DNA of 64,000 nt from assembly GCA_030704615.1 (NCBI GenBank), contig CM060733.1, forward strand, positions 48,608,001-48,672,000, in the 5' to 3' direction. Both the position numbers and the translations under genes were made by a program. Origin of the DNA: Takakia lepidozioides (taxonomy: Eukaryota > Plantae > Bryophyta). The notes under the pieces are model-generated. The model saw nothing but the letters and a program-made list of their open reading frames with translations. It made no database searches and was not told where the DNA came from. This document shows, in pieces, positions 1-64,000 of the stretch; position 1 is the first letter of the stretch; every line of letters begins with the position of its first letter.

Positions 1-3000
1 GGTTTCAGTGGACCACCGACTCCTTCCTTCACTGGAGCGCTTCCCTCTGGACAGCAGCTTCTACAGAGCAATTACAATGGACCATTCTCTAATTTTGCTG
101 GACCCCTAGGTGGATTTAGTGGGCCATTGGCTGGGCCCAACGGAACAGGCCGAGTCCATGAATATGATGTTCCAAGCCCACGCGTAGTACTTTGGGATTT
201 CCAGGAATAGATCTGAAAAGACAGTATCAACTGCCAGTCTGATGCTTTCTCTGCAAAAGACCTGGCACTTGAAACATCACAACTCATGTCTTGAGTATAG
301 CCATCCTAAGGCGATGTACCTTGAATTTTGGTAGCGCTGACTAATAGGACTAAAATTTAAAATTTTCGTCTTCTTGCCCAGACTGATCTGTGGTAGCTTC
401 TGGCCCCAGAGCTTTATCTTTTCAGGAAGCATCATGGATAGTATATGTTGCTATATGTGTAGACTCTTGAGCTAGTTCTCTCTTGTTCATCTCTTGGCCT
501 TGCTCTCTCTCTCCTTTTGTTTCCCGATGAGTTCACCGTCTTAAAGATGCAAGCCTCGATTAGTTCAGCCTTGCACATATCCCCCAAACCAATGCGCGAC
601 CTATTCAGCTCCTCCTGGCTTTGGTTTGTACTTTGTACACTAGATTATTGGGTAGAACACATATATGAGCCCTGATTGTGCATACTGTATTTCTCTCTTT
701 CTGAACGCTATCTGGGGTTCATTTTCCAGTGATATCGGTATATTGTTGTCTGCTGCTGTAGTAGATAGTGACGATGATGCCAGACTCCCAGCCATCCACC
801 ATTTAGCGAGGGAAATTCAACGTTACAGTGAAGAGTTCTTCTCCGTCTTTGCGAGCACGCTATAGCATTCATATCCGACAGCAGTCGGCGGAGGCCATGG
901 TCAATGCCTGCCTAACGTGCAGAAGGTAGCGCGCATGAGAAGCGCGGGCTTAAGTGTTCCCTCCCACGGATTGCATGGATGCTTGACCTGTATTTTAGTC
1001 TACTACAGCAGCCAAAAAGCATAGTACTATGTGCAAATGTAAGATCGTGGCCTATATCTTCTTTAACTAACCCATTTGAGCTCAAAAATCTAAGACTCTT
1101 CCGAGCTCATGATAAAAGTCACCGAGGTACACTATACTACAGGGGCTTATCATGAGATAAGTGTAACTCATGATTGACTTCGCTTGCCGTAGAACTCGGC
1201 TACTTGAGCAACAGTCTTGAATCCTAGAAATCCAGTCATACCCCAATTCCTCAAATGAATTTCGAGTGAAAGAATGTCCGTGGTTTTCAACGTAGAAGCT
1301 CTGTAGAAAGACGCCAAATAGACGAAACTTCTCTTCTGGGGACTAACGTTGGGGCGCCCGTTCCTCTGCTCTCCGCCCAAGGTTGTTGTGTGTATATATA
1401 TATATATACTTGTCTAGGCAACACGTGTTAGACCTTAAATTTGCAACAGACTTTATTCGAAATTTAATAAGTGCCCCAGAAACATTAATTGGAGTTGATC
1501 AGTAGCTTCATTGGTGAAAAGGTACCCAGCAAGGGCAATCCCACTAGTACAGAAAGTGCCCCAGCCAAACGTGTATATGGGGTAGGAAGATTCTTATACT
1601 CTTACAGTACAATAACTAGACAGGGCTGTCAAACCTCACCAATGTACAGATTTATGTAACTATACTTCCCGCAAGATCCACATGTCTAGTTTGTGAGGCT
1701 GTGCAAAACAGAAGAATCCTTTTTGCACAATCTAGAGCTAGACCCATCAGTGCGATTCATTCATAGATAATTTACATGCAAGAGATCCAATTGGCGCAGT
1801 TCAGATAGGCGTTCAGTGTTAGATATTGCTGTGGTCTGGCCGCATTTCCGGACTAGTTGCCTGCATCCCCCAGTATTGTACACAACTGAAACCAAAGATG
1901 GAGCGCACGCCTGTGTTATATGGGTACTCGTACTCATATCCACGAGTCTGTAATCTAGAGATCGAATGTGATCGTGGCCGTGGCAAGTGGTAGCACTGTT
2001 TAGAAAGTTTCGTATAACAGATTCCAGTGGGTAAAACTGGGGGTACTGCCAGCCCATCGAAGGAGAGGGCCCGCTTGTTTGATTTGCAAGTGCTAAACAG
2101 AAGTACCTAACCACCCCCGCCTGTGTCTGTTCTGTACAAGCAGTAGAGCATTGCGAATTATATGATCGTGGTAACTGGTCCACCGCACATAGTTAACAGA
2201 TTTATGTAGAAAGTCTGCAGGTGGGCGCCGCCCCAAGGAGGGGGCCTGGTTGTTGCACAAGGGATGAATCAATTCCCACCTCAACCCATTGCTTGTAATT
2301 ACAAAGGAGTCCTTCTTCACTAGAATGACAGCGCAATGTGTCTCTCCAGTTCTCTAACTGCACAAACTGAAAGTTGTTGTAAGATTCTGATAGTTCAAAA
2401 ATTTCTCAAAAGTCCTCAATTCATGCGCTGGTCTTAATAAAATCGGCAGTTTCTTAAACTAGTTTTCAGACCTGTAGCTTCGCCCTGCTGCACGATGTAT
2501 AGTAGTACTTACTATTGTGCAAAAAATTTGAATGTCCCTGGAGAAATTGTTCACAGTTTACTGACGGAATGAATCGGCAAGTTGGGACATCACTGTTGAA
2601 TCTTCTTGACGTGTGATCCAATGCGTGTCTTACGGTCTCACGACTTGAACATATCAGGTCCGGAGACCGACGAGGAGCTCTGACGATCATTTGCGTTGAT
2701 CTGAAGATCCCCGTCATCCCCTTCTGTGCGCTCTACAGTGATTCAAGTACAATCTCCGTTGAAAACCACAAAGTTCTTTCTAGATTTTTGTGTGTGGATC
2801 AAAAGTCCTTCGAAGTGATGAGGTTGCGAAGGACGGTTGAGGGACGGTGGCGGGATGGAGGGCAGGACGTGATGGCAGACGTGCGCGCACAGTGTGTGTG
2901 TTACTGTTCATAGATCTTGCCATCATTTCTCATCCATCCTTCCTGGATTCAACCCTATTATTAGCTGGTATCTTCCATGTATTATATTGTTTTCCTTTGG

Positions 3001-3437
3001 AGGAAGAGACAGAAAATAAAATAAAAAATCTTGTGTGGAATGATTCTCTTTGTTTTATGTGAAAGAAAAAGCTCAAGGGCTGCCTCTGACACCCCACCTT
3101 TTTTTTTTTAAACCTTGTCTGTAAACTGAAATTGTTTATAATGTGATCATTGGAGAACTTGAAAACAACTTGAACAAGGTATTTACAAAGCAATTTGATA
3201 TTTGATATTTACAAAGCAATTATTAGCAAGATTTTATTTACTCAATCAGAGTAGTATGGCTCGCTTATACTCGACCAAGAGTAGGAAACTTCGTATTTCA
3301 CTGACATCGGTGTGTGTGCCTTATGGTGTTCCCGAGGGTTTAATTTTTTCCCTCTAAACAATTCCAAATAAAGTAATAACAGGGCCACTGCCCCCTGTTT
3401 ATAAAATTAATTTAAAAAAAACAAAAAAAACAAGGTC

Positions 3438-3832
3438 GTCCTTCTCCCCCTTCCCTTTGGGCGGTGTCCCATGGGAAAGCCTTCACGGCGAGGTTACTAT
3501 GGATGAGGTTATTTTTTCCTCTCACTATATAAATCAAGGAGCCTGATTTGTGAGCTGTTGCTCCCAGGTATTTCCCTTTCGAAAAAAAGGAGATACCAAC
3601 AGTCAGTAGCTCCGTTGGTTAGTGAACTGACTGCCACCCAGATGATTCCGTGGGTCAAATCCTGCTACTCTTCCTCCCTTTGGGCGGGTGTCGCATTTCT
3701 TCGCCTTCATGGCGAGGTTACTGTGAAAGAGGTTATTTTCTCCCCTCACTATTAAGGGGCCTGATTTGTGAGCTGTCGCTCCCAGGTGTTTCCCTTTAAA
3801 ACTTTATTTTAAAAAATTATATATGAAAAGAT
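3438..3832 (+). mobile_element. tRNA-derived SINE, dimer (5'-truncated copy 3438-3590 plus full copy 3591-3801)
   Basis: Full copy has A-box-like TAGCTCCGTTGG (3607-3618) and B-box-like GGGTCAAATCC (3652-3662). Both copies share the 3' body GCCTGATTTGTGAGCTGT(C/T)GCTCCCAGGT and A-rich tails. The dimer is flanked by the direct repeat AAAAAACAAGGTC (3425-3437 and 3833-3845). Confidence 0.75.
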
Positions 3833-4732
3833 AAAAAACAAGGTCAAGCATTTCATTATTTTAGTAAACAAAAGAAAAAACGTTAAGCCGACCTCCACTA
3901 CCAATTTTACATAAAAATACAAAGAATGTGAACGCGTTCCAAAGTAAGCCGAGATTATGGGGTCACTTACTCCCAAGAGCTATTGCTTTCCATTGGAATG
4001 TGGACACCTTTATGACGTTCTACATGTGGTTTGAGTTCACAACCACTAGTAAAATGATTTATGCACTTACCATTGACTAAATGTCTAGTCACTTCTCGAT
4101 ATCCAAAATAGTAATTGATGCGCGAATGAGCTAACACCGTATTACAAAACTTACAATGTATGGATGATCAACATTGCAATTTATTTTGGCCAATGCTACA
4201 CCCCAACAAACATTGGACAATGTCTAACCATCATCCCAAGCAAATACATGACGAGATCTCTATCCCTTCCATAAATCATTCGGTCTCCAATTATAATTTG
4301 ACACAACTGGGGTTTGACAGCTTGTAGGGGGAGAGGGGGGGGGGAGACGGGCTGCAATCCTCATTTCCCCTGCTATTCTCCCTACTTTCTCTAATGTAGA
4401 AACTTGGATGCAAGGACATATTCAAGTGGCCCACAACATCTCCAAACGCAGAGTTGTGGCTGGTTGGGACAGTGTCATTCAGGAACTCATGCCGATTGCC
4501 TAGATCTCTCTTAATTCATTCTCTTCTAATTTGAGGAAACTTATACGTGCATGGCTGGGTTACGATAAGCCCCCCTTTTAAACAATCTTCTTCCCTATTT
4601 CTCGGCATGGCTCTCCTTGCTACAAGGTGGAAATTTCAAGCCTCATCCCCTCGAATTTTATATTCTCCCCAGCTCTCCTCTTTGTAGAAGGAAACAACTA
4701 AGATCTAACACAATGGTCAGACAACAGTTCAT

Positions 4733-4980
4733 TGTTGCAAATCAAAGTTGTATGACATCCTGTAGAAAAGACGAGTCTAACGAACACTGCAAGGAATATA
4801 TACGAAGCAGGCTGGGGCCAGGTAATGGCGGGACCAGGAAGTACCACTATTGAAAATATGTGACATGGATGCTAGCACGTGAACATGACATGGTCTACGT
4901 GGAACTACAAACTGAAGGGCCTATGTTGGACTTCTTTTTATTGAATTCACATTGGATCATTCTATTCTATTAATGCAACA
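4733..4980 (-). repeat. Probable 3' LTR of the Copia element
   Basis: Starts TGTTGCA right after the PPT on the minus strand and ends in the inverted TGCAACA (plus-strand tgttgca at 4733). No second LTR is present to confirm it. Confidence 0.55.
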
Positions 4981-5359
4981 CTCCCACTAAAGAATTGATC
5001 TATGTGAAATCTAGCAACTCTTCCACTCATTTGTGTGCAACAAGATAGAGCATAGATCGGAGGCATTGGAAACTGTCTACTGCCAGGGCCTTCGTGAGAA
5101 CATCTGCAATTGGGTCGCGTGTGTTGATGTAGTTCATTGAAACAAAACCTCGACGTTGAAAGTCTCTGACCATATGATATTGTATATCAACGTGCTTTGT
5201 TCTTCTGTGAAACTTTGGATTGAGAATGAGTCTGATCGCACTTTGATTATCCCCTCTCAACTGAGTTGGTGCATGATGTGAAAACCCAATGTCATGTAAC
5301 AGCTGCCGCAGCCACACTATTACTTTACTTGTAAGACATGCAGCTACGTATTCTGCTTC

Positions 5360-5965
5360 GGGGTAGATGCAGGCTAAGGTAGACCAAAAACTGCGTTATC
5401 GGCACAGTTTTCAGTGACTGTCGTGCATGATATCATGAATTGCTTCAAATAGAATCAATAATGTTGAGGAACATTTTCCATGTTGGATTCCTCATTTCAA
5501 TATCTATCTATATCAACTGTCAAATTATCAATCCAATAAAATGTCAACTATGGACTTTTGAACACGACAACTATGGACTATTACCACTGCAAATGAAAAT
5601 ACATTGACTCAAAATAAGCCATTGTGCCTTTGGTGTATTGCTTTGCACTTTTGAGATAAGGGGGCCAATTTAGATAACAATCTAGATTTCAATTTAAAAT
5701 GACAACATCAGCTGTCATTTACCACCTATGGACTAATATGAGTGTTATATATATGTGGATTTGTTCTAGTTTAGTACATCTTGTGTTTTGGGTTTTTGAG
5801 GTGTCACATTTTAAAATATAATCTATAATGGCTTGATTGTATATGGACAAATCGATGTAAATTATTTAAAAATATTTGGGGAAATATCGTCAATTTCAAA
5901 TTTGGTCATGGACTTCCATGGAAGCAACATCTACCGTTTTTGGTCCACCTTAGCCTGCAACTACC
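5360..5965. mobile_element. Non-autonomous TIR element (MITE-like) inserted in the Copia RNase H
   Basis: 30-bp TIRs GGTAG(A/T)TGCAGGCTAAGGT(A/G)GACCAAAAAC at 5362-5391 and 5936-5965. It splits the STTE|AEYVA motif, with apparent TTC duplication. Confidence 0.85.
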
Positions 5966-8410
5966 TTCTGTGGTAGAGCCTACAACACATTGTTGCTTCC
6001 TACTCACCCATGTTACTGGTCCTTCATTAAGAAAGACAAGACATCCACTGTGGGATTTCCTATCATCCAGATCAGCCCCATAATCTGCATCTGTAAAAGT
6101 AGCCAGGACGTTGTTGTGATCTCCTGAGGAGTAACAAAGCTTGAAGTGCGCTGTACCTTTGAGGTACTTTATGATTCTCCGAACAACATTGCAATGAATA
6201 TACTTCGGACGAGATGAAAACTTGGCTGCAGTTCGAGCTGCAAAGGTTAGATCCAGTCGTGTCCCCAACATTGCGAATTATATAATGTTGTCTACTATCT
6301 CAAGGTAAGGAAAATCAGGTTCCTCATTATCAAGATGCTCAGCAATTTGGAGTTGAACATTGGCATCCATGGGCGTGGCCGCCACAACATTTACCTCACT
6401 GAAATTGAACTTCTACAGCACCCGTAAATTATATTGTGTCTAATCGTTATCTGTGTACGATCTTTGGTGATGTGCAAGGTAACATAGCAGCTGCCCCTCC
6501 CGTCACCTCAAAAACCTTATTGAGATGTACCATCACCTTGTCTAGTTTCTTGGCATATCTACAACCCCCAAGGCCATCATCCACGAATATAACAACCACA
6601 AGCTTTGGCTCCTGTGTGTCTAAATATACACAAGGATCTGCAACCGAGGGTTTCATATTGTACTTAACAAGAAAATGATCAAACTTAATATCCAGGCGCA
6701 TGAAGCCTGCTTCAAACCATAAAGACTTTTTCGAAGTCTGCACACCAAATTCACTCCCTGCTTCATGGCCTTAAAACCTTTACATTGCTCCATGAAAATC
6801 TCCTTCCAAATCTCTATGTAGAAATTTTGTTTTTACATCAAATTGCAGTAGTTCTATGTCCTCAATCGCTGCAATAGACAACACTATTATGATAGACTCA
6901 AATTTTGCAACCAGTGTAAACGTTTGTTCATAGTCTATTCCATAGACTTGTAAATAGCCCTTGGCTACCAGTCTTGCTTTAAACTTATCGATGCCGCCAT
7001 TGGATTTTAGTTTAATCTTATATATCTACTTGCTTTTAACAGCCTTTCTCCCTTCAGGCAATTTACACAATGCCCTGCTCCAGCAAAAAACATATAAGTT
7101 CTTGGAAGTGCTATCCAGTCCCCATAGAGATCATGTGGTGGTCCACAGAGTCTCTGACCAAGATCTCCTTGCATTACCTCAGCTGCTTCCTCATTTTCTT
7201 AATCATTCAATGTACCAATGCTGCTTGCCCCTCTTGTCTCTCTGCTGCTTACACTCCCACTACTACCATATGAGATTAGGGTTTCAGCACTTTCATTCAT
7301 ACTGGAGTTTTCCCTCCCACTTCTTGGCAAGCCATTCTCATGACTATCGTTAGGAACTTCTCCCATTGCACCAGACAAGCCATTCTCATGGATGTTGTTA
7401 GGATTATCTCCCACTGCATCAGACAAGTCATCTCCTACTGTAATATCAGTGTCAAGATAATCTCCCACTGCCTCTAATGTGTGAGGTGTATCTAGGATAC
7501 AAGGTGTATAATCTGAGACTTTTGTGAAATTGGTAGCTCTCAATCATAATGTACTGCAGCATCCTCATGGAATATCACATCTCGACTAATGATGAGTTTC
7601 TTTCCCTTCTTGTCCCAAAGACGATAGGCTTAATTTTCAACACTGTAACCAAGAAACATACACTCTTTACTCTTGGAGTCCAATTTCTTTCTGAACTGCT
7701 CACCTATTATATATGGACAAAAGCATCACTGCCAAAAACTCAAAGATGTGATATGTCTGGTTTTTGGTTACACCAGGCCTGTAGTAGAGTTACGCCTTTA
7801 AGATTTTTGGACCCTGTGCGGTTTAGTACATAGACTGCTATTTGAATGGACTCCCCCCAAAACCTCAACGATACATTCTTCGCATGAATCATGCATCAAT
7901 CACTCTCAATTAATGTCCGATTATCTCTTTCTATAACGTCATTTTGCTCCGGACTATAAGGAACGGTAAGTTCTTGATGAACTCCTTCGTTCTCTAGATA
8001 AGCCTAAAACTGAGTACTAGTATACTCACATCCTCGATCACTCCGTATCTTTAACAACTTGTTGTTTAGTCTCTCTCAAAGATTCACACATGATGGACTT
8101 CAAACTTTCAAACACCTGTGACTTCTTCTTGATACAGTAACGTAGAACACAATTTTAAGTAAATCTGGACTAAAGTTTGGTCCAAAAATAAGGAGAATTA
8201 TCTGAATATGTATTTTTTTTAAATCATTTAATGAATTTAAATGGATCATTTTAAATATAAATGTAAAGATATAAATAATCATTTGTCTATTAATATATAA
8301 TATGAGCAATAAAAAAATATTATGTATAAACTTCAGAAGAAAAAGCAGTTTCTATTTGGCTCATAAAGCAAGTTCCATTGTTCACTCGATGTTTAGTAAG
8401 AGTTTGAATG

Positions 8411-8647
8411 AGATACCAACAGTCAGTAGCTCACTTGGTGAAGTGCACTGAGTGCCACCCAAATGATTATGGGGTCAAATTTTGCTACTGACGGGTGTGG
8501 TATGTTCTTGGGTGGTGTCCCATTCCAACGCCACATGGCGGGGTTACTGTGAAAGAGGTTATTTTCTCCTCTCACTATTAAGGGGCCTGATTTGTGAGCT
8601 GTCGCTCCCAGGTGTTTCCATTACATTAAAAAATAAATTAAAAAAAA
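8411..8647 (+). mobile_element. tRNA-derived SINE, third copy
   Basis: Same head AGATACCAACAGTCAGTAGCTC and same 3' body as 3591-3801, followed by an A-rich tail. Confidence 0.75.
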
Positions 8648-8958
8648 TGGGTGTCGGGTGATAACTCGCTTCATGATCCGCGGCCTGATGGATGATTGGA
8701 GCACCTTATGCCTTAGTCATATTCGTAACCGCAACTGAGCTTGTGAAGGCCGTTACTATGTAACGTATAAGGCAAATCAATCAAATATGTGAACAAAACA
8801 TGACACAATGACACAATACCATGACATGAAATGAAAGACAATGGGGAGACATTGATGATAAACAACCAGGTTTTATTTCAGAACCATGTCAATTTGAGTA
8901 AGTCTCGCATGCGGCATGGACCAATACAAGTAACGTAAACCATGTCAATGAGAGTATC

Positions 8959-11605
8959 AACTTCTAGAAGGAGGGCTGAACTCCGGTAACACAAGACGAT
9001 GTCGGTCGACGTACTTATGGTGAAAATATTTTGAGGAAAGCCATTTCCCAAAATCACAATATTTTGACAAGGTTGGAGGGACCATTTTCAAATCTGTATT
9101 CTTCCGTTGTTCCGAAGGTTTTTATCAGCAGAAGATGGAAGAAGTCCCTGAAATGTTGTCTCGGGTATCGTGGATATGGTGATGACCTCAAAAAAAATAT
9201 CCTCCAATATTACGCCAACCAACAATGTCTTGTGCGACCGAAGTTTAGCTGTACTTCTCGAAGAATTGGTGGCCTTGCAGACTTTCAGTGAATCCCGAAG
9301 ATGATGAATTACTCGTATGCTCTTCAAAACATAATGTCCAAGTAATTGACCCTGGAGTAAGATGCTGAAAGTATCCAATTGGGGAGTAAGTATGCTGCTC
9401 GTATGCTTCTGGAGAGTGGCTCAGTGGCGAGTACGTTGATGGAGAGAGTGACGTTTTCTGCAAAATCTTCAAGGAAATAGTGTCGGGTGACCAGTCGAGG
9501 TTAATCTGTGATGGGCTGTGGTATTTCTGACGATTTACTGTAAAGCACTCGTAAACTGTTCTCCAACTAAATAATCTCCAACTGAATAACCACCAATGAA
9601 CTGATTGGAGCTATCACAACCAATGTCAACAATCTTATTTACTGCTAGGTGTTTGATACTATTGTTGTTCCTGTAGCTGAATTGTATAGTAGTCGTTTTG
9701 CTATTCCCATGCAAACAGTATCAGGTCTCCAGATACTGTCATATTCAGATTCCCGTATCAGCCACGACCCACCATCATTGACCAATATAAAATCATCAGC
9801 TGCATGTCAGCTGAGAACTCGATCTTCGATTCATTGTATGTGACTCCAGAGAAACACCCTAGCCCACAAGTAGTTGGCTAGCAGCTTGAGATATTTCTCC
9901 GGGCTGTGATTGAATGAACTGGAGATTTCATTCTTAGCTGATGGTTTCATGTAGGTGGTGTCTGATACCGATTTCGGAACATGACAGTCTCAATGGACCT
10001 GATGTTGTTGGAATGGGAATAGCAAAAAGACTCATATAGAAATCAGCTACATGAACATAGGCAGTATCAAACACCTTGAAGTACATATGATTGTTGAGAT
10101 GTTTGCACAGATTGTTTGCGACGGTGTTCTTCCTTCGTCCAATCCACATAAAAATGACGAGAATGGCCCTGGAGATTGACGTTAAATTGCTGACATTCTG
10201 CCTCATCGTAATACCATTTTGGTGTACAATGATGGACATCAGAACAGGTCAGCAAATAGAAAAACATGCGTGATCGCGCGATGTTAATCGTTGGTGTTCC
10301 TCAAAAGAATAATGAATCTCCAAACAAAGGATATAGGAACCAAAAAATACACCACGAGGATGCTGTCAATTGTTGGAGATCGGATTATGCAAGCAGGGAG
10401 AATAACTTCAAACAACTTAAAGACTAGGATTTTAAGATACTTGAACAATCCGCCAAGGAACAAGTGACACCATCAGCCCGGGAGTGCGTGTTAAGAAACA
10501 CATCAATGAGTCATCCAGGATGATGGTGTGAAATATTCCGGGACGGATTATGCAAATACCTTGAGTTCTCTCGCTGTAACTGACCTGAAGTAACTCACTA
10601 TGCCTGCAGAATCCTCACAGCTTCAAAAGACAGTATTTTCGTTGTTGATTGTGTGAGCATATAAAAAGCATCACTCCGACCAATGACAAGTGGCACTATT
10701 GAGGTAATATAATACTTAGGCAGTCGGCTGGAGAACCAGGACGATGATGAAGTCCGCTTTTCGAACCATGAGTGATCGCGCAACAGATCTCTGCCTCTAC
10801 CACCATTGAGAACCACAACGAGCCGAATGCATCCAGATTTCAATCAACCACGATGGTGTTGTCAGTTCGTTAGGGAAGGAATTTTGAAGCCGCCAAAATT
10901 ACTTCAATCCATTTGAAGAGAGGTTTTAACAAAGCTTCACAATCCGCTCAGGAACAAATGAGACGACCATCGTGGGTGCTTGAGTCATAGACGATGATTG
11001 TGTCACATGTTCCCCATCGTAATATGCAAACATCGGAAAATTCGTTCTCCTCCAACCTCCTCCAGCCTCCAGCCTCCAGCCTATTACCTCCACTGACAAT
11101 GAAGTCAACTTGTTTTGATAACATTTGATGGCACCGCTGATCCATGCTAGCTCCACAAGAGAAAGATATGAAAGAACCACGCGCGATCGCGCGTGGTTTC
11201 TCTCAAACTTCGATGACCAACATTAAGGCTGAGAGGATCTGGCATAACATTGACAGTTTTAAATAACGAATGTGTGTAATGATCAGGCCGGCCATAGTTT
11301 AATTCATCAATAACACAGAGTTGCTTCCCAAATGGCTCACACTCAAGGCATATGTTCGAGATCGCCGTCGGTTGCCACTGATAGCGGAACTTTGTGCAAC
11401 CGAGGAGATGGATACAGTCGGAGATTGATATAAGATATGACCAGACACCTCACTGGTAGCTGTACTTGATGACCTTGATGAACGTAAAGCCTCGCGGTCC
11501 CTCCGCTCAGTCTTTCGCTGCTGTTCTTATTTCTTCTCCTGTCGAATTTGATTCTGAACTTGACACTGGAATATAACTGTGTGGAGGCAGCACATAAATG
11601 AACTG
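8959..11605. repeat. Array of long imperfect inverted repeats (hairpins) with CGCGCGATCGCGCG-type palindromes
   Basis: Self-complementary arms at ~8959-9266, ~9600-10110, 10382-10614, ~10915-11050, and weaker ones at ~10683-10864 and ~11300-11605. Palindromes at 10267-10280 and 11175-11198. Confidence 0.7.
9245..9472 (-). pseudogene. Fragment of the YSPIGYF / CTD-like Ser-Pro-Tyr-rich ORF family
   Basis: SPSTYSPLSHSPEAY...YSPIGYFQHLTPGS aligns with YSPIGYFCDIPTG (50809-51132) and YSPI*YFSHLRSPGS (~50600-50640). Confidence 0.55.
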
Positions 11606-11857
11606 TTAAAGAAAATACAAAGATCATTGAAATATCATTGATCTCACAAAAGTCATGTGAAGTCAACATACGTATAGGTACAAATGATAAAACTGATGGA
11701 CTACACACAAAATATGACAAAGTTAAACTACATACCCAGATAATCGGGATCCTTTTGCGATGGGTGCCAAACAGAAACATCAATAAATCTCTAAAAAAAA
11801 CATCTTAATCGAATCATCCTAAAGAATGTATTCACTCCCAACTTTAAGAAAAACTAG

Positions 11858-12300
11858 GCTCTGATACCATTGTAACACCCAGGATCTACATAAACTAGCA
11901 TAGAAGTACTTCTCAACTTTTTCCCAAAACAACTCGATGCCTTCTAGGCTTTCATTGCAGGTTTATATACCCTTCACAATATGATTATTTTAAAGGTTTG
12001 ACTTGAGAGCCTCAAGTCAAAACTTCTTAATGTCAACATTCCTAGATTTGACATATTCTCCACAATACGACTTTATCAAAGATACTTGCTAAAGTCAACC
12101 TTCTTAGGTTTGACATATTCTCTACAATATGACTTTATCAAAGATTTGACCTACTCTCAGTAATATGAATATCTTAGAGGTTTGACTTGAGAGCCTCAAG
12201 TCAAACTTCCTTAAGCCTTAGAATCCTTCCTAATTATTCTGAAAACTTCTAGGGAACTTTCCTCCTCCATCTAGAACCTTCCAGATTCTACCTTGTTACA
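11858..12300 (-). mobile_element. Isolated 5' LTR (11871-12300) with tRNA-iMet PBS; internal region truncated
   Basis: TGTAACA...TGTTACA termini; PBS TGGTATCAGAGC on the minus strand at 11858-11869; internal duplicated TTTGACTTGAGAGCCTCAAGTCAAA hairpin units. Confidence 0.85.
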
Positions 12301-12509
12301 GTAATATGAGAACAATCAAAATTCGTTCGATGGGCCAATGAGGCGTTCATTTGTCATCTGGTTTTTGTTCATTGCGAAAAAAAAATCCTGCAATGCGTGC
12401 ACGGCTATTGCATCCATTGAACGGATGTGGTTCAAGCCCCTCTTTTGCCCGCATGTACTTGAACATGTGTGTGACACATATGCGGAGACACAACAGACGA
12501 ATAAATCAT

Positions 12510-14145
12510 TTACCTCCTCGTTCGTACAGCAACAAATGTCTCTCAATCGGTTCTCGATCATACAATTCGTTCTCCTCCGGCACCCATGGAACTTGTGGGA
12601 GCCGGATAAACCTGGACCTTTATCTGATTCCAATGGAGGTTGAGTTTTCCATGAGCAGTGAGTAGGTTTTGCCGAACAATGCCGAACTTAAGGGAATATT
12701 CATGGAATATTCTTCTGAACCAGTGTCCATCATATATGGATGAATATTCTATCAAGGAATATTCTTTCGAACCTGTGCCGAACCAGTTCGGACCACTTTC
12801 GAACCTATGGCACTGTTCGGTGCCGAACCTTCAATATTTGAGGGGTTATGTGCAATATAAATTTAGTAAAAATCTCATTTGAAATCCAAAATAGGAATAT
12901 TCTATAAACCGAACCTATCCCAAACCTGGAAGTGGTTCGGCAAATAGGTCCGGACGGTTCAGTGACGTTCGGCAAAACCTGCTCACTGCTCACTACTCAT
13001 GGATTTTTTAGCCCCCACTCCAATGCCTTCCCAGATTGCAGCAAAACTGCTCTCTCTCCCACCAATCGGGAATGCCTCCCGCATGTATGGTTATCTCCCA
13101 GTCAGATGTGACCCAGAAATACTGGGGATCTTTGACGTATGTCGGGTTTCTGGCATATATGCCATGCATCTCTCTGTCTTCATCCCATACCAAGTTCTTG
13201 CCCCAATGCACATAATTCATAAATGTGAATGGTAGCCCATCCAATGGGAGGTTGTGTCGATTGTATTCAAAACCTATGGGCATCCGATCTTCCAAGCCCC
13301 TCAGCTCATAAAAAATGGCTCGGGATAAGACATGTGAGATGGAACATATGTCCACATAATCCAAGCACATGACATCCCTCTGGGTCGTATGGATTCCTGC
13401 ACATCGAACAAACTGTACGATCTGATATCCATGATGGCAAAACGCGTCGTGGTATCTCCTCCCTCTGGGCCGGTTTGATGTGGCTGGTCATCCTTGTTGT
13501 GGTGTCATACTTTTCCTCTATCTCCAATTCCCAGTTTATGCTTCTGTTCGACCCTGAAATTCTGTGCTCACATCGATCGAAGATAGAATCCACATCTGCC
13601 CAGTTGGTATACTCGGCGAACACGTTTGATGCAATACAGAGATTATTATACCTTTGCATTTTGGCATAAATGCTATCCACGCTACGGTTCGACATGCGTG
13701 CGACACGATGCAAGCCTGACAGTGCCTACTCTACCCGTGCTTCTCTGGAGGCCAATTGGGTCGCCCATTGTACCCAATTCTCCCAATCGCCATTCAATAG
13801 GACCCATGCCCGAATCTCCAACGTTTTGGACAAGCGCCATGCGGTTGCCATGGCAATGTCCCGCTTCTTTGTAACGCGGTGGACATCTGATATCGGATTC
13901 ATCTCGGATTGAATGGCGACCCTCGAGCATTCCCCGGTTTCCAGTACTGGTTCTTTTCCTTTCCTCCTTTTCTCATCCGCAATTCGCTGTTCCTCAACCA
14001 TGGTTTTATCGGCCACAGGGTCCGTAATTTCGTGAATGATGAGGTCAATACTGCGATCGGGCATCGCAAACTTCCCATCCATGTCCACGACGTTTGTTCG
14101 ATCCTCATTGTGGACAACAGTGCCTTCATTGTTTGGAGGCATGTC
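12510..14145 (-). pseudogene. RING-finger protein gene, frameshifted, MITE-interrupted and 5'-truncated
   Basis: CSMC-x12-CGHMFHLTCL RING-H2-like pattern in ORF 13306-13713; overlapping ORFs 13726-14178 and 13008-13370 read as one frameshifted gene. Confidence 0.65.
12653..12998. mobile_element. MITE with TIRs and internal CCGAAC/GTTCGG repeats
   Basis: GAGCAGTGAG(T/C)AGGTTTTGCCGAAC inverted at both ends; flanks reconstitute TTCCATGGATT (AT or CATG duplication). Confidence 0.85.
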
Positions 14146-14324
14146 TGACAAATCTTCTGTAATAATTGGTTTGTCCAAGGAATCTCCTTAGACTCTTAAC
14201 ATTTACTGGTGGTGGAGAGGCTTTAATGGCCTCTGTCTTTCTATGATCCACAAGAAGTCCCCTCTTACACACAATGTGTCCCAAAAGCACCCCTGAGTTC
14301 ACACAGAAAGTACACTTCTCTGGG
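14146..14324 (-). mobile_element. About 180-bp Gypsy RT fragment, same family as the 28.6-41.3 kb element
   Basis: Near-identical to 35665-35839 (PEKCTFCVNSGVLLGH...LRRFLGQT.YYRRFV). Confidence 0.9.
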
Positions 14325-16235
14325 AGGTCATGACCTTGGTCCTTTGCGATGACGATGTTTGGGAGAAGTGGCAGGAGGTTTTCAGAGAGTGGGAGAAGGG
14401 AATCCTCCTGGACATTAATGGAATGAAGCACAAGGGTGTACGATCGCAGCTGACAAAATCTGCAGTCTGCAAACTGCAAGGATTGAACCCCCTCCAAATG
14501 AAGAAGGTTGCGCAAAAGATTTTGGACTTGAAGATCTGTGTTCGTAGTCCTTACAAGAGAAAAGACCCCAAGATTCTCTGTCTGTCCGATTACATCAATC
14601 GAATAAAGGGCAGACGGTTTATCATCGATGATGTCATGGTGGTATTGGGATTTGACGCCAGGAGCAAGCAGCATCCTCTGGAGCCGTACACAAAACACAA
14701 TAGCTCGAAGTGAAGAAAATATACAAGTTCAACAAGTCGGAGTTCGAGACATTCCGATCGAAACTGGGGGCCAAATACATGAAAAACAAAGTGAATACGA
14801 ATATGAAGACCTAGAAAGTGAGTGACGCTTTCATCAAATACGTGCTTTCATGCAAGAAAAGGGTCGAAGACATAGAGAAGGAAATGGACAACCTCAATGA
14901 TACCTTCAAGTCACATTACCAGTGCATGACTTAGTTGTTTTCATGCAAAGAAATTACAAGAATATTTTCGATGCGTTCTTCGAACAACAGCTGAGACCTA
15001 ATGCATTTGTCTTCTTCTCAACGCAGAGGTCCTCTCCCAATCTGGTTTCGTACATAAGGTTTGGCGAGCGTCGGAACAAGTATATTCTACTTCAGGGGTT
15101 GTATCTTCCTGGAGAGTTTGACAATCCTTACAAGAGCCGGCCAAAGTCATTTACAAGGCCATTCATGTGCCTTGATTACGTATTTCCTGCAACAGCTGCC
15201 CAGATTGAGAACCACGAGGAGCACCTGCAGGGAGTCTTGATGTTCAGCCCCATTAAACCAGTGATTAAGGCTCCGGACATTGAGCTCACAGAACATGAGA
15301 GAGAATGTGCCGCTTATGAACACGAATTGCGGGCAGAGTCGAGCGACTACATTGCGTCCTTATTCTGTGGCGAAGGAATGGCGGCTGTCAATCTCTTTGG
15401 AGGAGTAATGCTAACATCGGCTCTCCACGTAAGCACTTCCATTTCCCATTTCCTATTCGATTTCCTTTTCCATTTCCATTTCCGAAACACAACATTGGAA
15501 CCTTGTGCGATCACTCATTCATCATTTTTACTCACTGTTGGCATCTTTTTGCAGACTAGGAACGTCCAAGTCCTTGATATAAACCACAACCTGTAAAAGA
15601 AATTATGCGCGAATAAGATTGCCACAAATTTCACATTCCTCCACCCGGAGAATAAGGACGGAACCGAGGTTGGCGATGACACAGGGGGAGGGTAGGAGAC
15701 CCACAGGCACAATGACGAAAGAAATGACAATGACGAACAAAGAGATCTGGAGACAAACTAGGAAGAAAGTGACGGAAACGAAACGTTGGACAAAAATGAA
15801 GAACTTGAGGGAGGTGAGGAAGACAAAAGCGACTACCAACACGATGATGCCATCAACACCTTCTTGCAAGAAGAGATAAAACAAATTGAGCATGGCAGAA
15901 ATCCACCAGCTGAACAAGCAGGGAGGGTATTATCTGAAGAAAGCCACCATCCACAAGCCATGCCAAATACCGGTGAAGGAGACAATCCCGTGACTACTGT
16001 GCTGTCTTCCTCCATTGAAGAAGTGGGGGGAGACAATGTACAGGATAACGCTGATTCTAGGGACATCTTTGATAAGGAGATTTTAGAAATAGACTCAATG
16101 GTGGGATTCAGGCCTGTGGAGGGGGATATGCCATTACGGATATCACCATATCAAGGTTTAAGCCAACGAGTTAGAGACATCGTTGATGGTAGGCATCTAG
16201 GGCATTGGTCGGCGATAAAAATTGTATTGACGTGA
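14325..16235 (+). pseudogene. 5'-truncated spliced gene, possibly a degenerate DNA-methyltransferase-fold protein with an acidic tail
   Basis: Frameshift- and stop-linked ORFs 14330-14713, 14922-15596 and 15786-16235, with a GT-AG intron ~15429-15554. ELR...IASLFCGEGMAAVNLFGG...ALH|TRNVQVLD weakly resembles beta-MTase motifs X-I-II. Confidence 0.4.
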
Positions 16236-16414
16236 GTATTGCACATTATGAGTTGTCTTGACACTTGTAAACAAAATTTTCAAAGTTGATATAACATCAT
16301 AATCTTTAAAAAAATGGAACTAATAACCTATTGCTTTGTGATAGTCTCATGAAAGAATCGAAACATATACGGAAGTCTAATCACCAGCATTTTCTGTAGA
16401 TCCGTGAGTCAAAT

Positions 16415-19400
16415 ATGGAGGAAGTGACACATACCAGAACAAACGACACACAACAGCGTACAATGAAGAAACAATACGACTTGAGAGTGAGGATATCGTT
16501 GCCCAAGATGGCAGTTTCAGAAACTGCGGGCGATCGTACGAGGTTACTTATGGGAGGGGTCGAGAAAAACATACCGGACGGCGAAAGACCCGTCGCCGGG
16601 GGAGATGGCGTCCAATCCTCATCCGGCTTGGAGCAAGTGTCGCCAAAGCTGGTACTTCATTCTCCGCCTTCTCTTTCCTTCCTGCTTTCTGGACATTGCG
16701 AAAAACATCCAATGAATTAATAATTATTTCTTAATGGGCAGGATGATATGATCTATCCACCACACGAGTTTTCCCAAGCTGTCAATCCCGGGGATTTCTT
16801 TGCTCTTCCAATGGGTCCAAATGGATGTCAGCCCGGATATTATGTCCCGGTTTTGGGTGTCGGGTTCCTATGTAAGGTCTACCTCCATAATGGGCCAAAA
16901 ACCCCTCCCGCAACGCAACCTTGTATCTCCGTTGGAAAATTTAAGTTAGCAATGCGACATGAGGTGGGAGACTTTCTCAAATGGGTCGTGCATAAGTTTT
17001 GGGTCATCTTATGGAACACTGGCAAAGAAGAGACTGTCGTGGATTTCAAATCAGCCTTGTTCGGGAGGAATGCCCACAAGGTCATGCATTACAGTTCCGA
17101 CCAATGTATGGAACATAGACTTACTTTCAACGCATATTGGCCTACGCTTCCTAAGGCCCCAATTTACTTCAAACGACTTTACGACTTGTTCGTAGACCCC
17201 GACTCTAAAGCCTACAGGTCTAACACCCTGCTTATAGACGTTGTTGGGAACATGTACAAGTCTTTCCTCAATCCTCTGAGCCTGATCATCTTCCTACCTA
17301 AATACGAAACACTTGTAGATGCATACAAAGATGATTTTTTGATGGGTTATCTGAAGCCCCACCTGGAGAAGTTGAGGCATTCAAAAATAGACACTTGGGC
17401 CTTCAATGAGCAGAACCCTTTTTGTATACCTAAGGATGTCTACTTTCAGGATGCTAGAGTGAAATTCACTAATCGCTGGGACTTTCCATGGCCTAAGAAC
17501 AAGGAGGAATGAGATGCACATCTAAAGTAGCTACAGGCCCTTGAATTAGAGCATGGAATATTAAAGTGACTAATTTTGAGAATGAACTGGGATTTGGAGG
17601 TCATTGAGTTCCTTATCTGGTCATGGGATTCTTCTTTTCTCCACTCTATTCAGCTTTGATTTACTTAAGTGTCTTTATCACTCCTTCACAGATCCGACAA
17701 CCTGGATCTCCACCTGCGATGGGACCCCGCTTGATAATTTTTGACGTTAATGGAGTGTTGTGCAATATAATGAAGCGCCAAAGCACAGGCCCTGCTCCAC
17801 GCTTTTTGGAATTTGATTACAGAATTCCTGCTATTGTTGGGTATCGGCAAATCTTTAGACGGGAGATGTACTGGGAAGTTTGGCAAGAGTTACACAAGCA
17901 CTTCATTTTAGGTATCTGGAGCTGCATGATGCTTAAAAACTTAAATGTCGTTCTGGATTTGCTCCTATGTGGTCTTCCACGGCCAGCGTTCATCATGTCG
18001 CAGGAGGATTGTATCATTTGCCCAAGCAATCTGCACCCAAATTACCGAACGGGACAAAAACAACCTCTTGTGTTCCTGAAACCACTTCTTAAAGTATGAC
18101 AGAGTTCTGAAGGATATTACAATCAGAGTAACACTCTGCTAATTGATGATACGGCTTTGAAGTGTTTGCTGAACCCTCCTGAATCATGTCTTCTTCTCAA
18201 GTCTTTTGAGAACATCGACGTCAACGATTTCTTCCTTCGCAAACTTAGAGATTTTTTGCTTGGCTTCTTGAAATTTGAAAACGTTTCGAGCTTCTTGAAA
18301 GCAAGGAGAATAGGTTTTCCACCTTTTAAAGTTAACGATCCACAGTTCAGGCCTCTTCTTGACTATATTGACAATTCACAATATCGTGATTTCCGAGTAA
18401 ATGATAAGTAAATATTCGCGACCTACTGTGGACACAATTTACTACTTAATATTGATTGTCAAGACCATGGAATTTCAGTCTTCTTCTGATATTCTTCTGC
18501 ATTGCATGGAAATTGTTATATTGCCAATCCATATGCAACGGTCAATGGATTCATTGTTCCTTTATGTCCGTCGATTTCTTTTCGGAACCACGCGCGATCA
18601 CGCGTTCTTCCAACTCAAATTTATTGCTTTGTTGACATATATTTCATTTGCAGGTATGCCCATATATTCTCCACGCCACAAATGCATCTCCAAGTGGCGA
18701 AACATGTTCGTCTAATATTGTTGACGATGTAGAAATGATCAGGCCAAAAGCTTTCCAAGGACCTGACAACTTGTTGTCTAATCATGCATCCATTGCTGTT
18801 ATGGAGCGTGATCCCATCAGTGTTTCAGATGTAGTTTTGAGGCTCAAAATGTCAAAAGGTGAATCCACCGTTAGCAGGGTCGATGATTTAACTGGGGTTG
18901 GCTGTGCATAGTGGAAAGCGACTCTCAATATCTTGGGGAATCCTCTTTGGAGCCGTCCTTATCTCAACACTTTCCACCAGACGCCATCATGGGGCATCTA
19001 CATGAGTCTACCAAACAACACGTTCCATTGGTTGCAACTGTTGCTGAACTGCCTCCTCATCATGTCGTAATTCCAAGCGTGTCACCGGATCACGAGGGCT
19101 GGACACCTCACCTGCTGATAAGTCAGGTGATTTAATTCTATTTTATCCATGCGTTTTATTGTTACCGTGTTTCTGTTCATCCTCCGATTTTCTTTCTTTA
19201 CTCCAGGCCAGAAAAGCTGCAATGTATGACCTTCATGTGAAGCGGCAACTTCTGTGGGGTTGTATTCCAAGGTAATCATTTTTTTCCGTTTGAATTCGGT
19301 TCAAGATGTGCAGAAAGAAAGAAACCAAATTCCTTTGTCAACCGTCAGCGAGAAGGTTATTGAACTCATTCATTCGCCGACTGAGGTCAGCACACCGACA

Positions 19401-20040
19401 AGACCTGCAAATATTTCTGCACATCCCCAACCCCCCAGAATTCTGGATGGTCCCGTGTCAAGGAAATGTCTCAGATCACAGCAATCAGCGGCGGTCATCT
19501 CCGACGATGAAATAACAACATCTGTCTTCCGAAAATTATGAAACAATTTTGTTTCATATGGTCTGCCGAACATTGCACAGATACAGCTGGACATATTAAT
19601 CCTGGAATGAAATATCTTATTAAAGATATTAAGAGTATTCTCGTAAAATTTAATGGGAAAAAATTTGCTAGGCAGGGGCAAATTCTACTGGTCGATGATG
19701 ACCCATCCAAGGCACTCCGAAACCCAGTGAATACTGGAGCCTTCCCAATCACATTCAAGGAATCAAGTAATGAGAAGGATTTGGTTGACATCACCAAAGC
19801 ATTGTGGCCTTTTCTCTTGGGCTTGATGGAATGTTGAATAATTAGTAGTGATGGTGCGCCATAACGATAGTATAAAAAATTTATTGACTTAAATCAACCC
19901 CCTTTCCGTGATTTTCCTTCGGAGTGTGAGTTTAAAATGATATGTCATCGTAAAGCAGAAATTAGAGATATGATAGTACAGAGATTTGGAGAGGAACAAT
20001 ATCAAGAAGTGTTACAAAACCCACGACCTGTCGTCTTTCC
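16415..20040 (+). pseudogene. Multi-exon gene with three FCP1/SCP (NIF)-like HAD phosphatase domains
   Basis: In-frame phase-0 intron 16652-16741, plus introns ~17600-17690 and 18397-18653. Domain 2: IFDVNGVL...IWS...SQEDC...FLKPL...NTLLIDD..K...NP. Domain 1: NTLLIDV...K...NP. Domain 3, C-terminal half only: WSAEHC...LLVDDDPSKALRNP. Stops fit CGA/CAG/TGG mutation. Confidence 0.75.
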
Positions 20041-20181
20041 TATAATTAGAAATTGGAAGGTATACATAGGTGTATATACATAGCTCATGGATCGAGGTAG
20101 ACATTTTTCGCCTAATTTTCCACCGCCAAATGTATTTAGTATCAATGTGCGCGTCATCGACAAACATCATCTTTAACATAG

Positions 20182-20183
<2 letters not shown>

Positions 20184-20247
<64 letters not shown>
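20184..20247 (+). repeat. (CT)n microsatellite
   Basis: About 32 uninterrupted CT units. Confidence 0.98.
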
Positions 20248-20249
<2 letters not shown>

Positions 20250-20399
20250 AATAGCCACAAGGCTAATTTTTAGTTGCAGAATTTGGGGTAGAATTCATTA
20301 ACCTTGTCATGAGTTCAAACGTCACTTTTGTATTACCAATAGTGAATAGAGATAGTATACATTAATTTTAGAAGACAAACATCACGAAGGAGGAGTAGT

Positions 20400-23300
20400 G
20401 GAGCAAGATGACGGACAATGAAGAAATGGTGGACAACGCACACACTACTCATCAAGCCAATGATCAGACGGTGTAGATAATGGAGCACTTACACAAATTG
20501 CAGAATGCTCTTGTCACGACCCAACAACAAAACAACGTGTTGATGGAGGAGCTTAAACAAGTGAGACAATCAACCGCCCCGGGACTGGTTGTTGATGGGT
20601 TGGATACGTTGCTGCAAAAGATGACCAAGACGTGCAAGGTCGAGCCGTATAAAAGAAGTCGCGCCATGGAGTTCTAGAAAGATGGATTTATCGAATGGAG
20701 GTACATCTGTCATATTTCCCTACATCAAGTGATTTGGACCACGGATTGTTCATACGATCTTTTCTACTCGACAATGCTTCAACATGGTTACAGACATGGG
20801 AGAGAAGACAGATTGCAAAATGAGAACCTTTACTATGGAGCACCTTGAAGGCGGGACTGCTCCAACAATTCAAGGCAGTAGATGCTGTTACAACTGCTCG
20901 AATGAAATTATGGAATTTGAAACAACGCGGGAGTGTGCAAAATTACATTGAAGATTTTTTGAATCTTCAGGTCCAAATCGAAGACATGAGTCCTGCAGAA
21001 GTTTTAGACAACTTCAAAAGAGGATTGAAGAAGAAAATTCAAGGAGAGGTAATTTTACGCAACCCGGTTGATGTCCACGAAGCAATTTCATTGGCCCAAA
21101 AGATTGAAGGGACGCTACCAAAATACAACGAAGGCATACACGTTCGATTGAACCAATACGGACCAACTCCTATGGAGCTTGGAAATCTTCGAAGACGGTA
21201 TAACTTCCAATACTCTCAAAGAAATAGGCCGGGAATCAGATATGAGGAAGATAACACACAGCGGCGAATGAAATTGAATGACAAGGATGTGACCTCCTCA
21301 ACATTCTCACGAACAGAAGGACAAAGGGAAACTAGACAATGTTACAATTGTGGAAAATACGGACATCTTGCAGCCAACTATCGAAGTGGAAGGTACAATC
21401 GACAAACTTATCGAAGACCTCTTAACAATTTAACAAACATCACAATGAGCAGAAAAACGAGGACAACCAGTAAGTAGATCTTGCGGTCTTACTGGTTCTA
21501 CAAAGAAGAGGAAAGGCGAGGGGCCATACAAAGATAAGAGACAAATCAATCATGCGGGCAAGAAAGAGAGACAGTTAATTGTGGCAGATGGAACCTTGGA
21601 AGGTATTCATGTGAGAGTGTTGATAGACCCTGGGACAACATAAAACTTCTTATCTAGAAAGGCCTTGAAACTAGGACTCCCCTTAGATAAGGATGAAAGA
21701 GAAGAAGTAGAAATGTCAAATGGACATACAGAGGCCATTGAGACACTACCTAAAAACATAGAGTTGTCGATTGGTAAATATAGAGAAACCTTAGAATGAC
21801 GAGTGGTCAGACTGGCTCGATATGACGTAATATTATGCATGTCTTGGATAGAATCTCACAACCTGGATGTTGATTGGCGTCGAAAGATAGTCAAAACCCA
21901 GAAGTGGAAAATCGAATGGGGAGATCGAGTAAGGACACCATATCGAAACCTACCATCATTTGTTATAGGTACTACAGCTATATGTAAGAAAGACTTATTA
22001 TTTGTAGGTTTAATAAGACGTGGAAAATATGAAAAAAGACATGAGTGAGGTCCCTATAGAATTACAGAGTGTATTTAAAGAGTTCAAAGATGTCTTTCCA
22101 GATGACCTACCAGCATGGCTTCCGCCAAAGAGAAGAGTAGATCATAAGATTGAGATTGTTCCAAGTAGTACTATTTCTTGTAAAGTCCCTTATCGATTAG
22201 CACCAAACGAGTTGGAAGAATGTAAGACTCAAGTCGAGGACCTACTATCAAAATGCTTTATAAAACCAAGTGTATCCACGTATGGAGCGCCGGTGTTGTT
22301 TGTGAAGAAAAAATATGGAGCAATGCGCATGTGCATTGATTATCGAGCACTCAACCAGCAGACAGTGAAGAACAAGTACTCGTTACCACGCATGGACGAT
22401 CTATTTGACCAACTGTGAGGAGCAAAATACTTTACGAAGCTTGATCTGAAGAGTGGATACAACCTAATTCGAGTCGCTGATGAAGATGTATATAAGACCG
22501 CTTTCAGCACTAGGTATGGACATTTTGAATACATGGTTATGCCATTTGGTCTCACCAATGCCCCAGCCACATTCATGGGCCTCATGAATGATATCTTTCG
22601 CCCATTCTTAGATAGATTTGTGATAGTCTTTTTAGATGATATTATGATCTATAGTAACAGTTTTGTCGAACATAGAAACCACCTCAAACAAGTATTACAA
22701 GTTCTTCGTGAGAATCAGCTATATGCCAAAGCATCTAAATGTGAGTTTGGAAAATAAGAAGTAGATTATCTTGGGCATCGCGTGAGTAGGAAGAGAATTG
22801 AGGTAATGAGTGAGAAAATAAAAGCTATACAACAATGGATAGCCCCTGAAGACATTACCCAATTAAGGAGTTTTCTTGGTCTTACCAGATTCTACAAACG
22901 ATTTGTACGGGCATTCTCAAAGATTGCCCAACCATTGACAAATCTTTTGGACAAAGGAATTAGATGGAAGTGAGGTACAGAAGAGAAGTTAGCATTTCAA
23001 GCCTTGAAGGATGCGTTACTTCATGCCCCGATCTTGAAATGGTATGATCCGACAAGACTAATCAAGCTCTCGGTAGATGCGTTACCTGCGGAACAAAATT
23101 ACCATACAACCGAACGAGAAGAATTGGCCATTGTTTTGAACCCAAAACATTGGAAGCACTATCTTGGAGACAAAGAGTTCATAGTGGAGATAGACCATAA
23201 ACCGTTGGTGTATTTGGAGACACAGAAAGATCTATCGAAGAGACACATTCGTTGGGCGGAATGGCGACAACAATTTAATATGAAGATCGTCTATATGGAG

Positions 23301-24123
23301 GAAAAACGGCAATTGACGGATGCAATGACAAGGATGTCGCACATGAACACATTGACATAAATCCGATTGGTGGAACAAGATAGTGACGACTTCTAAAGAT
23401 GATGGGGAGATCGTGGACGCTAAAAAGAAGGGCAAAGTGACAGAAATTTGAGGGTTATTATTCAAGTAAGGTAAACTTTGGATCCCTGATGAACCTGCAT
23501 TGAAGACAGAAGTCTTGTTTGAAGCTCATGATACGGCGATAGCAGGACATGTTGGAGTTGAAAAAACATTCGAACAATTAAAACGAATATTTTATTGGCC
23601 GCGGATGCGAGACGAGGTGGAGGCGTACGTTCGAAGTTGCATGAAATGTCAACAAAACAAGTCAACTAACCGCAAGCCAGCAGGTCTCTTACAACCACTA
23701 TCAGTACCAAATAGACGTTGGGATCATATGAGCATGGATTTAGTTTGTGAGTTACCTCAAACCTCATCGGGATACGACACTATAGTGGTCTTTGTAGACA
23801 AATTGAGTAAGATGATACACTGCACTGCACCTGAACTAGCTCGACTATATCTAGAAGCGGTCTATTATCCTCATGGGCTATCTAAAGTTCTCATTACTGA
23901 CAGGGGTACCCAATTTACTAGCTTGTTTTGGAAAAGCTTATTTGGTCTTTTTAAAACCAAATTAGCTATGTCAACAGCCTATAATCCGGAGTCAGATGGA
24001 CAGACAGAGCGAGCGAATCGTACAATTGAAGACATGTTGCGGGTCTTTACGTTAGAAGAACAAGAAGAGTGGGATTGATTATTACCATTGGTAGAATTTT
24101 CATACAATAACTCGGTCAACGCG
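20400..24123 (+). mobile_element. Degenerate Ty3/Gypsy internal region (family A): gag-protease-RT-RNase H-integrase
   Basis: gag with PTPMELG and CYNCGKYGH knuckle; protease VLIDPG; [30 protein letters not shown]; integrase HxxxxxGH...C..C, WDHMSMD, DRG, SDGQTERANR; many nonsense codons; no LTRs visible. Confidence 0.92.
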
Positions 24124-26761
24124 TCATGGTGGTGGTGGATAGGTTTAGTAAAATGGGCCATTTCATCCCCACCAAGGAGACGACAACGCGCAAGAGACGG
24201 GGCGACTTTACTTCGTCCACGTCTTCAAGCATCATGGACTCCCGAAGGATAATGTCTCGGACCGCGATCCAAAGTTTACGAGTAAATTTTGGAGGGCACT
24301 TTGGAAGAAGATGGGGACGAGGCTCAAGATGAGCACCGCCTTCCGACCTACGACGAGGGTGAATTCCGTGGTGAAGCAGATCTTGCGGAATTACGTGTCG
24401 GCAGATCAATCGGACTTGGTGGAGCATTTGGATGCGGCAGAGTTCTGTTATAATAACACAAAACACTCCGCAACGGGAGTTTCCCCTTTCGTATTGGTCT
24501 ATGGAAAAGCACCTCTGGTGCCGACAAGTTGGGCCGCCCAAGACGTTGAGGAACTGGCAGCAGCAGCGGTGCTGGAAGAACGCGAGCGTTTGTTGAAGCT
24601 CGCAAAGTACAACATTGCCAAAGCTAGGAAACAGTATGAACAGCAGACGAATCGGAAGCGGAGGGAAGTTAAGTTTGAGGCAGGCACGGAGGTCTGGTTG
24701 AACATCAAGAATTTCCGACTACCTCCGGAAGTGAGTCCGAAGTTCGTATCTCCGTATGCGGGATCCTTTCGCATCCGGAAAGTTATGAATGAGGATGTGT
24801 ATGAATTGGAACTGCCGGCAAACAGCAAGGTGCATCCGGTATTCCACGTCTCCCTTTTGAAGCCTTACTTCAAAGATGAAGCGCGTCCGAATCGGCATCA
24901 AGTGTTGCGTCCGCCACCTGTGCTTTTGGATCATGAAAATGAACCTGAGTACGAGGTGGAGGCAGTGCTTAAGTCGAGGAGGTTCAAGAATCGAGAAACG
25001 GAGTATCTCGTGAAATGGAAGGGCTATCATCATGTGGAGGCATCTTGGGTGCGTGCCTCAGAAATGGGAAACGCATCCGAGGCGGTTGCAGCTTTCGAAG
25101 GGCGACCTCAAAAGCGGAAGAAACGTTGATGGGGACATCAACCTTGGATCGTGGGGGAGGAAATGCATGCTTAGTCCGGCTTAGCTAACTCAGGAATCCG
25201 ATTGCAAAAACTTGTATTGTACAAATTTTGTTATAAATGAAATGGTTTCCAAATGTTGTGCGTCCTATTTTGTTTGGAATGGTGATGCATGGTATGGTTG
25301 GCTAGTGTGTAGAATGCATGTTAGCTTACAAAAGTGGGAGAGGTAAATTGGATTAATCGTGTGTTTGCGTAGTGCCGAAATCGGGTGACTCCCATCCAAG
25401 GGGCAAGGAAACTTGTGCCTTCCTTGGGAGTTCACGTGCTAGTGCGCACCTGACGCGTGTGCATACTATAACTGCGCTACCGAGGGGGTTGCCTTGTAGT
25501 GCGGGCTAACGCAGAAGCTACGTGCTTCCGTTCACGTACTATAATCGTGTAGCCTCGGGACGAAATCGTAGTGCGGCTTCGGCATGTTCCCGTACCTCAA
25601 GCCAACATTCCAAGGCGGACCCAATTGTAGTGATTGGGGCGCATGGTTAGTCCAAGGTTATCTTCCTAGTAAAAAAGGGTTCAAGGTGAACCCTTACTTA
25701 AGGTGATGCCAAAAGTGACATCATGAGCGGTCGCAAGTAATGTTGTTGCAGTAAGGCGATTCAATCCTTGGGGAGGATCGTTCCTTGACCTTGAAGTAGG
25801 CCAAGAAGAGTGCACTGGGAGGAGCTTGAGAGGCTCCACCCTTGGCCGGGACTTGGAGGAAGTCGGCCGAACTAGCTAGTGGAGAGTAGAGTCAAGTGTG
25901 GGGTTTGGTTCTTTGCCATGGGACGCCATGGTACGGAAACAAACTCCTTGATGTGGGACGCCACAACTTGGATGTTCGTTTCTACAAAATGGACAAGTCG
26001 ATGAGGACATCGACTCCCTGTTGGTAAGGGTGTGTGTCGCGGCCCTTTGCCTTGAGGGCAGGGGGGTCGGGACGCAGGAGGGGCTGCCCCTGTGGTGGGG
26101 GCAGTGGCAGCAATAGGTACGGGGGGCTGAAGCACCCTTGAGTGCCCAAGGCACTCAAGGAGGTGGAGGCGCTCACTAGGTGGAGCCCCGCACACCGGGT
26201 TGCGGTGGGGGTGGCTCCACAAGGGGTGGAGGTAGCTTAGTGGGACTTAGTGGGGGTGGCATAGGACTCACCATGGGCCGGAGACCTTGTGGTGGGAGTC
26301 GTGGGGAGTCTTGGGACTCACCACGGTCCAATGGGGCCGTGGTGGGTGGGCCAAGACTCACCGCGACTCATCACTGGGAATCGAGGGTCTTCGTGGTGGT
26401 TCGCCATAAATGGCATGGTTGTTTGTGAAACCCCCGCGGACAGTCACAGAAGTATATATAGGGAGTAGTAACCCCGAGAATGGTGCAAGCCCGTTGGTGA
26501 CCAAAAAACTAGTGAGTAAGCGAGTGAGCCGGAAAGCGACCAAGGAGTGGGGAGCTATTCCGGACTGCCATCTACCAAAGGGAATTTCCACTAGGTCCAA
26601 ATTGGTGGAGGGTCTGGTGGAAGAGTAAAGGGGGACCGTTATGTCCCGGTGAGCAGCCGAAGCTTCAAGTTGGCCCGGCGGCCAGGTTGGGAGTTAGGCA
26701 CGTGCATCAAAGCGAGTAACTATGACTTGAAGGGGAGCTTTCCGAAGTGAGATGCGCGACA
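24124..26761 (+). mobile_element. 3' part of chromoviral Gypsy family B: integrase-chromodomain, 3' UTR, 3' LTR (26035-26761)
   Basis: Near-identical to 46047-48693; HPVFHVSLLK and chromodomain EYEVEAVL...YLVKWKGY...SW; LTR TGTCGCGG...GCGCGACA. Confidence 0.95.
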
Positions 26762-26804
26762 ACACCTCTTCCGCACCATGCCGGAAATGTTCGTCACTTG
26801 AAGG

Positions 26805-27808
26805 CACAAACACAAATGTGTACTGCAAGGTGTTTTATACTGCCGATGTTCATGTAGCTGAATTCTTTAGGAATCATTTTGCTACTCCCATGCCAACAAC
26901 ATCAGGTCCACTGGGACTGCCATATTCCGAATTCCGTATCAGCCACCACGGATATAAAACCAGGAATTTCGCACAAAATCTCCAATTCATTCAATTTATG
27001 GTGCGCCATGGCTGCAGCCTACAAGCTGGCCGGGATGGCTGATACGTTCGCTTGAACATGACAGTCTCAAATGACCTGATGTTGTTGGCATAAGAATAAC
27101 AAAAAGAGTACTACAGAATTCAGCTAGAGGAACAATAATAGCATGAAACACCTTACCGTAAATATGATTGTTGACATTGGTTGTGATAGCTCCAATCAAT
27201 AAAGAACTCGCACCATCAGTTGCGCTCCTGCAGCAGCACCGGTCCCCCGAATAAATAAAGTTCCGTTGTAAATAATAAATTGCATACGCTCGAACCTCAC
27301 AGATGTTATGTTCATTGTCAATAAAACCGGCCGTGTATTGTGTCACTGTTTGTAATTTCGAATGTTTCAATGTTTCTAACAGAGTACTGAGAAAATGATA
27401 TATCGGTTCCGTACGAGTTAGACAACAAACGTTCCATATCTCATTCAAATGTCGACACTACCATTAGTGGCATGGATACAAAACTAATAGGTGTACATGC
27501 GACCTCCGGACGTTCAAGTAGACCATTCGCTGGACCTAGTATCAAACGTTCGGACTTCGGAGGCCGCATGTGCCCCTATTAGTTTCCGATCCATGCCTCT
27601 CATGGTAGTGTCGCACATCCGACTGAGATGTGAGACGTTTGTTATTTAACTCCTACGGAACTAATACATCGTTTTCTCAGAACCCTAGCGAAAATGTTGG
27701 AACATTACAAATATAAACAGTGAGACAATACACAAACCATTTATGTTGCGATGACAGGTGTCAGGATCGAGCATATGCAATGTAGTATTTACAATGGGAC
27801 TATTTATT
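26805..27808. repeat. Two adjacent long hairpins (~26805-27180 and 27250-27808)
   Basis: The first is an inverted paralogue of the 9600-10110 hairpin. The second has ~265-bp arms and a ~30-bp loop, e.g. GCATACGCTCGAACCTCAC versus reverse-complemented GCATATGCTCGATCCTGAC. Confidence 0.85.
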
Positions 27809-29639
27809 ACATGCACGATCAAAATTGAGTTCTGTCTTCATAAAAGAACCATTGTATCGCCACAAATCTCATATCTACGAAACTATGGTCTACTCCGTCC
27901 TATATACGTCTTTCGGCTCAGGCCAATTGAATGGCTTGCCCATAAACCGAAGTACTTCATGGGCTAATGTAACTCTCTCATTCTTGTTGTTGTCGTACAA
28001 CCTTTGTAGCATTGAATGCCAACAACCTCCCGTAAATTGGTCCTCGAACATACTTTCATTATAATGAGCACCACCATTTATTCGTACTGTTATCTTCCCA
28101 ACGACAAAGGCCTCCGACATCATGTCCTGGGGGGGAGGGGATGACATTCGCATTGAAAATCGATGCAAATATCTTTTTCCACCCACCATCTTTTCGCGAG
28201 TTCCCGGTCCAGCTTGTCTTGGTTTTCAAACTAGTACAGCGAGGTTTTGCGTATGCCCAATGGGGTGGCTAAGCCCCAATCACATACCCCAATCTTGATC
28301 TCCTCGGTGCCATCTGGAAAATGCAACAAGATGTTGTCAGGGGACAAGTCGTTGTGCAGGGCACCATTATTATGGATAGCATCCATGATGCACACCAGTG
28401 CCCATGCAAGTTTACTGCGCACTTTCCGGAAATGAAGCAAGCGATCGCATTCCTAATACTCTGCTTCCGTTCCCATTTGTTCCAAAATCACCCTGTTGTC
28501 CGAATCATTGCCTCATTTTATGTCAAGGTTCATCATGTCGCGTATTGTCCCCCCATTCCACCAGCAAGTGTAACACTCTACCTCACATGTGTCGCGCGGC
28601 TTTTACTCACCCATCCCTTCGCTATCCGAGGCGGAAACTCCAAGATAGAAGAGTTGGAAATCTCTAAGTACTCAGCCCGCGCAGAACAATCAGTCATGAC
28701 CTACAGCTAGTGTATCATGGGGGTGTTTCCTATTTGTTTCCTTTTCCGCATTCATCTTAGCTACCTTACCATTGATAATTAAGTATCAGTTTGCTTCATC
28801 AATTTATCGGTTTCCTTACTCCTCCATTCAATCCACAGCTTCACTCAGATCTCTCTACACAGTGTGATTGTATCGTATAAGTATCAGATTATGATTTATC
28901 AGGTATCAGGCCGAATCCATTATGTCTTTAATCTGCTCTACAATATCACTCTAGCTTTGCATATGACAAGCATCTACTAATCCTCTTTTCTCCTTCATCG
29001 TGCTCTCCGATCTCCGCTCCCGCCTGTCTCCGAAGTCCTCCCCGAATAATGATCCCCTTCCTATTCCCCGTTCTTCCCTTTATCCTCCTATCCGCGGTTC
29101 TAACCGTTTCCCTCTCTAACCGTCGTATGTGAACTAACATGTTCCCTTCACTGGTGTTGTTCCCCACAGTCGTTCCCTGTCCTACTCTTCGTTCCCTATT
29201 ATCGTGACAGCTGTGTCAAGCGGTGACTGGCTGTGTTTGGCTGTGTCGGGCTGTGACTGGCTGTGTGGCTGTGCCGGGCTGTGACTGGCTGTGTGGGCTG
29301 TGTCTGCTGTGACGACTGTGACGGGCTGTGTGGGCTGTGTGGGCTGTGACGACTGTGACGGCTGTGTGGGCTGTGACGACTGTGACGGGCTGTGTTGGCT
29401 GTGTGGGCTGTGACGACTGTGACGGGCTGTGTTGGCTGTGTGGGCTGTGACTGCTGTGTCGGCTGTGTGGGCTATGTAACCCCCCTCTACAGTGCGCTGC
29501 TGTCACCCCTAAGGTTCCTGTTTGTCTCAGTCTGTGCAAAAATTAAGGGTACCCTACAGATCCCGTATAAGTGTCTAAGTCCCCTACAGTCCTCTAACAT
29601 TACCCCTTCCCCCCTCAAAAAGCCGTGTCCTCACGGTTT

Positions 29640-30701
29640 TTACTGTTTCCGAGTAGCAACCCTTTGTGAGTGAGCACCTTGTTGACGTTGAGAGTTTCGT
29701 GGTGGGCTGTGTGTACGAGCCCGAGGTCTGTCTCTGGTTGATGGAGATGGTTGATCACTACCTGGATAAGTGAGGCCTTCTGGAGGTTGATATCGAGGTA
29801 ATCTTTCTGGCATAGGAGATCCCCTTTGTTTCTTCTCTTCCATCTGAATTGCATAGTCTTCTCCCATGTCAAAAGAATTTTGTGAAGAAACAGTTGTATC
29901 AGAATCCTCATCGCCTCTCAGGTGTTTTAATTTTCGAACTTTTTGTGGAATCATCTGGGGCATACAATGCTGTCCTACCATGTCTGGAAGTTTGCATTTT
30001 ACAACCTGGTGTAACCGTTGAACAGCAAAATTGGTGTAGACACTGAGCTCTTTGTCTGTCCAGATGAGTGGGGTACCAATTACTGGTGCCGCGTGCAAGT
30101 ATTTCCATGCGATATGTCCCTTATAGAAAATGTCATCAAGTCCGAATTTCTGTGTTGACAAATTGTTGCAGGCTGCTTGAAACCATGAACGAATTTGAGA
30201 ATCCTTTTGTATCATAACTTTTGGGTCATATAGGTACATATGAGGTGGCACCGAAGGTAATACCCAATGATCTCCACTGGAGTAACTTTGAAAGCGTGCT
30301 TGCATCTTTTGTTGCTCTATGTGGTAACGTATCAGGAAACAAGCAGCGTAGTATAGCCCGCACCCCATGACAATACTTGCTATCTCCTTGGTCTTGGTAT
30401 AAATGAGTCCATGTACAACCTGGAAAGCAACCAATTCCCTCAACATGGTACCTGCCTCGTGCCAGTATTGTGCAAAGTGATGATCTTCAATATGTCGATT
30501 GTTTGGAAGAACTTTAGTCCTGGTTGCCACTGGCAGCCAGATACGCATGATTTGGTAGTAATGTGCGAATGACTGCGGAGGACTAAATTCTTTCCAAGCC
30601 AAATCCAACATGATGGGAATTTGGTTGAAGGGCATAATCATAGCCCTACTGTACTCCCTGGCAGCTGGAGTTTTAGGTGGGTTAAAAGCTGCATTGCCCA
30701 T
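29640..30701 (-). CDS. Accessory 3' ORF of family C, unknown function
   Basis: 353-aa open frame just upstream of the PPT, with a basic Arg/Pro-rich C-terminus; may be fused to 30638-31972 by frameshift. Confidence 0.6.
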   Translation of the reverse strand: MGNAAFNPPKTPAAREYSRAMIMPFNQIPIMLDLAWKEFSPPQSFAHYYQIMRIWLPVATRTKVLPNNRHIEDHHFAQYWHEAGTMLRELVAFQVVHGLIYTKTKEIASIVMGCGLYYAACFLIRYHIEQQKMQARFQSYSSGDHWVLPSVPPHMYLYDPKVMIQKDSQIRSWFQAACNNLSTQKFGLDDIFYKGHIAWKYLHAAPVIGTPLIWTDKELSVYTNFAVQRLHQVVKCKLPDMVGQHCMPQMIPQKVRKLKHLRGDEDSDTTVSSQNSFDMGEDYAIQMEEKKQRGSPMPERLPRYQPPEGLTYPGSDQPSPSTRDRPRARTHSPPRNSQRQQGAHSQRVATRKQ

Positions 30702-31972
30702 ACCTCCGGCTGTGGTGGCTGTGGTGTGGTTGTAGTAACCACAGGTTCAGCTACTGGTACACTGACCTGTTGTGGTGGTGGTGGTATTGGTTCCTGTACC
30801 ATTGGCATCTCCTGCACCTCCTGTGAAGACTGAAAAGCCAGAGTTCTGGCTTGCAAATAAGAAGCCATTAGCTGTTCCTGAGGGATATAGACTCTTTGGT
30901 CGATGTTTGAAGTGAGGTCTTCCACTTGAGTCTGGAGTCCGTCTACATCCTCTTGTAACTCTGCTATCCTACTATAGACATTGTCTATAGTAGTTGTGGC
31001 AATGTTCTGCACCTGCAGTCTGAGCTCATTCATCTCGCTTTGGGTGAGCTTCCGTGGGCTTTTGCCCTCTACTGGCCCTTGTGCTAACCAGACCTGCATA
31101 AGGCTGTTATCCACCAAGCTGCTTGTGGTTCCCCTGAGAGTTTGCTCCTCTCTTAGCTTATACAATTCCAACTGCTGTTGTAAAGCCTTCATGCGCTTCG
31201 CCTGTGGCTCAACCAATTGCGCATAGGCAGCAAGTAGATTATTGGCTTCTTTCGAAGCCTTGTTACTGACCGCGATTTCATTTCTATTGGCCACGATGGT
31301 TTGTTGCAACTCCACGATGTATTTCTCATTCTCAGCTTCCATCTGCCTGTATTGCTTGAAAGTATCTTCATTGCGACAGATTGTATTCTTCATATCGACA
31401 ATGAGTTTCATGTGCTCCACATTCTCTTCTTCTGCCTTCGTACATTTTTCCGCTTGACTGTTTATTTCTTTTGTTGATTGGTCAAGCATAGTTGTAAATG
31501 TAGCGCATTGTATCTCCATCCTGTTATGCACTGTCTGCAACTCCGTATGTAGTGCATTCAGTTCTTGCAACTTGCTTTCATGCTGCACCTGCATTTGGTA
31601 TAGCTGTTGCTTATGTGCTTCGTGCAACTGGTCTTGCGCAAGGCCTGCCTCAATCAATTGTTGCTTGGCCAATTGCAAAGCCATTTCTGTATTGGCCAAG
31701 TCCTGCTTCATCTTGAGAGTGACCTCTTCATCGACCTTGTTTGAACACTCAGTGGCAAGTCGAGCCTCAAACTCCTTCCTGAGTTCTTCTTTCAAGGCTG
31801 TCAATTGGGTAATTGGAACATGGGTTTTGACATAAGTCCCCAACAAATTAAGTGTCCTGCCTATGGAATTCATCAGCATTGCCTGTTGAGGGTCATCATG
31901 GTGAGGTTGCTGCTGTTCCTCCCGATCTTCAACAGTATGATGTCTCACTAACCATTCAGACCATTGTCCCAC
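30638..31972 (-). CDS. Accessory coiled-coil ORF of family C (env-position ORF)
   Basis: 444-aa Q/E/L/K-rich heptad-like protein in sense orientation downstream of integrase. Confidence 0.7.
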   Translation of the reverse strand: MGQWSEWLVRHHTVEDREEQQQPHHDDPQQAMLMNSIGRTLNLLGTYVKTHVPITQLTALKEELRKEFEARLATECSNKVDEEVTLKMKQDLANTEMALQLAKQQLIEAGLAQDQLHEAHKQQLYQMQVQHESKLQELNALHTELQTVHNRMEIQCATFTTMLDQSTKEINSQAEKCTKAEEENVEHMKLIVDMKNTICRNEDTFKQYRQMEAENEKYIVELQQTIVANRNEIAVSNKASKEANNLLAAYAQLVEPQAKRMKALQQQLELYKLREEQTLRGTTSSLVDNSLMQVWLAQGPVEGKSPRKLTQSEMNELRLQVQNIATTTIDNVYSRIAELQEDVDGLQTQVEDLTSNIDQRVYIPQEQLMASYLQARTLAFQSSQEVQEMPMVQEPIPPPPQQVSVPVAEPVVTTTTPQPPQPEVWAMQLLTHLKLQLPGSTVGL

Positions 31973-31974
31973 CG

Positions 31975-33125
31975 GATTTTCTTCCTGAACTACTTCATTT
32001 ATGACCGGTGCTACAGTGTCATGGCCTTCCGCCTGTGGTACCTCGACACAGGTGTGTGCATTATATGTACCTCAGGATTTTCTCTTGGGCAACTGTTGCA
32101 CCTCTGGGATTTCTGTCTGCTTGACCAGACCAGAATATTCATAGAGAAGGTCCCCTTTTCTCTATTTCCGCCACTATCTGTTCTGTAGTTGGAATATCTA
32201 TCCCTTCACTTTCCAAATCTATTATTTCGGGAGCTGCATGGATAACTTGTGACCTTGTGACAAGTCGTTCAAGTGGCTGTGTTGGTTGTGATGCAGAAGT
32301 AACTTCTTCCTCCCTCTCTGAAGGTCCTGCTTCCAGTAATAACATTCTTTTTGTGCTGCTGTGCCCCTTCCTGGTCATGAGCTTGGGAAACATTATCATG
32401 CGGAATCCGTGAAGCCAGTGGATCCGCCACTACAGTCTTTCCCCTTCTCTGCCTCTTAGTCTCGGGTTGTGCTGCTAGTCCACCCTCACTGTGTGAAGAG
32501 CCTTGCTCTTCCATTGCAGTTGTTTCTGGCTCAAACACTCCCATTTCCTTCCTTTCTTGTGCATTAAGTATGCCAGAACTAAGGATTATTTGAGCAATGA
32601 TTGGGCCAGACACTATGATAGGAGATTTTTGCGGTAGTACCTTGTAATCTTTTCATCTCCTCTACCAGTGCGTTGTACATTATGTCCGCCCATGGTACCT
32701 CTTGTCCCTTCAAGCCTTTGAGGATTTCCTCTGTGAAGGATCTGCTCAAATATTGTTGGTTCTGTTTCAGGGCAATCAGAACGTTCAATACTTGGCCTAT
32801 GTCTTTTAACCCTGGGTACACAGCTTTGGTACAAGCATAACCCTGAGTTTTAAAGAAACTCCCTTCTTGGAATAAATCCCCTATTTGCAGTCTTTCCTCT
32901 GTGTTCCTCCACATACACATGACCTTCTGGCAATCGAAACAATTGCTGGAGGTATAGGGGAGTAATCATTAATTCAACTCCCTTCACCGTTGTTGTTCCT
33001 GTCTTTGGCTCAAAGTTCTGCAAAAATTGTAACATGTACTGTCTATGGTGTAGTGTCCAATCCATGCTTTGCAATCCTTCCAATCTCAGCTCCTTCAGTA
33101 TCTTTATCGCCTGTGGGGTAGCCAT
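31975..33125 (-). pseudogene. Athila-type accessory ORF, frameshifted
   Basis: MLQFLQNF...TVKGVELMITPLYLQQLFRLPEG and VPWADIMYNAL resemble the conserved Athila/Tat extra-ORF pattern; spread over ORFs 32850-33125, 32579-32920, 32269-32613 and 32139-32399. Confidence 0.5.
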
Positions 33126-34316
33126 CGTTTGTTTCTGCAGAATTGGGTGCTCTTCACCCTGATTTCCTCCATTCCTCTCACTCTCTTCATCTTAGACTCA
33201 CAGAACTGCTTTGGCTGTAACAACTGCAGGAATGCCTGTAGTGCACAAAGCAGAAACGTATGGTTGCCGCAGAAAGCTATGGGTAATCTCTTGTAAGCCT
33301 GCGGGGCTTGCAAGCATTGTTCAAGAGAAAAGCTCTGCTCTTTCGTTTCGTGTCTCTGCCATTGCGTAAGTAATATTGCGAGCGTATAGTCTGTTAGTTC
33401 CTCCATAGTTTCCAAGTTATAGCATTTATGGCCTGTCCTGTCGAGACGCCCGTTACTCAGAACGACGCCGCCTCTTGCGCTTAATTTCCCTCCATTTTCT
33501 TGATCATTTCTCTGGTTTTCTATTGGCTGTATCCGCTGTGACTGGATTTTAACTTTTATCTTCTTTAGTGGACTTTCCCTGTTGGATAGTCCACTAGGAT
33601 CACACATGCGACATGAATTCAGTTTTTCTGTACTTGCCGTTCGTTCTGTTTCCCTTTTTCCGTATTCATTAATGGGCCCGCCTTTCATCCCTTTTGACGG
33701 CCGTTCTTGTCCTCTTTCTTTTTGACACCTGTCCTTGCACTTCATTCTCTGCTGTGTGTCGCACCCTGACCTCCACGTGTCTATTTTTAAATTAATTTCC
33801 GTTTCTTCTTCCTTCAGCCATTTTCCTGAAGTTTTTATGTGTCCACTTGTCACTGATTCTATGGATCGTGTAACTTTAGTAGGCTGTGTTGAGCTGTGAC
33901 AGGCTGTGTCATACTGTGTTACGCTGTGATAGGCTGTGTTGCACTGTGGTAAGCTGTGATAGGCTGTGACACGCTGCGGTAGGTTGTGATAGGCTGTGTC
34001 ACGTCGACGGGCTGTGATAGGCTGTGTCACGCCTCCTTGCTGGGCTGTGATAGCTGTGTCACATGACGCCATAGGCTGTGTCAATGGGCTGTGATAAATA
34101 TAGGCTGTGTCACGCTGTGATAGGCTGTTCCAATTCCCCCCACCCCGGTCATATATACTGGGCCTAGCGACAAGTGTTCCATACTCCGTTCGTAACACTG
34201 GTGCAGCCCGTGACTGCTCTTGCGGTTCAACATGCAAATCATGCTGCAGGGGTTTGTCATGGATACCACTGTACCCCTTCAACTTATTTGCATTGACTCT
34301 TCCCAGCATTTCTTTG

Positions 34317-37300
34317 TTAATGGTTTGTAACATGGCTGTGTTTGTTATCATACATCTTTTGTATGACATAAGGTCCTTTCCATGGTGATTTAAGCTTAGA
34401 AGCTTGAATCTTTCCTTTCTTCTGCAACCATAGAACCAAATCCCCCGTCTTAAAAGTCTTTTTGCCTTCATCAAACTGTTCCTTTCGCTTCATCTGAATT
34501 CTGGTCATATTATCAGCTGCATCAGCACGTACTTCTTCCACATGGTATAATTCATGTTTCCTGACCTTGATGGAGTCTTGCAATTCCATTCTTTTTCCCC
34601 ACTCCGTTCTCATGGTAGGTAACAGGAATTCCACTGGAAGTAAGGCTTCCATACCATAAACTAATTGGAATGGTGTATACTTAGTGGTGACTTTATATGA
34701 AGTCCTGTATGACCACAAAGCTGTCAGCAGCTTTGTATCCCAATCCGTTCTGTTTGCATTGACTATCTTAGCCAAGATAGTACATAGTATTTTTGTGGGT
34801 AGCCTCTGCCTGTCCATTACCCTGTGGGTAATATGTTGTACTCTTTCTATGCACAATCATAAACTCTTTAGTCAACTCAATGGTCTCATTCATGAAGTGA
34901 CTTCCTTGATCACTGATAAATCTAAGGGACATCCAAATCGTGTAAGTAGGTTCTCGTACAGGAACCTTGCTGTGGACTTGGCTGTGTTGTCTCCCTCAAA
35001 GCTTTAGCTTCCACCCACTTTGTAGTATAATCAGTGGCTGTAATTATGTACCTGTTTTGTGTATTCTTGGATGGTGGATTAATTGGTCCAACAAAGTCTA
35101 GTCCCCATTTCTGAAATGGTTCCGTAGGCATTGTAGGATGCAAGGCCATTCTTCCAGATCTCTGCAAAGGTCCTAGCCTCTGACATTCATCACACTTCTG
35201 ACAATACTCATGTACATCTTTGAACAAAGTAGGCCACCAGTATCCTGCGAGTAGTATCTTTCTACTGGTAGTCTCTTCTCCAAAATGACCTCCAGCCACT
35301 CCTTTATGAACTTCCTCCAAGACTTTATTTACTTCATGGTGGTACAAGCATCGTTTTAGTACTCCATCAGGTCCTAACTATACATTCTGCTTCCTACCAT
35401 AGTATAAGGTAAAGCTTGATAGCAATTCTCTTCCTCTGCTCCTTACCATAACTAGGTGGGCACTGACCATGACAAGGTAGTATCTGATTGGCCACTGCCA
35501 ATCTAACCATTCATCTGCACTTCCTTGCACCTCCATTACAAATAAACTCGCATCAGGTAACTTCCCCCTACTCCGTTCCTCTGTGACATTCAGCTGTCCA
35601 TGCAAACACTGCATCTTTCTTCAGAAGCTTGCTCAATGGTGCTGCTATTTGTGCATACCTTTTGACAAATCTTCTGTAATAACTGGTTTGCCCAAGGAAT
35701 CTCCTTAAACTCTTAACATTCACTGGTGGTGGAGAGGCTTTAATGGACTCTGTCTTCCTGGGATCCACAAGGAGTCCCTTCTTACACACAATGTCCCAGA
35801 AGCACCCCTGAGTTCACACAGAAAGTACACTTCTCTGGGTTCAAGCCCAGACCTCTCATCCTGCATCTGGCCAGGCATAACTCCAATTTATGCAAGTGCT
35901 CATTCTTAGAGCTGTACACACTGAAATCATCCAAAAACACCTGCATGAAATCATCCAGATACTCTTGAAAAGATTCACTTATCACTCTGAAAGGTCGCTG
36001 GTGCATTACAAAGTCCAAAGGGCATGACTTTGTATGCATAAGCCCCCCAGTCTGTGATGAAAGCTGTTTTCCCTTGGTCTTCTTCTGCCACTTGCACTTG
36101 ATTATAACCACTGAAGCCATCCATGAATGAGTACATCTCATGGCCTGCCACAGTGTCTAATACTGCTTCTGTGAATGGCAAAGGGAAAGGATCTTTCTTC
36201 GTACAAGCATTCAGCTTCTTATAGTTCACACATACTCTTAGTTTGCCATTCTTCTTGGGAACTATAACAATGGGTGACAACCAAGTTGTATACTCTATTG
36301 GGTATATAAACTTAGCCTCAGCCAACTTCTTTATCTCTTCTCCAACCTTCTGTGCGTAGTTGGGATTCATTCTATACCTCGCCTGCTTGATTGGTACTGA
36401 CCCTGGTTCCAGTTCAATTTATGCTGACAGACTTCAGGTGGTATCCCTTTTAGATCCTCATAGCTCCAAGCAAATACATCTCTGTATTTGATGAACAAGC
36501 TTTTAGCTTCTTCGAAGAATTCCGGCTCCAAATCAGCTCCTACTTTCACCATCCTCGGTTCCTCCTGAGTTCCCACATTTACTTCTCTCACCTGCTCATC
36601 AGCTGTGATTGTCCAACCAGTCACCACTTCATCCTGTAAGCTCACAGTGGCTGGTTCTTCTAGGATTTCTATTCTCCCTCCTTTTCTTCATAGAAATGTG
36701 ATGGGTAAATGCTGGTTTCCTCTTCAGTTGGTGTTGCTGTCACTACACCACAGCAGATACCTCTCAAACAACTTAGGCTTTCCAGCATCTCTGCAACCTG
36801 CTCCCATTCTGGGTGTGCAGCAAATAGGGTAGCTTCCTGCTCCTCATCCAGTCCTCCCCTCCAGTCATACTCTCTGACTCCTCGAGGTCTTCTTGTAGCA
36901 GGTAATCTACTAGATTTCTTTGTGGTAATTTGTATCTCGTGCATCCCATTATGCACAGTTAGTAACTGAGAATTCAGTCATGGAATACCCTGGCCTGTTT
37001 CAGCCACGGACGTCCCAATAATAAGGAGTAAGCCTCCATGACTTCATCCATTTTTAATACAGTTACTGTGATCATAAAGATCATTTTCTGTATCTGTATC
37101 TTAACTCCTCTTATTAATCCAATGGGCTGTACACTTCTTTGATCTGCCATTGTTACTGTAAATGGGGCTGGTTTCATGTTACTTAGACCAAGCTTCTTCC
37201 TTAATTGGTCTGTCATGATATTTACTCCAGAACCACCATCTATCAGTACATCAGTTAGTTCTGTGCTTCCAATTCTCAATTGGATTACTGGCATAGAATC

Positions 37301-39784
37301 ATCAAAGTCCATGACTGGTTCTCGCCCTTCCGGCTTCACATTATAACTGGTCACCTTGCTGTTCAGGTCTGTGTTTCCTGTCTCTTGGGCAATTCGATTG
37401 ATTGCCTGATACAGCCTGTGCCTACAATAAGGTGCCACAGCTAATAGCTGTCCAATGGTAATTTCTGCTTTGGTCTGACATATTACTTCAGCCAAAGTCT
37501 CTTCATTACTTTGCATGTCTGCATCTTTTTTCCTTTCTTCCTCACTCCCCTTTTTCTCCATCCGAATCAGAGGAATCTGCCACAGGAATATCAGTACTCT
37601 TTTGCATTTCCTTATAGTATCTGCCACTTCCTTGTGCAGTTCCTTCTCATCTTCCAAGTCTCTTCATCTTCAGGCATATCATTGCCACTTCCAGTCTCAT
37701 CTTCTTCCTCTTCTACTGGAGGTATTAGTTTGGCTTTACTTCTTGTTACTATCATTGTACTTACTTCTGGTACAACACATGGCCTAACCATGTGAGCTGC
37801 CACCACTGGGCCCTCATTCACAGGAGCTCTCATCTCATTCTGGTGTCTTATCCAGAATGAACAGGCTGCCTTGCGATGTCCTGGCTGATTACAATAGTAA
37901 ACATAGCTCTTCACCATTGGGTCCTCGCCCTTGGTCTGGTCTTGGATTATTTCTATAATCCTGATTCCCGGGCTGGTAATTCCCCTTGGATTACCCTGAT
38001 AGTTGCCTCTGGAATTTCCTTGGTAATTCCCTCTTGAATTACCTCTCCCTTCCATGCCATTGTTATAACCACCAGACCTACCATAGTGGTCCTGATCATT
38101 GCTTCTTCTTGGCTGGGGCTGCACCTGATGCACCTCACTTGCCTAGGTTCTCTTGCAGCTGTCCTTCTGTTGTAGTAACAATTCTCAGTAGAATGGTTAT
38201 CCATTTTACAGATAGTACAGTGTTTCTCCTTCATGTGGCATTCTGTAGTGGTATGGCCTTCATTCTGGCACTTTGCACACCATACACCCTTCCTCCAATG
38301 TGTTGCAGCCTCTGTGGCATACTTCTTCAAGATTCTTCCAATCTTTTTCATAGTTATCCCTCTTCAACTTTTCCTTTCTCTTACTCTTTCTTTTTAGTTC
38401 TTGCTCTTCTTCTTCATCTGACTCATCTTCAGAGTCCTCATCTTCCTTTTTCTCTCTCCTGAGCATTCCCAATTGCTCAATTCTGTTTGCAGTTTCAAAT
38501 GCCTCCTCCACTGTATTATGGGGTAACATATCCACTTTCTTCTGCAACTCTGGTCTTAGTCCACTCACAAACCAAGTCTTCTGTAAACCGGGTGCTGGTA
38601 CTGCAGCCAGCTTTTTCATCATCAATTCCATCTTCTCCATATACTCTTCAACAGTTTCATGCTTCTTCTGCTTCAGCTGTTGTAAACTTCCATACACTTC
38701 ATCCTCAGTTTTACTTGTCCTGAACCTATTCGAAATGCTGTATTCAAGCCATTCCAGGTTAGGAAATGATTATCAGGGAATTGCATACCATTCACTTGCT
38801 TTCTTGATAAGTGAACAAGGAAACAGTCTCATCTTGGCATCATCGCCATTCTCATTGTTCACTATACACATGTGCTCAAATTGGCTAATGTGTACATCGG
38901 GATCCCCTTTTCCTGAATATATTGGAAAGGGTGGTTTTGCCCGTGTTGGTTGTAACGCCATCTGTGGCCCTACCTTCTGCCCACTGACAGGTGCTGGCAC
39001 CCTTGCTGGTGCTGGTCCTTCTGGACCTGTTGTTTTTGTGGTGGATCTTCCACCAAGTGGTGGCCCTTGAGCACTCCTGCTTCTGGCCCCACGATATTCA
39101 CAGTATTCCCAGCTTCAGTTGCACTACTTCCCACACTCCCTGTCCCCCCAGAGCCAGATCCAGGCAGCCCGCCTGATCCCCCTGAGCCGACACCTTCGTT
39201 GGCCTGTGATCCAAGTGCTCCACTTGATCCAGGTCCAACGGGTTGGGATGTCCTGGTTGTAGTCTCAACCTCAGCTGTTGGGTCTACTTCTTCATATTCT
39301 TCCTCTTCCAATTTCTTCTCTCTGTTTTCATCCTCCAAGTTCTGCCCTTGGGTTTCTTCTTCACTCATGTAACTCAACTGTAATGGTGTTGGAGAGTCTG
39401 AACTCTCCGTTGGCTCTGCCACATCCTTCTCCTTCTTCATCTTCTGCTTCAGAAACTGGAGTTCCTGCTTTTGGTGTTCCATGCCAACTCTTATCAAAGA
39501 TTTCTGTCAAGTCTTTTATCCAAGGATGTACCTCAGATCTTTCACCTCGTGATTGATCTTCTTCCTGTACCAATTCCCTTAATCTTTCTTGCAAAGAAAC
39601 AGAAGGAGTGGCATCCAACTCTAGTTCTTCCGGTATAGGTGATGCACTTTTTGATCTTGATGGTGAGAGGTCCAGATGATTCCCCTATGTCTATTCCTCT
39701 CTCCCAAAGATATGGATAATTAGCTTTCAGATAGCTTTCTCTTTTTGAATATCTTTGTCGTCTAGCTTCTCTTTCATCACTCAT
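34317..39784 (-). pseudogene. gag-pol of family C (gag, zinc knuckles, protease, RT, integrase; RNase H missing)
   Basis: gag YSGKGDPDVH...LKQKKHETVEEY; CCHC knuckles; protease LIDGGSGVN; RT YKVMPFGLCNAPATF and VFLDDF; integrase HKGVAGGH...CDEC, WGLDFVG, WKGPY. Mostly broken by 1-bp frameshifts. Confidence 0.93.
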
Positions 39785-41950
39785 GTCCCATGTCTTTCAT
39801 TTCTTTTAATGTGGCAATAACCAAAACTCTCTTCTGTAATATCTCTCGTATATGCCTGGATTTCTTTCAAGCTTCAATGCACCCTTGGCTATACTTGAAG
39901 TCTCCGTTACCATATAACCATATGGCAAACAAGTCTGAAAAGCTGTTCTTGGTGTGAGTTTGATCCACAAAATATCCTTTGGAATCCAATTCTTTACCAG
40001 TACAAGCTCTTCATGCATATGAGTATAAACATTCACCTTTCTTTCTTCCCAACCTTCAAACTCTACTCGTTTAATGGATAGCAACGCTATCACATAAACT
40101 AATGTTGGTAACCAACGTGCTCTTCCTCTACAGGCTACCTGATAAATCTTTATCACTCCTTTCTCCAGACCCCATTCTGGATCAGCATCATGCACTCGTT
40201 TAAGATATTTTCTTTACATCCGTCTGGCAATTCCAAGAACCTTTGAAAGAATTGTTTGGACAATCTTTCTTCCTTCGTTCCACAGGGAATTTGATTCACT
40301 TCAAATTCTTTAATGGTCCAACACCATGATCCCACCAGATGCCTGTCACATCTGGTTGTTCATGTCCCAGGTCCCCAGTATGGTCGCCAAATGTCGCGCG
40401 GCTTTTACTCACCCATCCCTTCGCTATCCGAGGCGGAAACTCCAAGATAGAAGAGTTGGAAATCTCTAAGTACTCAGCCCGCGCAGAACAATCAGTCATG
40501 ACCTACAGCTAGTGTATCATGGGGGTGTTTCCTATTTGTTTCCTTTTCCGCATTCATCTTAGCTACCTTACCATTGATAATTAAGTATCAGTTTGCTTCA
40601 TCAATTTATCGGTTTCCTTCACTCTCCATTCAATCCACAGCTTCACTCAGATCTCTCTACACAGTGTGATTGTATCGTATAAGTATCAGATTATGATTTA
40701 TCAGGTATCAGGCCGAAGCCATTATGTCTCTAATCTGCTCTACAATATCACAGCTTTGCATATAACAAGCATCTACTAATCCTCTTTTCTCCTTCATCGT
40801 GCTCTCCGATCTCCGCTCCCGCTGTCTCCGAAGTCCTCCCCGAATAATGATCCCCTTCATTCCCCGTTCTTCCCTTTATCCTCCTATCCGCGGTTCTAAC
40901 CGTTTCCCTCTCTAACCGTCGTATGTGAACTAACATGTTCCCTTCACTGGTGTTGTTCCCCACAGTCGTTCCCTGTCCTACTCTTCGTTCCCTATTATCG
41001 TGACAGCTGTGTCAAGCGGTGACTGGCTGTGTTGGCTGTGTCGGGCTGTGACTGGCTGTGTGGCGGGCTGTGTCTGCTGTGACGACTGTGGGGCTGTGTG
41101 GGCTGTGTGGGCTGTGGACTGTGACGGGCTGTGTTGGCTGTGTGGGCTGATGTGTCGGCTGTGTGGGCTATGTAACCCCCCTCTACAGTGCGCTGCTGTC
41201 ACCCCTAAGGTTCCTGTTTGTCTCAGTCTGTGCAAAAATTAAGGGTACCCTACAGATCCCGTATAAGTGTCTAAGTCCCCTACAGTCCTCTAACAACATG
41301 CATTCACATCAAAATATGAGATAACACCCAGATGCTGGAACTTCACTGCCAAACACTCGTCGTTATGTTGTCTCAACGCCTTTTATGGATTTTTGGACTT
41401 GGGTTTTTTTCCCGCTAGCTTCCAACGCTCCGGTATTCTAGAATCGCCAACAATCCTACACTGACGGACCTTAGCATACCCTTCTTCTTTGTAATGGCCA
41501 ATCTCTACCACCTTCGCACTAGAGTTTAAGTAATAAAGATCAGTTGTGCCTCCCCCGCCCGATGACCCCGCCTTCCAAGCGACAACCCTAGTCCGGCGAT
41601 GTGAATTCTGACTTGCCGAGCAAGCCTAATACTCGACACGCCGCATTAACTCTGCTTCGGCGGAGGACACTCGACCCTTGGTTGTTCTACCCTTCCATGT
41701 CTTCATTAGCTGCCTTAAATTCCACGTGGCGTCTTTCGCCCTATTTTGGATCCACCGAATGAACTTCGACTTGTCCCTGTCCGCCGTCCATTTAACCCCC
41801 GCCAAAGCGTTCGTCATTTTCCTCTCCATATTTTGCTAGAGAATCAGAAACCCCTCCCATCCATGCCTGACATAAGCACTCTCCAGCCTCATCATGTCCC
41901 TACCCTTGAAATAATCCACCACCACTTCTTTCACCCTATCCAAGGCATCC

Positions 41951-44900
41951 TGTCGCGGCCCTTTGCCTTGAGGGCAGGGGGTCGGGACACATGAGGGGCT
42001 GCCCCTGTAGTGGGGGCATCGGCAGCGATAGGTATGGGGGGCTGAAGCACCCTTGAGTGCCCAAGGCACTCAAGGAGGCGGAGGCGCTCACTAGGTGGAG
42101 CCCCGCACACCGGGTTGCGGTGGGGGTGGCTCCACAAGGGGTGTGGTAGCTTAGCGGGACTTAGTGGGGGTGGCATAGGACTCACCATGGGGGCGGAGAC
42201 CTCGTGGTGGGAGTCGTGGGGAGCCTTGGGACTCATCAGGGTCCATAGGGACCGTGATGAGTGGGCCAAGACTCATCGCGACTCATCACCGGGAGTCGAG
42301 GGTTTTCGTGGTGGTTCGCCATAAATGGCATGGCTGGTTATGAAAAACCCCGCGGACAGCTACAGAAGTATATATTGGGAGTAGTAACCCCGAGAACGGT
42401 GCAAGCCCGTTGGTGACAAAAAACTAGTGAGTAAGCGAACGAGCCGGAAAGCGACCAAAGAGTGGGGAGCTGTTCCGGACTGCCATCTACCAAAGGGAAT
42501 TCCTAGTCCCAAATAGGTGGAGGGTTTAGAGGGAAGCGAAGGGGGACCGTTATGTCCCGGTGAGCAGCCGAAGCTCCAAGTTGGCTCGGGCGGCCAGGTT
42601 GGGAGTCAGGGCGCGCATCAAAAGAGTAACTATGACTTGAAGGGGAGCTTACCGAAGTGAGGTGCGCGACACTTGGTATCAGAGCTTAGAGTTCAGTACG
42701 CGATCGTCCTTGGGATTGGCCTCATCATGGGGTCGGGCAAGCCAAGCGAAAGCGGAACGGCCCAAAAGATGATGATCCTGGTGAGCCCGATGGGGGCGAC
42801 GTGTCACCGAGGCGGCCGTTTGAGGAAGCGATGAATGTTTCCAAAAACGAGGCCGCTCAAGAGTGGGAGGAATCCGAGGAGTCGGAGCCTGAGGAATCCT
42901 TGAGAGCTCCGACAAACCAAGAGATGCCTCCCATGCCGGCAGCCTTTTGGGAAGGGTTGTTGGCGCAGTTTGGCGGGACGTTGAAAGACGTGTTGAGGCG
43001 GGTAATGTCACTTCCACTAAGGCAAAGTTTAAGGTGAAGCCTAAGGCTATCTCTGATCCCTCCCTTTGGCACGTAGAGACATTTTTGCTTATATGGGAGC
43101 AGTCCATTTTGCAAGTGGAACTGCGCTTTAACCCCCATCCTCAAGTCCTGCATCACGGACTTTGCCAGCTCATCCTTCCGGCAAGCCTTCCGGATCTTCC
43201 TTTGGAGCGCCGTCTCGCCCTTGTACACCAACAAGAGATGCTGCTTTCTACTTAAAGCATCGGCCACCACGTTGTCTCGTCTCAGTTTGTACTGGATATC
43301 CACGTCGAACACCGCCAAAGTATCTTGCCACCTAAGTTGTTTTGGGGACAACTTGGGCTGCGTGGCAAAATACTTCACCGTGACATTGTCCGTGAACACC
43401 TTCACTGGGTTGAAACCAACATAGTGGCGCCAAAGCTCAAGGCAATGCACCACTGCCTTCATCTCTTTTTCGTGCGTAGGCCACCGTCGCTCCACTTCAT
43501 TCAGTTTCTTACTTTCGTAAGCCACTGGGCGTCCATCTTGCATAAGTACACCCCCAATCGCGAAGTCCGACACATCTGTATGAATCTCAAATGGACGATC
43601 GAACGGATTTTCAAGACTGGAGCTTCCGCCATCCGCTGCTTTAATTCAACAAAAGCTTGGCCACAAAATGTGTTCCATACCCAGACTTTGGATTTACACA
43701 GAAGGTCCGACAGCGGCCCCGCGATCTTGGCAAAATTTCTCACATACTTCCGGTAATAGGAGGCGAGTCCTAGGAAGGATTGCACTCCCGGGACCGAAGT
43801 CGGAGGCTCCCAGTCCAAGATCGCCCTCACCTTTCTGTCATCCATTTTGATCCCATCCTGTGTAATCACATGCCCCAAGAACTCCACTTTCGTGACCCCG
43901 AATTCGCACTTTGAAGCTTTGGCGTACAGCTTCCCTTCCCGCAACTTTTGGAACACCCTTTTGAGGTGCTCCAGGTGCTCCTCCTTTGTTTTCGAGTACA
44001 CCAAGATGTCGTCGATGTACACGATCACAAAGTCATCCAACCACTCCTGAAAAAGGTTGTTCATCAGCATGCTAAAGGTCGCCGGTGCATTGGTGAGCCC
44101 AAAAGGCATCACCAAGAACTCATATGAACCATACCTTGTCCTGCACGCGGTCTTCTCCTCATCTCCTTCCGCCACCCGAATTTGATGATAGCCGGAGCGC
44201 AAGTCGATCCGGCTGAAATACTTCGCTCCTGCCAACCGATCGAAGAGGTAGTCGATCCTTGGCAAAGGGTACCGGTTTTTATAGTCACCTTATTCAGAAA
44301 CCCTGTAATCGACACACATCCGCAGCGTCCCATCCTTCTTGTCTGCGAATAGCACCGGGGCTCCGTAAGGTGACTTACTCGGCCGGATGTACCCCTTTGA
44401 CATTAGATCCTTGAGCTGAGTCTTCAGCTCGACCAACTCTCTGTGGCTCAACCGGTAGGGCGCCTTGGCAGGCGGTTCGGATCCCGGTATCACCTCAATC
44501 TTGTGGTCAACTCCTCTTCGCGGTGGCAAGCCGTTTGGTAAATCCTCCGGCATCACATCCTGGTATTTCTCCAAAATCCCCTTGATCCAATCTGGGCTCA
44601 GCTCCCCATCGCCTTCCCCTTCACTTCTCTAATGTAAAGCAAAAACTGGGGTTCGTGTGCCTCCTCCACGGCCCACTCCCTTGCTGACAGAAGGTTTATT
44701 CGCCCTCCCACGGATTTGGGCGTTTCCGACACTCGTAAGACCTCGCCACCATTCCCACATGGCAGCGTGACTACTCTCTTGCGGCCATCTATGACCGCTC
44801 CGGATTTACTCAGAAAGGTCATCCCCAAAATGAGATCTACTCCATCGATCTCGCAGATGGTGAAGTTCTCACGTCCCTCCCAACTCCCCAGTTGAAGAGG

Positions 44901-47900
44901 AACATTAAACGCCAACCTTGTCGCCAACTCTGGTTCTCCTTTGGCAGAACGCACCTCAATAGAGGCCCCACGTCACTTGTCGGGAGTCCCAGCTTTTGTG
45001 CCGCCGCCGGTGTCATGAAGGAGTGCGACGCTCTTGTGTCCACCAACAACGACACATTAGTTCCGGATATTATCCCATCCACGAACAATAACTGACTCCC
45101 TTTACGCGGGCGCCAGTTTCCTGATACAACTCACAAGAATAGTTGCCTACCTTGCAAGTCCTGGCGACCACCGCTTCCACCAAGCGACTGATGGTATCTT
45201 CCGACAGCTCCGTGGTTGCCCGAGTCATGTTCAATTGCCGGGGCTTCGTGCACTTCTTGGCCATGTGCCCGGGCTCCCCGCAATTGAAACACACCATCAA
45301 AGGTCACTTTCTGTCCGCCATAAGCCGCTCCACCCGCTTTTCCTTTCGAAGCACCGGGTGCCGCCTTGACGTGTGAAGGCCCTCCCTTCGATTTCCACGT
45401 GCCATTATCGCCGCGTGGCCTATCCCACTTCTTTTCCGGTCGGAATGAGTCACCTTCCCGCGGGTCTTCTTGTGGTTCAGCTCCGTACGGCCTTGTCTCT
45501 TACCCCTAGGGACATCCGAGAAACATTCAGCCCTCTCAATTGCCTCGTTCAAAGTCTTGGGTGGCTCCTCCTCCAACTTCCGCCTGGCCCATGGGGCCAG
45601 TCCCGCCACAAAGTTGAAGACCATTTCTGGTTCTGCCATGTCCGCGACTTCGAGCAACAGCACATTGAAAGCCTGGACATACCCCCGAATGTCATCTGTT
45701 TGCTTCAAATTCCTCATCTTGTCTCGGGCAAGCCAGGACGCGTTGAGGGGCACAAACTGTCTCTTCATCAATTCTTTGAACCCACTCCACTTCAAGGTTT
45801 CCGGGCTTGGGCCTCGGTCGTGAAGGCGTTTTTGCCACCATTGTTGAGCATAGCCCCTCAAATAGGTGGGAGCCACTTCCACCCGATCCTCGTCACTCAA
45901 CTTGGCCGCCCGGAAGTACTGCTCTAGCTCCAGGAGCCAGGTGTTGAGTGCCTTCCGATTTCGAACGCCCTCGAAGGTGCCGGGTTCGGGAAAGCGTCTT
46001 GATGGATTTCATGACTGCTATGCCGCTGTCAAAAGGATTCGATGCAATCATGGTGGTGGTGGATAGGTTCAGTAAAATGGGCCATTTCATCCCCACCAAG
46101 GAGACGGCAACGGCGCAGGAGACAGGGCGACTTTACTTCGCCCACGTCTTAAAGCATCATGGAGTCCCTAAGGATATTGTCTCGGATCGCGATCCAAAGT
46201 TTACGAGTAAATTTTGGAGGACACTTTGGAAGAAGATGGGGACGAGGCTCAAGATGAGCACCGCCTTCCGACCTACGACCGACGGCCAAACAGAAAAGGC
46301 GAATTCCGTAGTGAAGCAGATCTTACGGAATTACGTGTCGGCAGACCAAACAGACTGGGTGGAACACTTAGACGCGGCAGAGTTCTGTTATAATAACACA
46401 GAACACTCCGCAACGGGAGTTTCCCCTTTCGTATTGGTCTATGGAAAAGCACCTCTGGTGCCGACAAGTTGGGCCGCCCAGGACGTTGAGAAACCGGCAG
46501 TAGCGGCGGTACTAGAAGAACGCGAGCGTTTGTTGAAGCTCGCAAAGTACAACATTGCCAAAGCAGGAAACGGTATGAAAGGCAGGCGAATCGGAAGCGG
46601 AGGGAAGTGAAGTTTGAGGCAGGCACAGAGGTCTGGTTGAACATCAAGAATTTCCGACTACCTCCGGAAGTGAGTCCGAAGTTCATACCTCCGTATGCGG
46701 GACCCTTTCGCATTTGGAAGGTTATGAATGAGGATGTGTATGAATTGGAGCTGCCGGCAAACAGCAAGGTGCACCCAGTATTCCATGTCTCCCTTTTGAA
46801 GCCTTACTTCAAAGATGAAGCGCGTCCAAATCGGCATCAAGTGTTGCGTCCGCCACCTATGCTGTTGGATCATGAAAATGAACCTGAGTACAAGGTGGAG
46901 GCAATACTTAAGTCGAGGAGGTTCAAGAACCGAGAAACGGAGTATCTTGTCAAATGGAAGGGCTATCATCATGTGGAGGCATCTTGGGTGCGTGCCTCAG
47001 AAATGGGAAACGCATCCGAGGCGGTTGCAGCTTTCGAAGGGCGACCTCAAAAGCGGAAGAAACGTTGATGGGGACATCAACCTTGGAGCGTGGGGGAGGA
47101 AATGCATGCTTAGCCCGGCTTAGCTAGCTTAGGAATCCGATTACAAAAACTTGTATTGTACAAAAATTTGTTGTAAAGGAAATGGGTTCCAAATGTTGTG
47201 CGTCCTATTTTGTTTGGAATGGTGATGCATGGTATGGTTGGCTAGTGTGTAGAATGCATGCTAGCTTATAAAAGTGGGAGAGGTAAATTGGGTTAATCGT
47301 GTGTTTGCGTAGTGCCGAAATCGGGTGACCCCATCCAAGGGGCAAGGAAACTTGCGACTTCTTTGGAGTTCACGTGCTAGTGCGCACCTGGCGCGTGCGC
47401 GTACTATAACTGCGCTACCGAGGGGTTGCCTTGTAGTGCAGGCTAACGCGGAAGCTACGTAGTTCCGTTCACGTACTATAATCGTGTAGCCTCGGACGAA
47501 GTCGTAGTGCGGCTTCGGCGTGTTCCCGTACCTCAGGCCAGCATTCCAAGGCGGACCCAATTGTAGTGATTGGGGCGCACGGTTGGTTCAAGGTTATCTT
47601 CCTAGTCAAAGAGGGTTCCAGGGAACCCTTGCTCAAGGTGATGCCAAAAGCGCCATATGAGCGATCGCAAGCAATGTTGTTGCAGTAAGGCGATTCGATC
47701 CTCGGGGGAGGATCGTTCCTTGGCCTTGAAGTAGGCCAAGAAGAGTGCACTGGGAGGAGCTGGAGAGGCTCCACCCTTGGCCAGGACTTGGAGGAAGTCG
47801 GCCGAACTAGCTAGTGGAGAGTAGAGTCAAGTGTGGGGTTTGGTTCTTTGCCATGGACGCCATGGTGCGGAAACAAACTCCTTGATGTGGGACGCCACAA

Positions 47901-48693
47901 CTTGGATGTTCGTTTCTACAAAATGGACAAGTCGATGAGGACATCGACTCCCTGTTGGTAGGGGTGTGTGTCGCGGCCCTTTGCCTTGAGGGCAGGGGGT
48001 CGGGACACATGAGGGGCTGCCCCTGTAGTGGGGGCATCGGCAGCGATAGGTAGGGGGGCTGAAGCACCCTTGAGTGCCCAAGGCACTCAAGGAGGCGGAG
48101 GCGCTCACTAGGTGGAGCCCCGCACACCGGGTTGCGGTGGGGGTGGCTCCACAAGGGGTGGTGGTAGCTTAGCGGGACTTAGTGGGGGTGGCATAGGACT
48201 CACCATGGGGGCGGAGACCTCGTGGTGGGAGTCGTGGGGAGCCTTGGGACTCATCAGGGTCCATAGGGACCGTGATGAGTGGGCCAAGACTCACCGCGAC
48301 TCATCACCGGGAGTCGAGGGTTTTCGTGGTGGTTCGCCATAAAATGGCATGGCTGGTTATGAAACCCCCGCGGACAGCTACAGAAGTATATATAGGGAGT
48401 AGTAACCCCGAGAACGGTGCAAGCCCGTTGGTGACCAAAAACTAGTGAGTAAGCGAACGAGCCGGAAAGCGACCAAAGAGTGGGGAGCTGTTCCGGACTG
48501 CCATCTACCAAAGGGAATTCTCCTAGTCCCAAATAGGTGGAGGGTTTAGAGGGAAGCGAAGGGGGACCGTTATGTCCCGGTGAGCAGCCGAAGCTCCAAG
48601 TTGGCTCGGGCGGCCAGGTTGGGAGTCAGGCGCGCGCATCAAAGCGAGTAACTATGACTTGAAGGGGAGCTTACCGAAGTGAGGTGCGCGACA
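41951..48693 (+). mobile_element. Chromoviral Gypsy family B, full-length, with internal inversion
   Basis: LTRs 41951-42671 and 47969-48693; TSD CATCC; PBS TGGTATCAGAGC 42674-42685; integrase-chromodomain on + (45996-47068) but gag, protease, RT (VYIDD) and RNase H on - (43041-45990). Confidence 0.97.
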
Positions 48694-49399
48694 CATCCGG
48701 TCCCGGGTAGTCTGGCTTGTTGACATGGCTATCCCGCTCGTGGGCACATTTTCTCTTCCTCCGACCCCCAGACGACCCCGCCCCAGAACATGAATTCACA
48801 ACCCCCGACATTGTATAAACCTTTGCCCTCTACATGTGATAAAACCTTAGAAAACGGCATGGACGCGTGTGGATGGTGTGATCTTCGTAGTTTCTACAAA
48901 AAAAACTTGCCGCTGGAGATCCAAAAACGGCAAAATGGTGATACGATGATTGGACCGTGAACAAGGGTGTGGGACTAACCAATACAAAACCGACAAACAA
49001 AACCTCTCTCTCCCCCCCCCAAAAAAAAAAATAATCACCTTTGCACCTCCCGTTGGCAGTGCCAAGCAACGAAGTCCGAAAGGACTACAGGATGCCAAGG
49101 AACCGCACCACGAGAGCGGCAAAAGTGATCAGAAAAAGAGGGGGGAATGGTTTATATAGGTGCCCATAAGCCCTCCCCCCGCCCCAAAATGACATTATGC
49201 GTGAAAAGGCGCGACGGCCAGTGGCACCTCGCCACACGCACCGACATGGGAGGTCAAGGGTTCAAAACCACCTCCCCCCCCCCCCCCCCTCCCATTTGTT
49301 TCATTTTTCCTGACCCGTGGCACCTCGCCACGTGGCTGGCCAGGCGCCGTCTCATGATATATATATTTTTTAAACCCGCCACACGGCGGGTCCCTGGAT

Positions 49400-49490
49400 T
49401 TCCAAAAAAATAAAAAACACGCGACCGTCGCATGGCGGTCGCTATATTTGTAAAAAGAAGAAGAGCGACCGCCACATGGCGGTCGTTGTA
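49400..49490. repeat. Two GC-rich palindromes GCGACCG(T/C)C(G/A)CATGGCGGTCG upstream of the kinase
   Basis: Copies at ~49421-49442 and ~49464-49484; resemble subterminal repeats of DNA transposons. Confidence 0.6.
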
Positions 49491-49609
49491 TTTTTTCAAA
49501 ATATATTAATAATTGGTTTCAGAAATCATCAATAATTCTTTATTATTCAACAGTGAAGAACGAAAACAGAGACATCGTTGGCGTTTAAATGTACTGTCAT
49601 ATATGTCTG

Positions 49610-51132
49610 CCTAAAACTGAGATGAAGGACTATATCATGGTGATTCAGTACACCCCCTATGAATTTCTTGAAAACTTCTCGGGTACCCTGAAAGTTATCC
49701 TACCGATTATTGTGGGTATTCAGTGGAACCACATGGAGATACTGAACTGGTGGAAGTATACTCCGGTGTGCCCGTGCAGAATCTTTCCATTTCTGATGAA
49801 TCCGAATGGTCGGAACTTACAGTTGACGTATGTGTGTATTGTACCAAAAATGAGGCCAATTGTCGCGGCCCTTTGCCTTGAGGGCAGGGGGTCGGGACAC
49901 AAGAGGGGCTGCCCCTGTGGTGGGGGCAGTGGCAGCGATAGGTATGGGGGGCTGAAGCACCCTTGAGTGCCCAAAGCACTCAAGGAGGCGGAGGCGCTCA
50001 CTAGGTGGAACCCTGCACACCGGGTTGCGGTGGGGGTGGCTCCACAAGGGGTGGTGGTAGCTTAGCGGGACTTAAGGGGGTGGCATAGGACTCACCCTGG
50101 GGCGGAGACCTCGTGGTGGGAGTCGTGGGGAGTCTTGGGACTCATCACGGTTCATAGGGGCCGTGGAGGGTGGGCCAAGACTCACCGCGACTCATCACCG
50201 GGAGTCGAGGGTGTTCGTGGTGGTTCGCCATAAAATGACATGGTTGTTTGTGAAACCCCCGCGGACAGCTACAGAAGTATATATAGGGGAGTAGTAACCC
50301 CGACAACGGTGCAAGCCCGTTGGTGACCAAAAACTAGTGAGTAAGCGAGCGAGCCGGAAAGCGACCAAAGAGTGGGGAGCTGTTCCGGACTGCCAACTAC
50401 CAAAGGGAATTCCACTGGTTCCAAATCGTTGGAGGGTTCTTTGGGAGATCAAAGGGGGACCGTTATGCCTCGGTGAGAAGCCGGAGTTCCAAGTTGGCCC
50501 GGCGGCCAGGTTGGGAGTTAGGCGCACGCATCAAGCGAGTAACTATGACTTGAGGGGGGAGCTTACCGAAGTGAGGTGCACGACACCAATGCAGCCGACC
50601 CGGGTGATCGGAGGTGGCTAAAGTATCATATTGGTGAGTACTCTGGGGATCCGAGAGTATACCCTGGCGATAAGGGTGTATACTTTGGCGATGAGGGAGT
50701 GTACTCTGGGGATACGGGAGTATACTCCGGAGATTCGGGTGTATACTCTGGGGAATCCGGTGTATACGCAAGGTACATAGCGCAGAAATCATTTGATTCC
50801 GCCGATACTTAAGATACATGATCTCCGAAAGACCCTCCACAGTATTGTTCTGGAAAAGAACTTAAAGCTGCTAACCCGGTAGGAATGTCGCAAAAATATC
50901 CTATTGGTGAATAATTGTCCTGATCGTCTGATTCAGGAGAATAGCTGTCAGGCTCCTCTGTGGATAGAATTGTAGAAACTGGAGATGATCGATCATAAAC
51001 TTGAAGTCCTTCGGAAGGTCTCGTCATAATAACCGCAGCTCCGCATTCACCTTGTGAGGAGGGTGAAAGCGTTGCCTTGTGACCAGTATGTTCCATCTCC
51101 TTCTCCTTCTTCATCAAACACGAATCCACCAC
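49610..51132 (-). pseudogene. RNA Pol II CTD-like heptad-repeat protein, interrupted by a solo LTR
   Basis: 50641-50766 on minus translates to [42 protein letters not shown], then YSPI*YF. It is in frame with ORF 50809-51132 across one TAA, and with ...AAL|ASFLVQY once the solo LTR is removed. Confidence 0.75.
49861..50585 (+). mobile_element. Solo LTR of family B
   Basis: TGTCGCGG...GCACGACA, flanked by TSD CCAAT; no PBS or PPT. Confidence 0.97.
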
Positions 51133-51189
51133 ACTGGAAGAATCATCAAGAACTCGTGCTCAGTTACAGACTGTACAGAATGAGACACG

Positions 51190-51585
51190 TGAAGAACGCG
51201 CGATCGCACGTATTTGGTCCACAGTTTTCCCTCCACTAACGTAAAATCCGATTTCAAGCAACAACGAGGTTGCTAAGCATGGCGAACAGATCCCTATCCA
51301 TGACTCTGCCAGACCTGTGGATCGATACTCGGCTAGTATTGTATTGTCTTGTGGTCCACACTGAATACCTCCTCCCATCATACATAAGAGTGACCATGTC
51401 AGCAGCACATCCAAGAATTATCATATTATATGTGCATGACAAGACTGATAAAGTGCGTCGTAAGGTTTTACTTGACATTGTATGATATGAACTAATGTCT
51501 TGCGAATCACTTTACAGTTTTGAGGATGCACTCATAGGTGTCCTCATCTATGTCTAGCTAATCATCTGGGTATCAATAGTAATGT
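51190..51585. repeat. Palindrome plus degenerate hairpin unit, paralogous to 63550-63990
   Basis: CGCGCGATCGCACG at 51197-51210; 51345-51580 aligns with 63715-63947. Confidence 0.8.
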
Positions 51586-52534
51586 GAGGTAGCCTATACT
51601 ATATGCGCACACAAATGCATGCATATGGAGGAATGTATGCGTGCATACAAATTTTAGATATGCATAGGAACAATTTTATATGCACAACACTTAAATAAGG
51701 GTACCCAAAAAAAAATAAAAAATTGTGATTCATCTAATCTTAGGGTCCATAGTCAAAATATCAAAGGATGGAATAAGAATATTCTATATAGAATATTCCA
51801 TATTCATTGTATTATTATTCCACATGGGTGAGTGTAGGAATGGGAGAGGAACATGTTGCTTTTATGGCTTTCCAACATGAAAAAAGGTCGAAAAATTAAA
51901 AAGTGACGAGGCACGGCTCCTTGTTAGATACAAATGGTGAAGGTACGGGCTCTTCCAATGGTGGGAGTCTAGTTTGAAGTTCAGAATGGAGCAATGCTAA
52001 GGGAATGCTAGGGAGCTTGACAATGCTAGGGAGCTTGTTACATAGGTTTTGCAGTATCTATATATCTATCTTCTGAAACATTTTTATTTTACAAAAACAT
52101 AATGTCCATCAGAGATAGAACCCACAACCTATCGGGTATCAAGCCTAGTTCATACCACTACACTACCCATTCAGACTTGAAACACTAATGAAATGAAACA
52201 CTAATGAGATAAAGATAGTCACCCTGTGTGTACATAACATGCCACAATACTCATAAGGGTTGATCTTACTAATGATGAAATTTGATAGTGCTGAAGTGCA
52301 TGTCGAACTTGCATTAAGGTAAAGGGATCTATGAAATGCAGTAGAGATCTATGTACAAACTATTACATAGATAAATCAAATGACAGGAAGATAACATGAA
52401 ATCTGATTTCAACACCATGTCATTTGCCCCATTTGTTTTACCTTACACTAGAGAGAAATACATGTATCATAAAAATAACAAAAAATTCGGACTGACAATG
52501 AGGACAATGTATTGTATATGTAATTTCTAATTAC

Positions 52535-55500
52535 CTACATAACATCATCAGCTGATACTTCATCATCCGTGTCATAAGCCTGTGATTCAGAGGCATACAC
52601 ATCCATGAAAGCCTCAACTCTACGCAACCTATCCACGGATTGTCCAACAATAGCTGCTCTTCGGTCAAACAACAGATCATTGGAAAGACCTACATCACGT
52701 TGTTGATGTATTGAATGCAAAGCTTGGGACTCGGCATACGAAGGTAGATAAAACGATGAAAGAGGACTTTGGGGTAGACTATCGTAGATGGTCCGCACAA
52801 TCCCATCACTGCATCACATACATGTATACTTATGTTAACAAATCAAATGGGAATGGTTTGCTTTGCAAATAATATAGAGATTGCAACAAAGGGAATGGAG
52901 GCGAGACATACTCACTAGGAAGTACTGCCGAGATGAAGACCAAGCTTGCGCGCCACCTTAGGAGCGGGGGGTTCCAACAAACTCACAGGACGTTGAATGG
53001 TTGGAGTTACCACAGATGAAACCAAAACGGGTTGAGTATTTTGAAGTGCAGAGAGACGTGCTGCATACAACGTCTGGTCCCCCTCAAGACCAAATACGTG
53101 ACGTCCAGACTCGCGGGCAGCAATAAATGTAGAACCTGCAGGAAAAAAACATGCAATGATGATATTATATCGGATAACAGTTAATGATCATGAATCAGCT
53201 CAGAAGATTTTAATTACAAAATGGAGACCAATGCAAACCTGTGCCAGCTGTGAGATCCAAAATGCGGGAGCCAGAGGTGAGCATGTCTCCAACAACACTT
53301 GCATGAAGGCGGGACTACGGTCTCGCGCACCCCTCCAGGCTTGTTGAGGAGTTTGCATGGGTAGTGCAACATCTGGAATGTGGTTGTAGATGGCATCCAA
53401 CTCAACAGGGTCTGCAAGGGGGTCCACAACTTTGCCAGACTCACGCAGTTTGAATAGTCCTCCTTGCTTGGTGAGGACATGGGCGTGGAAGAACATGGTC
53501 TGTTAGACGTGCCATTTCCACAAAAACAGTGCACCCGGATGGTTTAATAATATGTATGAGAGTAGGAAGATGAAACATCAAACAATGAGATATTGAAGAG
53601 GGATGATTTTTACCTTTCCTGTCTGAGTGTGTAGAGGGGGGTATTGATGCAAGTATATTTCCTTGATAATACGGAAATAGAGCTGCCCCTGGAGTAAGAA
53701 AAGAGCTCCAATGCAAAGAAATCATCGGAGCCCTGCAAGAACACCAAGCATCCATTGTCATCCAACAGGTCATTAGCAATGGAGAATGCATACTCCCAAT
53801 ACCGTTTATCAAAAGCATTCCAGGGAGGAACCTGTACACCATCCAAACAGCCCTGTACAGGCATTCCTGTTGGGCAGTCCACGATGATCATGTCCACAGC
53901 CACATGCACGCTTTTTCCATCCACAACACTAGACCAAGTTCCTGGCAACTGCAAACAACATACAGAAAATGTAGGAGTCAATAGCCGGATGATGAGGATA
54001 TAAAAACATCGAAGAATTCCTTACATTCAAGTTTGTTTGTTGGGGGAAACTCACATTTTTAAGAACTCCATGAGCTCTTTCAAGGTCGCATCAGGAGATG
54101 TACTTGAGGCCTCCACCATATCAATGAAATGAGTAGGCATGATCTTCATGCGATACATGCTAGGTGCACCACCAGAAAATGACACTGCACTGTAAGGATG
54201 TTCGCCTGCCTTTGGCTTGTTTCCTCGAGTAGTAGGTGCAGGCACTACAACCAACTGATTTGAAGGATGTGAAGAACTACCAATAGGACCAGCAATAGAA
54301 GCCACACCTGCATTGGGGGCCACACCTGCATTGACATCCGCACCTTTTCTTTTTCGTGATTTGCGTTTTGGTACACCCACAACGGCAGGGACCACTTGGG
54401 CTACAGCGTCAGCGGCCTGTGTAGCAATCTGTTCTGCATGCTCCAGATCAAGAACAGGGACTTCAGTGGAGATACCCCCTTCATCACTCACTGACTGCCT
54501 GCGAACACATTCCTTATGAAGTCCCATTTCTGCATAGGGGATAGTACCCTTGGGCATATCCAAATACCAACCCCCCCCTTCCCGGTGTTCCACACCCCAA
54601 TCTTCCTCAATTGCAGGTGTGTACATGGAAGCTTGTTGAGCACCAAACTTCCAGGCCATCAGAAACTTGGGCTCAGCCTTAAGTCGATCACTCGGTACAA
54701 GCACAAATCTCATGTACCTAAAATACAAACACATTCAAAGTTATTGTGGAGACAAATATTTATGCAACCTGTTCAACAATTGAACAAGCACATTAGAAAC
54801 ATGTATATCCCAATGTACTAGAAAAATACTTGAAGCATAGACATTTTTGACTTACAAGGTGTATACACTATCCATGTACAATGCAATGGAAAGATGGTAC
54901 CTGAATAAAATCCGTCTCACCACCTTCTCCCCACCTGTTTGTTGTTCCCAATCATTGCCTCTGAATGGCCCTTTGGCAATGAGAACTCTCTATGAAACAA
55001 CTCATTGAAATGTCATCTTCCATGTATCCATGTAGTCTCCCAGACTCTCACTCTCTCCTTCCTCCAAGGCAACATGAAATTGGCCAAGCTGAGTGGTGTA
55101 CAAGGCAAACTGAGCCAGGCAACTTGCGAAGCTGCCAGAAAATACAGTCAGTTAAATAACTATGTTAATGTGTCATCAACAAAATGAATTAATTGCATTG
55201 AGAAGATAGTGATTGTATATGTACCTGCCACCAAAAAGTCCTTCTATTCAGCCAAGGATCAAGTGTTGGCCCACTGATAGGCCCGGGTGGAAAAAAATTA
55301 CGGTCGTGAAGTGTTTGGTCTCCATTCCATATATGTAGCCATTCCACCTTTTCTTCAGGATCCACCGGGCGCAATGTTCACCATTTTCTCTTGGGTCATT
55401 TCCTCTGATCCTGCCTTTACACGTGACCAATGCAGTTTAAGTTCTTGGAGAAACCCCTCTCCAAGGGTTGGATCAGCAATAGGAAGCAACTTCACAAGCT

Positions 55501-56680
55501 GACTCTTGTGTTGCTCCCTTGCTTTCAATCCAGCCTGTCTCATTGTCTTCAAGGCCTCTTGACTCTTTGGCCCCTCAGCAGTTTGTAAGCTTCCCCCGCC
55601 ATGCGTTGGGCCTCAACAATATCATGCTGCCAAAAGAACCAAAACAGTTCATAACATGAACCAGAGGTGAATCTTGTCTATGGATGCAAAGAATGAAACT
55701 TGGTTAAGACATGATGTTACCTTGTACAAAATCTCTGTCATTGCATGGACTGTCAGGTTATACCAAGTCTTTCCTGCTTTCTTGATGCATTCGTCGTATT
55801 GCTCTTTCCTCAATACATTCTTCCATTCAGAGACAGGTGTAAGGCCAATCATATTGACCTTGCAAACCAAGTGCACAAATTTGGATGTAACATGTGCCCT
55901 CTCTGTTGCCCTGCACATATAAAATATGATCATTAGAAAGAAGATGTGTATATGTACATCCATTGAGCAAGAACATGACAACATTGAACATGAAAGTAAA
56001 TGAAGAATAGAAAGGAAACTCACACATTCACTCCATCCATGATGGACCTGAGGGAACCACGATTTTCAATGTCCGCATTGAGCACCCAACTTGTCACACA
56101 GACATGTCTTGACAAGTTGGCCCCATGAACTTCATTGATATAGGGATACCATGCTTGAAGCCTATGATTCCCATCCCAGACATGAAACATCTTCCCCCGA
56201 AGATGATGCAACTTTGGCTTGGACTCAAGATACTTCTCAAACTCATCATTGACTGTTTTCCAATGACTATCCCATGTAGAGATGATATCAGGACCTACAT
56301 CTATAGTAGATCCATCAATCCCCTCAACAGAAACATAGAACACGGCTGCTCCTGGATGGTATCCAGAATAGAAGTCTCCTCTAAGCTTTAGGATGTCGTT
56401 GGCAAGGGCGGGCCTAACAACCTGCATAGAAATCATGCGACACAATGGAATGTCCATAACTCCATCCTCAATGAGGAGGGACCTGAAAGTTACATTCAGA
56501 TCTTGTTTCTTTTCCAGAATAATTGCCTGTTTGGCATCTAGAGAAAGAGGATCACTAGATGTTGTATCCTCTTCATACTCATCTGCCCCCCAATTCCCTG
56601 CATCAATGTCGTCAATAATGGTTGCAAGCGTCCCGGCCTCCACAGCTTCAGTTGTAGTAGTAATTTCCTAATTCCATAGA
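52535..56680 (-). CDS. Multi-exon ParB/Srx-like domain plus beta-class N6A/N4C DNA methyltransferase-like protein
   Basis: ParB motif VWDGNHRL (56158-56181); motif-IV-like VDMIIVDCPTG (DCPT at 53868-53879) followed by LLDDNGCLVF; SAM-binding ILDLTAGT|GSTFIAARESGRHVFGLEGD joined across the GT-AG intron 53136-53238. Possible exon 1 at ~58069-58146. A few 1-bp frameshifts. Confidence 0.8.
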
Positions 56681-56869
56681 CCAAAACAGTTCAAGATGTC
56701 AGTGTATGAGAAGAGCACATGTGTGAATGTATAATATGTAAAAAGAGCAGTTCAGTGTCATGGTTGCATGAAGAAAACAAATGAATTTGGATAGTCAACT
56801 AATTCCATGAATATCCTTGTCTTTCAAAGCTTACAACTTGGAGCAAAATACAGGCGTGAGCATCCCGAC

Positions 56870-57985
56870 AGAGGACCTCCGACCACCTACGCCGGCGCAT
56901 ATGACACATATGTGCAACCAACTCAAAATTTGACAAGATTTGAGGCCCTGAAGAAATTTTTGCTCAAGGAGCTCCAAGCATATGCGCCGGCGCATACCAT
57001 GGAAGGGAGGTTGTAGCCAAACATACAGGAGCACCTTGAAAGATCAAACTAGGCCTATGGAAGCATGTGGAGTTGTGGAGGTGGCAACGTAGAAGCTTTG
57101 AGATACTTGAATACTGTGATCAACCAAAATAGGGAAGGTTCCCCAAGCGTCTGCGCCGACGGAGGTGGCAGCCTCGACACTTTGGAGCTTACGTAACACA
57201 AGGAATATACAACAAAAAACCAAGCTCCAAGCATCTCCGCCGGCGGAGATGCTTGCATGAGGTTCCTGAAACCTAGGAGCTAAGCAAAAAAGATTGTGCT
57301 CAATGGGTATGCGCCGGCGGATATGGCAGCCCAGCCGCTCGGAGCATCAACAACTTATGAGAATGCGGAGAAACAAAAGAGATGGAAGGGGGGAGAACTT
57401 CCTGAAATATGTGAGCAGCCCTGCTGCACGGGTCTGTGTTGACAGAGGTGGCAGCCTTGGCGCTTTGGAGCTTCCGTAACACAGGGAATATGCAAAAAAA
57501 ACCAAGCTCCAAGTGTCTCCGCCGGTGGAGACGCTTGCAGGAGGTTCCTGAAACCTATGATCTGAGCAAAAAAAATGTACTCAATGGGTATGCGCCGGCG
57601 GATATGCCAGCGCAGCCCACTCGGAGCATCAACATGCGGAAAAACAAAGAAGATGGAAAAGGGGAGAACTTCCTGAAACATTTGAGCAGCCCTGCTGCAC
57701 AGGTATGCGCCGGCGGAATACGCCAGCCCAACCCGCTCGGAGCATCAGCAACGTATGAGCATGCAAAAAAATAAACGGGATGGGAGTAGAGGAGCACTTC
57801 CTGAAACATGCGAGCATCCCAGCTCCAACGGTATGCGCCGGCGGAGGTGGCAGCCCAGCCCTTCCAAGCATCAGAAAAAACCAAGGGGAATGAGCTGTCT
57901 CCGGCGGAGACGGTTGTGTGTATGTGGAGATTCGCAAACTTGTGAGAGTTGAAGTGACTTAGGCATCTGCGCCGGCGGAGGTGCT
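56870..57985. repeat. Tandem repeat (~140/280-bp units) with about 11 CGCCGGCG-type palindromes
   Basis: 57220-57500 is repeated at 57500-57780; TGCGCCGGCGGA recurs at e.g. 57310, 57591, 57706, 57834 and 57968. Confidence 0.85.
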
Positions 57986-58431
57986 AGATTAAGAGCAGCT
58001 TGGTGGGGCTTATGCGATGGCGCATATGCCTAAGTGCAGGTCATGAAAAAAAACAAAACTACAGCTTACCTTCTCCGTCCGCAGCTTGCCTCTACCACCA
58101 CCACCACCAGCAACGCCTCCCCCTCGAGTGTCCTTCTTCCTCCCATCGCCGCAACAGCTCGTTGCCTCGGGGTGGTATAGTATAAGGCCGAGATGCGGCG
58201 CCTCCGTCTCCTCTTCGCAACGGGAGTCTCCAGGGTGTAGAGACTAGAGACGTGTTAAGTGCTTGTGTAGTTTGTGTGTGTTTGTTTGGGGGAGTGGCAA
58301 GGGATAATGTGCAAGTATACTAGACTACGTTAGTGTAGTAATGATACCGGGTTAGTCATGTAGTAATGGCAACAAGTTTAACTGAATAGAAACAGTTTAT
58401 TAACAAAAAAGTAGAGGTTGTTTCATTGAAT

Positions 58432-58500
58432 AGAGCATGGCTTGTTGGTAAGGTTGTGGTGTATTTTCCACAAGGTTGCGGGTTCAAACCTGCCCCGCCA
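58432..58500 (+). other. tRNA-like remnant (A/B box) between the divergent MULE genes
   Basis: TGGCTTGTTGG, then T-arm-like GCGGGTTCAAACCTGC, ending CCA; no acceptor stem. Confidence 0.4.
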
Positions 58501-59192
58501 AGGAGAGCGGGGAAAAGGGGGCGAAGGCTAAGGCCAAATTGGCCAAATCTGAAATGTGAACATTTTTTATACACTCTGGCGTTAGTGCTTTTTGGACTAC
58601 ATGGGTTACACGTGATCCTCAGAAGATGGTTGTACGATTGACATGTTACTTTTGGCGGCGCCTTCATAATACAATATAAAGTAAGTGATAAAGTAACTAA
58701 ATATTTTGTTATGGGTGTCTTAATCAATTTATTGGTTTTAGAGTCAATTGTCGCCACAAATACTTGTACTCATTACTCATACATGAGTAATCAAAGAACA
58801 AATCAACATACATGTCATGGGATTTGATTGTAAATAAATTGTGCCGTCTAGTGTGTCAGTTCATAGTTGGACGATTAATCAACGATTGGTTGTAAAATAA
58901 ATGGAAACATGCAGAGCATTTATGTTTCATATGCTCATAAGAAGAAAGCAGTACATTGGATTCTAAGATCTCAACAACGGCGCCGTCGTCGTCTTAAAAA
59001 TAGGGGATAGTCCATTTAGTTGTTTCTGTCAGAGAATAATATGGATGGAGCACATGCCTCAAAAAATTGGACCTTCTGGATTGATGATACACATAAGTAA
59101 TGTAAGCCATTTAATGTATTTGCATAAGGTCTTGCAAGATGTGCGCTTTCATTCATTTTGCATCTTCTCTCAAACTTTGAGGGCATTGCCAA

Positions 59193-61760
59193 ATGTCTAC
59201 ACCAAAATATGCAGTGCTTTCATGTCCACCTGATGCAAAAGTGGTTCGTTATCCTTGCAATGGAAACAAGTGCATTATCCCAGAACCTTGGTTATGCAAT
59301 AGATTCAAACTTGTTCCGGGTTCAGTTTTTTTGGAGGATGATGGAGATGATGATGCCTCCACAGTGTTGCTTCCAGTTTTCAATGACGGCCAAAAGCAAT
59401 GGGAGTTGTTTCCAGACACTTTCTCCAAGTACCGTGTCACAGGTACGAGCTATACACAGTCACATGATGAGAGGCACACTTCTATTGCAAGAAAGAACGA
59501 TCAAGCTGCAACAAATGGGAGTTGTAAATTGAAGGAGGAGGTTGCAGATTCGGCGAGCTTGGGGTCTCATAATTCGGATTGTGTTGAGGTTTCTAAGAGT
59601 GTATTTTGTGGATCTCAACCTTCCTCATCTGCTCATACGGTCTTGCTTCACGACATGAAGCCTCGGAAAACTCCATTGGACAACACCACGTCTGATTGTT
59701 GCGAATCTGCGAGGGGTTTATCTTCATCTCCACGACTAGCAGGGGAGGCTACATCTGCATTTCCTTCTGGTGTGTTGTCCATTTTGAGTATCTTGGCCAC
59801 TGCTCGGAGGAATGGATCAAAAGGAGAGCTTTCTACCTTGGACTATAGTCACATTCCAGTGCATCGTGTTTGGTGTCTTCCTCGAGCTTTGATGGAAAAA
59901 GTGATCCACGAACTCCCCCCCGTGGTCAAACTACGTACGGACCGTGGTTCACAGTCCCTCCAAGGCATGGACCGCAAGTTTGATGGTCATCCTTGGTGCA
60001 AGACCAATACCTACAATATGTCTGGTGTTCCAGATCATGTGAAATGTAGTAAGGTTCTTTGTGTTGGAAAGCTCATATGTCAAAGCAGCACTTGCCCCTT
60101 CTTCAAGAAAGAAGGAGAACGGAATGACCGCTATTGGGAAGGCAATGCAGACAAGGTGTTCATTGCAGAGCCCAAGTTCCATTCAACCAGTTCAAGTGTA
60201 GTTTCTGCAAAGAAAGACCTTTCTGTGAGGCGCATTGTGGGGCAAGAATGTACTATGTCACAAGTTCCCTTCCAACATACACGTGTTGCAGTTCACGTTG
60301 GGTTTCATAACCATCCATGTGCCAAGGGCGAGAATAGAGAGGCTGCGAAAATGCATCAAGCATGATTCAAGAGCACGTTAAGATGAAGCCATGGTCGACC
60401 CGGGAGCTATTTCCTTGTCAATGGCCCAAAAGCTCTTGATTGATCGAGTTCTTGTGGCTGATGGCACAGAGACAGTACGTCTTGGGAGAGGCTTTGGAAG
60501 ATATTCTTGAAGAGTTTGCCCATGTTTGTAGCCCCAATGTGAAAAACAAGGTCGCATCTGCACGTGTCAATTCCATCATGTCCATATTGGAGTTGAAGCG
60601 TCTGAGTACATACCATTTCATTCACAGCAATCTCCTTCCAGGCCAGCATATTTCTCATCTCCCCATGTTTTCAAGATGTCTGTTGCTGGTCCCGGGGTGT
60701 GGTGTTGATCTTGTGCGTCGCATGAGTGAGGGGGATCTACGCACAAGTTGGGTAGTATTTGACCATGTCAAACGCATCAAGGATTGGACAACTCTTGCGT
60801 GTCATGTCTATGAACCATATGTCAAGCGAATGATGACCATTGCCATTTGCGATATGAAAAAAGAGGATGCAGATGCTCAGGTGTTATTCTGGGAGATGAT
60901 CAATGAACAAGCAAAACTTGCTGGCTTGAACAAACCAAATTTTGCTGGCTTCATGGCGGATGCAGCAGGAGCGAATTGGGCTGCTGTTCGAAGGGTTTAT
61001 GGATCTGATCCCAATGTCCAATGGAAGGTAAAGAAAGAACATGTTTATATCATTGGGCTGAAAGCCTCCGAAGACACACCAACGACTATATCTTGGAGGA
61101 CTTCCGTGAAAGGCACACTCAGCTCTGTTATGAATGGAAAGATAGTGCTACCTTGGAGGATGCTACAACCACATACATTGCAATTCGGGCTTGGTGGCTC
61201 TCTTCAGGAGCATGCACAGAAAAGAGTCTGCCAAAACTAGATTCATGGCTTGCATGGTGGCACTACAGATATCGAATGTGGGGCCAATGGATGAGAGAGG
61301 ACATGGATGTGGAGGCAGATGCAGATATGCCTACCACTAATTTGTCTGAGGCAGTCTATTCTGCTTGGTGGAAGACAGCAGGCAATGGGAAAAAAATGAA
61401 GGTGGATCTATATGAGGCCACCATGCATGACATGTCACGAGCTCTTTTGCAGCAGGCAACATTTTACAGGCACACCACAGGAAAGACATGGGGGACGGGG
61501 CCCGACAAAGAGGAGCTCATGTTGCGTCAAGCAGCTAGATCTAATAGCCCAGCAAAAATGGGTAAGGTTGTACGTGGCATAGTAGCTGGAACACCCATGC
61601 ACACAAGGGGGGTTCAATTGGAGGGAGACAATCGCACTATTCCAGTCAAACGCAAGTTAGGCGATGAGCATGGTGGGCCAAACGAATCTTGGAGGTGTGA
61701 TATGAATGTAAAGACTGTTCCAGTGCGCGCCACTGGGATGCCCAGTCCACACCAGCAGTT
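59193..61760 (+). CDS. MULE-type DDE transposase with N-terminal WRKY/GCM-like Zn finger (frameshifted)
   Basis: CVGKLICQSSTC...HVGFHNHPC; catalytic D (VVFDH), D (FMADAAG), CxxH (CLYHW) and E (TTNLSEA) across ORFs 59193-60365, 60440-61240 and 61021-61830. Confidence 0.85.
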
Positions 61761-62040
61761 TCATATTAACCAAAATATGGACTTTTGTACTAACAAATGC
61801 ATATGTGTCATGTTTGGAACCACCACATAGCATGTCTGTTTGTAATGCCAAGCAGTTCTATAATTTGAAAACTTGTATGACAGGTACACAAGTTCCATTT
61901 TAACCAAAATAGGAACTTCTGTACTAACAAGTGCTATGTGTCATGTTTGGAATAAAGTAGTAACAAGATAATTACATGTCACATGCATGAAAATGAACGG
62001 CACAAGTTAGAGGTTCTTTTTTTGTGCATTTCATGTGTCA

Positions 62041-63015
62041 CTAAGAAGTTGAACTAGGGTCCTTCTTTAGCATAGCCCTAACCTCTAACTGGCTAAGGGA
62101 AGGTTGGTGGATCTCATAAGCCCCGGCGCATCCTAGATGCACGTTGTACATGAAGTACATGTGCTTACAAGGTAGATATGTTTGTTTTTTCTTCTTGACG
62201 GATAGCTCATCAAAGTCGGGACAATCACAAGATGGAAATTGACCAATGTATACATTGTAAGCCAATCCTGCTCTGGTAGATCCCTCTGTTTGTAGCTGGT
62301 AAATTCTCCCATAACCTGGCTGAGGCACGTTTCTGAATCCACGAACCTCAGCAATAAGAGTCTCCGCTGACTCTTGGCGACTCAAGTCGAGGAGTCGGAT
62401 CCCGACGCCGAATGCGCACCCCATAGCGTGTAGTGGGATACTTACCCACAGGAAGGACAACACCTTGATGAATATGTTGTTCCACTGGAAGTGGTCCCAC
62501 AGGAAAGTTCGGATCAGGAACGTTGGGAGGATGGACTAGTCGAAAACCTGCAAGGGTCAAGTTGTCCACCTCTTCTTGTGTAAGGTTGGTTCCAACCTTC
62601 ACAGGCCACACGTTAGGTATACCCGGTTTTCCCAAGCAATAGGATGGCACGGTCCCTCCAACACACGACAAAACATCTGTGGGGCAAAACCAAAAAACTT
62701 GCAGTTTTGGTTCTTTCATGTTCGGTGCTAGTAACTTGCCAGTGAAGCAAGGTGCAGGACTTCCTTTACCTTTCCTGATGAGCGCTTTGCATTTATCTTT
62801 GGAAACTTCAACCAAGGCAGAACAACGAACCATGGAAGCAGGACCTGTCCGCTGAATCCTGAACAATGCATCGGAAAAGTCTTGTGTCTCTCTCACTGGA
62901 TTTCCCCATTGCATTGGCTGAGGAGGGATAGCAACATGTGGATTTGTCTCACAGAAAGTCGAAGAACTAGGAATGTCATGACTTGATTTGGCCAGGGATC
63001 TTGTATTCTCTTCAG
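62041..63015 (-). CDS. SWIM zinc-finger module, likely the transposase C-terminus in inverted orientation
   Basis: YNVYIGQFPSCDCPDF...LPCKH (CxC-xn-CxH); ORFs 62348-62914 and 62041-62463 are linked by a frameshift. Confidence 0.8.
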
Positions 63016-63293
63016 TTTAAGGTGGTGCATTAGTTGGAGTTAGTGGTCACATGCATCTTTGACCATTGACTACTGATTTTGTTAGCTAATATTTTTTATT
63101 TTATTTTTTTTCTATATACATATGATGTAACATTTGCATATGCAATAAATACGTCGTATTCTATGTTATATAACTCCACTGCATACAATCTACAATGTGT
63201 GCATACAAATTTGTCACATGCATATATAATAAGGGATTTTGTGCATGCATGCACGCAACCTGTGCATATGGAATAGCAACCCCCTAGTGATGT

Positions 63294-64000
63294 TGTTGGA
63301 CCCACAAATAGAAGAACCAAACGAAGCACAGGCAATCGCGCGTGCTTCTTCCATCGATTATTTCACATATCCATTCTCCTTCCATTCTTCCCTAAATAAT
63401 CTCATAAATTAAACGACACAATCGATGACCAGCCTAATCGATGTTGACGACAAGTAATATTACTAACTATTGTGGGAAGTCAGAAAGTGGTTAAACATTT
63501 GGGATTTTGTCACTTCACTTTGTAGTGGCCTCATTAATGTAGGAACAGAAACACGCGCGATTGCGTGATTTTCATCTGTTTCTATAACATCCATATTCTA
63601 ATGGAATATATGTAAAGAATGCACAATCATTTTGATAACTTCCACTTGTTTTTGATAAAAAAAAAGTGGTAAAGCTAGAGCAAATAAATAATAACTTACT
63701 TAGTGTGCAAGACTAGTCTTGTGATCCACCCTGAGCACCTCCTCCAATCATACATAAGATTGACCATGCCACCACATACAGGAACTATCATATTCTGTGT
63801 GCATAGCAAGACTGATAAAGTGCGACGCAAGATTTTAGTTGACATTGTCTGATGAGAACTAATGTATTGCCTATCACTTTACAATTTTGAGGATGCACTA
63901 TGAGATGTCCTCATATGTGTTTAGCTAATCATCTGGGTATCAAGAGTGTTGATGATGGTCCCACGAATAGAAATACCAAATGAAGCACGCGCGATCGCGC
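63294..64000. repeat. Hairpin/palindrome array continuing past the window end
   Basis: Palindromes at 63323-63348, 63554-63567 and 63988-64000; hairpins at ~63355-63510 and ~63700-63943. Confidence 0.75.

Follow-up and report, generated by a model that had tools for sequence, protein, structure and literature searches.

The window, a stretch of 64,000 nucleotides from Takakia lepidozioides, consists of older DNA interrupted by later insertions (Table 1). Removal in silico of four TSD-bounded insertions leaves approximately 15.8 kb of this older DNA, referred to here as the base layer. It contains a RING gene, three NIF-domain genes, a kinase gene, one heptad ORF, five strong hairpins and seven palindromes. 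One of the four insertions is an 11.7-kb Mutator-like transposon absent from the first-pass annotation, which had proposed the subtraction of TSD-bounded insertions. The subtraction succeeds for these four, but the junctions at 11871-12517, 14146-14324 and 24124 carry no TSD and are truncated retroelement or repeat remnants.

Table 1. Features of the window in order of position.
Feature	Position	Strand	Remarks
Base-layer module 1	8648..11871		YSPIGYF ORF; hairpins 8990-9235, 9600-10122, 10345-10650; palindromes 10265 and 11178; multi-copy
Truncated LTR with Met primer-binding site (11872-12300) and very high-copy repeat fragment	11872..12517	-	Non-TSD junction
RING-finger gene remnant	12518..14145	-	Pfam RING; MITE at ~12650-13003
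Gypsy RT remnant, 179 bp	14146..14324	-	93% to 35663-35839; non-TSD junction; contigs diverge at 14146
Spliced gene, methyltransferase-like by eye	14325..16235	+	Intron-skipping contig
Three tandem NIF/HAD-III (FCP1-homology) genes	16400..19837	+	Profile matches; palindrome inside at 18589
Ty3/Gypsy gag-pol	20400..24123	+	gag-PR-RT-RH-INT; upstream LTR/primer-binding site not visible
Chromovirus integrase and 3′ LTR, 5′-truncated	24124..26761	+	Non-TSD junction
Hairpins 26800-27180 (paralog of 9600-10122) and 27240-27818	26762..27818		z -15.7 and -20.5
Kinase, C-terminal part	27890..28589	-	HNDLSPDN, DWG
Nested Gypsy element	28590..41295	-	TSD ACATG; splits kinase
Kinase, N-terminal part	41296..41950	-
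Nested chromovirus	41951..48693	+	TSD CATCC; gag-pol internally inverted
Base layer, upstream side of kinase	48694..49860
Solo LTR	49861..50585	+	TSD CCAAT; missing from other copies
CTD-like ORF, six YTPxSPE heptads (50639-50767) and two YSPIGYF-type motifs	50586..51159	-
Palindrome 51195 and start of ~670 bp tandem repeat unit	51160..51585
Young Mutator-like transposon, separate insertion	51586..63284	+	9-bp TSD, degenerate TIRs
Remainder of tandem unit 1, and unit 2	63285..64000		Palindromes 63327, 63552, ~63986; continues past window end

Public contigs from the runs X1, X3 and X5 cover all modules of the base layer, which is thus multi-copy. In base-layer bins free of high-copy repeats, the summed X1 depth is ~700-9,700, a measure not equal to copy number, with many single contigs at depth 40-77. 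Pieces of the base layer or gag-pol (10 from X3 and 7 from X5) lie 3.2-8.1% from the majority copies, compared with 0.05-0.4% for pieces of the Mutator-like element (n = 5); module 1 is 3.4-5.5% from the majority contigs. Two nested inserts are missing from other copies: the solo LTR, through an empty-site joint (49860 -> 50611) in X1 and X5, and the MITE, through a contig joint at 12613 -> 13016. The tandem palindrome-bearing units, by comparison, are found in other copies too (joints 63995 -> 63397 and 63579 -> 51346). Because the layer is multi-copy and other copies lack these two inserts, its genes, hairpins and palindromes are cargo of mobile DNA, as had been proposed. That they form one giant element is unproven, because of the three non-TSD junctions, two classes of contig depth and the lack of a visible terminus or transposase of its own. 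In X3 one class (~10-16) comprises the module at 9-10.6 kb, the NIF cluster, the gag-pol and the heptad segment, and the other (27-42) the RING gene, hairpins C/D, the kinase and the 48.7 kb region. None of the displayed contigs bridges the three non-TSD junctions, and a 2,395-nt contig departs from the window sequence at 14146. No relative carrying the modules together was found in another species.

The palindromes reside in four separate base-layer segments, with none in the ~48 kb of other DNA, including the nested Mutator-like element. The sequence CGCGCGATCGCGCG occurs exactly only once in the window (11180) and its remaining copies are degenerate; the shared palindrome described at 10.3, 11.2, 18.6, 51.2 and 63.3-64.0 kb therefore survives as a family but not as an exact repeat. 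A search with an 18-mer core at up to 4 mismatches, its pattern derived from the 11178 copy itself, gave six matches (10265, 11178, 18589, 51195, 63327 and 63552), whereas 40 shuffled sequences averaged 0.025. A seventh copy (~63986) is cut by the window end. Every copy falls within the base layer, which makes up 25% of the window.

The hairpins are fewer than the dozen or so first counted. Folding of 25 candidates yielded five strong hairpins (z <= -8, range -8 to -20) and four marginal ones (z -3 to -5), one of the latter being a MITE. The hairpin at 9.6 kb and the one at 26.8 kb are indeed paralogs, ~82% identical and mutually inverted. All five strong hairpins form a long stable foldback, as plant miRNA/hpRNA precursors do. 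The suggestion that they are small-RNA precursors gained nothing further: no G:U strand bias is seen over the five (47 plus vs 61 minus), compensatory changes occur in 1 of 150 columns, Rfam gives no match, and no convincing target was found inside the window.

CTD-like heptads had been assigned to more than one ORF. The array is present in a single ORF of six repeats, and the second ORF at 9.4 kb (9248-9610, minus) has none. Residues Y1, T2, S5 and P6 are kept in all six heptads and change only synonymously, so the heptads are selected as peptide. P3 is kept in five. The Pfam Rpb1 repeat (PF05001) scores E 0.048 on this ORF, at 14.4 bits against a cut-off of 20.3. The heptads share the 7-residue period, Y1, P3, S5 and P6 with the RPB1 CTD (YSPTSPS; PF05001) but differ in T2, a free position 4 and mostly E7, and also in that there are six of them, carried by a small ORF that encodes no polymerase. 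The YSPIGYF motif, said to recur at three sites, is exact at 9388 and 50913, but reads YSPI-stop-YF at 50640. A two-region comparison found the YSPIGYF regions to be alike (E 1e-6).

The triple FCP1/SCP-like gene was recovered by Pfam as three NIF-like ORFs. Gene 2, read through one stop, matches PF03031 above the cut-off (E 1.6e-7), while genes 1 and 3 are sub-threshold (E 0.01 and 0.0056). The NIF (PF03031) domain is common to the FCP1/SCP CTD phosphatases and UBLCP1. FCP1/SCP enzymes have the catalytic motif DxDxT, both aspartates of which are required by SCP1 (PMC7281111), whereas no DxDxT occurs across the three plus frames of 16300-19900; motif I is absent, DVNG and DLTG in the three genes. 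DxNG is found in 15 of the 16 NIF relatives retrieved (of 18 hits), including ordinary moss and Asteraceae genes. These relatives make up an ordinary plant/algal DxNG subfamily, often with tandem NIF domains, to which the genes of the window belong. The best structural relative of the domain is UBLCP1, a proteasome phosphatase (PMC5451543), and the nearest profiles are UBLCP1/HAD-IIID. The proposed role of “eraser” of CTD phosphorylation thus loses its footing.

CTD kinases of the CDK7/9/12 type have a CMGC/CDK sequence with HRD and DFG. The kinase gene at this locus is genuine by Pfam (E 1.3e-7). The protein is non-RD. Its top PDB matches are MNK2/MNK1, with a single CDK-type entry at rank 7 of 13. 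The HNDLSPDN and DWG motifs, with MNK2 and not CDK7/9 as best match, are not CDK-like, and the “writer” of the first-pass annotation lacks support. A RING-like ORF is present as described (Pfam E 0.0014, below cut-off). In the gene upstream of the NIF cluster, a contig labelled as RNA by guess skips 126 nt, corresponding to a GT-AG intron at 15429-15554, so that splicing seems to have taken place in the transcript of a related copy. The methyltransferase-like or DNA-binding look of this 14.3-15.4 kb gene gained no support on follow-up comparison, which weighs against the transposon reading set out below.

The best reading, with a probability of roughly one half, takes the base layer as what decay has left of a giant cut-and-paste DNA transposon family, in one copy or in two related ones. 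The transposase gene and ends would have been deleted or would lie beyond the window. The window shows no terminus, TSD or transposase of the base layer, which is truncated and continues past the right end. The earlier remark that no replication gene or termini are visible thus holds for the layer, but a transposase does exist (59181-61830), belonging to the Mutator-like insertion. As ends and transposase are not seen in the window, the superfamily is unassignable. The element may have been mobile as a unit of ~20-30 kb, possibly mobilised in trans, and the old gag-pol would have travelled along as a fixed passenger, a situation known from algal KDZ/EnSpm/Sola elements. A dimeric DNA-binding protein encoded by the element could dock at the ~24-bp dyads that lie between genes and within the tandem units. 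The genes for the RING protein, the non-RD kinase and the DxNG NIF proteins would have been captured from host signalling and would aid the element's own expression or turnover, and the heptad peptide may act as a docking motif for CTD-binding factors instead of a built-in kinase/phosphatase substrate. Later retrotransposon insertions, three deletions and the Mutator insertion would then have broken the copy.

Such elements have precedents. The giant KDZ, EnSpm and Sola-1 elements of Ectocarpus (PMC12477816), to which the base layer may be likened, exceed 10 kb, are multi-copy and transcribe extra genes of unknown function; nested TEs are fixed among copies and the transposase is often dead or absent. 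The base layer differs in its land-plant host, its RING, kinase, NIF and CTD-like cargo, and the lack of ends or a transposase seen here. The Plavaka (EnSpm) elements of Bostrychia, with PAG1-3, are 17-19 kb and carry accessory genes; their tandem inverted-repeat arrays adjoin a ParB accessory gene and are proposed sites for an element-encoded ParB-like protein (10.1101/2025.02.11.637652). The base-layer dyads resemble these arrays, but the window's putative ParB-like/methylase-like gene lies in the nested MULE, with none confirmed in the base layer.

The main rival, though improbable, takes the base layer for a giant Ty3/Gypsy LTR retrotransposon, with the gag-pol at 20.4-24.1 kb as engine and the upstream plus-strand genes as extra ORFs with internal promoters. 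The gag-pol, in gag-PR-RT-RH-INT order with its 3′ end deleted at 24124, starts ~570 bp past the last of the three NIF genes and has the same orientation, and no LTR or Met primer-binding site was found between them. In depth (12.2 in X3, 7.6-7.9 in X5) and in divergence (3.2-4.4%) the gag-pol agrees with the NIF cluster (12.2, 5.9-9.1 and 4.5-6.6%), although a fixed passenger would give equal depth too. Giant Gypsy elements with extra ORFs are known: in Burro and the orchid Gypsy_Pa_2799, gag-pol adjoins non-canonical ORFs, as here, and RING-type domains are among the extra ORFs of Burro (PMC6431247, PMC9289625). Unlike these, the base layer has cargo on both strands, and neither an LTR pair nor a 5-bp TSD around the cargo was found within the window. 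A genomic RNA would also not easily accommodate an intron, long hairpins and genes on either strand. The gag-pol may be either fixed passenger or engine. Its missing upstream LTR counts against the passenger view, since a passenger insertion should keep its LTR.

Equally doubtful is the view that there is no single system, but at least two distantly related repeat families piled up by nested insertion and deletion. The three non-TSD junctions, the two depth classes, a RING contig that continues into other sequence, and paralogous hairpins whose arms are no more than 69-81% alike and which are inverted relative to each other favour it. It is opposed by the palindrome, which is present in low-depth and mixed segments and on both sides of all junctions, by the TSD-contiguity of the low-depth heptad segment with the high-depth kinase segment, and by the similar age of all modules.

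A more ambitious form of the transposon reading is a rather long shot: a single giant land-plant family in which a private 24-bp operator controls a selected Pol II CTD-like peptide, hairpin-RNA clusters, a kinase, a RING ligase and, as readers of phospho-heptads, DxNG NIF pseudo-phosphatases. Such a family would be a transposon-encoded transcription-control kit, which to our knowledge is on record only for large DNA viruses. Already on the plainer transposon reading, the known giant accessory-gene transposons being those of algae and fungi, a family in a land plant whose cargo comprises kinase, RING, NIF and CTD-like genes and which has its own dyad motif would widen the class and offer testable candidates for how large transposons stay transcribed. 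In the literature searched, with most subscription journals outside it, no plant transposon is described with such a cargo.

The first-pass annotation had gone further, to one element encoding an active writer, eraser and decoy for the CTD together with small-RNA precursors. This is quite unlikely. The peptide selection on the heptads, the joint presence of NIF domains and kinase in one layer, and five hairpins far above chance agree with it, but both enzymes lack CTD-enzyme hallmarks, the hairpins show none of the further signs sought, and an unbridged junction separates the NIF from the heptad module.

Dispersed dyads, a RING protein, a kinase and CTD-like peptides are reminiscent of large DNA viruses. 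Nevertheless, an endogenous viral fragment, with palindromes as origin or enhancer repeats, is very improbable: multi-copy NCLDV-like loci are known in a moss (PMC4083422), but the text of that paper names no kinase or phosphatase, Pfam, NCBIfam and PHROGs scans of the surviving 15.8 kb found no viral core gene, exact-short-pattern scans (weak) found no relative in viral contigs, the NIF relatives are plant and algal-type genes, and there is the apparent intron.

The young Mutator-like element carries its transposase on the plus strand, with a SWIM segment that is inverted in this copy and scores above cut-off. There is no direct Pfam MULE match for the transposase, which scores 0.93 in Atlas, with PF10551 accounting for 24 of 30 hits. 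The element has a degenerate TIR of ~100 bp and a 9-bp TSD with one mismatch, present as a single copy in the sister tandem unit. The 9-bp TSD and a transposase with SWIM are shared with other Mutator-like elements (PMC6446971). An accessory gene (~53000-56670, minus) lies head-to-head with the transposase and has the motifs DGNHRL, DCPT and ILDLTAGTG, partly kept in relatives; it has no Pfam, PDB or fold match (model pLDDT 44), and its ParB and methylase assignments are putative, from motifs only. The arrangement can be compared with Sola1-1_Ec32 and its ParB-methyltransferase accessory gene; here the accessory gene lies on the strand opposite to the transposase, and the catalytic motif reads DCPT. 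This nearly unmutated MULE is a candidate for self-methylation.

The base layer, the older DNA left once insertions bounded by target-site duplications (TSDs) are removed, may be a giant accessory-gene DNA transposon, a reading held at roughly even odds (about 0.5). The model for it is the Ectocarpus KDZ/EnSpm/Sola families, which are described as having fixed nested transposable elements and missing transposases (PMC12477816). The dyads of the layer, palindromes of ~24 bp with an 18-mer core, are likened to the inverted-repeat arrays of Plavaka elements, as outlined in a second study (10.1101/2025.02.11.637652). These dyads would be putative binding sites of an element-encoded protein, for which the sole candidate gene lies at 14.3-16.2 kb. 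This gene is apparently spliced in a related copy, seen on a contig of a run that is only guessed to be RNA. The gene matched no known family, and a methyltransferase at 14.9-15.4 kb, like the candidate one of the Mutator-like cargo, was not supported.

After subtraction the base layer amounts to 15.8 kb. The TSD subtraction proposed by the first-pass annotation holds for three LTR insertions and extends to a Mutator-like element, but not to three junctions (11871-12517, 14146-14324 and 24124), where truncated repeats without TSDs make the layer discontinuous. Among the contigs displayed, none bridges any of these junctions, and one of 2,395 nt departs from the window sequence at 14146; a gap among the contigs displayed is no proof of a break. 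The stretch 26762-64000 is contiguous by TSDs and joins hairpins C and D (26800-27180 and 27240-27818), the kinase, the heptad ORF and the tandem palindrome units.

Insertions removed to expose the base layer
Feature	Position (nt)	Remarks
LTR insertion	28590-41295	clean 5-bp TSD
LTR insertion	41951-48693	clean 5-bp TSD
LTR insertion (solo LTR)	49861-50585	clean 5-bp TSD
Fourth insertion, Mutator-like element	51586-63284	absent from the first-pass finding

The palindrome core occurs six times at ≤4 mismatches, against a shuffle mean of 0.025, with one more occurrence at the window end. Every palindrome falls in the base layer, a placement with a chance of ~2e-4 if the six sites are independent. 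The exact 14-mer is found once in the window, so the claim of a palindrome common to distant parts stands for degenerate copies only. The hairpin at 9.6 kb does have the proposed paralog at 26.8 kb, in inverted orientation, and the YSPIGYF tie is upheld for the regions at 9.4 and 50.9 kb, which are homologous to each other. These marks link the segments, as members of a single family or of several related ones. A pile-up of separate families in the base layer, which we consider unlikely, is to be weighed against these ties and beside the three junctions without TSDs. The palindrome was also considered as a Helitron 3′ end and rejected, as inspection found no CTRR within 15 bases.

The base layer is multi-copy, with many contigs covering every module. 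In the public run X1 its depth is ~700-9,700, versus 40-77 for many single contigs, although depth is only indicative. Two inserts are missing from other copies of the layer: the solo LTR, whose empty site is seen as the joint 49860 to 50611 in runs X1 and X5, and the MITE, with the joint 12613 to 13016 in run X1. Divergence from the majority contigs is 3.2-8.1% in all 17 tabulated base-layer or gag-pol pieces. Among the base-layer differences A>G and T>C predominate, an excess that would fit a methylated, decaying copy. Two depth classes are seen: the 9-10.6 kb module, NIF cluster, gag-pol and heptad lie in the lower, and the RING gene, hairpins C/D and kinase in one two- to three-fold higher. 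The gag-pol at 20.4-24.1 kb matches the NIF cluster both in depth and in age; neither an upstream LTR nor a Met primer site is visible for it, and its role is that of a fixed passenger or else of the engine. A giant Gypsy element driven by this gag-pol is an unlikely account of the layer, on a par with the pile-up.

The first-pass annotation had proposed a CTD kit in which a kinase writes, the NIF genes erase and the heptads act as a decoy. Its observation is partly confirmed and its interpretation partly supported; the kit itself is not supported. The NIF genes hold genuine domains lacking DxDxT, the motif that SCP1 requires (PMC7281111). Among solved structures and NCBIfam models the nearest match is UBLCP1/HAD-IIID, and UBLCP1 is a proteasome phosphatase (PMC5451543). 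In a full HMMER scan 18 relatives were recovered, with 28-37% identity. Since DxNG is present in 15 of the 16 read, and those with a name are ordinary genes of Sphagnum and Asteraceae, DxNG is a subfamily signature and not decay; two NIF domains are frequent among them, so the tandem arrangement is nothing special. NIF gene 1 had no match in a word-indexed protein search, which is weak evidence. By its HNDLSPDN and DWG motifs, and with MNK2 as best match, the kinase is evidently no CDK. The six YTPxSPE heptads keep Y1, T2, S5 and P6 invariant with only synonymous codon differences there, and third positions hold 40 of the 76 pairwise base differences. The array is accordingly read as a selected, CTD-like peptide, although it scores under the Pfam cut-off. 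An active CTD kit is very unlikely. An endogenous virus (compare PMC4083422) is the least credible origin, with no relatives in the viral contigs scanned.

Five hairpins are strong (14 shuffles each in one of the folding tests), which favours their proposed role as small-RNA precursors. Against it, these five show no G:U strand bias, compensatory change affects only 1 of 150 columns, and neither an Rfam match nor a convincing target in the window was found. The hairpins could serve as precursors of RNA or be DNA foldbacks. Arms derived as inverted copies of a coding gene were rejected, as third-position excess, codon pattern and PDB match are all absent.

The Mutator-like element (MULE) is a separate, multi-copy transposon nested in the base layer. 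Its transposase matches MULE clusters in the Atlas (0.93, 24 of 30 matches) and aligns with unnamed proteins bearing FMAD and CxFH motifs. It has a TSD of 9 bp (one mismatch), which the sister tandem unit has as a single copy, and the TIRs are degenerate. Used as query in a metagenome scan, the transposase identified 80 related loci, which fall into 45 groups and amount to 552 kb once redundancy is removed. Homologs of NIF, RING or the heptad region were not found in them, nor was a palindrome at ≤3 mismatches; their kinases are of HRD/HHD type only, at locus L032. The MULE itself likewise contains no base-layer palindrome, and so the buried layer is not driven by this transposase. The scan shows that the MULE does not carry the base layer; it bears on the context of the MULE and not on that of the layer.

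Head-to-head with the transposase lies an accessory gene with motifs that we take to be ParB-like and beta-class methyltransferase-like. Of 20 related locus groups that offer 6 kb or more of upstream sequence, 6 carry a homolog in the same head-to-head position; one further group has it downstream. Neither domain was confirmed by profile and fold searches. Both folds predicted in the analysis are of low confidence (pLDDT 31 and 44), and Foldseek gave no match. A word-indexed protein search, itself weak evidence, gave one match for the transposase and none for the ParB-like protein. This domain pair has been published for algal transposons (PMC12477816). Degenerate tandem repeats at 57149-57983, between the two genes, include a perfect 28-bp palindrome (57228-57255) and are possible binding sites of the ParB-like protein.

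The MULE diverges from the majority contigs by 0.05-0.4%, a near-identity that suggests recent activity. No RNA run is listed as containing 50.6-60.5 kb, a result with no bearing on expression. At 52000-62000 this youngest element and the contigs show almost no substitutions and many single-base indels; the assembly therefore has long-read indel errors, and frameshifts there are not readable as decay. Frameshifts within the window are partly assembly errors. The SWIM-bearing segment (~61757-62991) is inverted relative to the majority contigs of three runs, through either a local inversion or an assembly error.

The window is eukaryotic, TE-rich DNA of a land plant: it is contained in a run labelled 'plant metagenome', and Sphagnum genes are among the NIF relatives. 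The plant would be a seed-free one. Positions 1-3000 probably hold the 5′ part of a minus-strand host gene with no relation to the elements. Two repeats with tRNA head and A-tail (3452-3816 and 8407-8646), SINE-like by eye, flank a decayed Copia element and were rejected by eye as element ends. The 12.7-kb Gypsy element bears several long additional ORFs (coiled-coil, with no assignment) 3′ of pol (29640-33191). In the nested chromovirus, the gag-PR-RT-RH part (~43030-46010) lies in reverse orientation, with the LTRs and TSD around it intact.

Follow-up and report, generated by a model that had tools for sequence, protein, structure and literature searches.

Helitrons carry a GC-rich hairpin ~10-15 nt upstream of the CTRR terminus at their 3' end, start with a 5' TC, insert between A and T, and encode a Rep/helicase. 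Palindromic repeated-motif (RM) boxes that form hairpins are found in the LTRs of Sireviruses (Ty1/copia) (PMC2829016, PMC4728375), and conserved palindromes lie at the repeat junctions of tandem repeats and satellites borne by transposable elements (TEs), such as the DTC84/pearl elements and phBglII400 (PMC3879986, PMC5139131). HIP1 (GCGATCGC) is a hyper-abundant octamer distributed genome-wide in cyanobacteria (PMC4390886). Here, we describe P1, a CpG-rich palindrome of 26 bases with the consensus GAA-N-CA-CGCGCGATCGCGCG-TG-N-TTC, in a single 64-kb window of a genome, the window being the whole stretch of DNA that was analysed. We consider it roughly 55% probable that P1 is a cis-element conserved in an old family of non-coding repeat units (0.2-0.5 kb each), which is present in low copy number and is either transposon-derived or satellite-like.

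Copies of the palindrome P1

The window contains eight or nine copies of P1, all located in non-retroelement DNA. When up to two mismatches to CGCGCGATCGCGCG were allowed, a scan of the window returned five matches, compared with 0.02 expected by chance, and the 10-mer CGCGATCGCG with at most one mismatch was matched six times, compared with 0.27 expected, which added the site at 63990; the sites at 10769 (four core mismatches) and 63329 (three) were checked by eye. The copies are listed below and are named in the text by the position at which their 14-base core begins.

10261-10286, no strand assigned: P1 copy, core TGCGTGATCGCGCG with 2 CpG transitions
10763-10788, no strand assigned: weak P1 copy, core TGAGTGATCGCGCA with 4 deviations, including 3 CpG transitions
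11174-11199, no strand assigned: P1 copy with intact core, a perfect 24-bp palindrome at 11175-11198
15498-15523, no strand assigned: candidate ninth P1 copy, decayed (GAACCTTGTGCGATCACTCATTCATC), 4 of 5 core changes being CpG transitions; weak nhmmer match (E = 0.14)
18585-18610, no strand assigned: solitary P1 copy between tandem NIF-like pseudogene paralogues, core with 1 CpG transition
51191-51216, no strand assigned: P1 copy heading unit B1, with 1 CpG transition in its core
63323-63348, no strand assigned: P1 copy whose arms are exactly GAAGCAC...GTGCTTC; core CAGGCAATCGCGCG with 3 deviations
63548-63573, no strand assigned: P1 copy heading unit B2, with arms reaching ~20 bp (TAGGAACAGAAACA.../...TGTTTCTA)
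63982-64000, no strand assigned: P1 copy ending at the window edge, left arm and 13 core bases intact

All eight motif sites reported in an earlier note on this DNA exist and are enriched far above chance, and its observations of a perfect 24-bp palindrome, of the absence of copies from retroelements (verified here against the LTR and ORF map), and of the prevalence of CpG transitions among the deviations (11 of 13 in the core) were borne out. The extension of the motif to GAAGCAC...GTGCTTC stood in part: besides the exact instance listed above, its left half is present at 63982, whereas other copies carry arm variants, such as GAACCA..TGGTTT. The P1 stem, which could form in either RNA or DNA, is rich in GC and has a loop of 4 nt and a T-rich tail. 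The central octamer of P1, identical to HIP1, occurs five times in the window, with three of the occurrences located within P1; the one at 28441, in a kinase-like pseudogene, is probably due to chance. The identity to HIP1 is regarded as coincidental, given that the window consists of eukaryotic nuclear DNA containing LTR retrotransposons and includes the octamer only these five times.

Repeat units, shared blocks, and hairpins

Several of the P1 copies are joined to recognisable repeat units and to a block of conserved sequence on one side of the palindrome:

63286-63341, + strand: conserved 56-bp block entering P1 from the left (TGTTGNTGGNCCCACRAATAGAA...GAAGCA), 80% identical to 63945-64000
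63945-64000, + strand: the 56-bp block again, leading into the P1 copy at 63988
10281-10768, + strand: unit A1, with body segments 10351-10470 and 10507-10556 homologous to A2 (72-74%)
10783-11179, + strand: unit A2, paralogue of A1, with a local hairpin at ~10951-11013
51211-51583, + strand: unit B1, with a 235-bp island (51346-51580) 84% identical to B2
63343-63553, + strand: unit C, between two P1 copies, with no other copy in the window
63568-63987, + strand: unit B2, paralogue of B1, with a hairpin at 63799-63898

The P1 copies all share one orientation, as indicated by the left arm GAANCA, which is better kept, and by the 56-bp block upstream, which confers direction on the element; weaker versions of this block lie to the left of 11180 and of 10267. 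Homologous units arranged head to tail with one better-kept motif, the pattern of a tandem repeat or satellite, are represented by A1/A2, which are in tandem, and B1/B2, together with the P1 core. In addition, A2 and B1 match at 22 of 28 positions at a similar offset after the motif, and this match, combined with the pairwise kinship of the flanks, suggests one ancient family. Coding signal was not detected in the units: in particular, B1 is non-coding, with substitutions relative to B2 showing no codon periodicity (10/14/12) and stops in every frame.

Stable predicted hairpins were found in 4 of the ~7 intervals flanking P1, and these form two paralogous pairs: those of A1 (10450-10546; z -3.45) and A2 (marginal; z -1.5), and those of B1 (51432-51531, ~100 nt; z -4.8) and B2 (z -3.3). 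No fold was significant relative to shuffled sequences in unit C (z +0.2), in both flanks of 18591, or in the left flank of 51197 (z +0.2 to -0.7). A1 also holds an inverted partial duplication (10382-10481/10515-10614), and one internal hairpin probably arose through such an event. In both A and B, P1 is followed by 180-245 nt and then by the hairpin, a similarity of spacing that could reflect a functional module. The internal hairpins appear to belong to particular unit bodies rather than to cassettes delimited by P1. The large foldback at 9623-10100 represents a distinct repeat that recurs at 26816-27177, and further foldbacks occur far from any P1, at 27250-27808 and as palindromes inside LTRs. 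The foldback at 9623-10100 and an element at 12652-12992 are MITE-like. Searches against Rfam yielded no match at the gathering threshold in the whole window and two chance-level matches around the copies at E values up to 5, and no tRNA was found; an assignment of the hairpin units to a known small-RNA or ribozyme family (such as miRNA, snoRNA, snRNA, or hammerhead) was rejected for want of an Rfam match.

The earlier note had placed each copy beside a different hairpin and considered these hairpins unrelated. The ~100-nt hairpins of A1, A2, B1, and B2 uphold the first claim to an extent, but they represent two paralogous pairs and have no counterpart at C, at 18591, or to the left of 51197. 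Nor are all the sequences between copies unrelated: C is unrelated to B2, whereas A1 and A2 are 72% identical, B1 and B2 are 84% identical, and the 56-bp block is common to 63329 and 63988. The polycistronic reading proposed on this basis is supported only in part, and its layout of hairpin cassettes was not borne out, with some intervals between motifs devoid of a significant hairpin, no match to known small RNAs or ribozymes, and decaying copies.

Decay of the copies and the proposed origin of the family

The 14-mer core shows 75% mean pairwise identity across all copies, compared with 24-30%, the random level, in the ungapped flanks. Between paralogous units, the identity of the 26-mer is 65-73%, which does not exceed that of the unit bodies and implies that P1 has not been constrained since the duplication. 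Because the core is kept family-wide and yet only to this extent between recent paralogues, its conservation stems from the source elements and not from selection in place. The P1 copies have lost 13 of 47 CpG sites. Their flanks have a CpG observed/expected ratio of ~0.62, about the background of the window (0.63), and are CpG-poor rather than CpG islands. Covariation between the arms was not significant and did not rise above shuffles or beyond the consensus; at the variable arm position, three copies show symmetric changes (C/G, G/C, and A/T), which are not significant either. Taken together, decay through CpG transitions and divergence of the palindrome at least equal to that of the bodies point to silenced copies undergoing neutral decay rather than to active processing or recombination sites. 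The perfect copy at 11180, which keeps six intact CpGs within an array of bodies ~28% diverged, is unexpected under pure neutral decay and could reflect protection, conversion, or a younger origin.

The window also contains young LTR retroelements, with LTR pairs 93-100% identical, and none of these contains P1; the P1 family therefore predates them. It probably resides in older plant nuclear DNA that was later invaded by the young LTR retrotransposons. Two more palindrome-bearing tandem arrays, P2 (56889-57978) and P3, are present, and perfect palindromes of at least 14 bp number 12 in the window, compared with 4.0 expected, so that repeat-borne palindromes are a general feature of this DNA. 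One protein encoded in the window has liverwort relatives, and the DNA is probably of liverwort type.

Under the explanation that we favour, a dyad-symmetric 26-bp site and ~30 bp on one side of it would have been needed in cis while the family spread, most likely as the binding site of a dimeric DNA-binding protein, such as a transposase, a recombination factor, or a transcription factor, and P1 would have been kept for this reason while the unit bodies diverged or were exchanged. The units demonstrably multiplied by local tandem duplication and were also dispersed over tens of kilobases; the copies would then have been silenced and CG-methylated, as the mutation pattern suggests, and would have decayed neutrally since, mainly by the CpG deamination that this pattern displays. 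Among the roles offered by the earlier note, a protein-binding site is the most plausible on sequence grounds, because the 26-mer is dyad-symmetric, orphan half-sites are missing, and the arms do not covary beyond the consensus, whereas a processing signal or recombination site fits poorly with neutral decay.

An unlikely alternative, which recasts the idea of the earlier note, is that P1 is a site for a dimeric transcription factor or an insulator that drives or delimits genes for small non-coding hairpin RNAs, each a separate transcription unit, with a module composed of P1, ~180-245 nt, a ~100-nt hairpin, 90-220 nt, and the next P1. Architecture and spacing are common to the otherwise unrelated A and B units, the hairpins in three of the four units have z scores of -3.3 to -4.8, and dyad symmetry suits a dimeric binder. 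Moreover, substitutions between B1 and B2 lie mostly outside the predicted stems and the A1/A2 local hairpin has three compensatory pairs, although this pattern comes from two sequences per unit type and is biased by the structure-predicting method. However, significant hairpins are missing from unit C, 18591, and the left of 51197, no Rfam family was recovered, the decay pattern indicates methylated, unconstrained copies, and ~210 kb of related eukaryotic loci, with two liverwort genomes among them, contain no P1. A resemblance to the snRNA upstream element of plants was checked as well, and this element is not enriched. A further, rather improbable reading makes P1 a control or boundary element common to the modular hairpin-RNA loci of one lineage-specific family (P1, ~200 nt, a ~100-nt hairpin, ~150 nt, and the next P1); there, P1 might act as a promoter or terminator box or as a recombination hotspot that shuffles and duplicates modules, and the family would provide a bryophyte genome with a cassette-like route to new hairpin small-RNA genes.

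The one-sidedness of the conservation, with the other side variable, recalls Helitrons, and P1 with its block could be the 3' subterminal hairpin of a rolling-circle, Helitron-like element, the arrays resulting from terminator bypass or head-to-tail insertions. The GC-rich stem, short loop, and T-rich tail, as well as the tandem succession of such ends with unrelated bodies (C, then B2), which may correspond to multiple termini, would agree with this, and in the copies at 63329 and 11180, the conserved block, when read on the minus strand, closes with CTAG. Yet, the hairpin lies 27-44 nt rather than ~10-15 nt from this CTAG, which is flanked by G or C instead of T and is absent at other copies; the 20 nt to each side of every copy contain no CTRR, an A/T insertion site is lacking, the ORFs scanned contain no Rep/helicase, Helitron, or PIF1-type domain, and, unlike Helitron ends, P1 is palindromic throughout and has A-rich and T-rich flanks that are symmetric. 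A Helitron origin is accordingly given a slim chance. Still less credible is the literal inference of the earlier note, in which P1 would serve RNA processing or site-specific recombination and separate the cassettes of a single long array: the P1-X-P1-Y-P1 layout at 63329-63988, with X unrelated to Y, and the capacity for stem formation fit this idea, but the copies extend over 54 kb with genes, pseudogenes, and transposons in between, making a single transcript implausible. Recombinase sites (lox, FRT, or attC-like) normally consist of an asymmetric spacer with inverted arms on its two sides, whereas the symmetry of P1 extends through the centre; no recombinase or integrase was found except retroelement integrases, and the copies decay with arm covariation no higher than in shuffles. 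Finally, the full palindromes might represent abutting ends of independent MITEs, each half-palindrome being a terminal inverted repeat (TIR). Shared ends on differing bodies and the MITE-like elements elsewhere in the window speak for this, but all 8 half-site matches (up to two mismatches) fall inside full palindromes, with no orphan end in the 64 kb, the copies that stand alone, at 18591 and 51197, have both palindrome halves, target-site duplications are not visible, and self-BLAST revealed no TIR partner, which makes abutting MITEs extremely unlikely. P1 as the simple end of a common MITE or Helitron was likewise rejected in this literal form, there being no CTRR terminus, TIR partner, or half-site. 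The repeat units are assigned to no transposon class, since TIR partners, target-site duplications, CTRR ends, and LTR pairs were all missing from them, and no transposase was clearly tied to them.

Significance and comparison with known systems

If P1 is the cis-element of an old repeat family, it joins the conserved boxes of dyad symmetry that are found in repeat or transposon DNA, such as the RM boxes and the palindromes at TE repeat junctions, provides a diagnostic sequence by which an uncharacterised repeat family could be annotated in a genome that has received little study, and offers, through its copies, a small natural record of CpG decay. Should the intact copies prove unmethylated and protein-bound, or the A and B hairpins yield small RNAs, P1 would matter more, as the mark of a modular system that makes hairpin-RNA loci.

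Similar to P1, the Sirevirus RM boxes are short, GC/CpG-rich, dyad-symmetric, and repeated in non-coding plant transposon DNA; from family to family, the arms differ but the core is preserved, and they are predicted to form hairpins and persist in old copies. However, RM boxes have a CGG-CCG core, are spaced tens of bp apart, and form CpG islands in the upstream half of the LTR next to the TATA box, whereas P1 has a CGATCG centre flanked by CGCG, is spaced at 225-500 bp, and has CpG-poor flanks and no enclosing LTR pair. RM boxes reach a high local copy number; P1 is palindromic and repeated, with only three copies per array. The P2 array fits the RM description much better than P1. The DTC84/pearl elements and phBglII400 differ from the P1 units in being molluscan and embedded in defined MITE or Helitron-type modules, whereas no flanking modules were recognised around the P1 units, the bodies of which differ between arrays. 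In both cases, however, a small number of tandem units, each some hundreds of bp long, carry a conserved palindrome at or near the unit boundary and form dispersed arrays with abrupt transitions to unrelated DNA.

The P1 palindrome and its copies

P1, a CpG-rich palindrome with the 26-bp consensus GAA-N-CA-CGCGCGATCGCGCG-TG-N-TTC, is real and non-random: at no more than two mismatches, CGCGCGATCGCGCG matched the window five times, versus 0.02 matches expected from shuffles, ruling out chance or low complexity. A looser 10-mer search of the window also picked up 63990, and the sites at 10769 and 63329 were recognized by inspection. All eight positions that the earlier note had assigned to the motif (10267, 10769, 11180, 18591, 51197, 63329, 63554, and 63988) proved right, the final copy being truncated by the window end, and a profile search of the window yielded a single further candidate, decayed, at 15498-15523. 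The perfect 24-bp palindrome occupies 11175-11198. The octamer GCGATCGC occurs elsewhere at 47661, inside a retroelement, and at 28441, where a protein-kinase-like pseudogene fragment (27890-28440, minus strand; catalytic-loop-like HNDLSPDNILL) ends beside it; both occurrences are taken as chance, and the likeness of the latter to P1 is superficial.

The P1 copies are isolated CpG clusters with CpG-poor flanks. As had been noticed earlier, their deviations are mostly CpG transitions (11 of 13, among 111 core positions), and no copy lies within an LTR retroelement. Judged from sequence, the palindrome is directional: all copies share one orientation, the left arm, GAANCA, is better preserved than the right, and on the left the palindrome is entered by a conserved 56-bp block whose copies at 63286-63341 and 63945-64000 share 80% identity, 11180 and 10267 having weaker versions of it. 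The 'TCCCAC' in this block was reminiscent of the plant snRNA upstream element, yet that element gave 23 matches versus 28.5 expected, with none at the copies. The absence of isolated half-sites from the window speaks against abutting TIR ends. An outer arm position changes symmetrically in three copies; arm pairing over the eight sequences is 74.0% versus 73.8% in column shuffles, showing no excess, so that structure-driven covariation is not shown and hairpin selection on the arms is unsupported. P1 folds only as its own short stem, with the exception of 63554 (arms of ~20 bp); pairing otherwise extends beyond 26 bp only weakly, at 11180, which argues against an extended long hairpin centered on P1.

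Outside the window, P1 at up to three mismatches was absent from ~210 kb of related eukaryotic loci, and its 24-mer had no matches in the metagenome collection. The 18-mer matched 120 metagenome contigs, once each and mostly high-GC (median GC 0.67), and in viral contigs the 16-mer was found only as single chance copies. An exact-string literature search returned nothing on the motif, barring the unrelated cyanobacterial HIP1 octamer.

Units and hairpins beside P1

Non-coding units starting at or lying between P1 copies, with hairpin z-scores
A1, 10281-10768: tandem paralogue of A2; hairpin, -3.45
A2, 10783-11179: tandem paralogue of A1; hairpin, -1.5
B1, after 51197: 235-bp island in common with B2; hairpin, -4.8
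B2, after 63554: 235-bp island in common with B1; hairpin, -3.3
C, 63343-63553: folding at shuffle level

Some of the intervals are related: A1 and A2 are 72-74% identical, the island of B1 and B2 is 84% identical, and C alone is unique within the window. In addition, A2 and B1 match at 22 of 28 positions at a similar offset 3' of the motif. Coding units were ruled out by substitutions spread 10/14/12 over the codon positions and stops in every frame, and the P1 units had no match to Rfam families, ribozymes, or tRNA. Nor do B1 and B2 represent the LTRs of a 12.4-kb element, the interior ORFs being of mixed orientation with no gag-pol and the similarity patchy.

Local hairpins of ~100 nt sit 180-245 nt after a P1 copy and are kept between the paralogues of both A and B types, with a few compatible or compensatory changes, a weak comparison at two sequences per type. 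The hairpin that the earlier note had placed beside each copy is thus present in A1, A2, B1, and B2, but folding is at shuffle level in unit C, on either side of 18591, and to the left of 51197. Inverted repeats across the window were surveyed by a BLAST-based scan. The 478-bp foldback adjoining 10267, which recurs at 26816-27177, is a repeat in its own right, and other foldbacks or palindromes lie distant from P1, at 27250-27808 and in each chromovirus LTR (76 bp). These hairpin-less flanks and foldbacks away from P1 render the association between motif and hairpin partial. The imperfect foldbacks of 340-560 bp (arm identity 65-73%) comprise two copies of one MITE-like or foldback family (9623-10100 and 26816-27177) and a separate 559-bp foldback (27250-27808).

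Repeats and coding features of the surrounding DNA

Features of the window other than P1
5.0-6.7 kb: Copia fragments
11978-12214: two 53-bp direct repeats, each with a near-palindrome of 33 bp (GTTTGACTTGAGAGCCTCAAGTCAAAC), embedded in tandem repeats of 36 and 62 bp; the first P1 array lies 0.8 kb to the left
11993-12209: P3, a third palindrome family
12652-12992: MITE-like element, 341 bp, with 26-bp terminal inverted repeats, 96% complementary
16748-19837: three degenerate NIF/FCP1-like phosphatase paralogues in tandem, matching PF03031 weakly (E about 0.007-0.009)
~20.8-26.8 kb and 41.9-50.6 kb: two copies of a Ty3/gypsy chromovirus with integrase SH3 and chromodomains
26296-26369, 42211-42284, 48229-48302, and 50120-50193: imperfect 76-bp palindrome, in every chromovirus LTR copy
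28590 and 40392: near-identical LTRs of a 12-kb Athila/Tat-like element
29223-29477, 33880-34042, and 41025-41173: GGCTGTG-type minisatellites (periods 9-10 bp, higher-order 28-101 bp) in the LTRs and interior of the Athila/Tat-like element
51777-51798: perfect 22-bp AT-rich palindrome (GAATATTCTATATAGAATATTC) nested in an imperfect one of 54 bp; P1 at 51197 lies 0.6 kb to the left
~52105-52180, minus strand: tRNA-like sequence with D-arm-like and T-arm-like segments, no ARAGORN call
56889-57978: P2, a second CpG-rich palindrome family, 11 sites in ~283-bp tandem units
59193-61830 (plus strand) and 62041-62914 (minus strand): transposase-like ORF set

Plant-type transposons abound in the window, which is nuclear DNA of a eukaryote and does not resemble human sequence; its best reverse-transcriptase relatives (70-76% identical) come from metagenome contigs. 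The observed/expected ratios of CpG (0.63) versus GpC (0.92) fit a CG-methylated genome. The window contains 12 perfect palindromes of 14 bp or longer, versus 4.0 expected. The chromovirus LTR families are 93-100% identical, and the retention of a palindrome in each LTR shows palindromes to be a common feature of LTRs in this genome; the 99-100% identity of the Athila/Tat-like LTRs marks that insertion as young. In P2, the core GCGCCGGCG is invariant, while the arms vary with symmetry retained, perfect palindromes being found at 57228-57255 (28 bp) and 56981-56996 (16 bp); no LTR partner for P2 was found in the window. The tRNA-like sequence may be a remnant of a tRNA-derived SINE. The phosphatase paralogues, the second of which has an apparently altered catalytic DxDxT (FDVNGVL), are probably pseudogenes or transposon-carried genes.

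The transposase-like ORF at 60440-61240 belongs to no Pfam family; an exhaustive protein search recovered 442 relatives, mostly from eukaryotic contigs and from the liverworts Riccia sorocarpa and Calypogeia fissa. These two being the only named sources of relatives, the window probably derives from a bryophyte, likely a liverwort. Its motifs look like those of a Mutator-type DDE transposase bearing a zinc finger at the N terminus, relatives of the ORF set lie twice near DUF7869 genes, and the adjoining minus-strand ORF (62041-62914) carries a SWIM zinc finger (PF04434). P1 copies do not qualify as subterminal repeats of this gene, having no inverted partner; nor does P1 occur at five loci where other organisms carry members of the protein family, or at two loci in liverwort genomes, all part of the ~210 kb searched. 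The intron-poor orphan ORFs, for which no PHROG matches were found, might be read as an endogenous giant virus, a reading rejected because the relatives of the tested ORF are ordinary eukaryotic TE-like loci.

Constraint, interpretation, and known systems

Across all copies, the P1 core has a mean pairwise identity of 75%, versus 24-30%, the random level, in flanks at matched offsets. Between recent paralogues, the 26-mers are 65-73% identical, no better than the unit bodies (72-84%), and the changes are CpG transitions. We read this pattern as conservation of P1 among source sequences during the spread of the family, the copies in the window having since decayed without constraint, like methylated repeats. 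Neutral decay accounts poorly for one observation alone, that the copy at 11180 is intact.

Overall, we favor, with a probability of about 0.55, the interpretation of P1 as a dyad-symmetric, putative protein-binding cis-element of an old repeat family, transposon- or satellite-like, whose copies are by now silenced and in decay. The earlier note had instead proposed that P1 delimits hairpin cassettes in a polycistronic array, which agrees with the hairpins of the A and B units but not with the incomplete association of motif and hairpin or the partial paralogy of the intervals. A weaker version of the cassette idea, in which separate hairpin-RNA modules have a common control box, appears unlikely.

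Palindromes of comparable kinds are known. The LTRs of Sireviruses contain CpG-rich palindromic RM boxes, which form hairpins and survive in old copies (PMC2829016, PMC4728375), and conserved palindromes are found at the junctions of satellites and short tandem arrays borne by MITE/Helitron-type elements (PMC3879986, PMC5139131). P1 is akin in kind to the RM boxes and the repeat-junction palindromes, but it lacks specific hallmarks of RM boxes, Helitron ends, and MITE TIRs. P2, being CpG-rich, closely spaced, and CCGG-centered, is closer than P1 to the Sirevirus RM box.

Follow-up and report, generated by a model that had tools for sequence, protein, structure and literature searches.

A CTD-like heptad array in a decayed and likely transposon-borne ORF of the moss Takakia lepidozioides

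The locus and its genes

The window, i.e., the whole 64,000-nucleotide stretch of Takakia lepidozioides DNA that was analysed (contig CM060733.1, positions 48,608,001 to 48,672,000), carries on its minus strand a decayed ORF running from 51132 to 49611, with its first in-frame ATG at 51114. The ORF has 264 codons when a 725-bp solo LTR (49861–50585) and one 5-bp copy of its target site are omitted, so the length of ~265 codons given by a sequence-only reading of this DNA is right on condition that five internal stops are read through, at the codons that begin at 50811, 50628, 49709, 49697 and 49637. With five stops and the solo LTR, this copy is a pseudogene. The 5' part (50586–51132) holds the ATG, the first two stops, a module of the type YSPIGYF...AAL.SF..QY (module 1, 50842–50913), an array of six Y-T-P-x-S-P-x heptads (50641–50766), and the first half of a related module (module 2, 50586–50640), which includes a stop and is interrupted by the LTR. 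The frame continues past the LTR into the 3' part (49611–49855), which comprises the end of module 2, degenerate heptad-like words and the other three stops. The LTR, already recognized as solo in the sequence-only reading, has a CCAAT target-site duplication, is 91–93% like three other LTRs in the window and is missing from other copies of the ORF.

The two modules, which start with YSPIGYF and between which the array sits, had also been proposed before; both the translation and a degenerate DNA pattern bear them out. Sites of this pattern occur in the window at 50913, 50640 and 9388 (0.2 expected), the last in a distant paralogous ORF (9245–9610, minus strand; tblastn E 5e-5) that carries one module but lacks both a heptad array and any similarity to the main ORF at the DNA level; the palindromic motif described below for the main ORF precedes this paralogue as well. 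No polymerase domain was found (Pfam) in the ORF or in 29 scanned ORFs of the window, and the neighbours are transposon-like, in agreement with the initial view that the array is not part of an RPB1 gene. There was no Rfam match within 48000–54000.

Directly downstream on the same strand is a decayed protein-kinase gene (27896–48810), matched in pieces at ~41950–41296 and 28590–27896, with its 5' end probably near 48800. It is split by nested LTR elements (41951–48693 and 28590–41295, each with a 5-bp duplication) and, leaving these out, starts ~800 bases downstream of the ORF. The LTRs of the element at 41951–48693 are 98% identical; its gag-pol frames are on the minus strand and its integrase region, which is duplicated at 24124–26761, is on the plus strand. 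The element at 28590–41295 has two extra ORFs after pol (29640–32071, minus strand; 477 and 368 aa) with no Pfam match above cut-off.

The kinase family (~495 aa; motifs WWNGGT, HNDLSPDNILL and VCDWG) has 28 relatives with 38–50% identity, including two Ceratodon purpureus proteins, one protein labelled as a Bacilli MAG and others from sources that include metagenome assemblies. A single Ceratodon cluster comprises 126 members, of which the 15 listed are spread over many chromosomes; because of these many dispersed relatives we regard the kinase as a mobile gene. One relative is predicted to have a protein-kinase fold (pLDDT 80) with a helical N-terminal part. It has no sequence match in PDB, no preference for CDKs (none among the best 50 PDB structure matches listed) and generic viral structure matches (10–16% identity), and the kinase alignment retrieved no relatives from viral and prokaryote contigs. 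Neither heptad array nor module occurs near a related kinase in 78 metagenome loci, most of them distant or short; this is a weak test, as close, full-length loci are limited to L001–L004 and >600 bases of upstream sequence to L001, and it speaks weakly against a conserved kinase-array pairing. L001 (683–6732) encodes an intact kinase relative and a 364-aa ORF of unknown function, each following clusters of short repeats. L015 (2671–10903), where a kinase relative lies ~7 kb from a match to the SWIM gene described below, is the sole one of the 78 loci to match that gene.

Upstream of the ORF, on the minus strand, is a multi-exon gene with GT-AG introns (52535–56667, 3' end approximate). Its first exon (DGNHR) is ParB-like, a weak call with a recognition value below the mark of the tool, and the gene has no support in Pfam, PHROGs or NCBIfam; its later exons may be DNA methyltransferase-like. 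Beyond it are a frameshifted MULE-type transposase-like gene (59181–61830, plus strand), for which 24 of 30 Atlas matches carry PF10551 (scores 0.92–0.93) and which has no direct Pfam match, and a SWIM zinc-finger gene (62041–63016, minus strand; PF04434, 20.2 bits vs. a cut-off of 19.6). A palindromic CGCGCGATCGCG-type motif just upstream of the ORF (51197–51210) is one of seven such sites (≤2 mismatches) in the window, all outside the LTR inserts (12 strand-matches vs. 0.48 expected). The non-coding stretch at 51346–51580 (minus strand) is 84% identical over 235 bp to 63716–63947, upstream of the SWIM gene.

Other features are more distant. Three NIF/FCP1-like phosphatase-fold ORF pieces (16724–19837, plus strand, opposite to the array), all below the Pfam cut-off, lie ~10 kb from the array with nested LTR elements left out. 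The catalytic phosphatase motif is DxDx(T/V), and one piece reads DVNGV at the expected site; no homologue was found for the first piece, the NIF-like ORFs gave no PDB match, and the single-sequence model has a pLDDT of 31. A RING-finger-like ORF piece (13306–13725, minus strand) lies among several unknown ORFs at 11–16 kb. Imperfect palindromic elements of 350–560 bp, possibly MITE-like, occur at 9623–10100, 26821–27198 and 27250–27808, the first two ~80% related.

The heptad array, its frame and its other copies

Six-frame translation recovers the array as six minus-strand units of 21 bp each, spanning 50766 to 50641, and no second such array anywhere in the window. TRF gives a period of 21 with 6.1 copies (77% matches, 0 indels, score 125). 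The 60-residue stretch between flanking stops scores 26.3 bits against PF05001 (RPB1 repeat; cut-off 20.3), while a longer, X-bearing translation falls below the cut-off (13.9 bits). The probability of Y[ST]PxSP arising by chance is ~4e-5 (random 21-mer of local composition, any phase or strand), for a pattern chosen post hoc. The units first reported are thus real, with adjustments. The span had been given as 50620–50766; its start holds and its end moves to 50641, as 50640–50620 opens module 2, with a stop replacing G. Tyr1, Ser5 and Pro6 are kept in 6/6 units, as stated earlier, while Pro3 is kept in 5/6 (the last unit reads YTLGSPE) and position 2, described as Ser or Thr, is Thr in 6/6 and never Ser. 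Acidic residues, said to be frequent at positions 4 and 7, occupy position 7 in 4/6 units (mostly Glu; codon 7 is mostly GAG) and position 4 in 2/6. Ser2, Thr4 and Ser7 of the CTD consensus are each found in 0/6 units and no unit is YSPTSPS. Tyr recurs at every seventh residue in 6/6 units, running on into the YSP of module 2.

The array reads GVYSGDx on the antisense strand in a frame that shares third positions with the CTD frame, a caveat raised from the outset. Over 50590–51130, the CTD (minus) frame contains 2 stops and the other five frames 6–13 (~9 expected); the GVYSGD frame has 8, of which 3 are altered in other copies and 5 are not among the listed variants. Within the array, the deepest contig of X1 and X3 has A in place of C at 50746, which creates a stop in the GVYSGD frame and only a Glu-to-Asp replacement in the minus frame. 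These stops settle the minus strand as the coding strand, as originally proposed, and it is the minus frame, rather than the plus frame alone, that stays open in other copies over the part covered.

Those copies come from public sequencing contigs aligned to the region, as opposed to assembled paralogues; runs X1–X4 represent one sample, possibly the same source as the window, and the variants listed are 40 of 158 rows, over 50587–51240. Joints from 49860 to 50611 in X1, X2 and X5 identify copies that lack the solo LTR and are 3 bases shorter, in frame. In four runs, 92–100% of the depth has a sense codon at the first stop; the second reads Gly in one X2 contig (compared by eye), and the two Leu residues that spoil units 5 and 6 are, among the variants listed, particular to the window copy. 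The number of units differs among copies, with one extra unit in the deepest contig in X1 and X3. Across 32 listed contig pieces, 19 are free of any net indel; a further 11 differ by +21, -3, -6 or -9, one differs by -2, and the remaining one by -1 at a site upstream of the frame. Hence 11 of the 12 pieces gapped inside the ORF (~six distinct events) remain in frame, rather than showing the frame-breaking indels that the sequence-only reading expected of a neutral minisatellite. Decay is also seen elsewhere, with a stop at a Tyr position in one contig and a shortened array in another.

Many divergent contigs from one sample cover the ORF and both flanks, so the ORF is multi-copy. Depth ratios (288–497 vs. 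31–69 for single contigs in X1, X3 and X4; rough values) suggest about ten close copies. Summed contig depth over both flanks is several times that of the ORF; this is not usable as a copy number and is at most a hint of an ORF that is dispensable to the element or changes quickly. No transcript of the ORF was found; contigs on the ORF are absent from run X6 (presumed RNA) and, over 50663–51115, from X5, neither of which we count as evidence.

Variation among the six units bears on selection. In the core codons (Y, T, P, S, P), 9/30 third positions are variable compared to 1/60 first and second positions (p = 1.6e-4 for this post hoc choice of positions); across all seven codons the contrast is marginal (10/42 vs. 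9/84, p = 0.05). Pairwise pN/pS is lowest for the CTD frame (0.38), followed by the GVYSGD frame (0.45), and ranges from 0.61 to 1.94 in the others. Outside the array, 4/20 listed variants are synonymous, i.e., no excess over the neutral share of 0.255; 12 of these 20 are particular to the decayed window copy, and 2 of the remaining 8 are synonymous. A count of 9/18 synonymous array variants was set aside, because shifts in unit register make differences between units look like differences between copies. The codon pattern makes past selection on the array at the protein level probable, in line with the earlier proposal.

Relatives and membership of an element

Protein, metagenome and viral contig searches returned no true homologue of the non-repeat part of the ORF, and no module-related loci occur in metagenome or viral contigs. 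Six of 291 candidates matched, all through the repeat alone (search limited to lengths 105–335); look-alikes that share just the repeat are seen in oyster, Eragrostis, wheat and a metagenome. A fly protein, the sole match among 1.84 billion, is spurious, its score being summed over its 12 repeats. Like the array, the unnamed proteins XP_048751148.1 (Ostrea edulis), TVU47117.1 (Eragrostis curvula) and KAF7050039.1 (Triticum aestivum) have tandem Y-x-P-x-S-P, often with Thr2 and Glu/Asp7, but the likeness is confined to the repeats and the YSPIGYF module is absent. With the RPB1/NRPB1 CTD (Y1S2P3T4S5P6S7, PF05001) the array has in common the heptad period, Tyr1, a hydroxyl at position 2, Pro3, Ser5 and Pro6. 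It differs in having no attached polymerase, Thr2 throughout, neither Thr4 nor Ser7, an acidic character, only 6–7 units and an internal rather than C-terminal position. Yeast Sen1-type CTD-mimicking regions likewise present a CTD-like docking site on a non-polymerase protein; those are reportedly short stretches of cellular host proteins whose partners have been tested, whereas the heptads here form a tandem array, probably in a transposon gene, and have putative partners only.

Because the kinase family is dispersed and the neighbours are MULE-like and ParB-like, the ORF is likely transposon cargo rather than RPB1; dispersal applies to the kinase family in Ceratodon only. From its sequence context, the array gene probably serves as an accessory gene in a large Mutator-like transposon of this moss. 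The MULE-like gene is ~8 kb from the ORF, and the CGCGCGATCGCG motif and the upstream duplicate tie the ORF to the SWIM side, making these genes candidate co-members; these features point to either a single large element or a group of related ones. Overall, we consider it probable that the ORF and its neighbours belong to one element. MULEs end in terminal inverted repeats with target-site duplications of 8–11 bp; self-comparison of the window yielded no candidate pair of such ends, and the element may exceed the window.

The closest parallel in kind is VANC of the Arabidopsis VANDAL elements, which the available text of PMC5735166 describes as transposon accessory proteins that counter silencing and contain tandem peptide motifs. 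The likeness extends to the position of an accessory gene by a transposase, to tandem motifs in variable regions, and to short DNA motifs repeated in non-coding parts of the element (same portion of PMC5735166). The ORF differs in having no DUF1985 or DUF287 match (Pfam) and no homology to VANC; VANC proteins also bind specific DNA sequences and cause demethylation in trans, activities that would be hypothetical for the ORF product. Between the divergent ParB-like and MULE-like genes, at 56889–57980, a CCGCCGGCGCA-type motif recurs about ten times in imperfect tandem repeats that recall VANC target arrays. In a survey of mainly open literature (main texts), nothing was found that reports a transposon gene with a CTD-like array, or this moss element; the available part of PMC4738411 describes neither, and repeat annotations in supplements of moss papers may list the element. 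Taken together, the feature is real, distinct from the RPB1 CTD, and likely part of a new form of transposon cargo gene with putative mimicry.

Explanations for the array

We tentatively favor a transposon accessory protein whose array would serve for CTD-like phosphorylation and docking; this is the most likely single reading, closely followed by a generic spacer. The predicted product is a disordered protein with Y-T-P-x-S-P-E repeats that proline-directed kinases would phosphorylate and on which host CTD readers or transcription factors would dock; Glu7, and in some units Asp/Glu4, would take the place of phospho-marks. The acidic residues would thus suggest a phospho-like rather than an initiation state, and the likeliest benefit would be to aid the element's own transcription. 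Within the sections of PMC13377220 available, the essential CTD grammar consists of SP motifs and periodic Tyr, with variation tolerated at flanking residues; the array fits this grammar, which we count in favor of CTD-like docking, along with the open minus frame, reversal of the first stop, in-frame indels, a pN/pS of 0.38, the additional copies and the neighbours. According to the same sections, the free positions must carry small uncharged residues for Mediator to bind, and ~9–11 repeats are required in yeast (PMC13377220); the array is acidic and has 6–7 units, which we count against it. Also counted against are the 4/20 synonymous variants, the -2 indel, the stop at Tyr, the shortened array, the lack of a homologue, the 0/78 kinase loci, the paralogue at 9245–9610 that has the module and no array, and the element ends that were not found in the window. 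Functional CTD mimicry by the protein is unproven.

It is also possible, somewhat less so, that the protein is a real accessory protein whose array acts as no more than a disordered Ser/Thr-Pro-rich spacer of a generic kind, or as a phospho-switch (e.g., a degron, or a substrate of MAPK or of the element's own kinase), CTD-like by convergence and not engaging Pol II factors. Thr2 in all six units, the lack of a consensus unit, the paralogue without array and the varying unit number agree with this, as do the similar Y-x-P-x-S-P-acidic runs seen in proteins from oyster, Eragrostis, wheat and a metagenome that are otherwise unrelated. The strict seven-residue spacing of Tyr, continued into module 2, would be needless in a generic spacer, however, and the array stretch exceeds the PF05001 cut-off.

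A neutral 21-bp minisatellite, recently expanded in a decaying or never-functional ORF and owing its codon pattern to the founding unit and chance, is unlikely. While a 21-bp unit preserves frame automatically, the all-codon test is marginal, variants outside the array appear neutral and no transcript was found, such a repeat does not account well for the core-codon contrast (1/60 vs. 9/30, again with positions chosen post hoc), the open frame of other copies, the non-unit indels of -3, -6 and -9 that are in frame, or a YSPIGYF module that persists in a paralogue with no DNA similarity.

More elaborate, and rather improbable, is a giant moss Mutator-like transposon with a complete set of CTD-directed functions, namely a free CTD mimic, its own kinase and the NIF/FCP1-like phosphatase-fold genes, by means of which it would attract the host's Pol II processing factors, or draw them away, and escape silencing. 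Pack-MULE-style capture of a host RPB1 CTD fragment that later diverged seems more improbable still. MULEs are established to capture genes, a precedent that suits the MULE context here, but Thr2 in common and a mostly GAG codon 7 are expected from amplifying one non-consensus unit, the Pfam scan of the ORF and the window ORFs reveals no other RPB1 similarity, and the array is nested inside a larger module repeat; we infer that it arose by local slippage of one unit. Coding by the plus-strand GVYSGDx frame, despite third positions in common with the CTD frame and a pN/pS close to it, is highly improbable given its 8 stops, most of them unaltered among the listed variants, and the further one created at 50746.

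Should the heptads prove to be a generic spacer, the ORF is a transposon pseudogene of modest interest. Even without mimicry, the window reveals a probable multi-gene moss element (kinase, ParB-like, MULE-like, SWIM) of which we found no description in the literature. If the array works as a CTD mimic, this would be a transposon acting directly on the Pol II phosphorylation code, a counter-silencing route unlike that of VANC, and it would offer a testable reading for unnamed CTD-like proteins in plant and animal databases.
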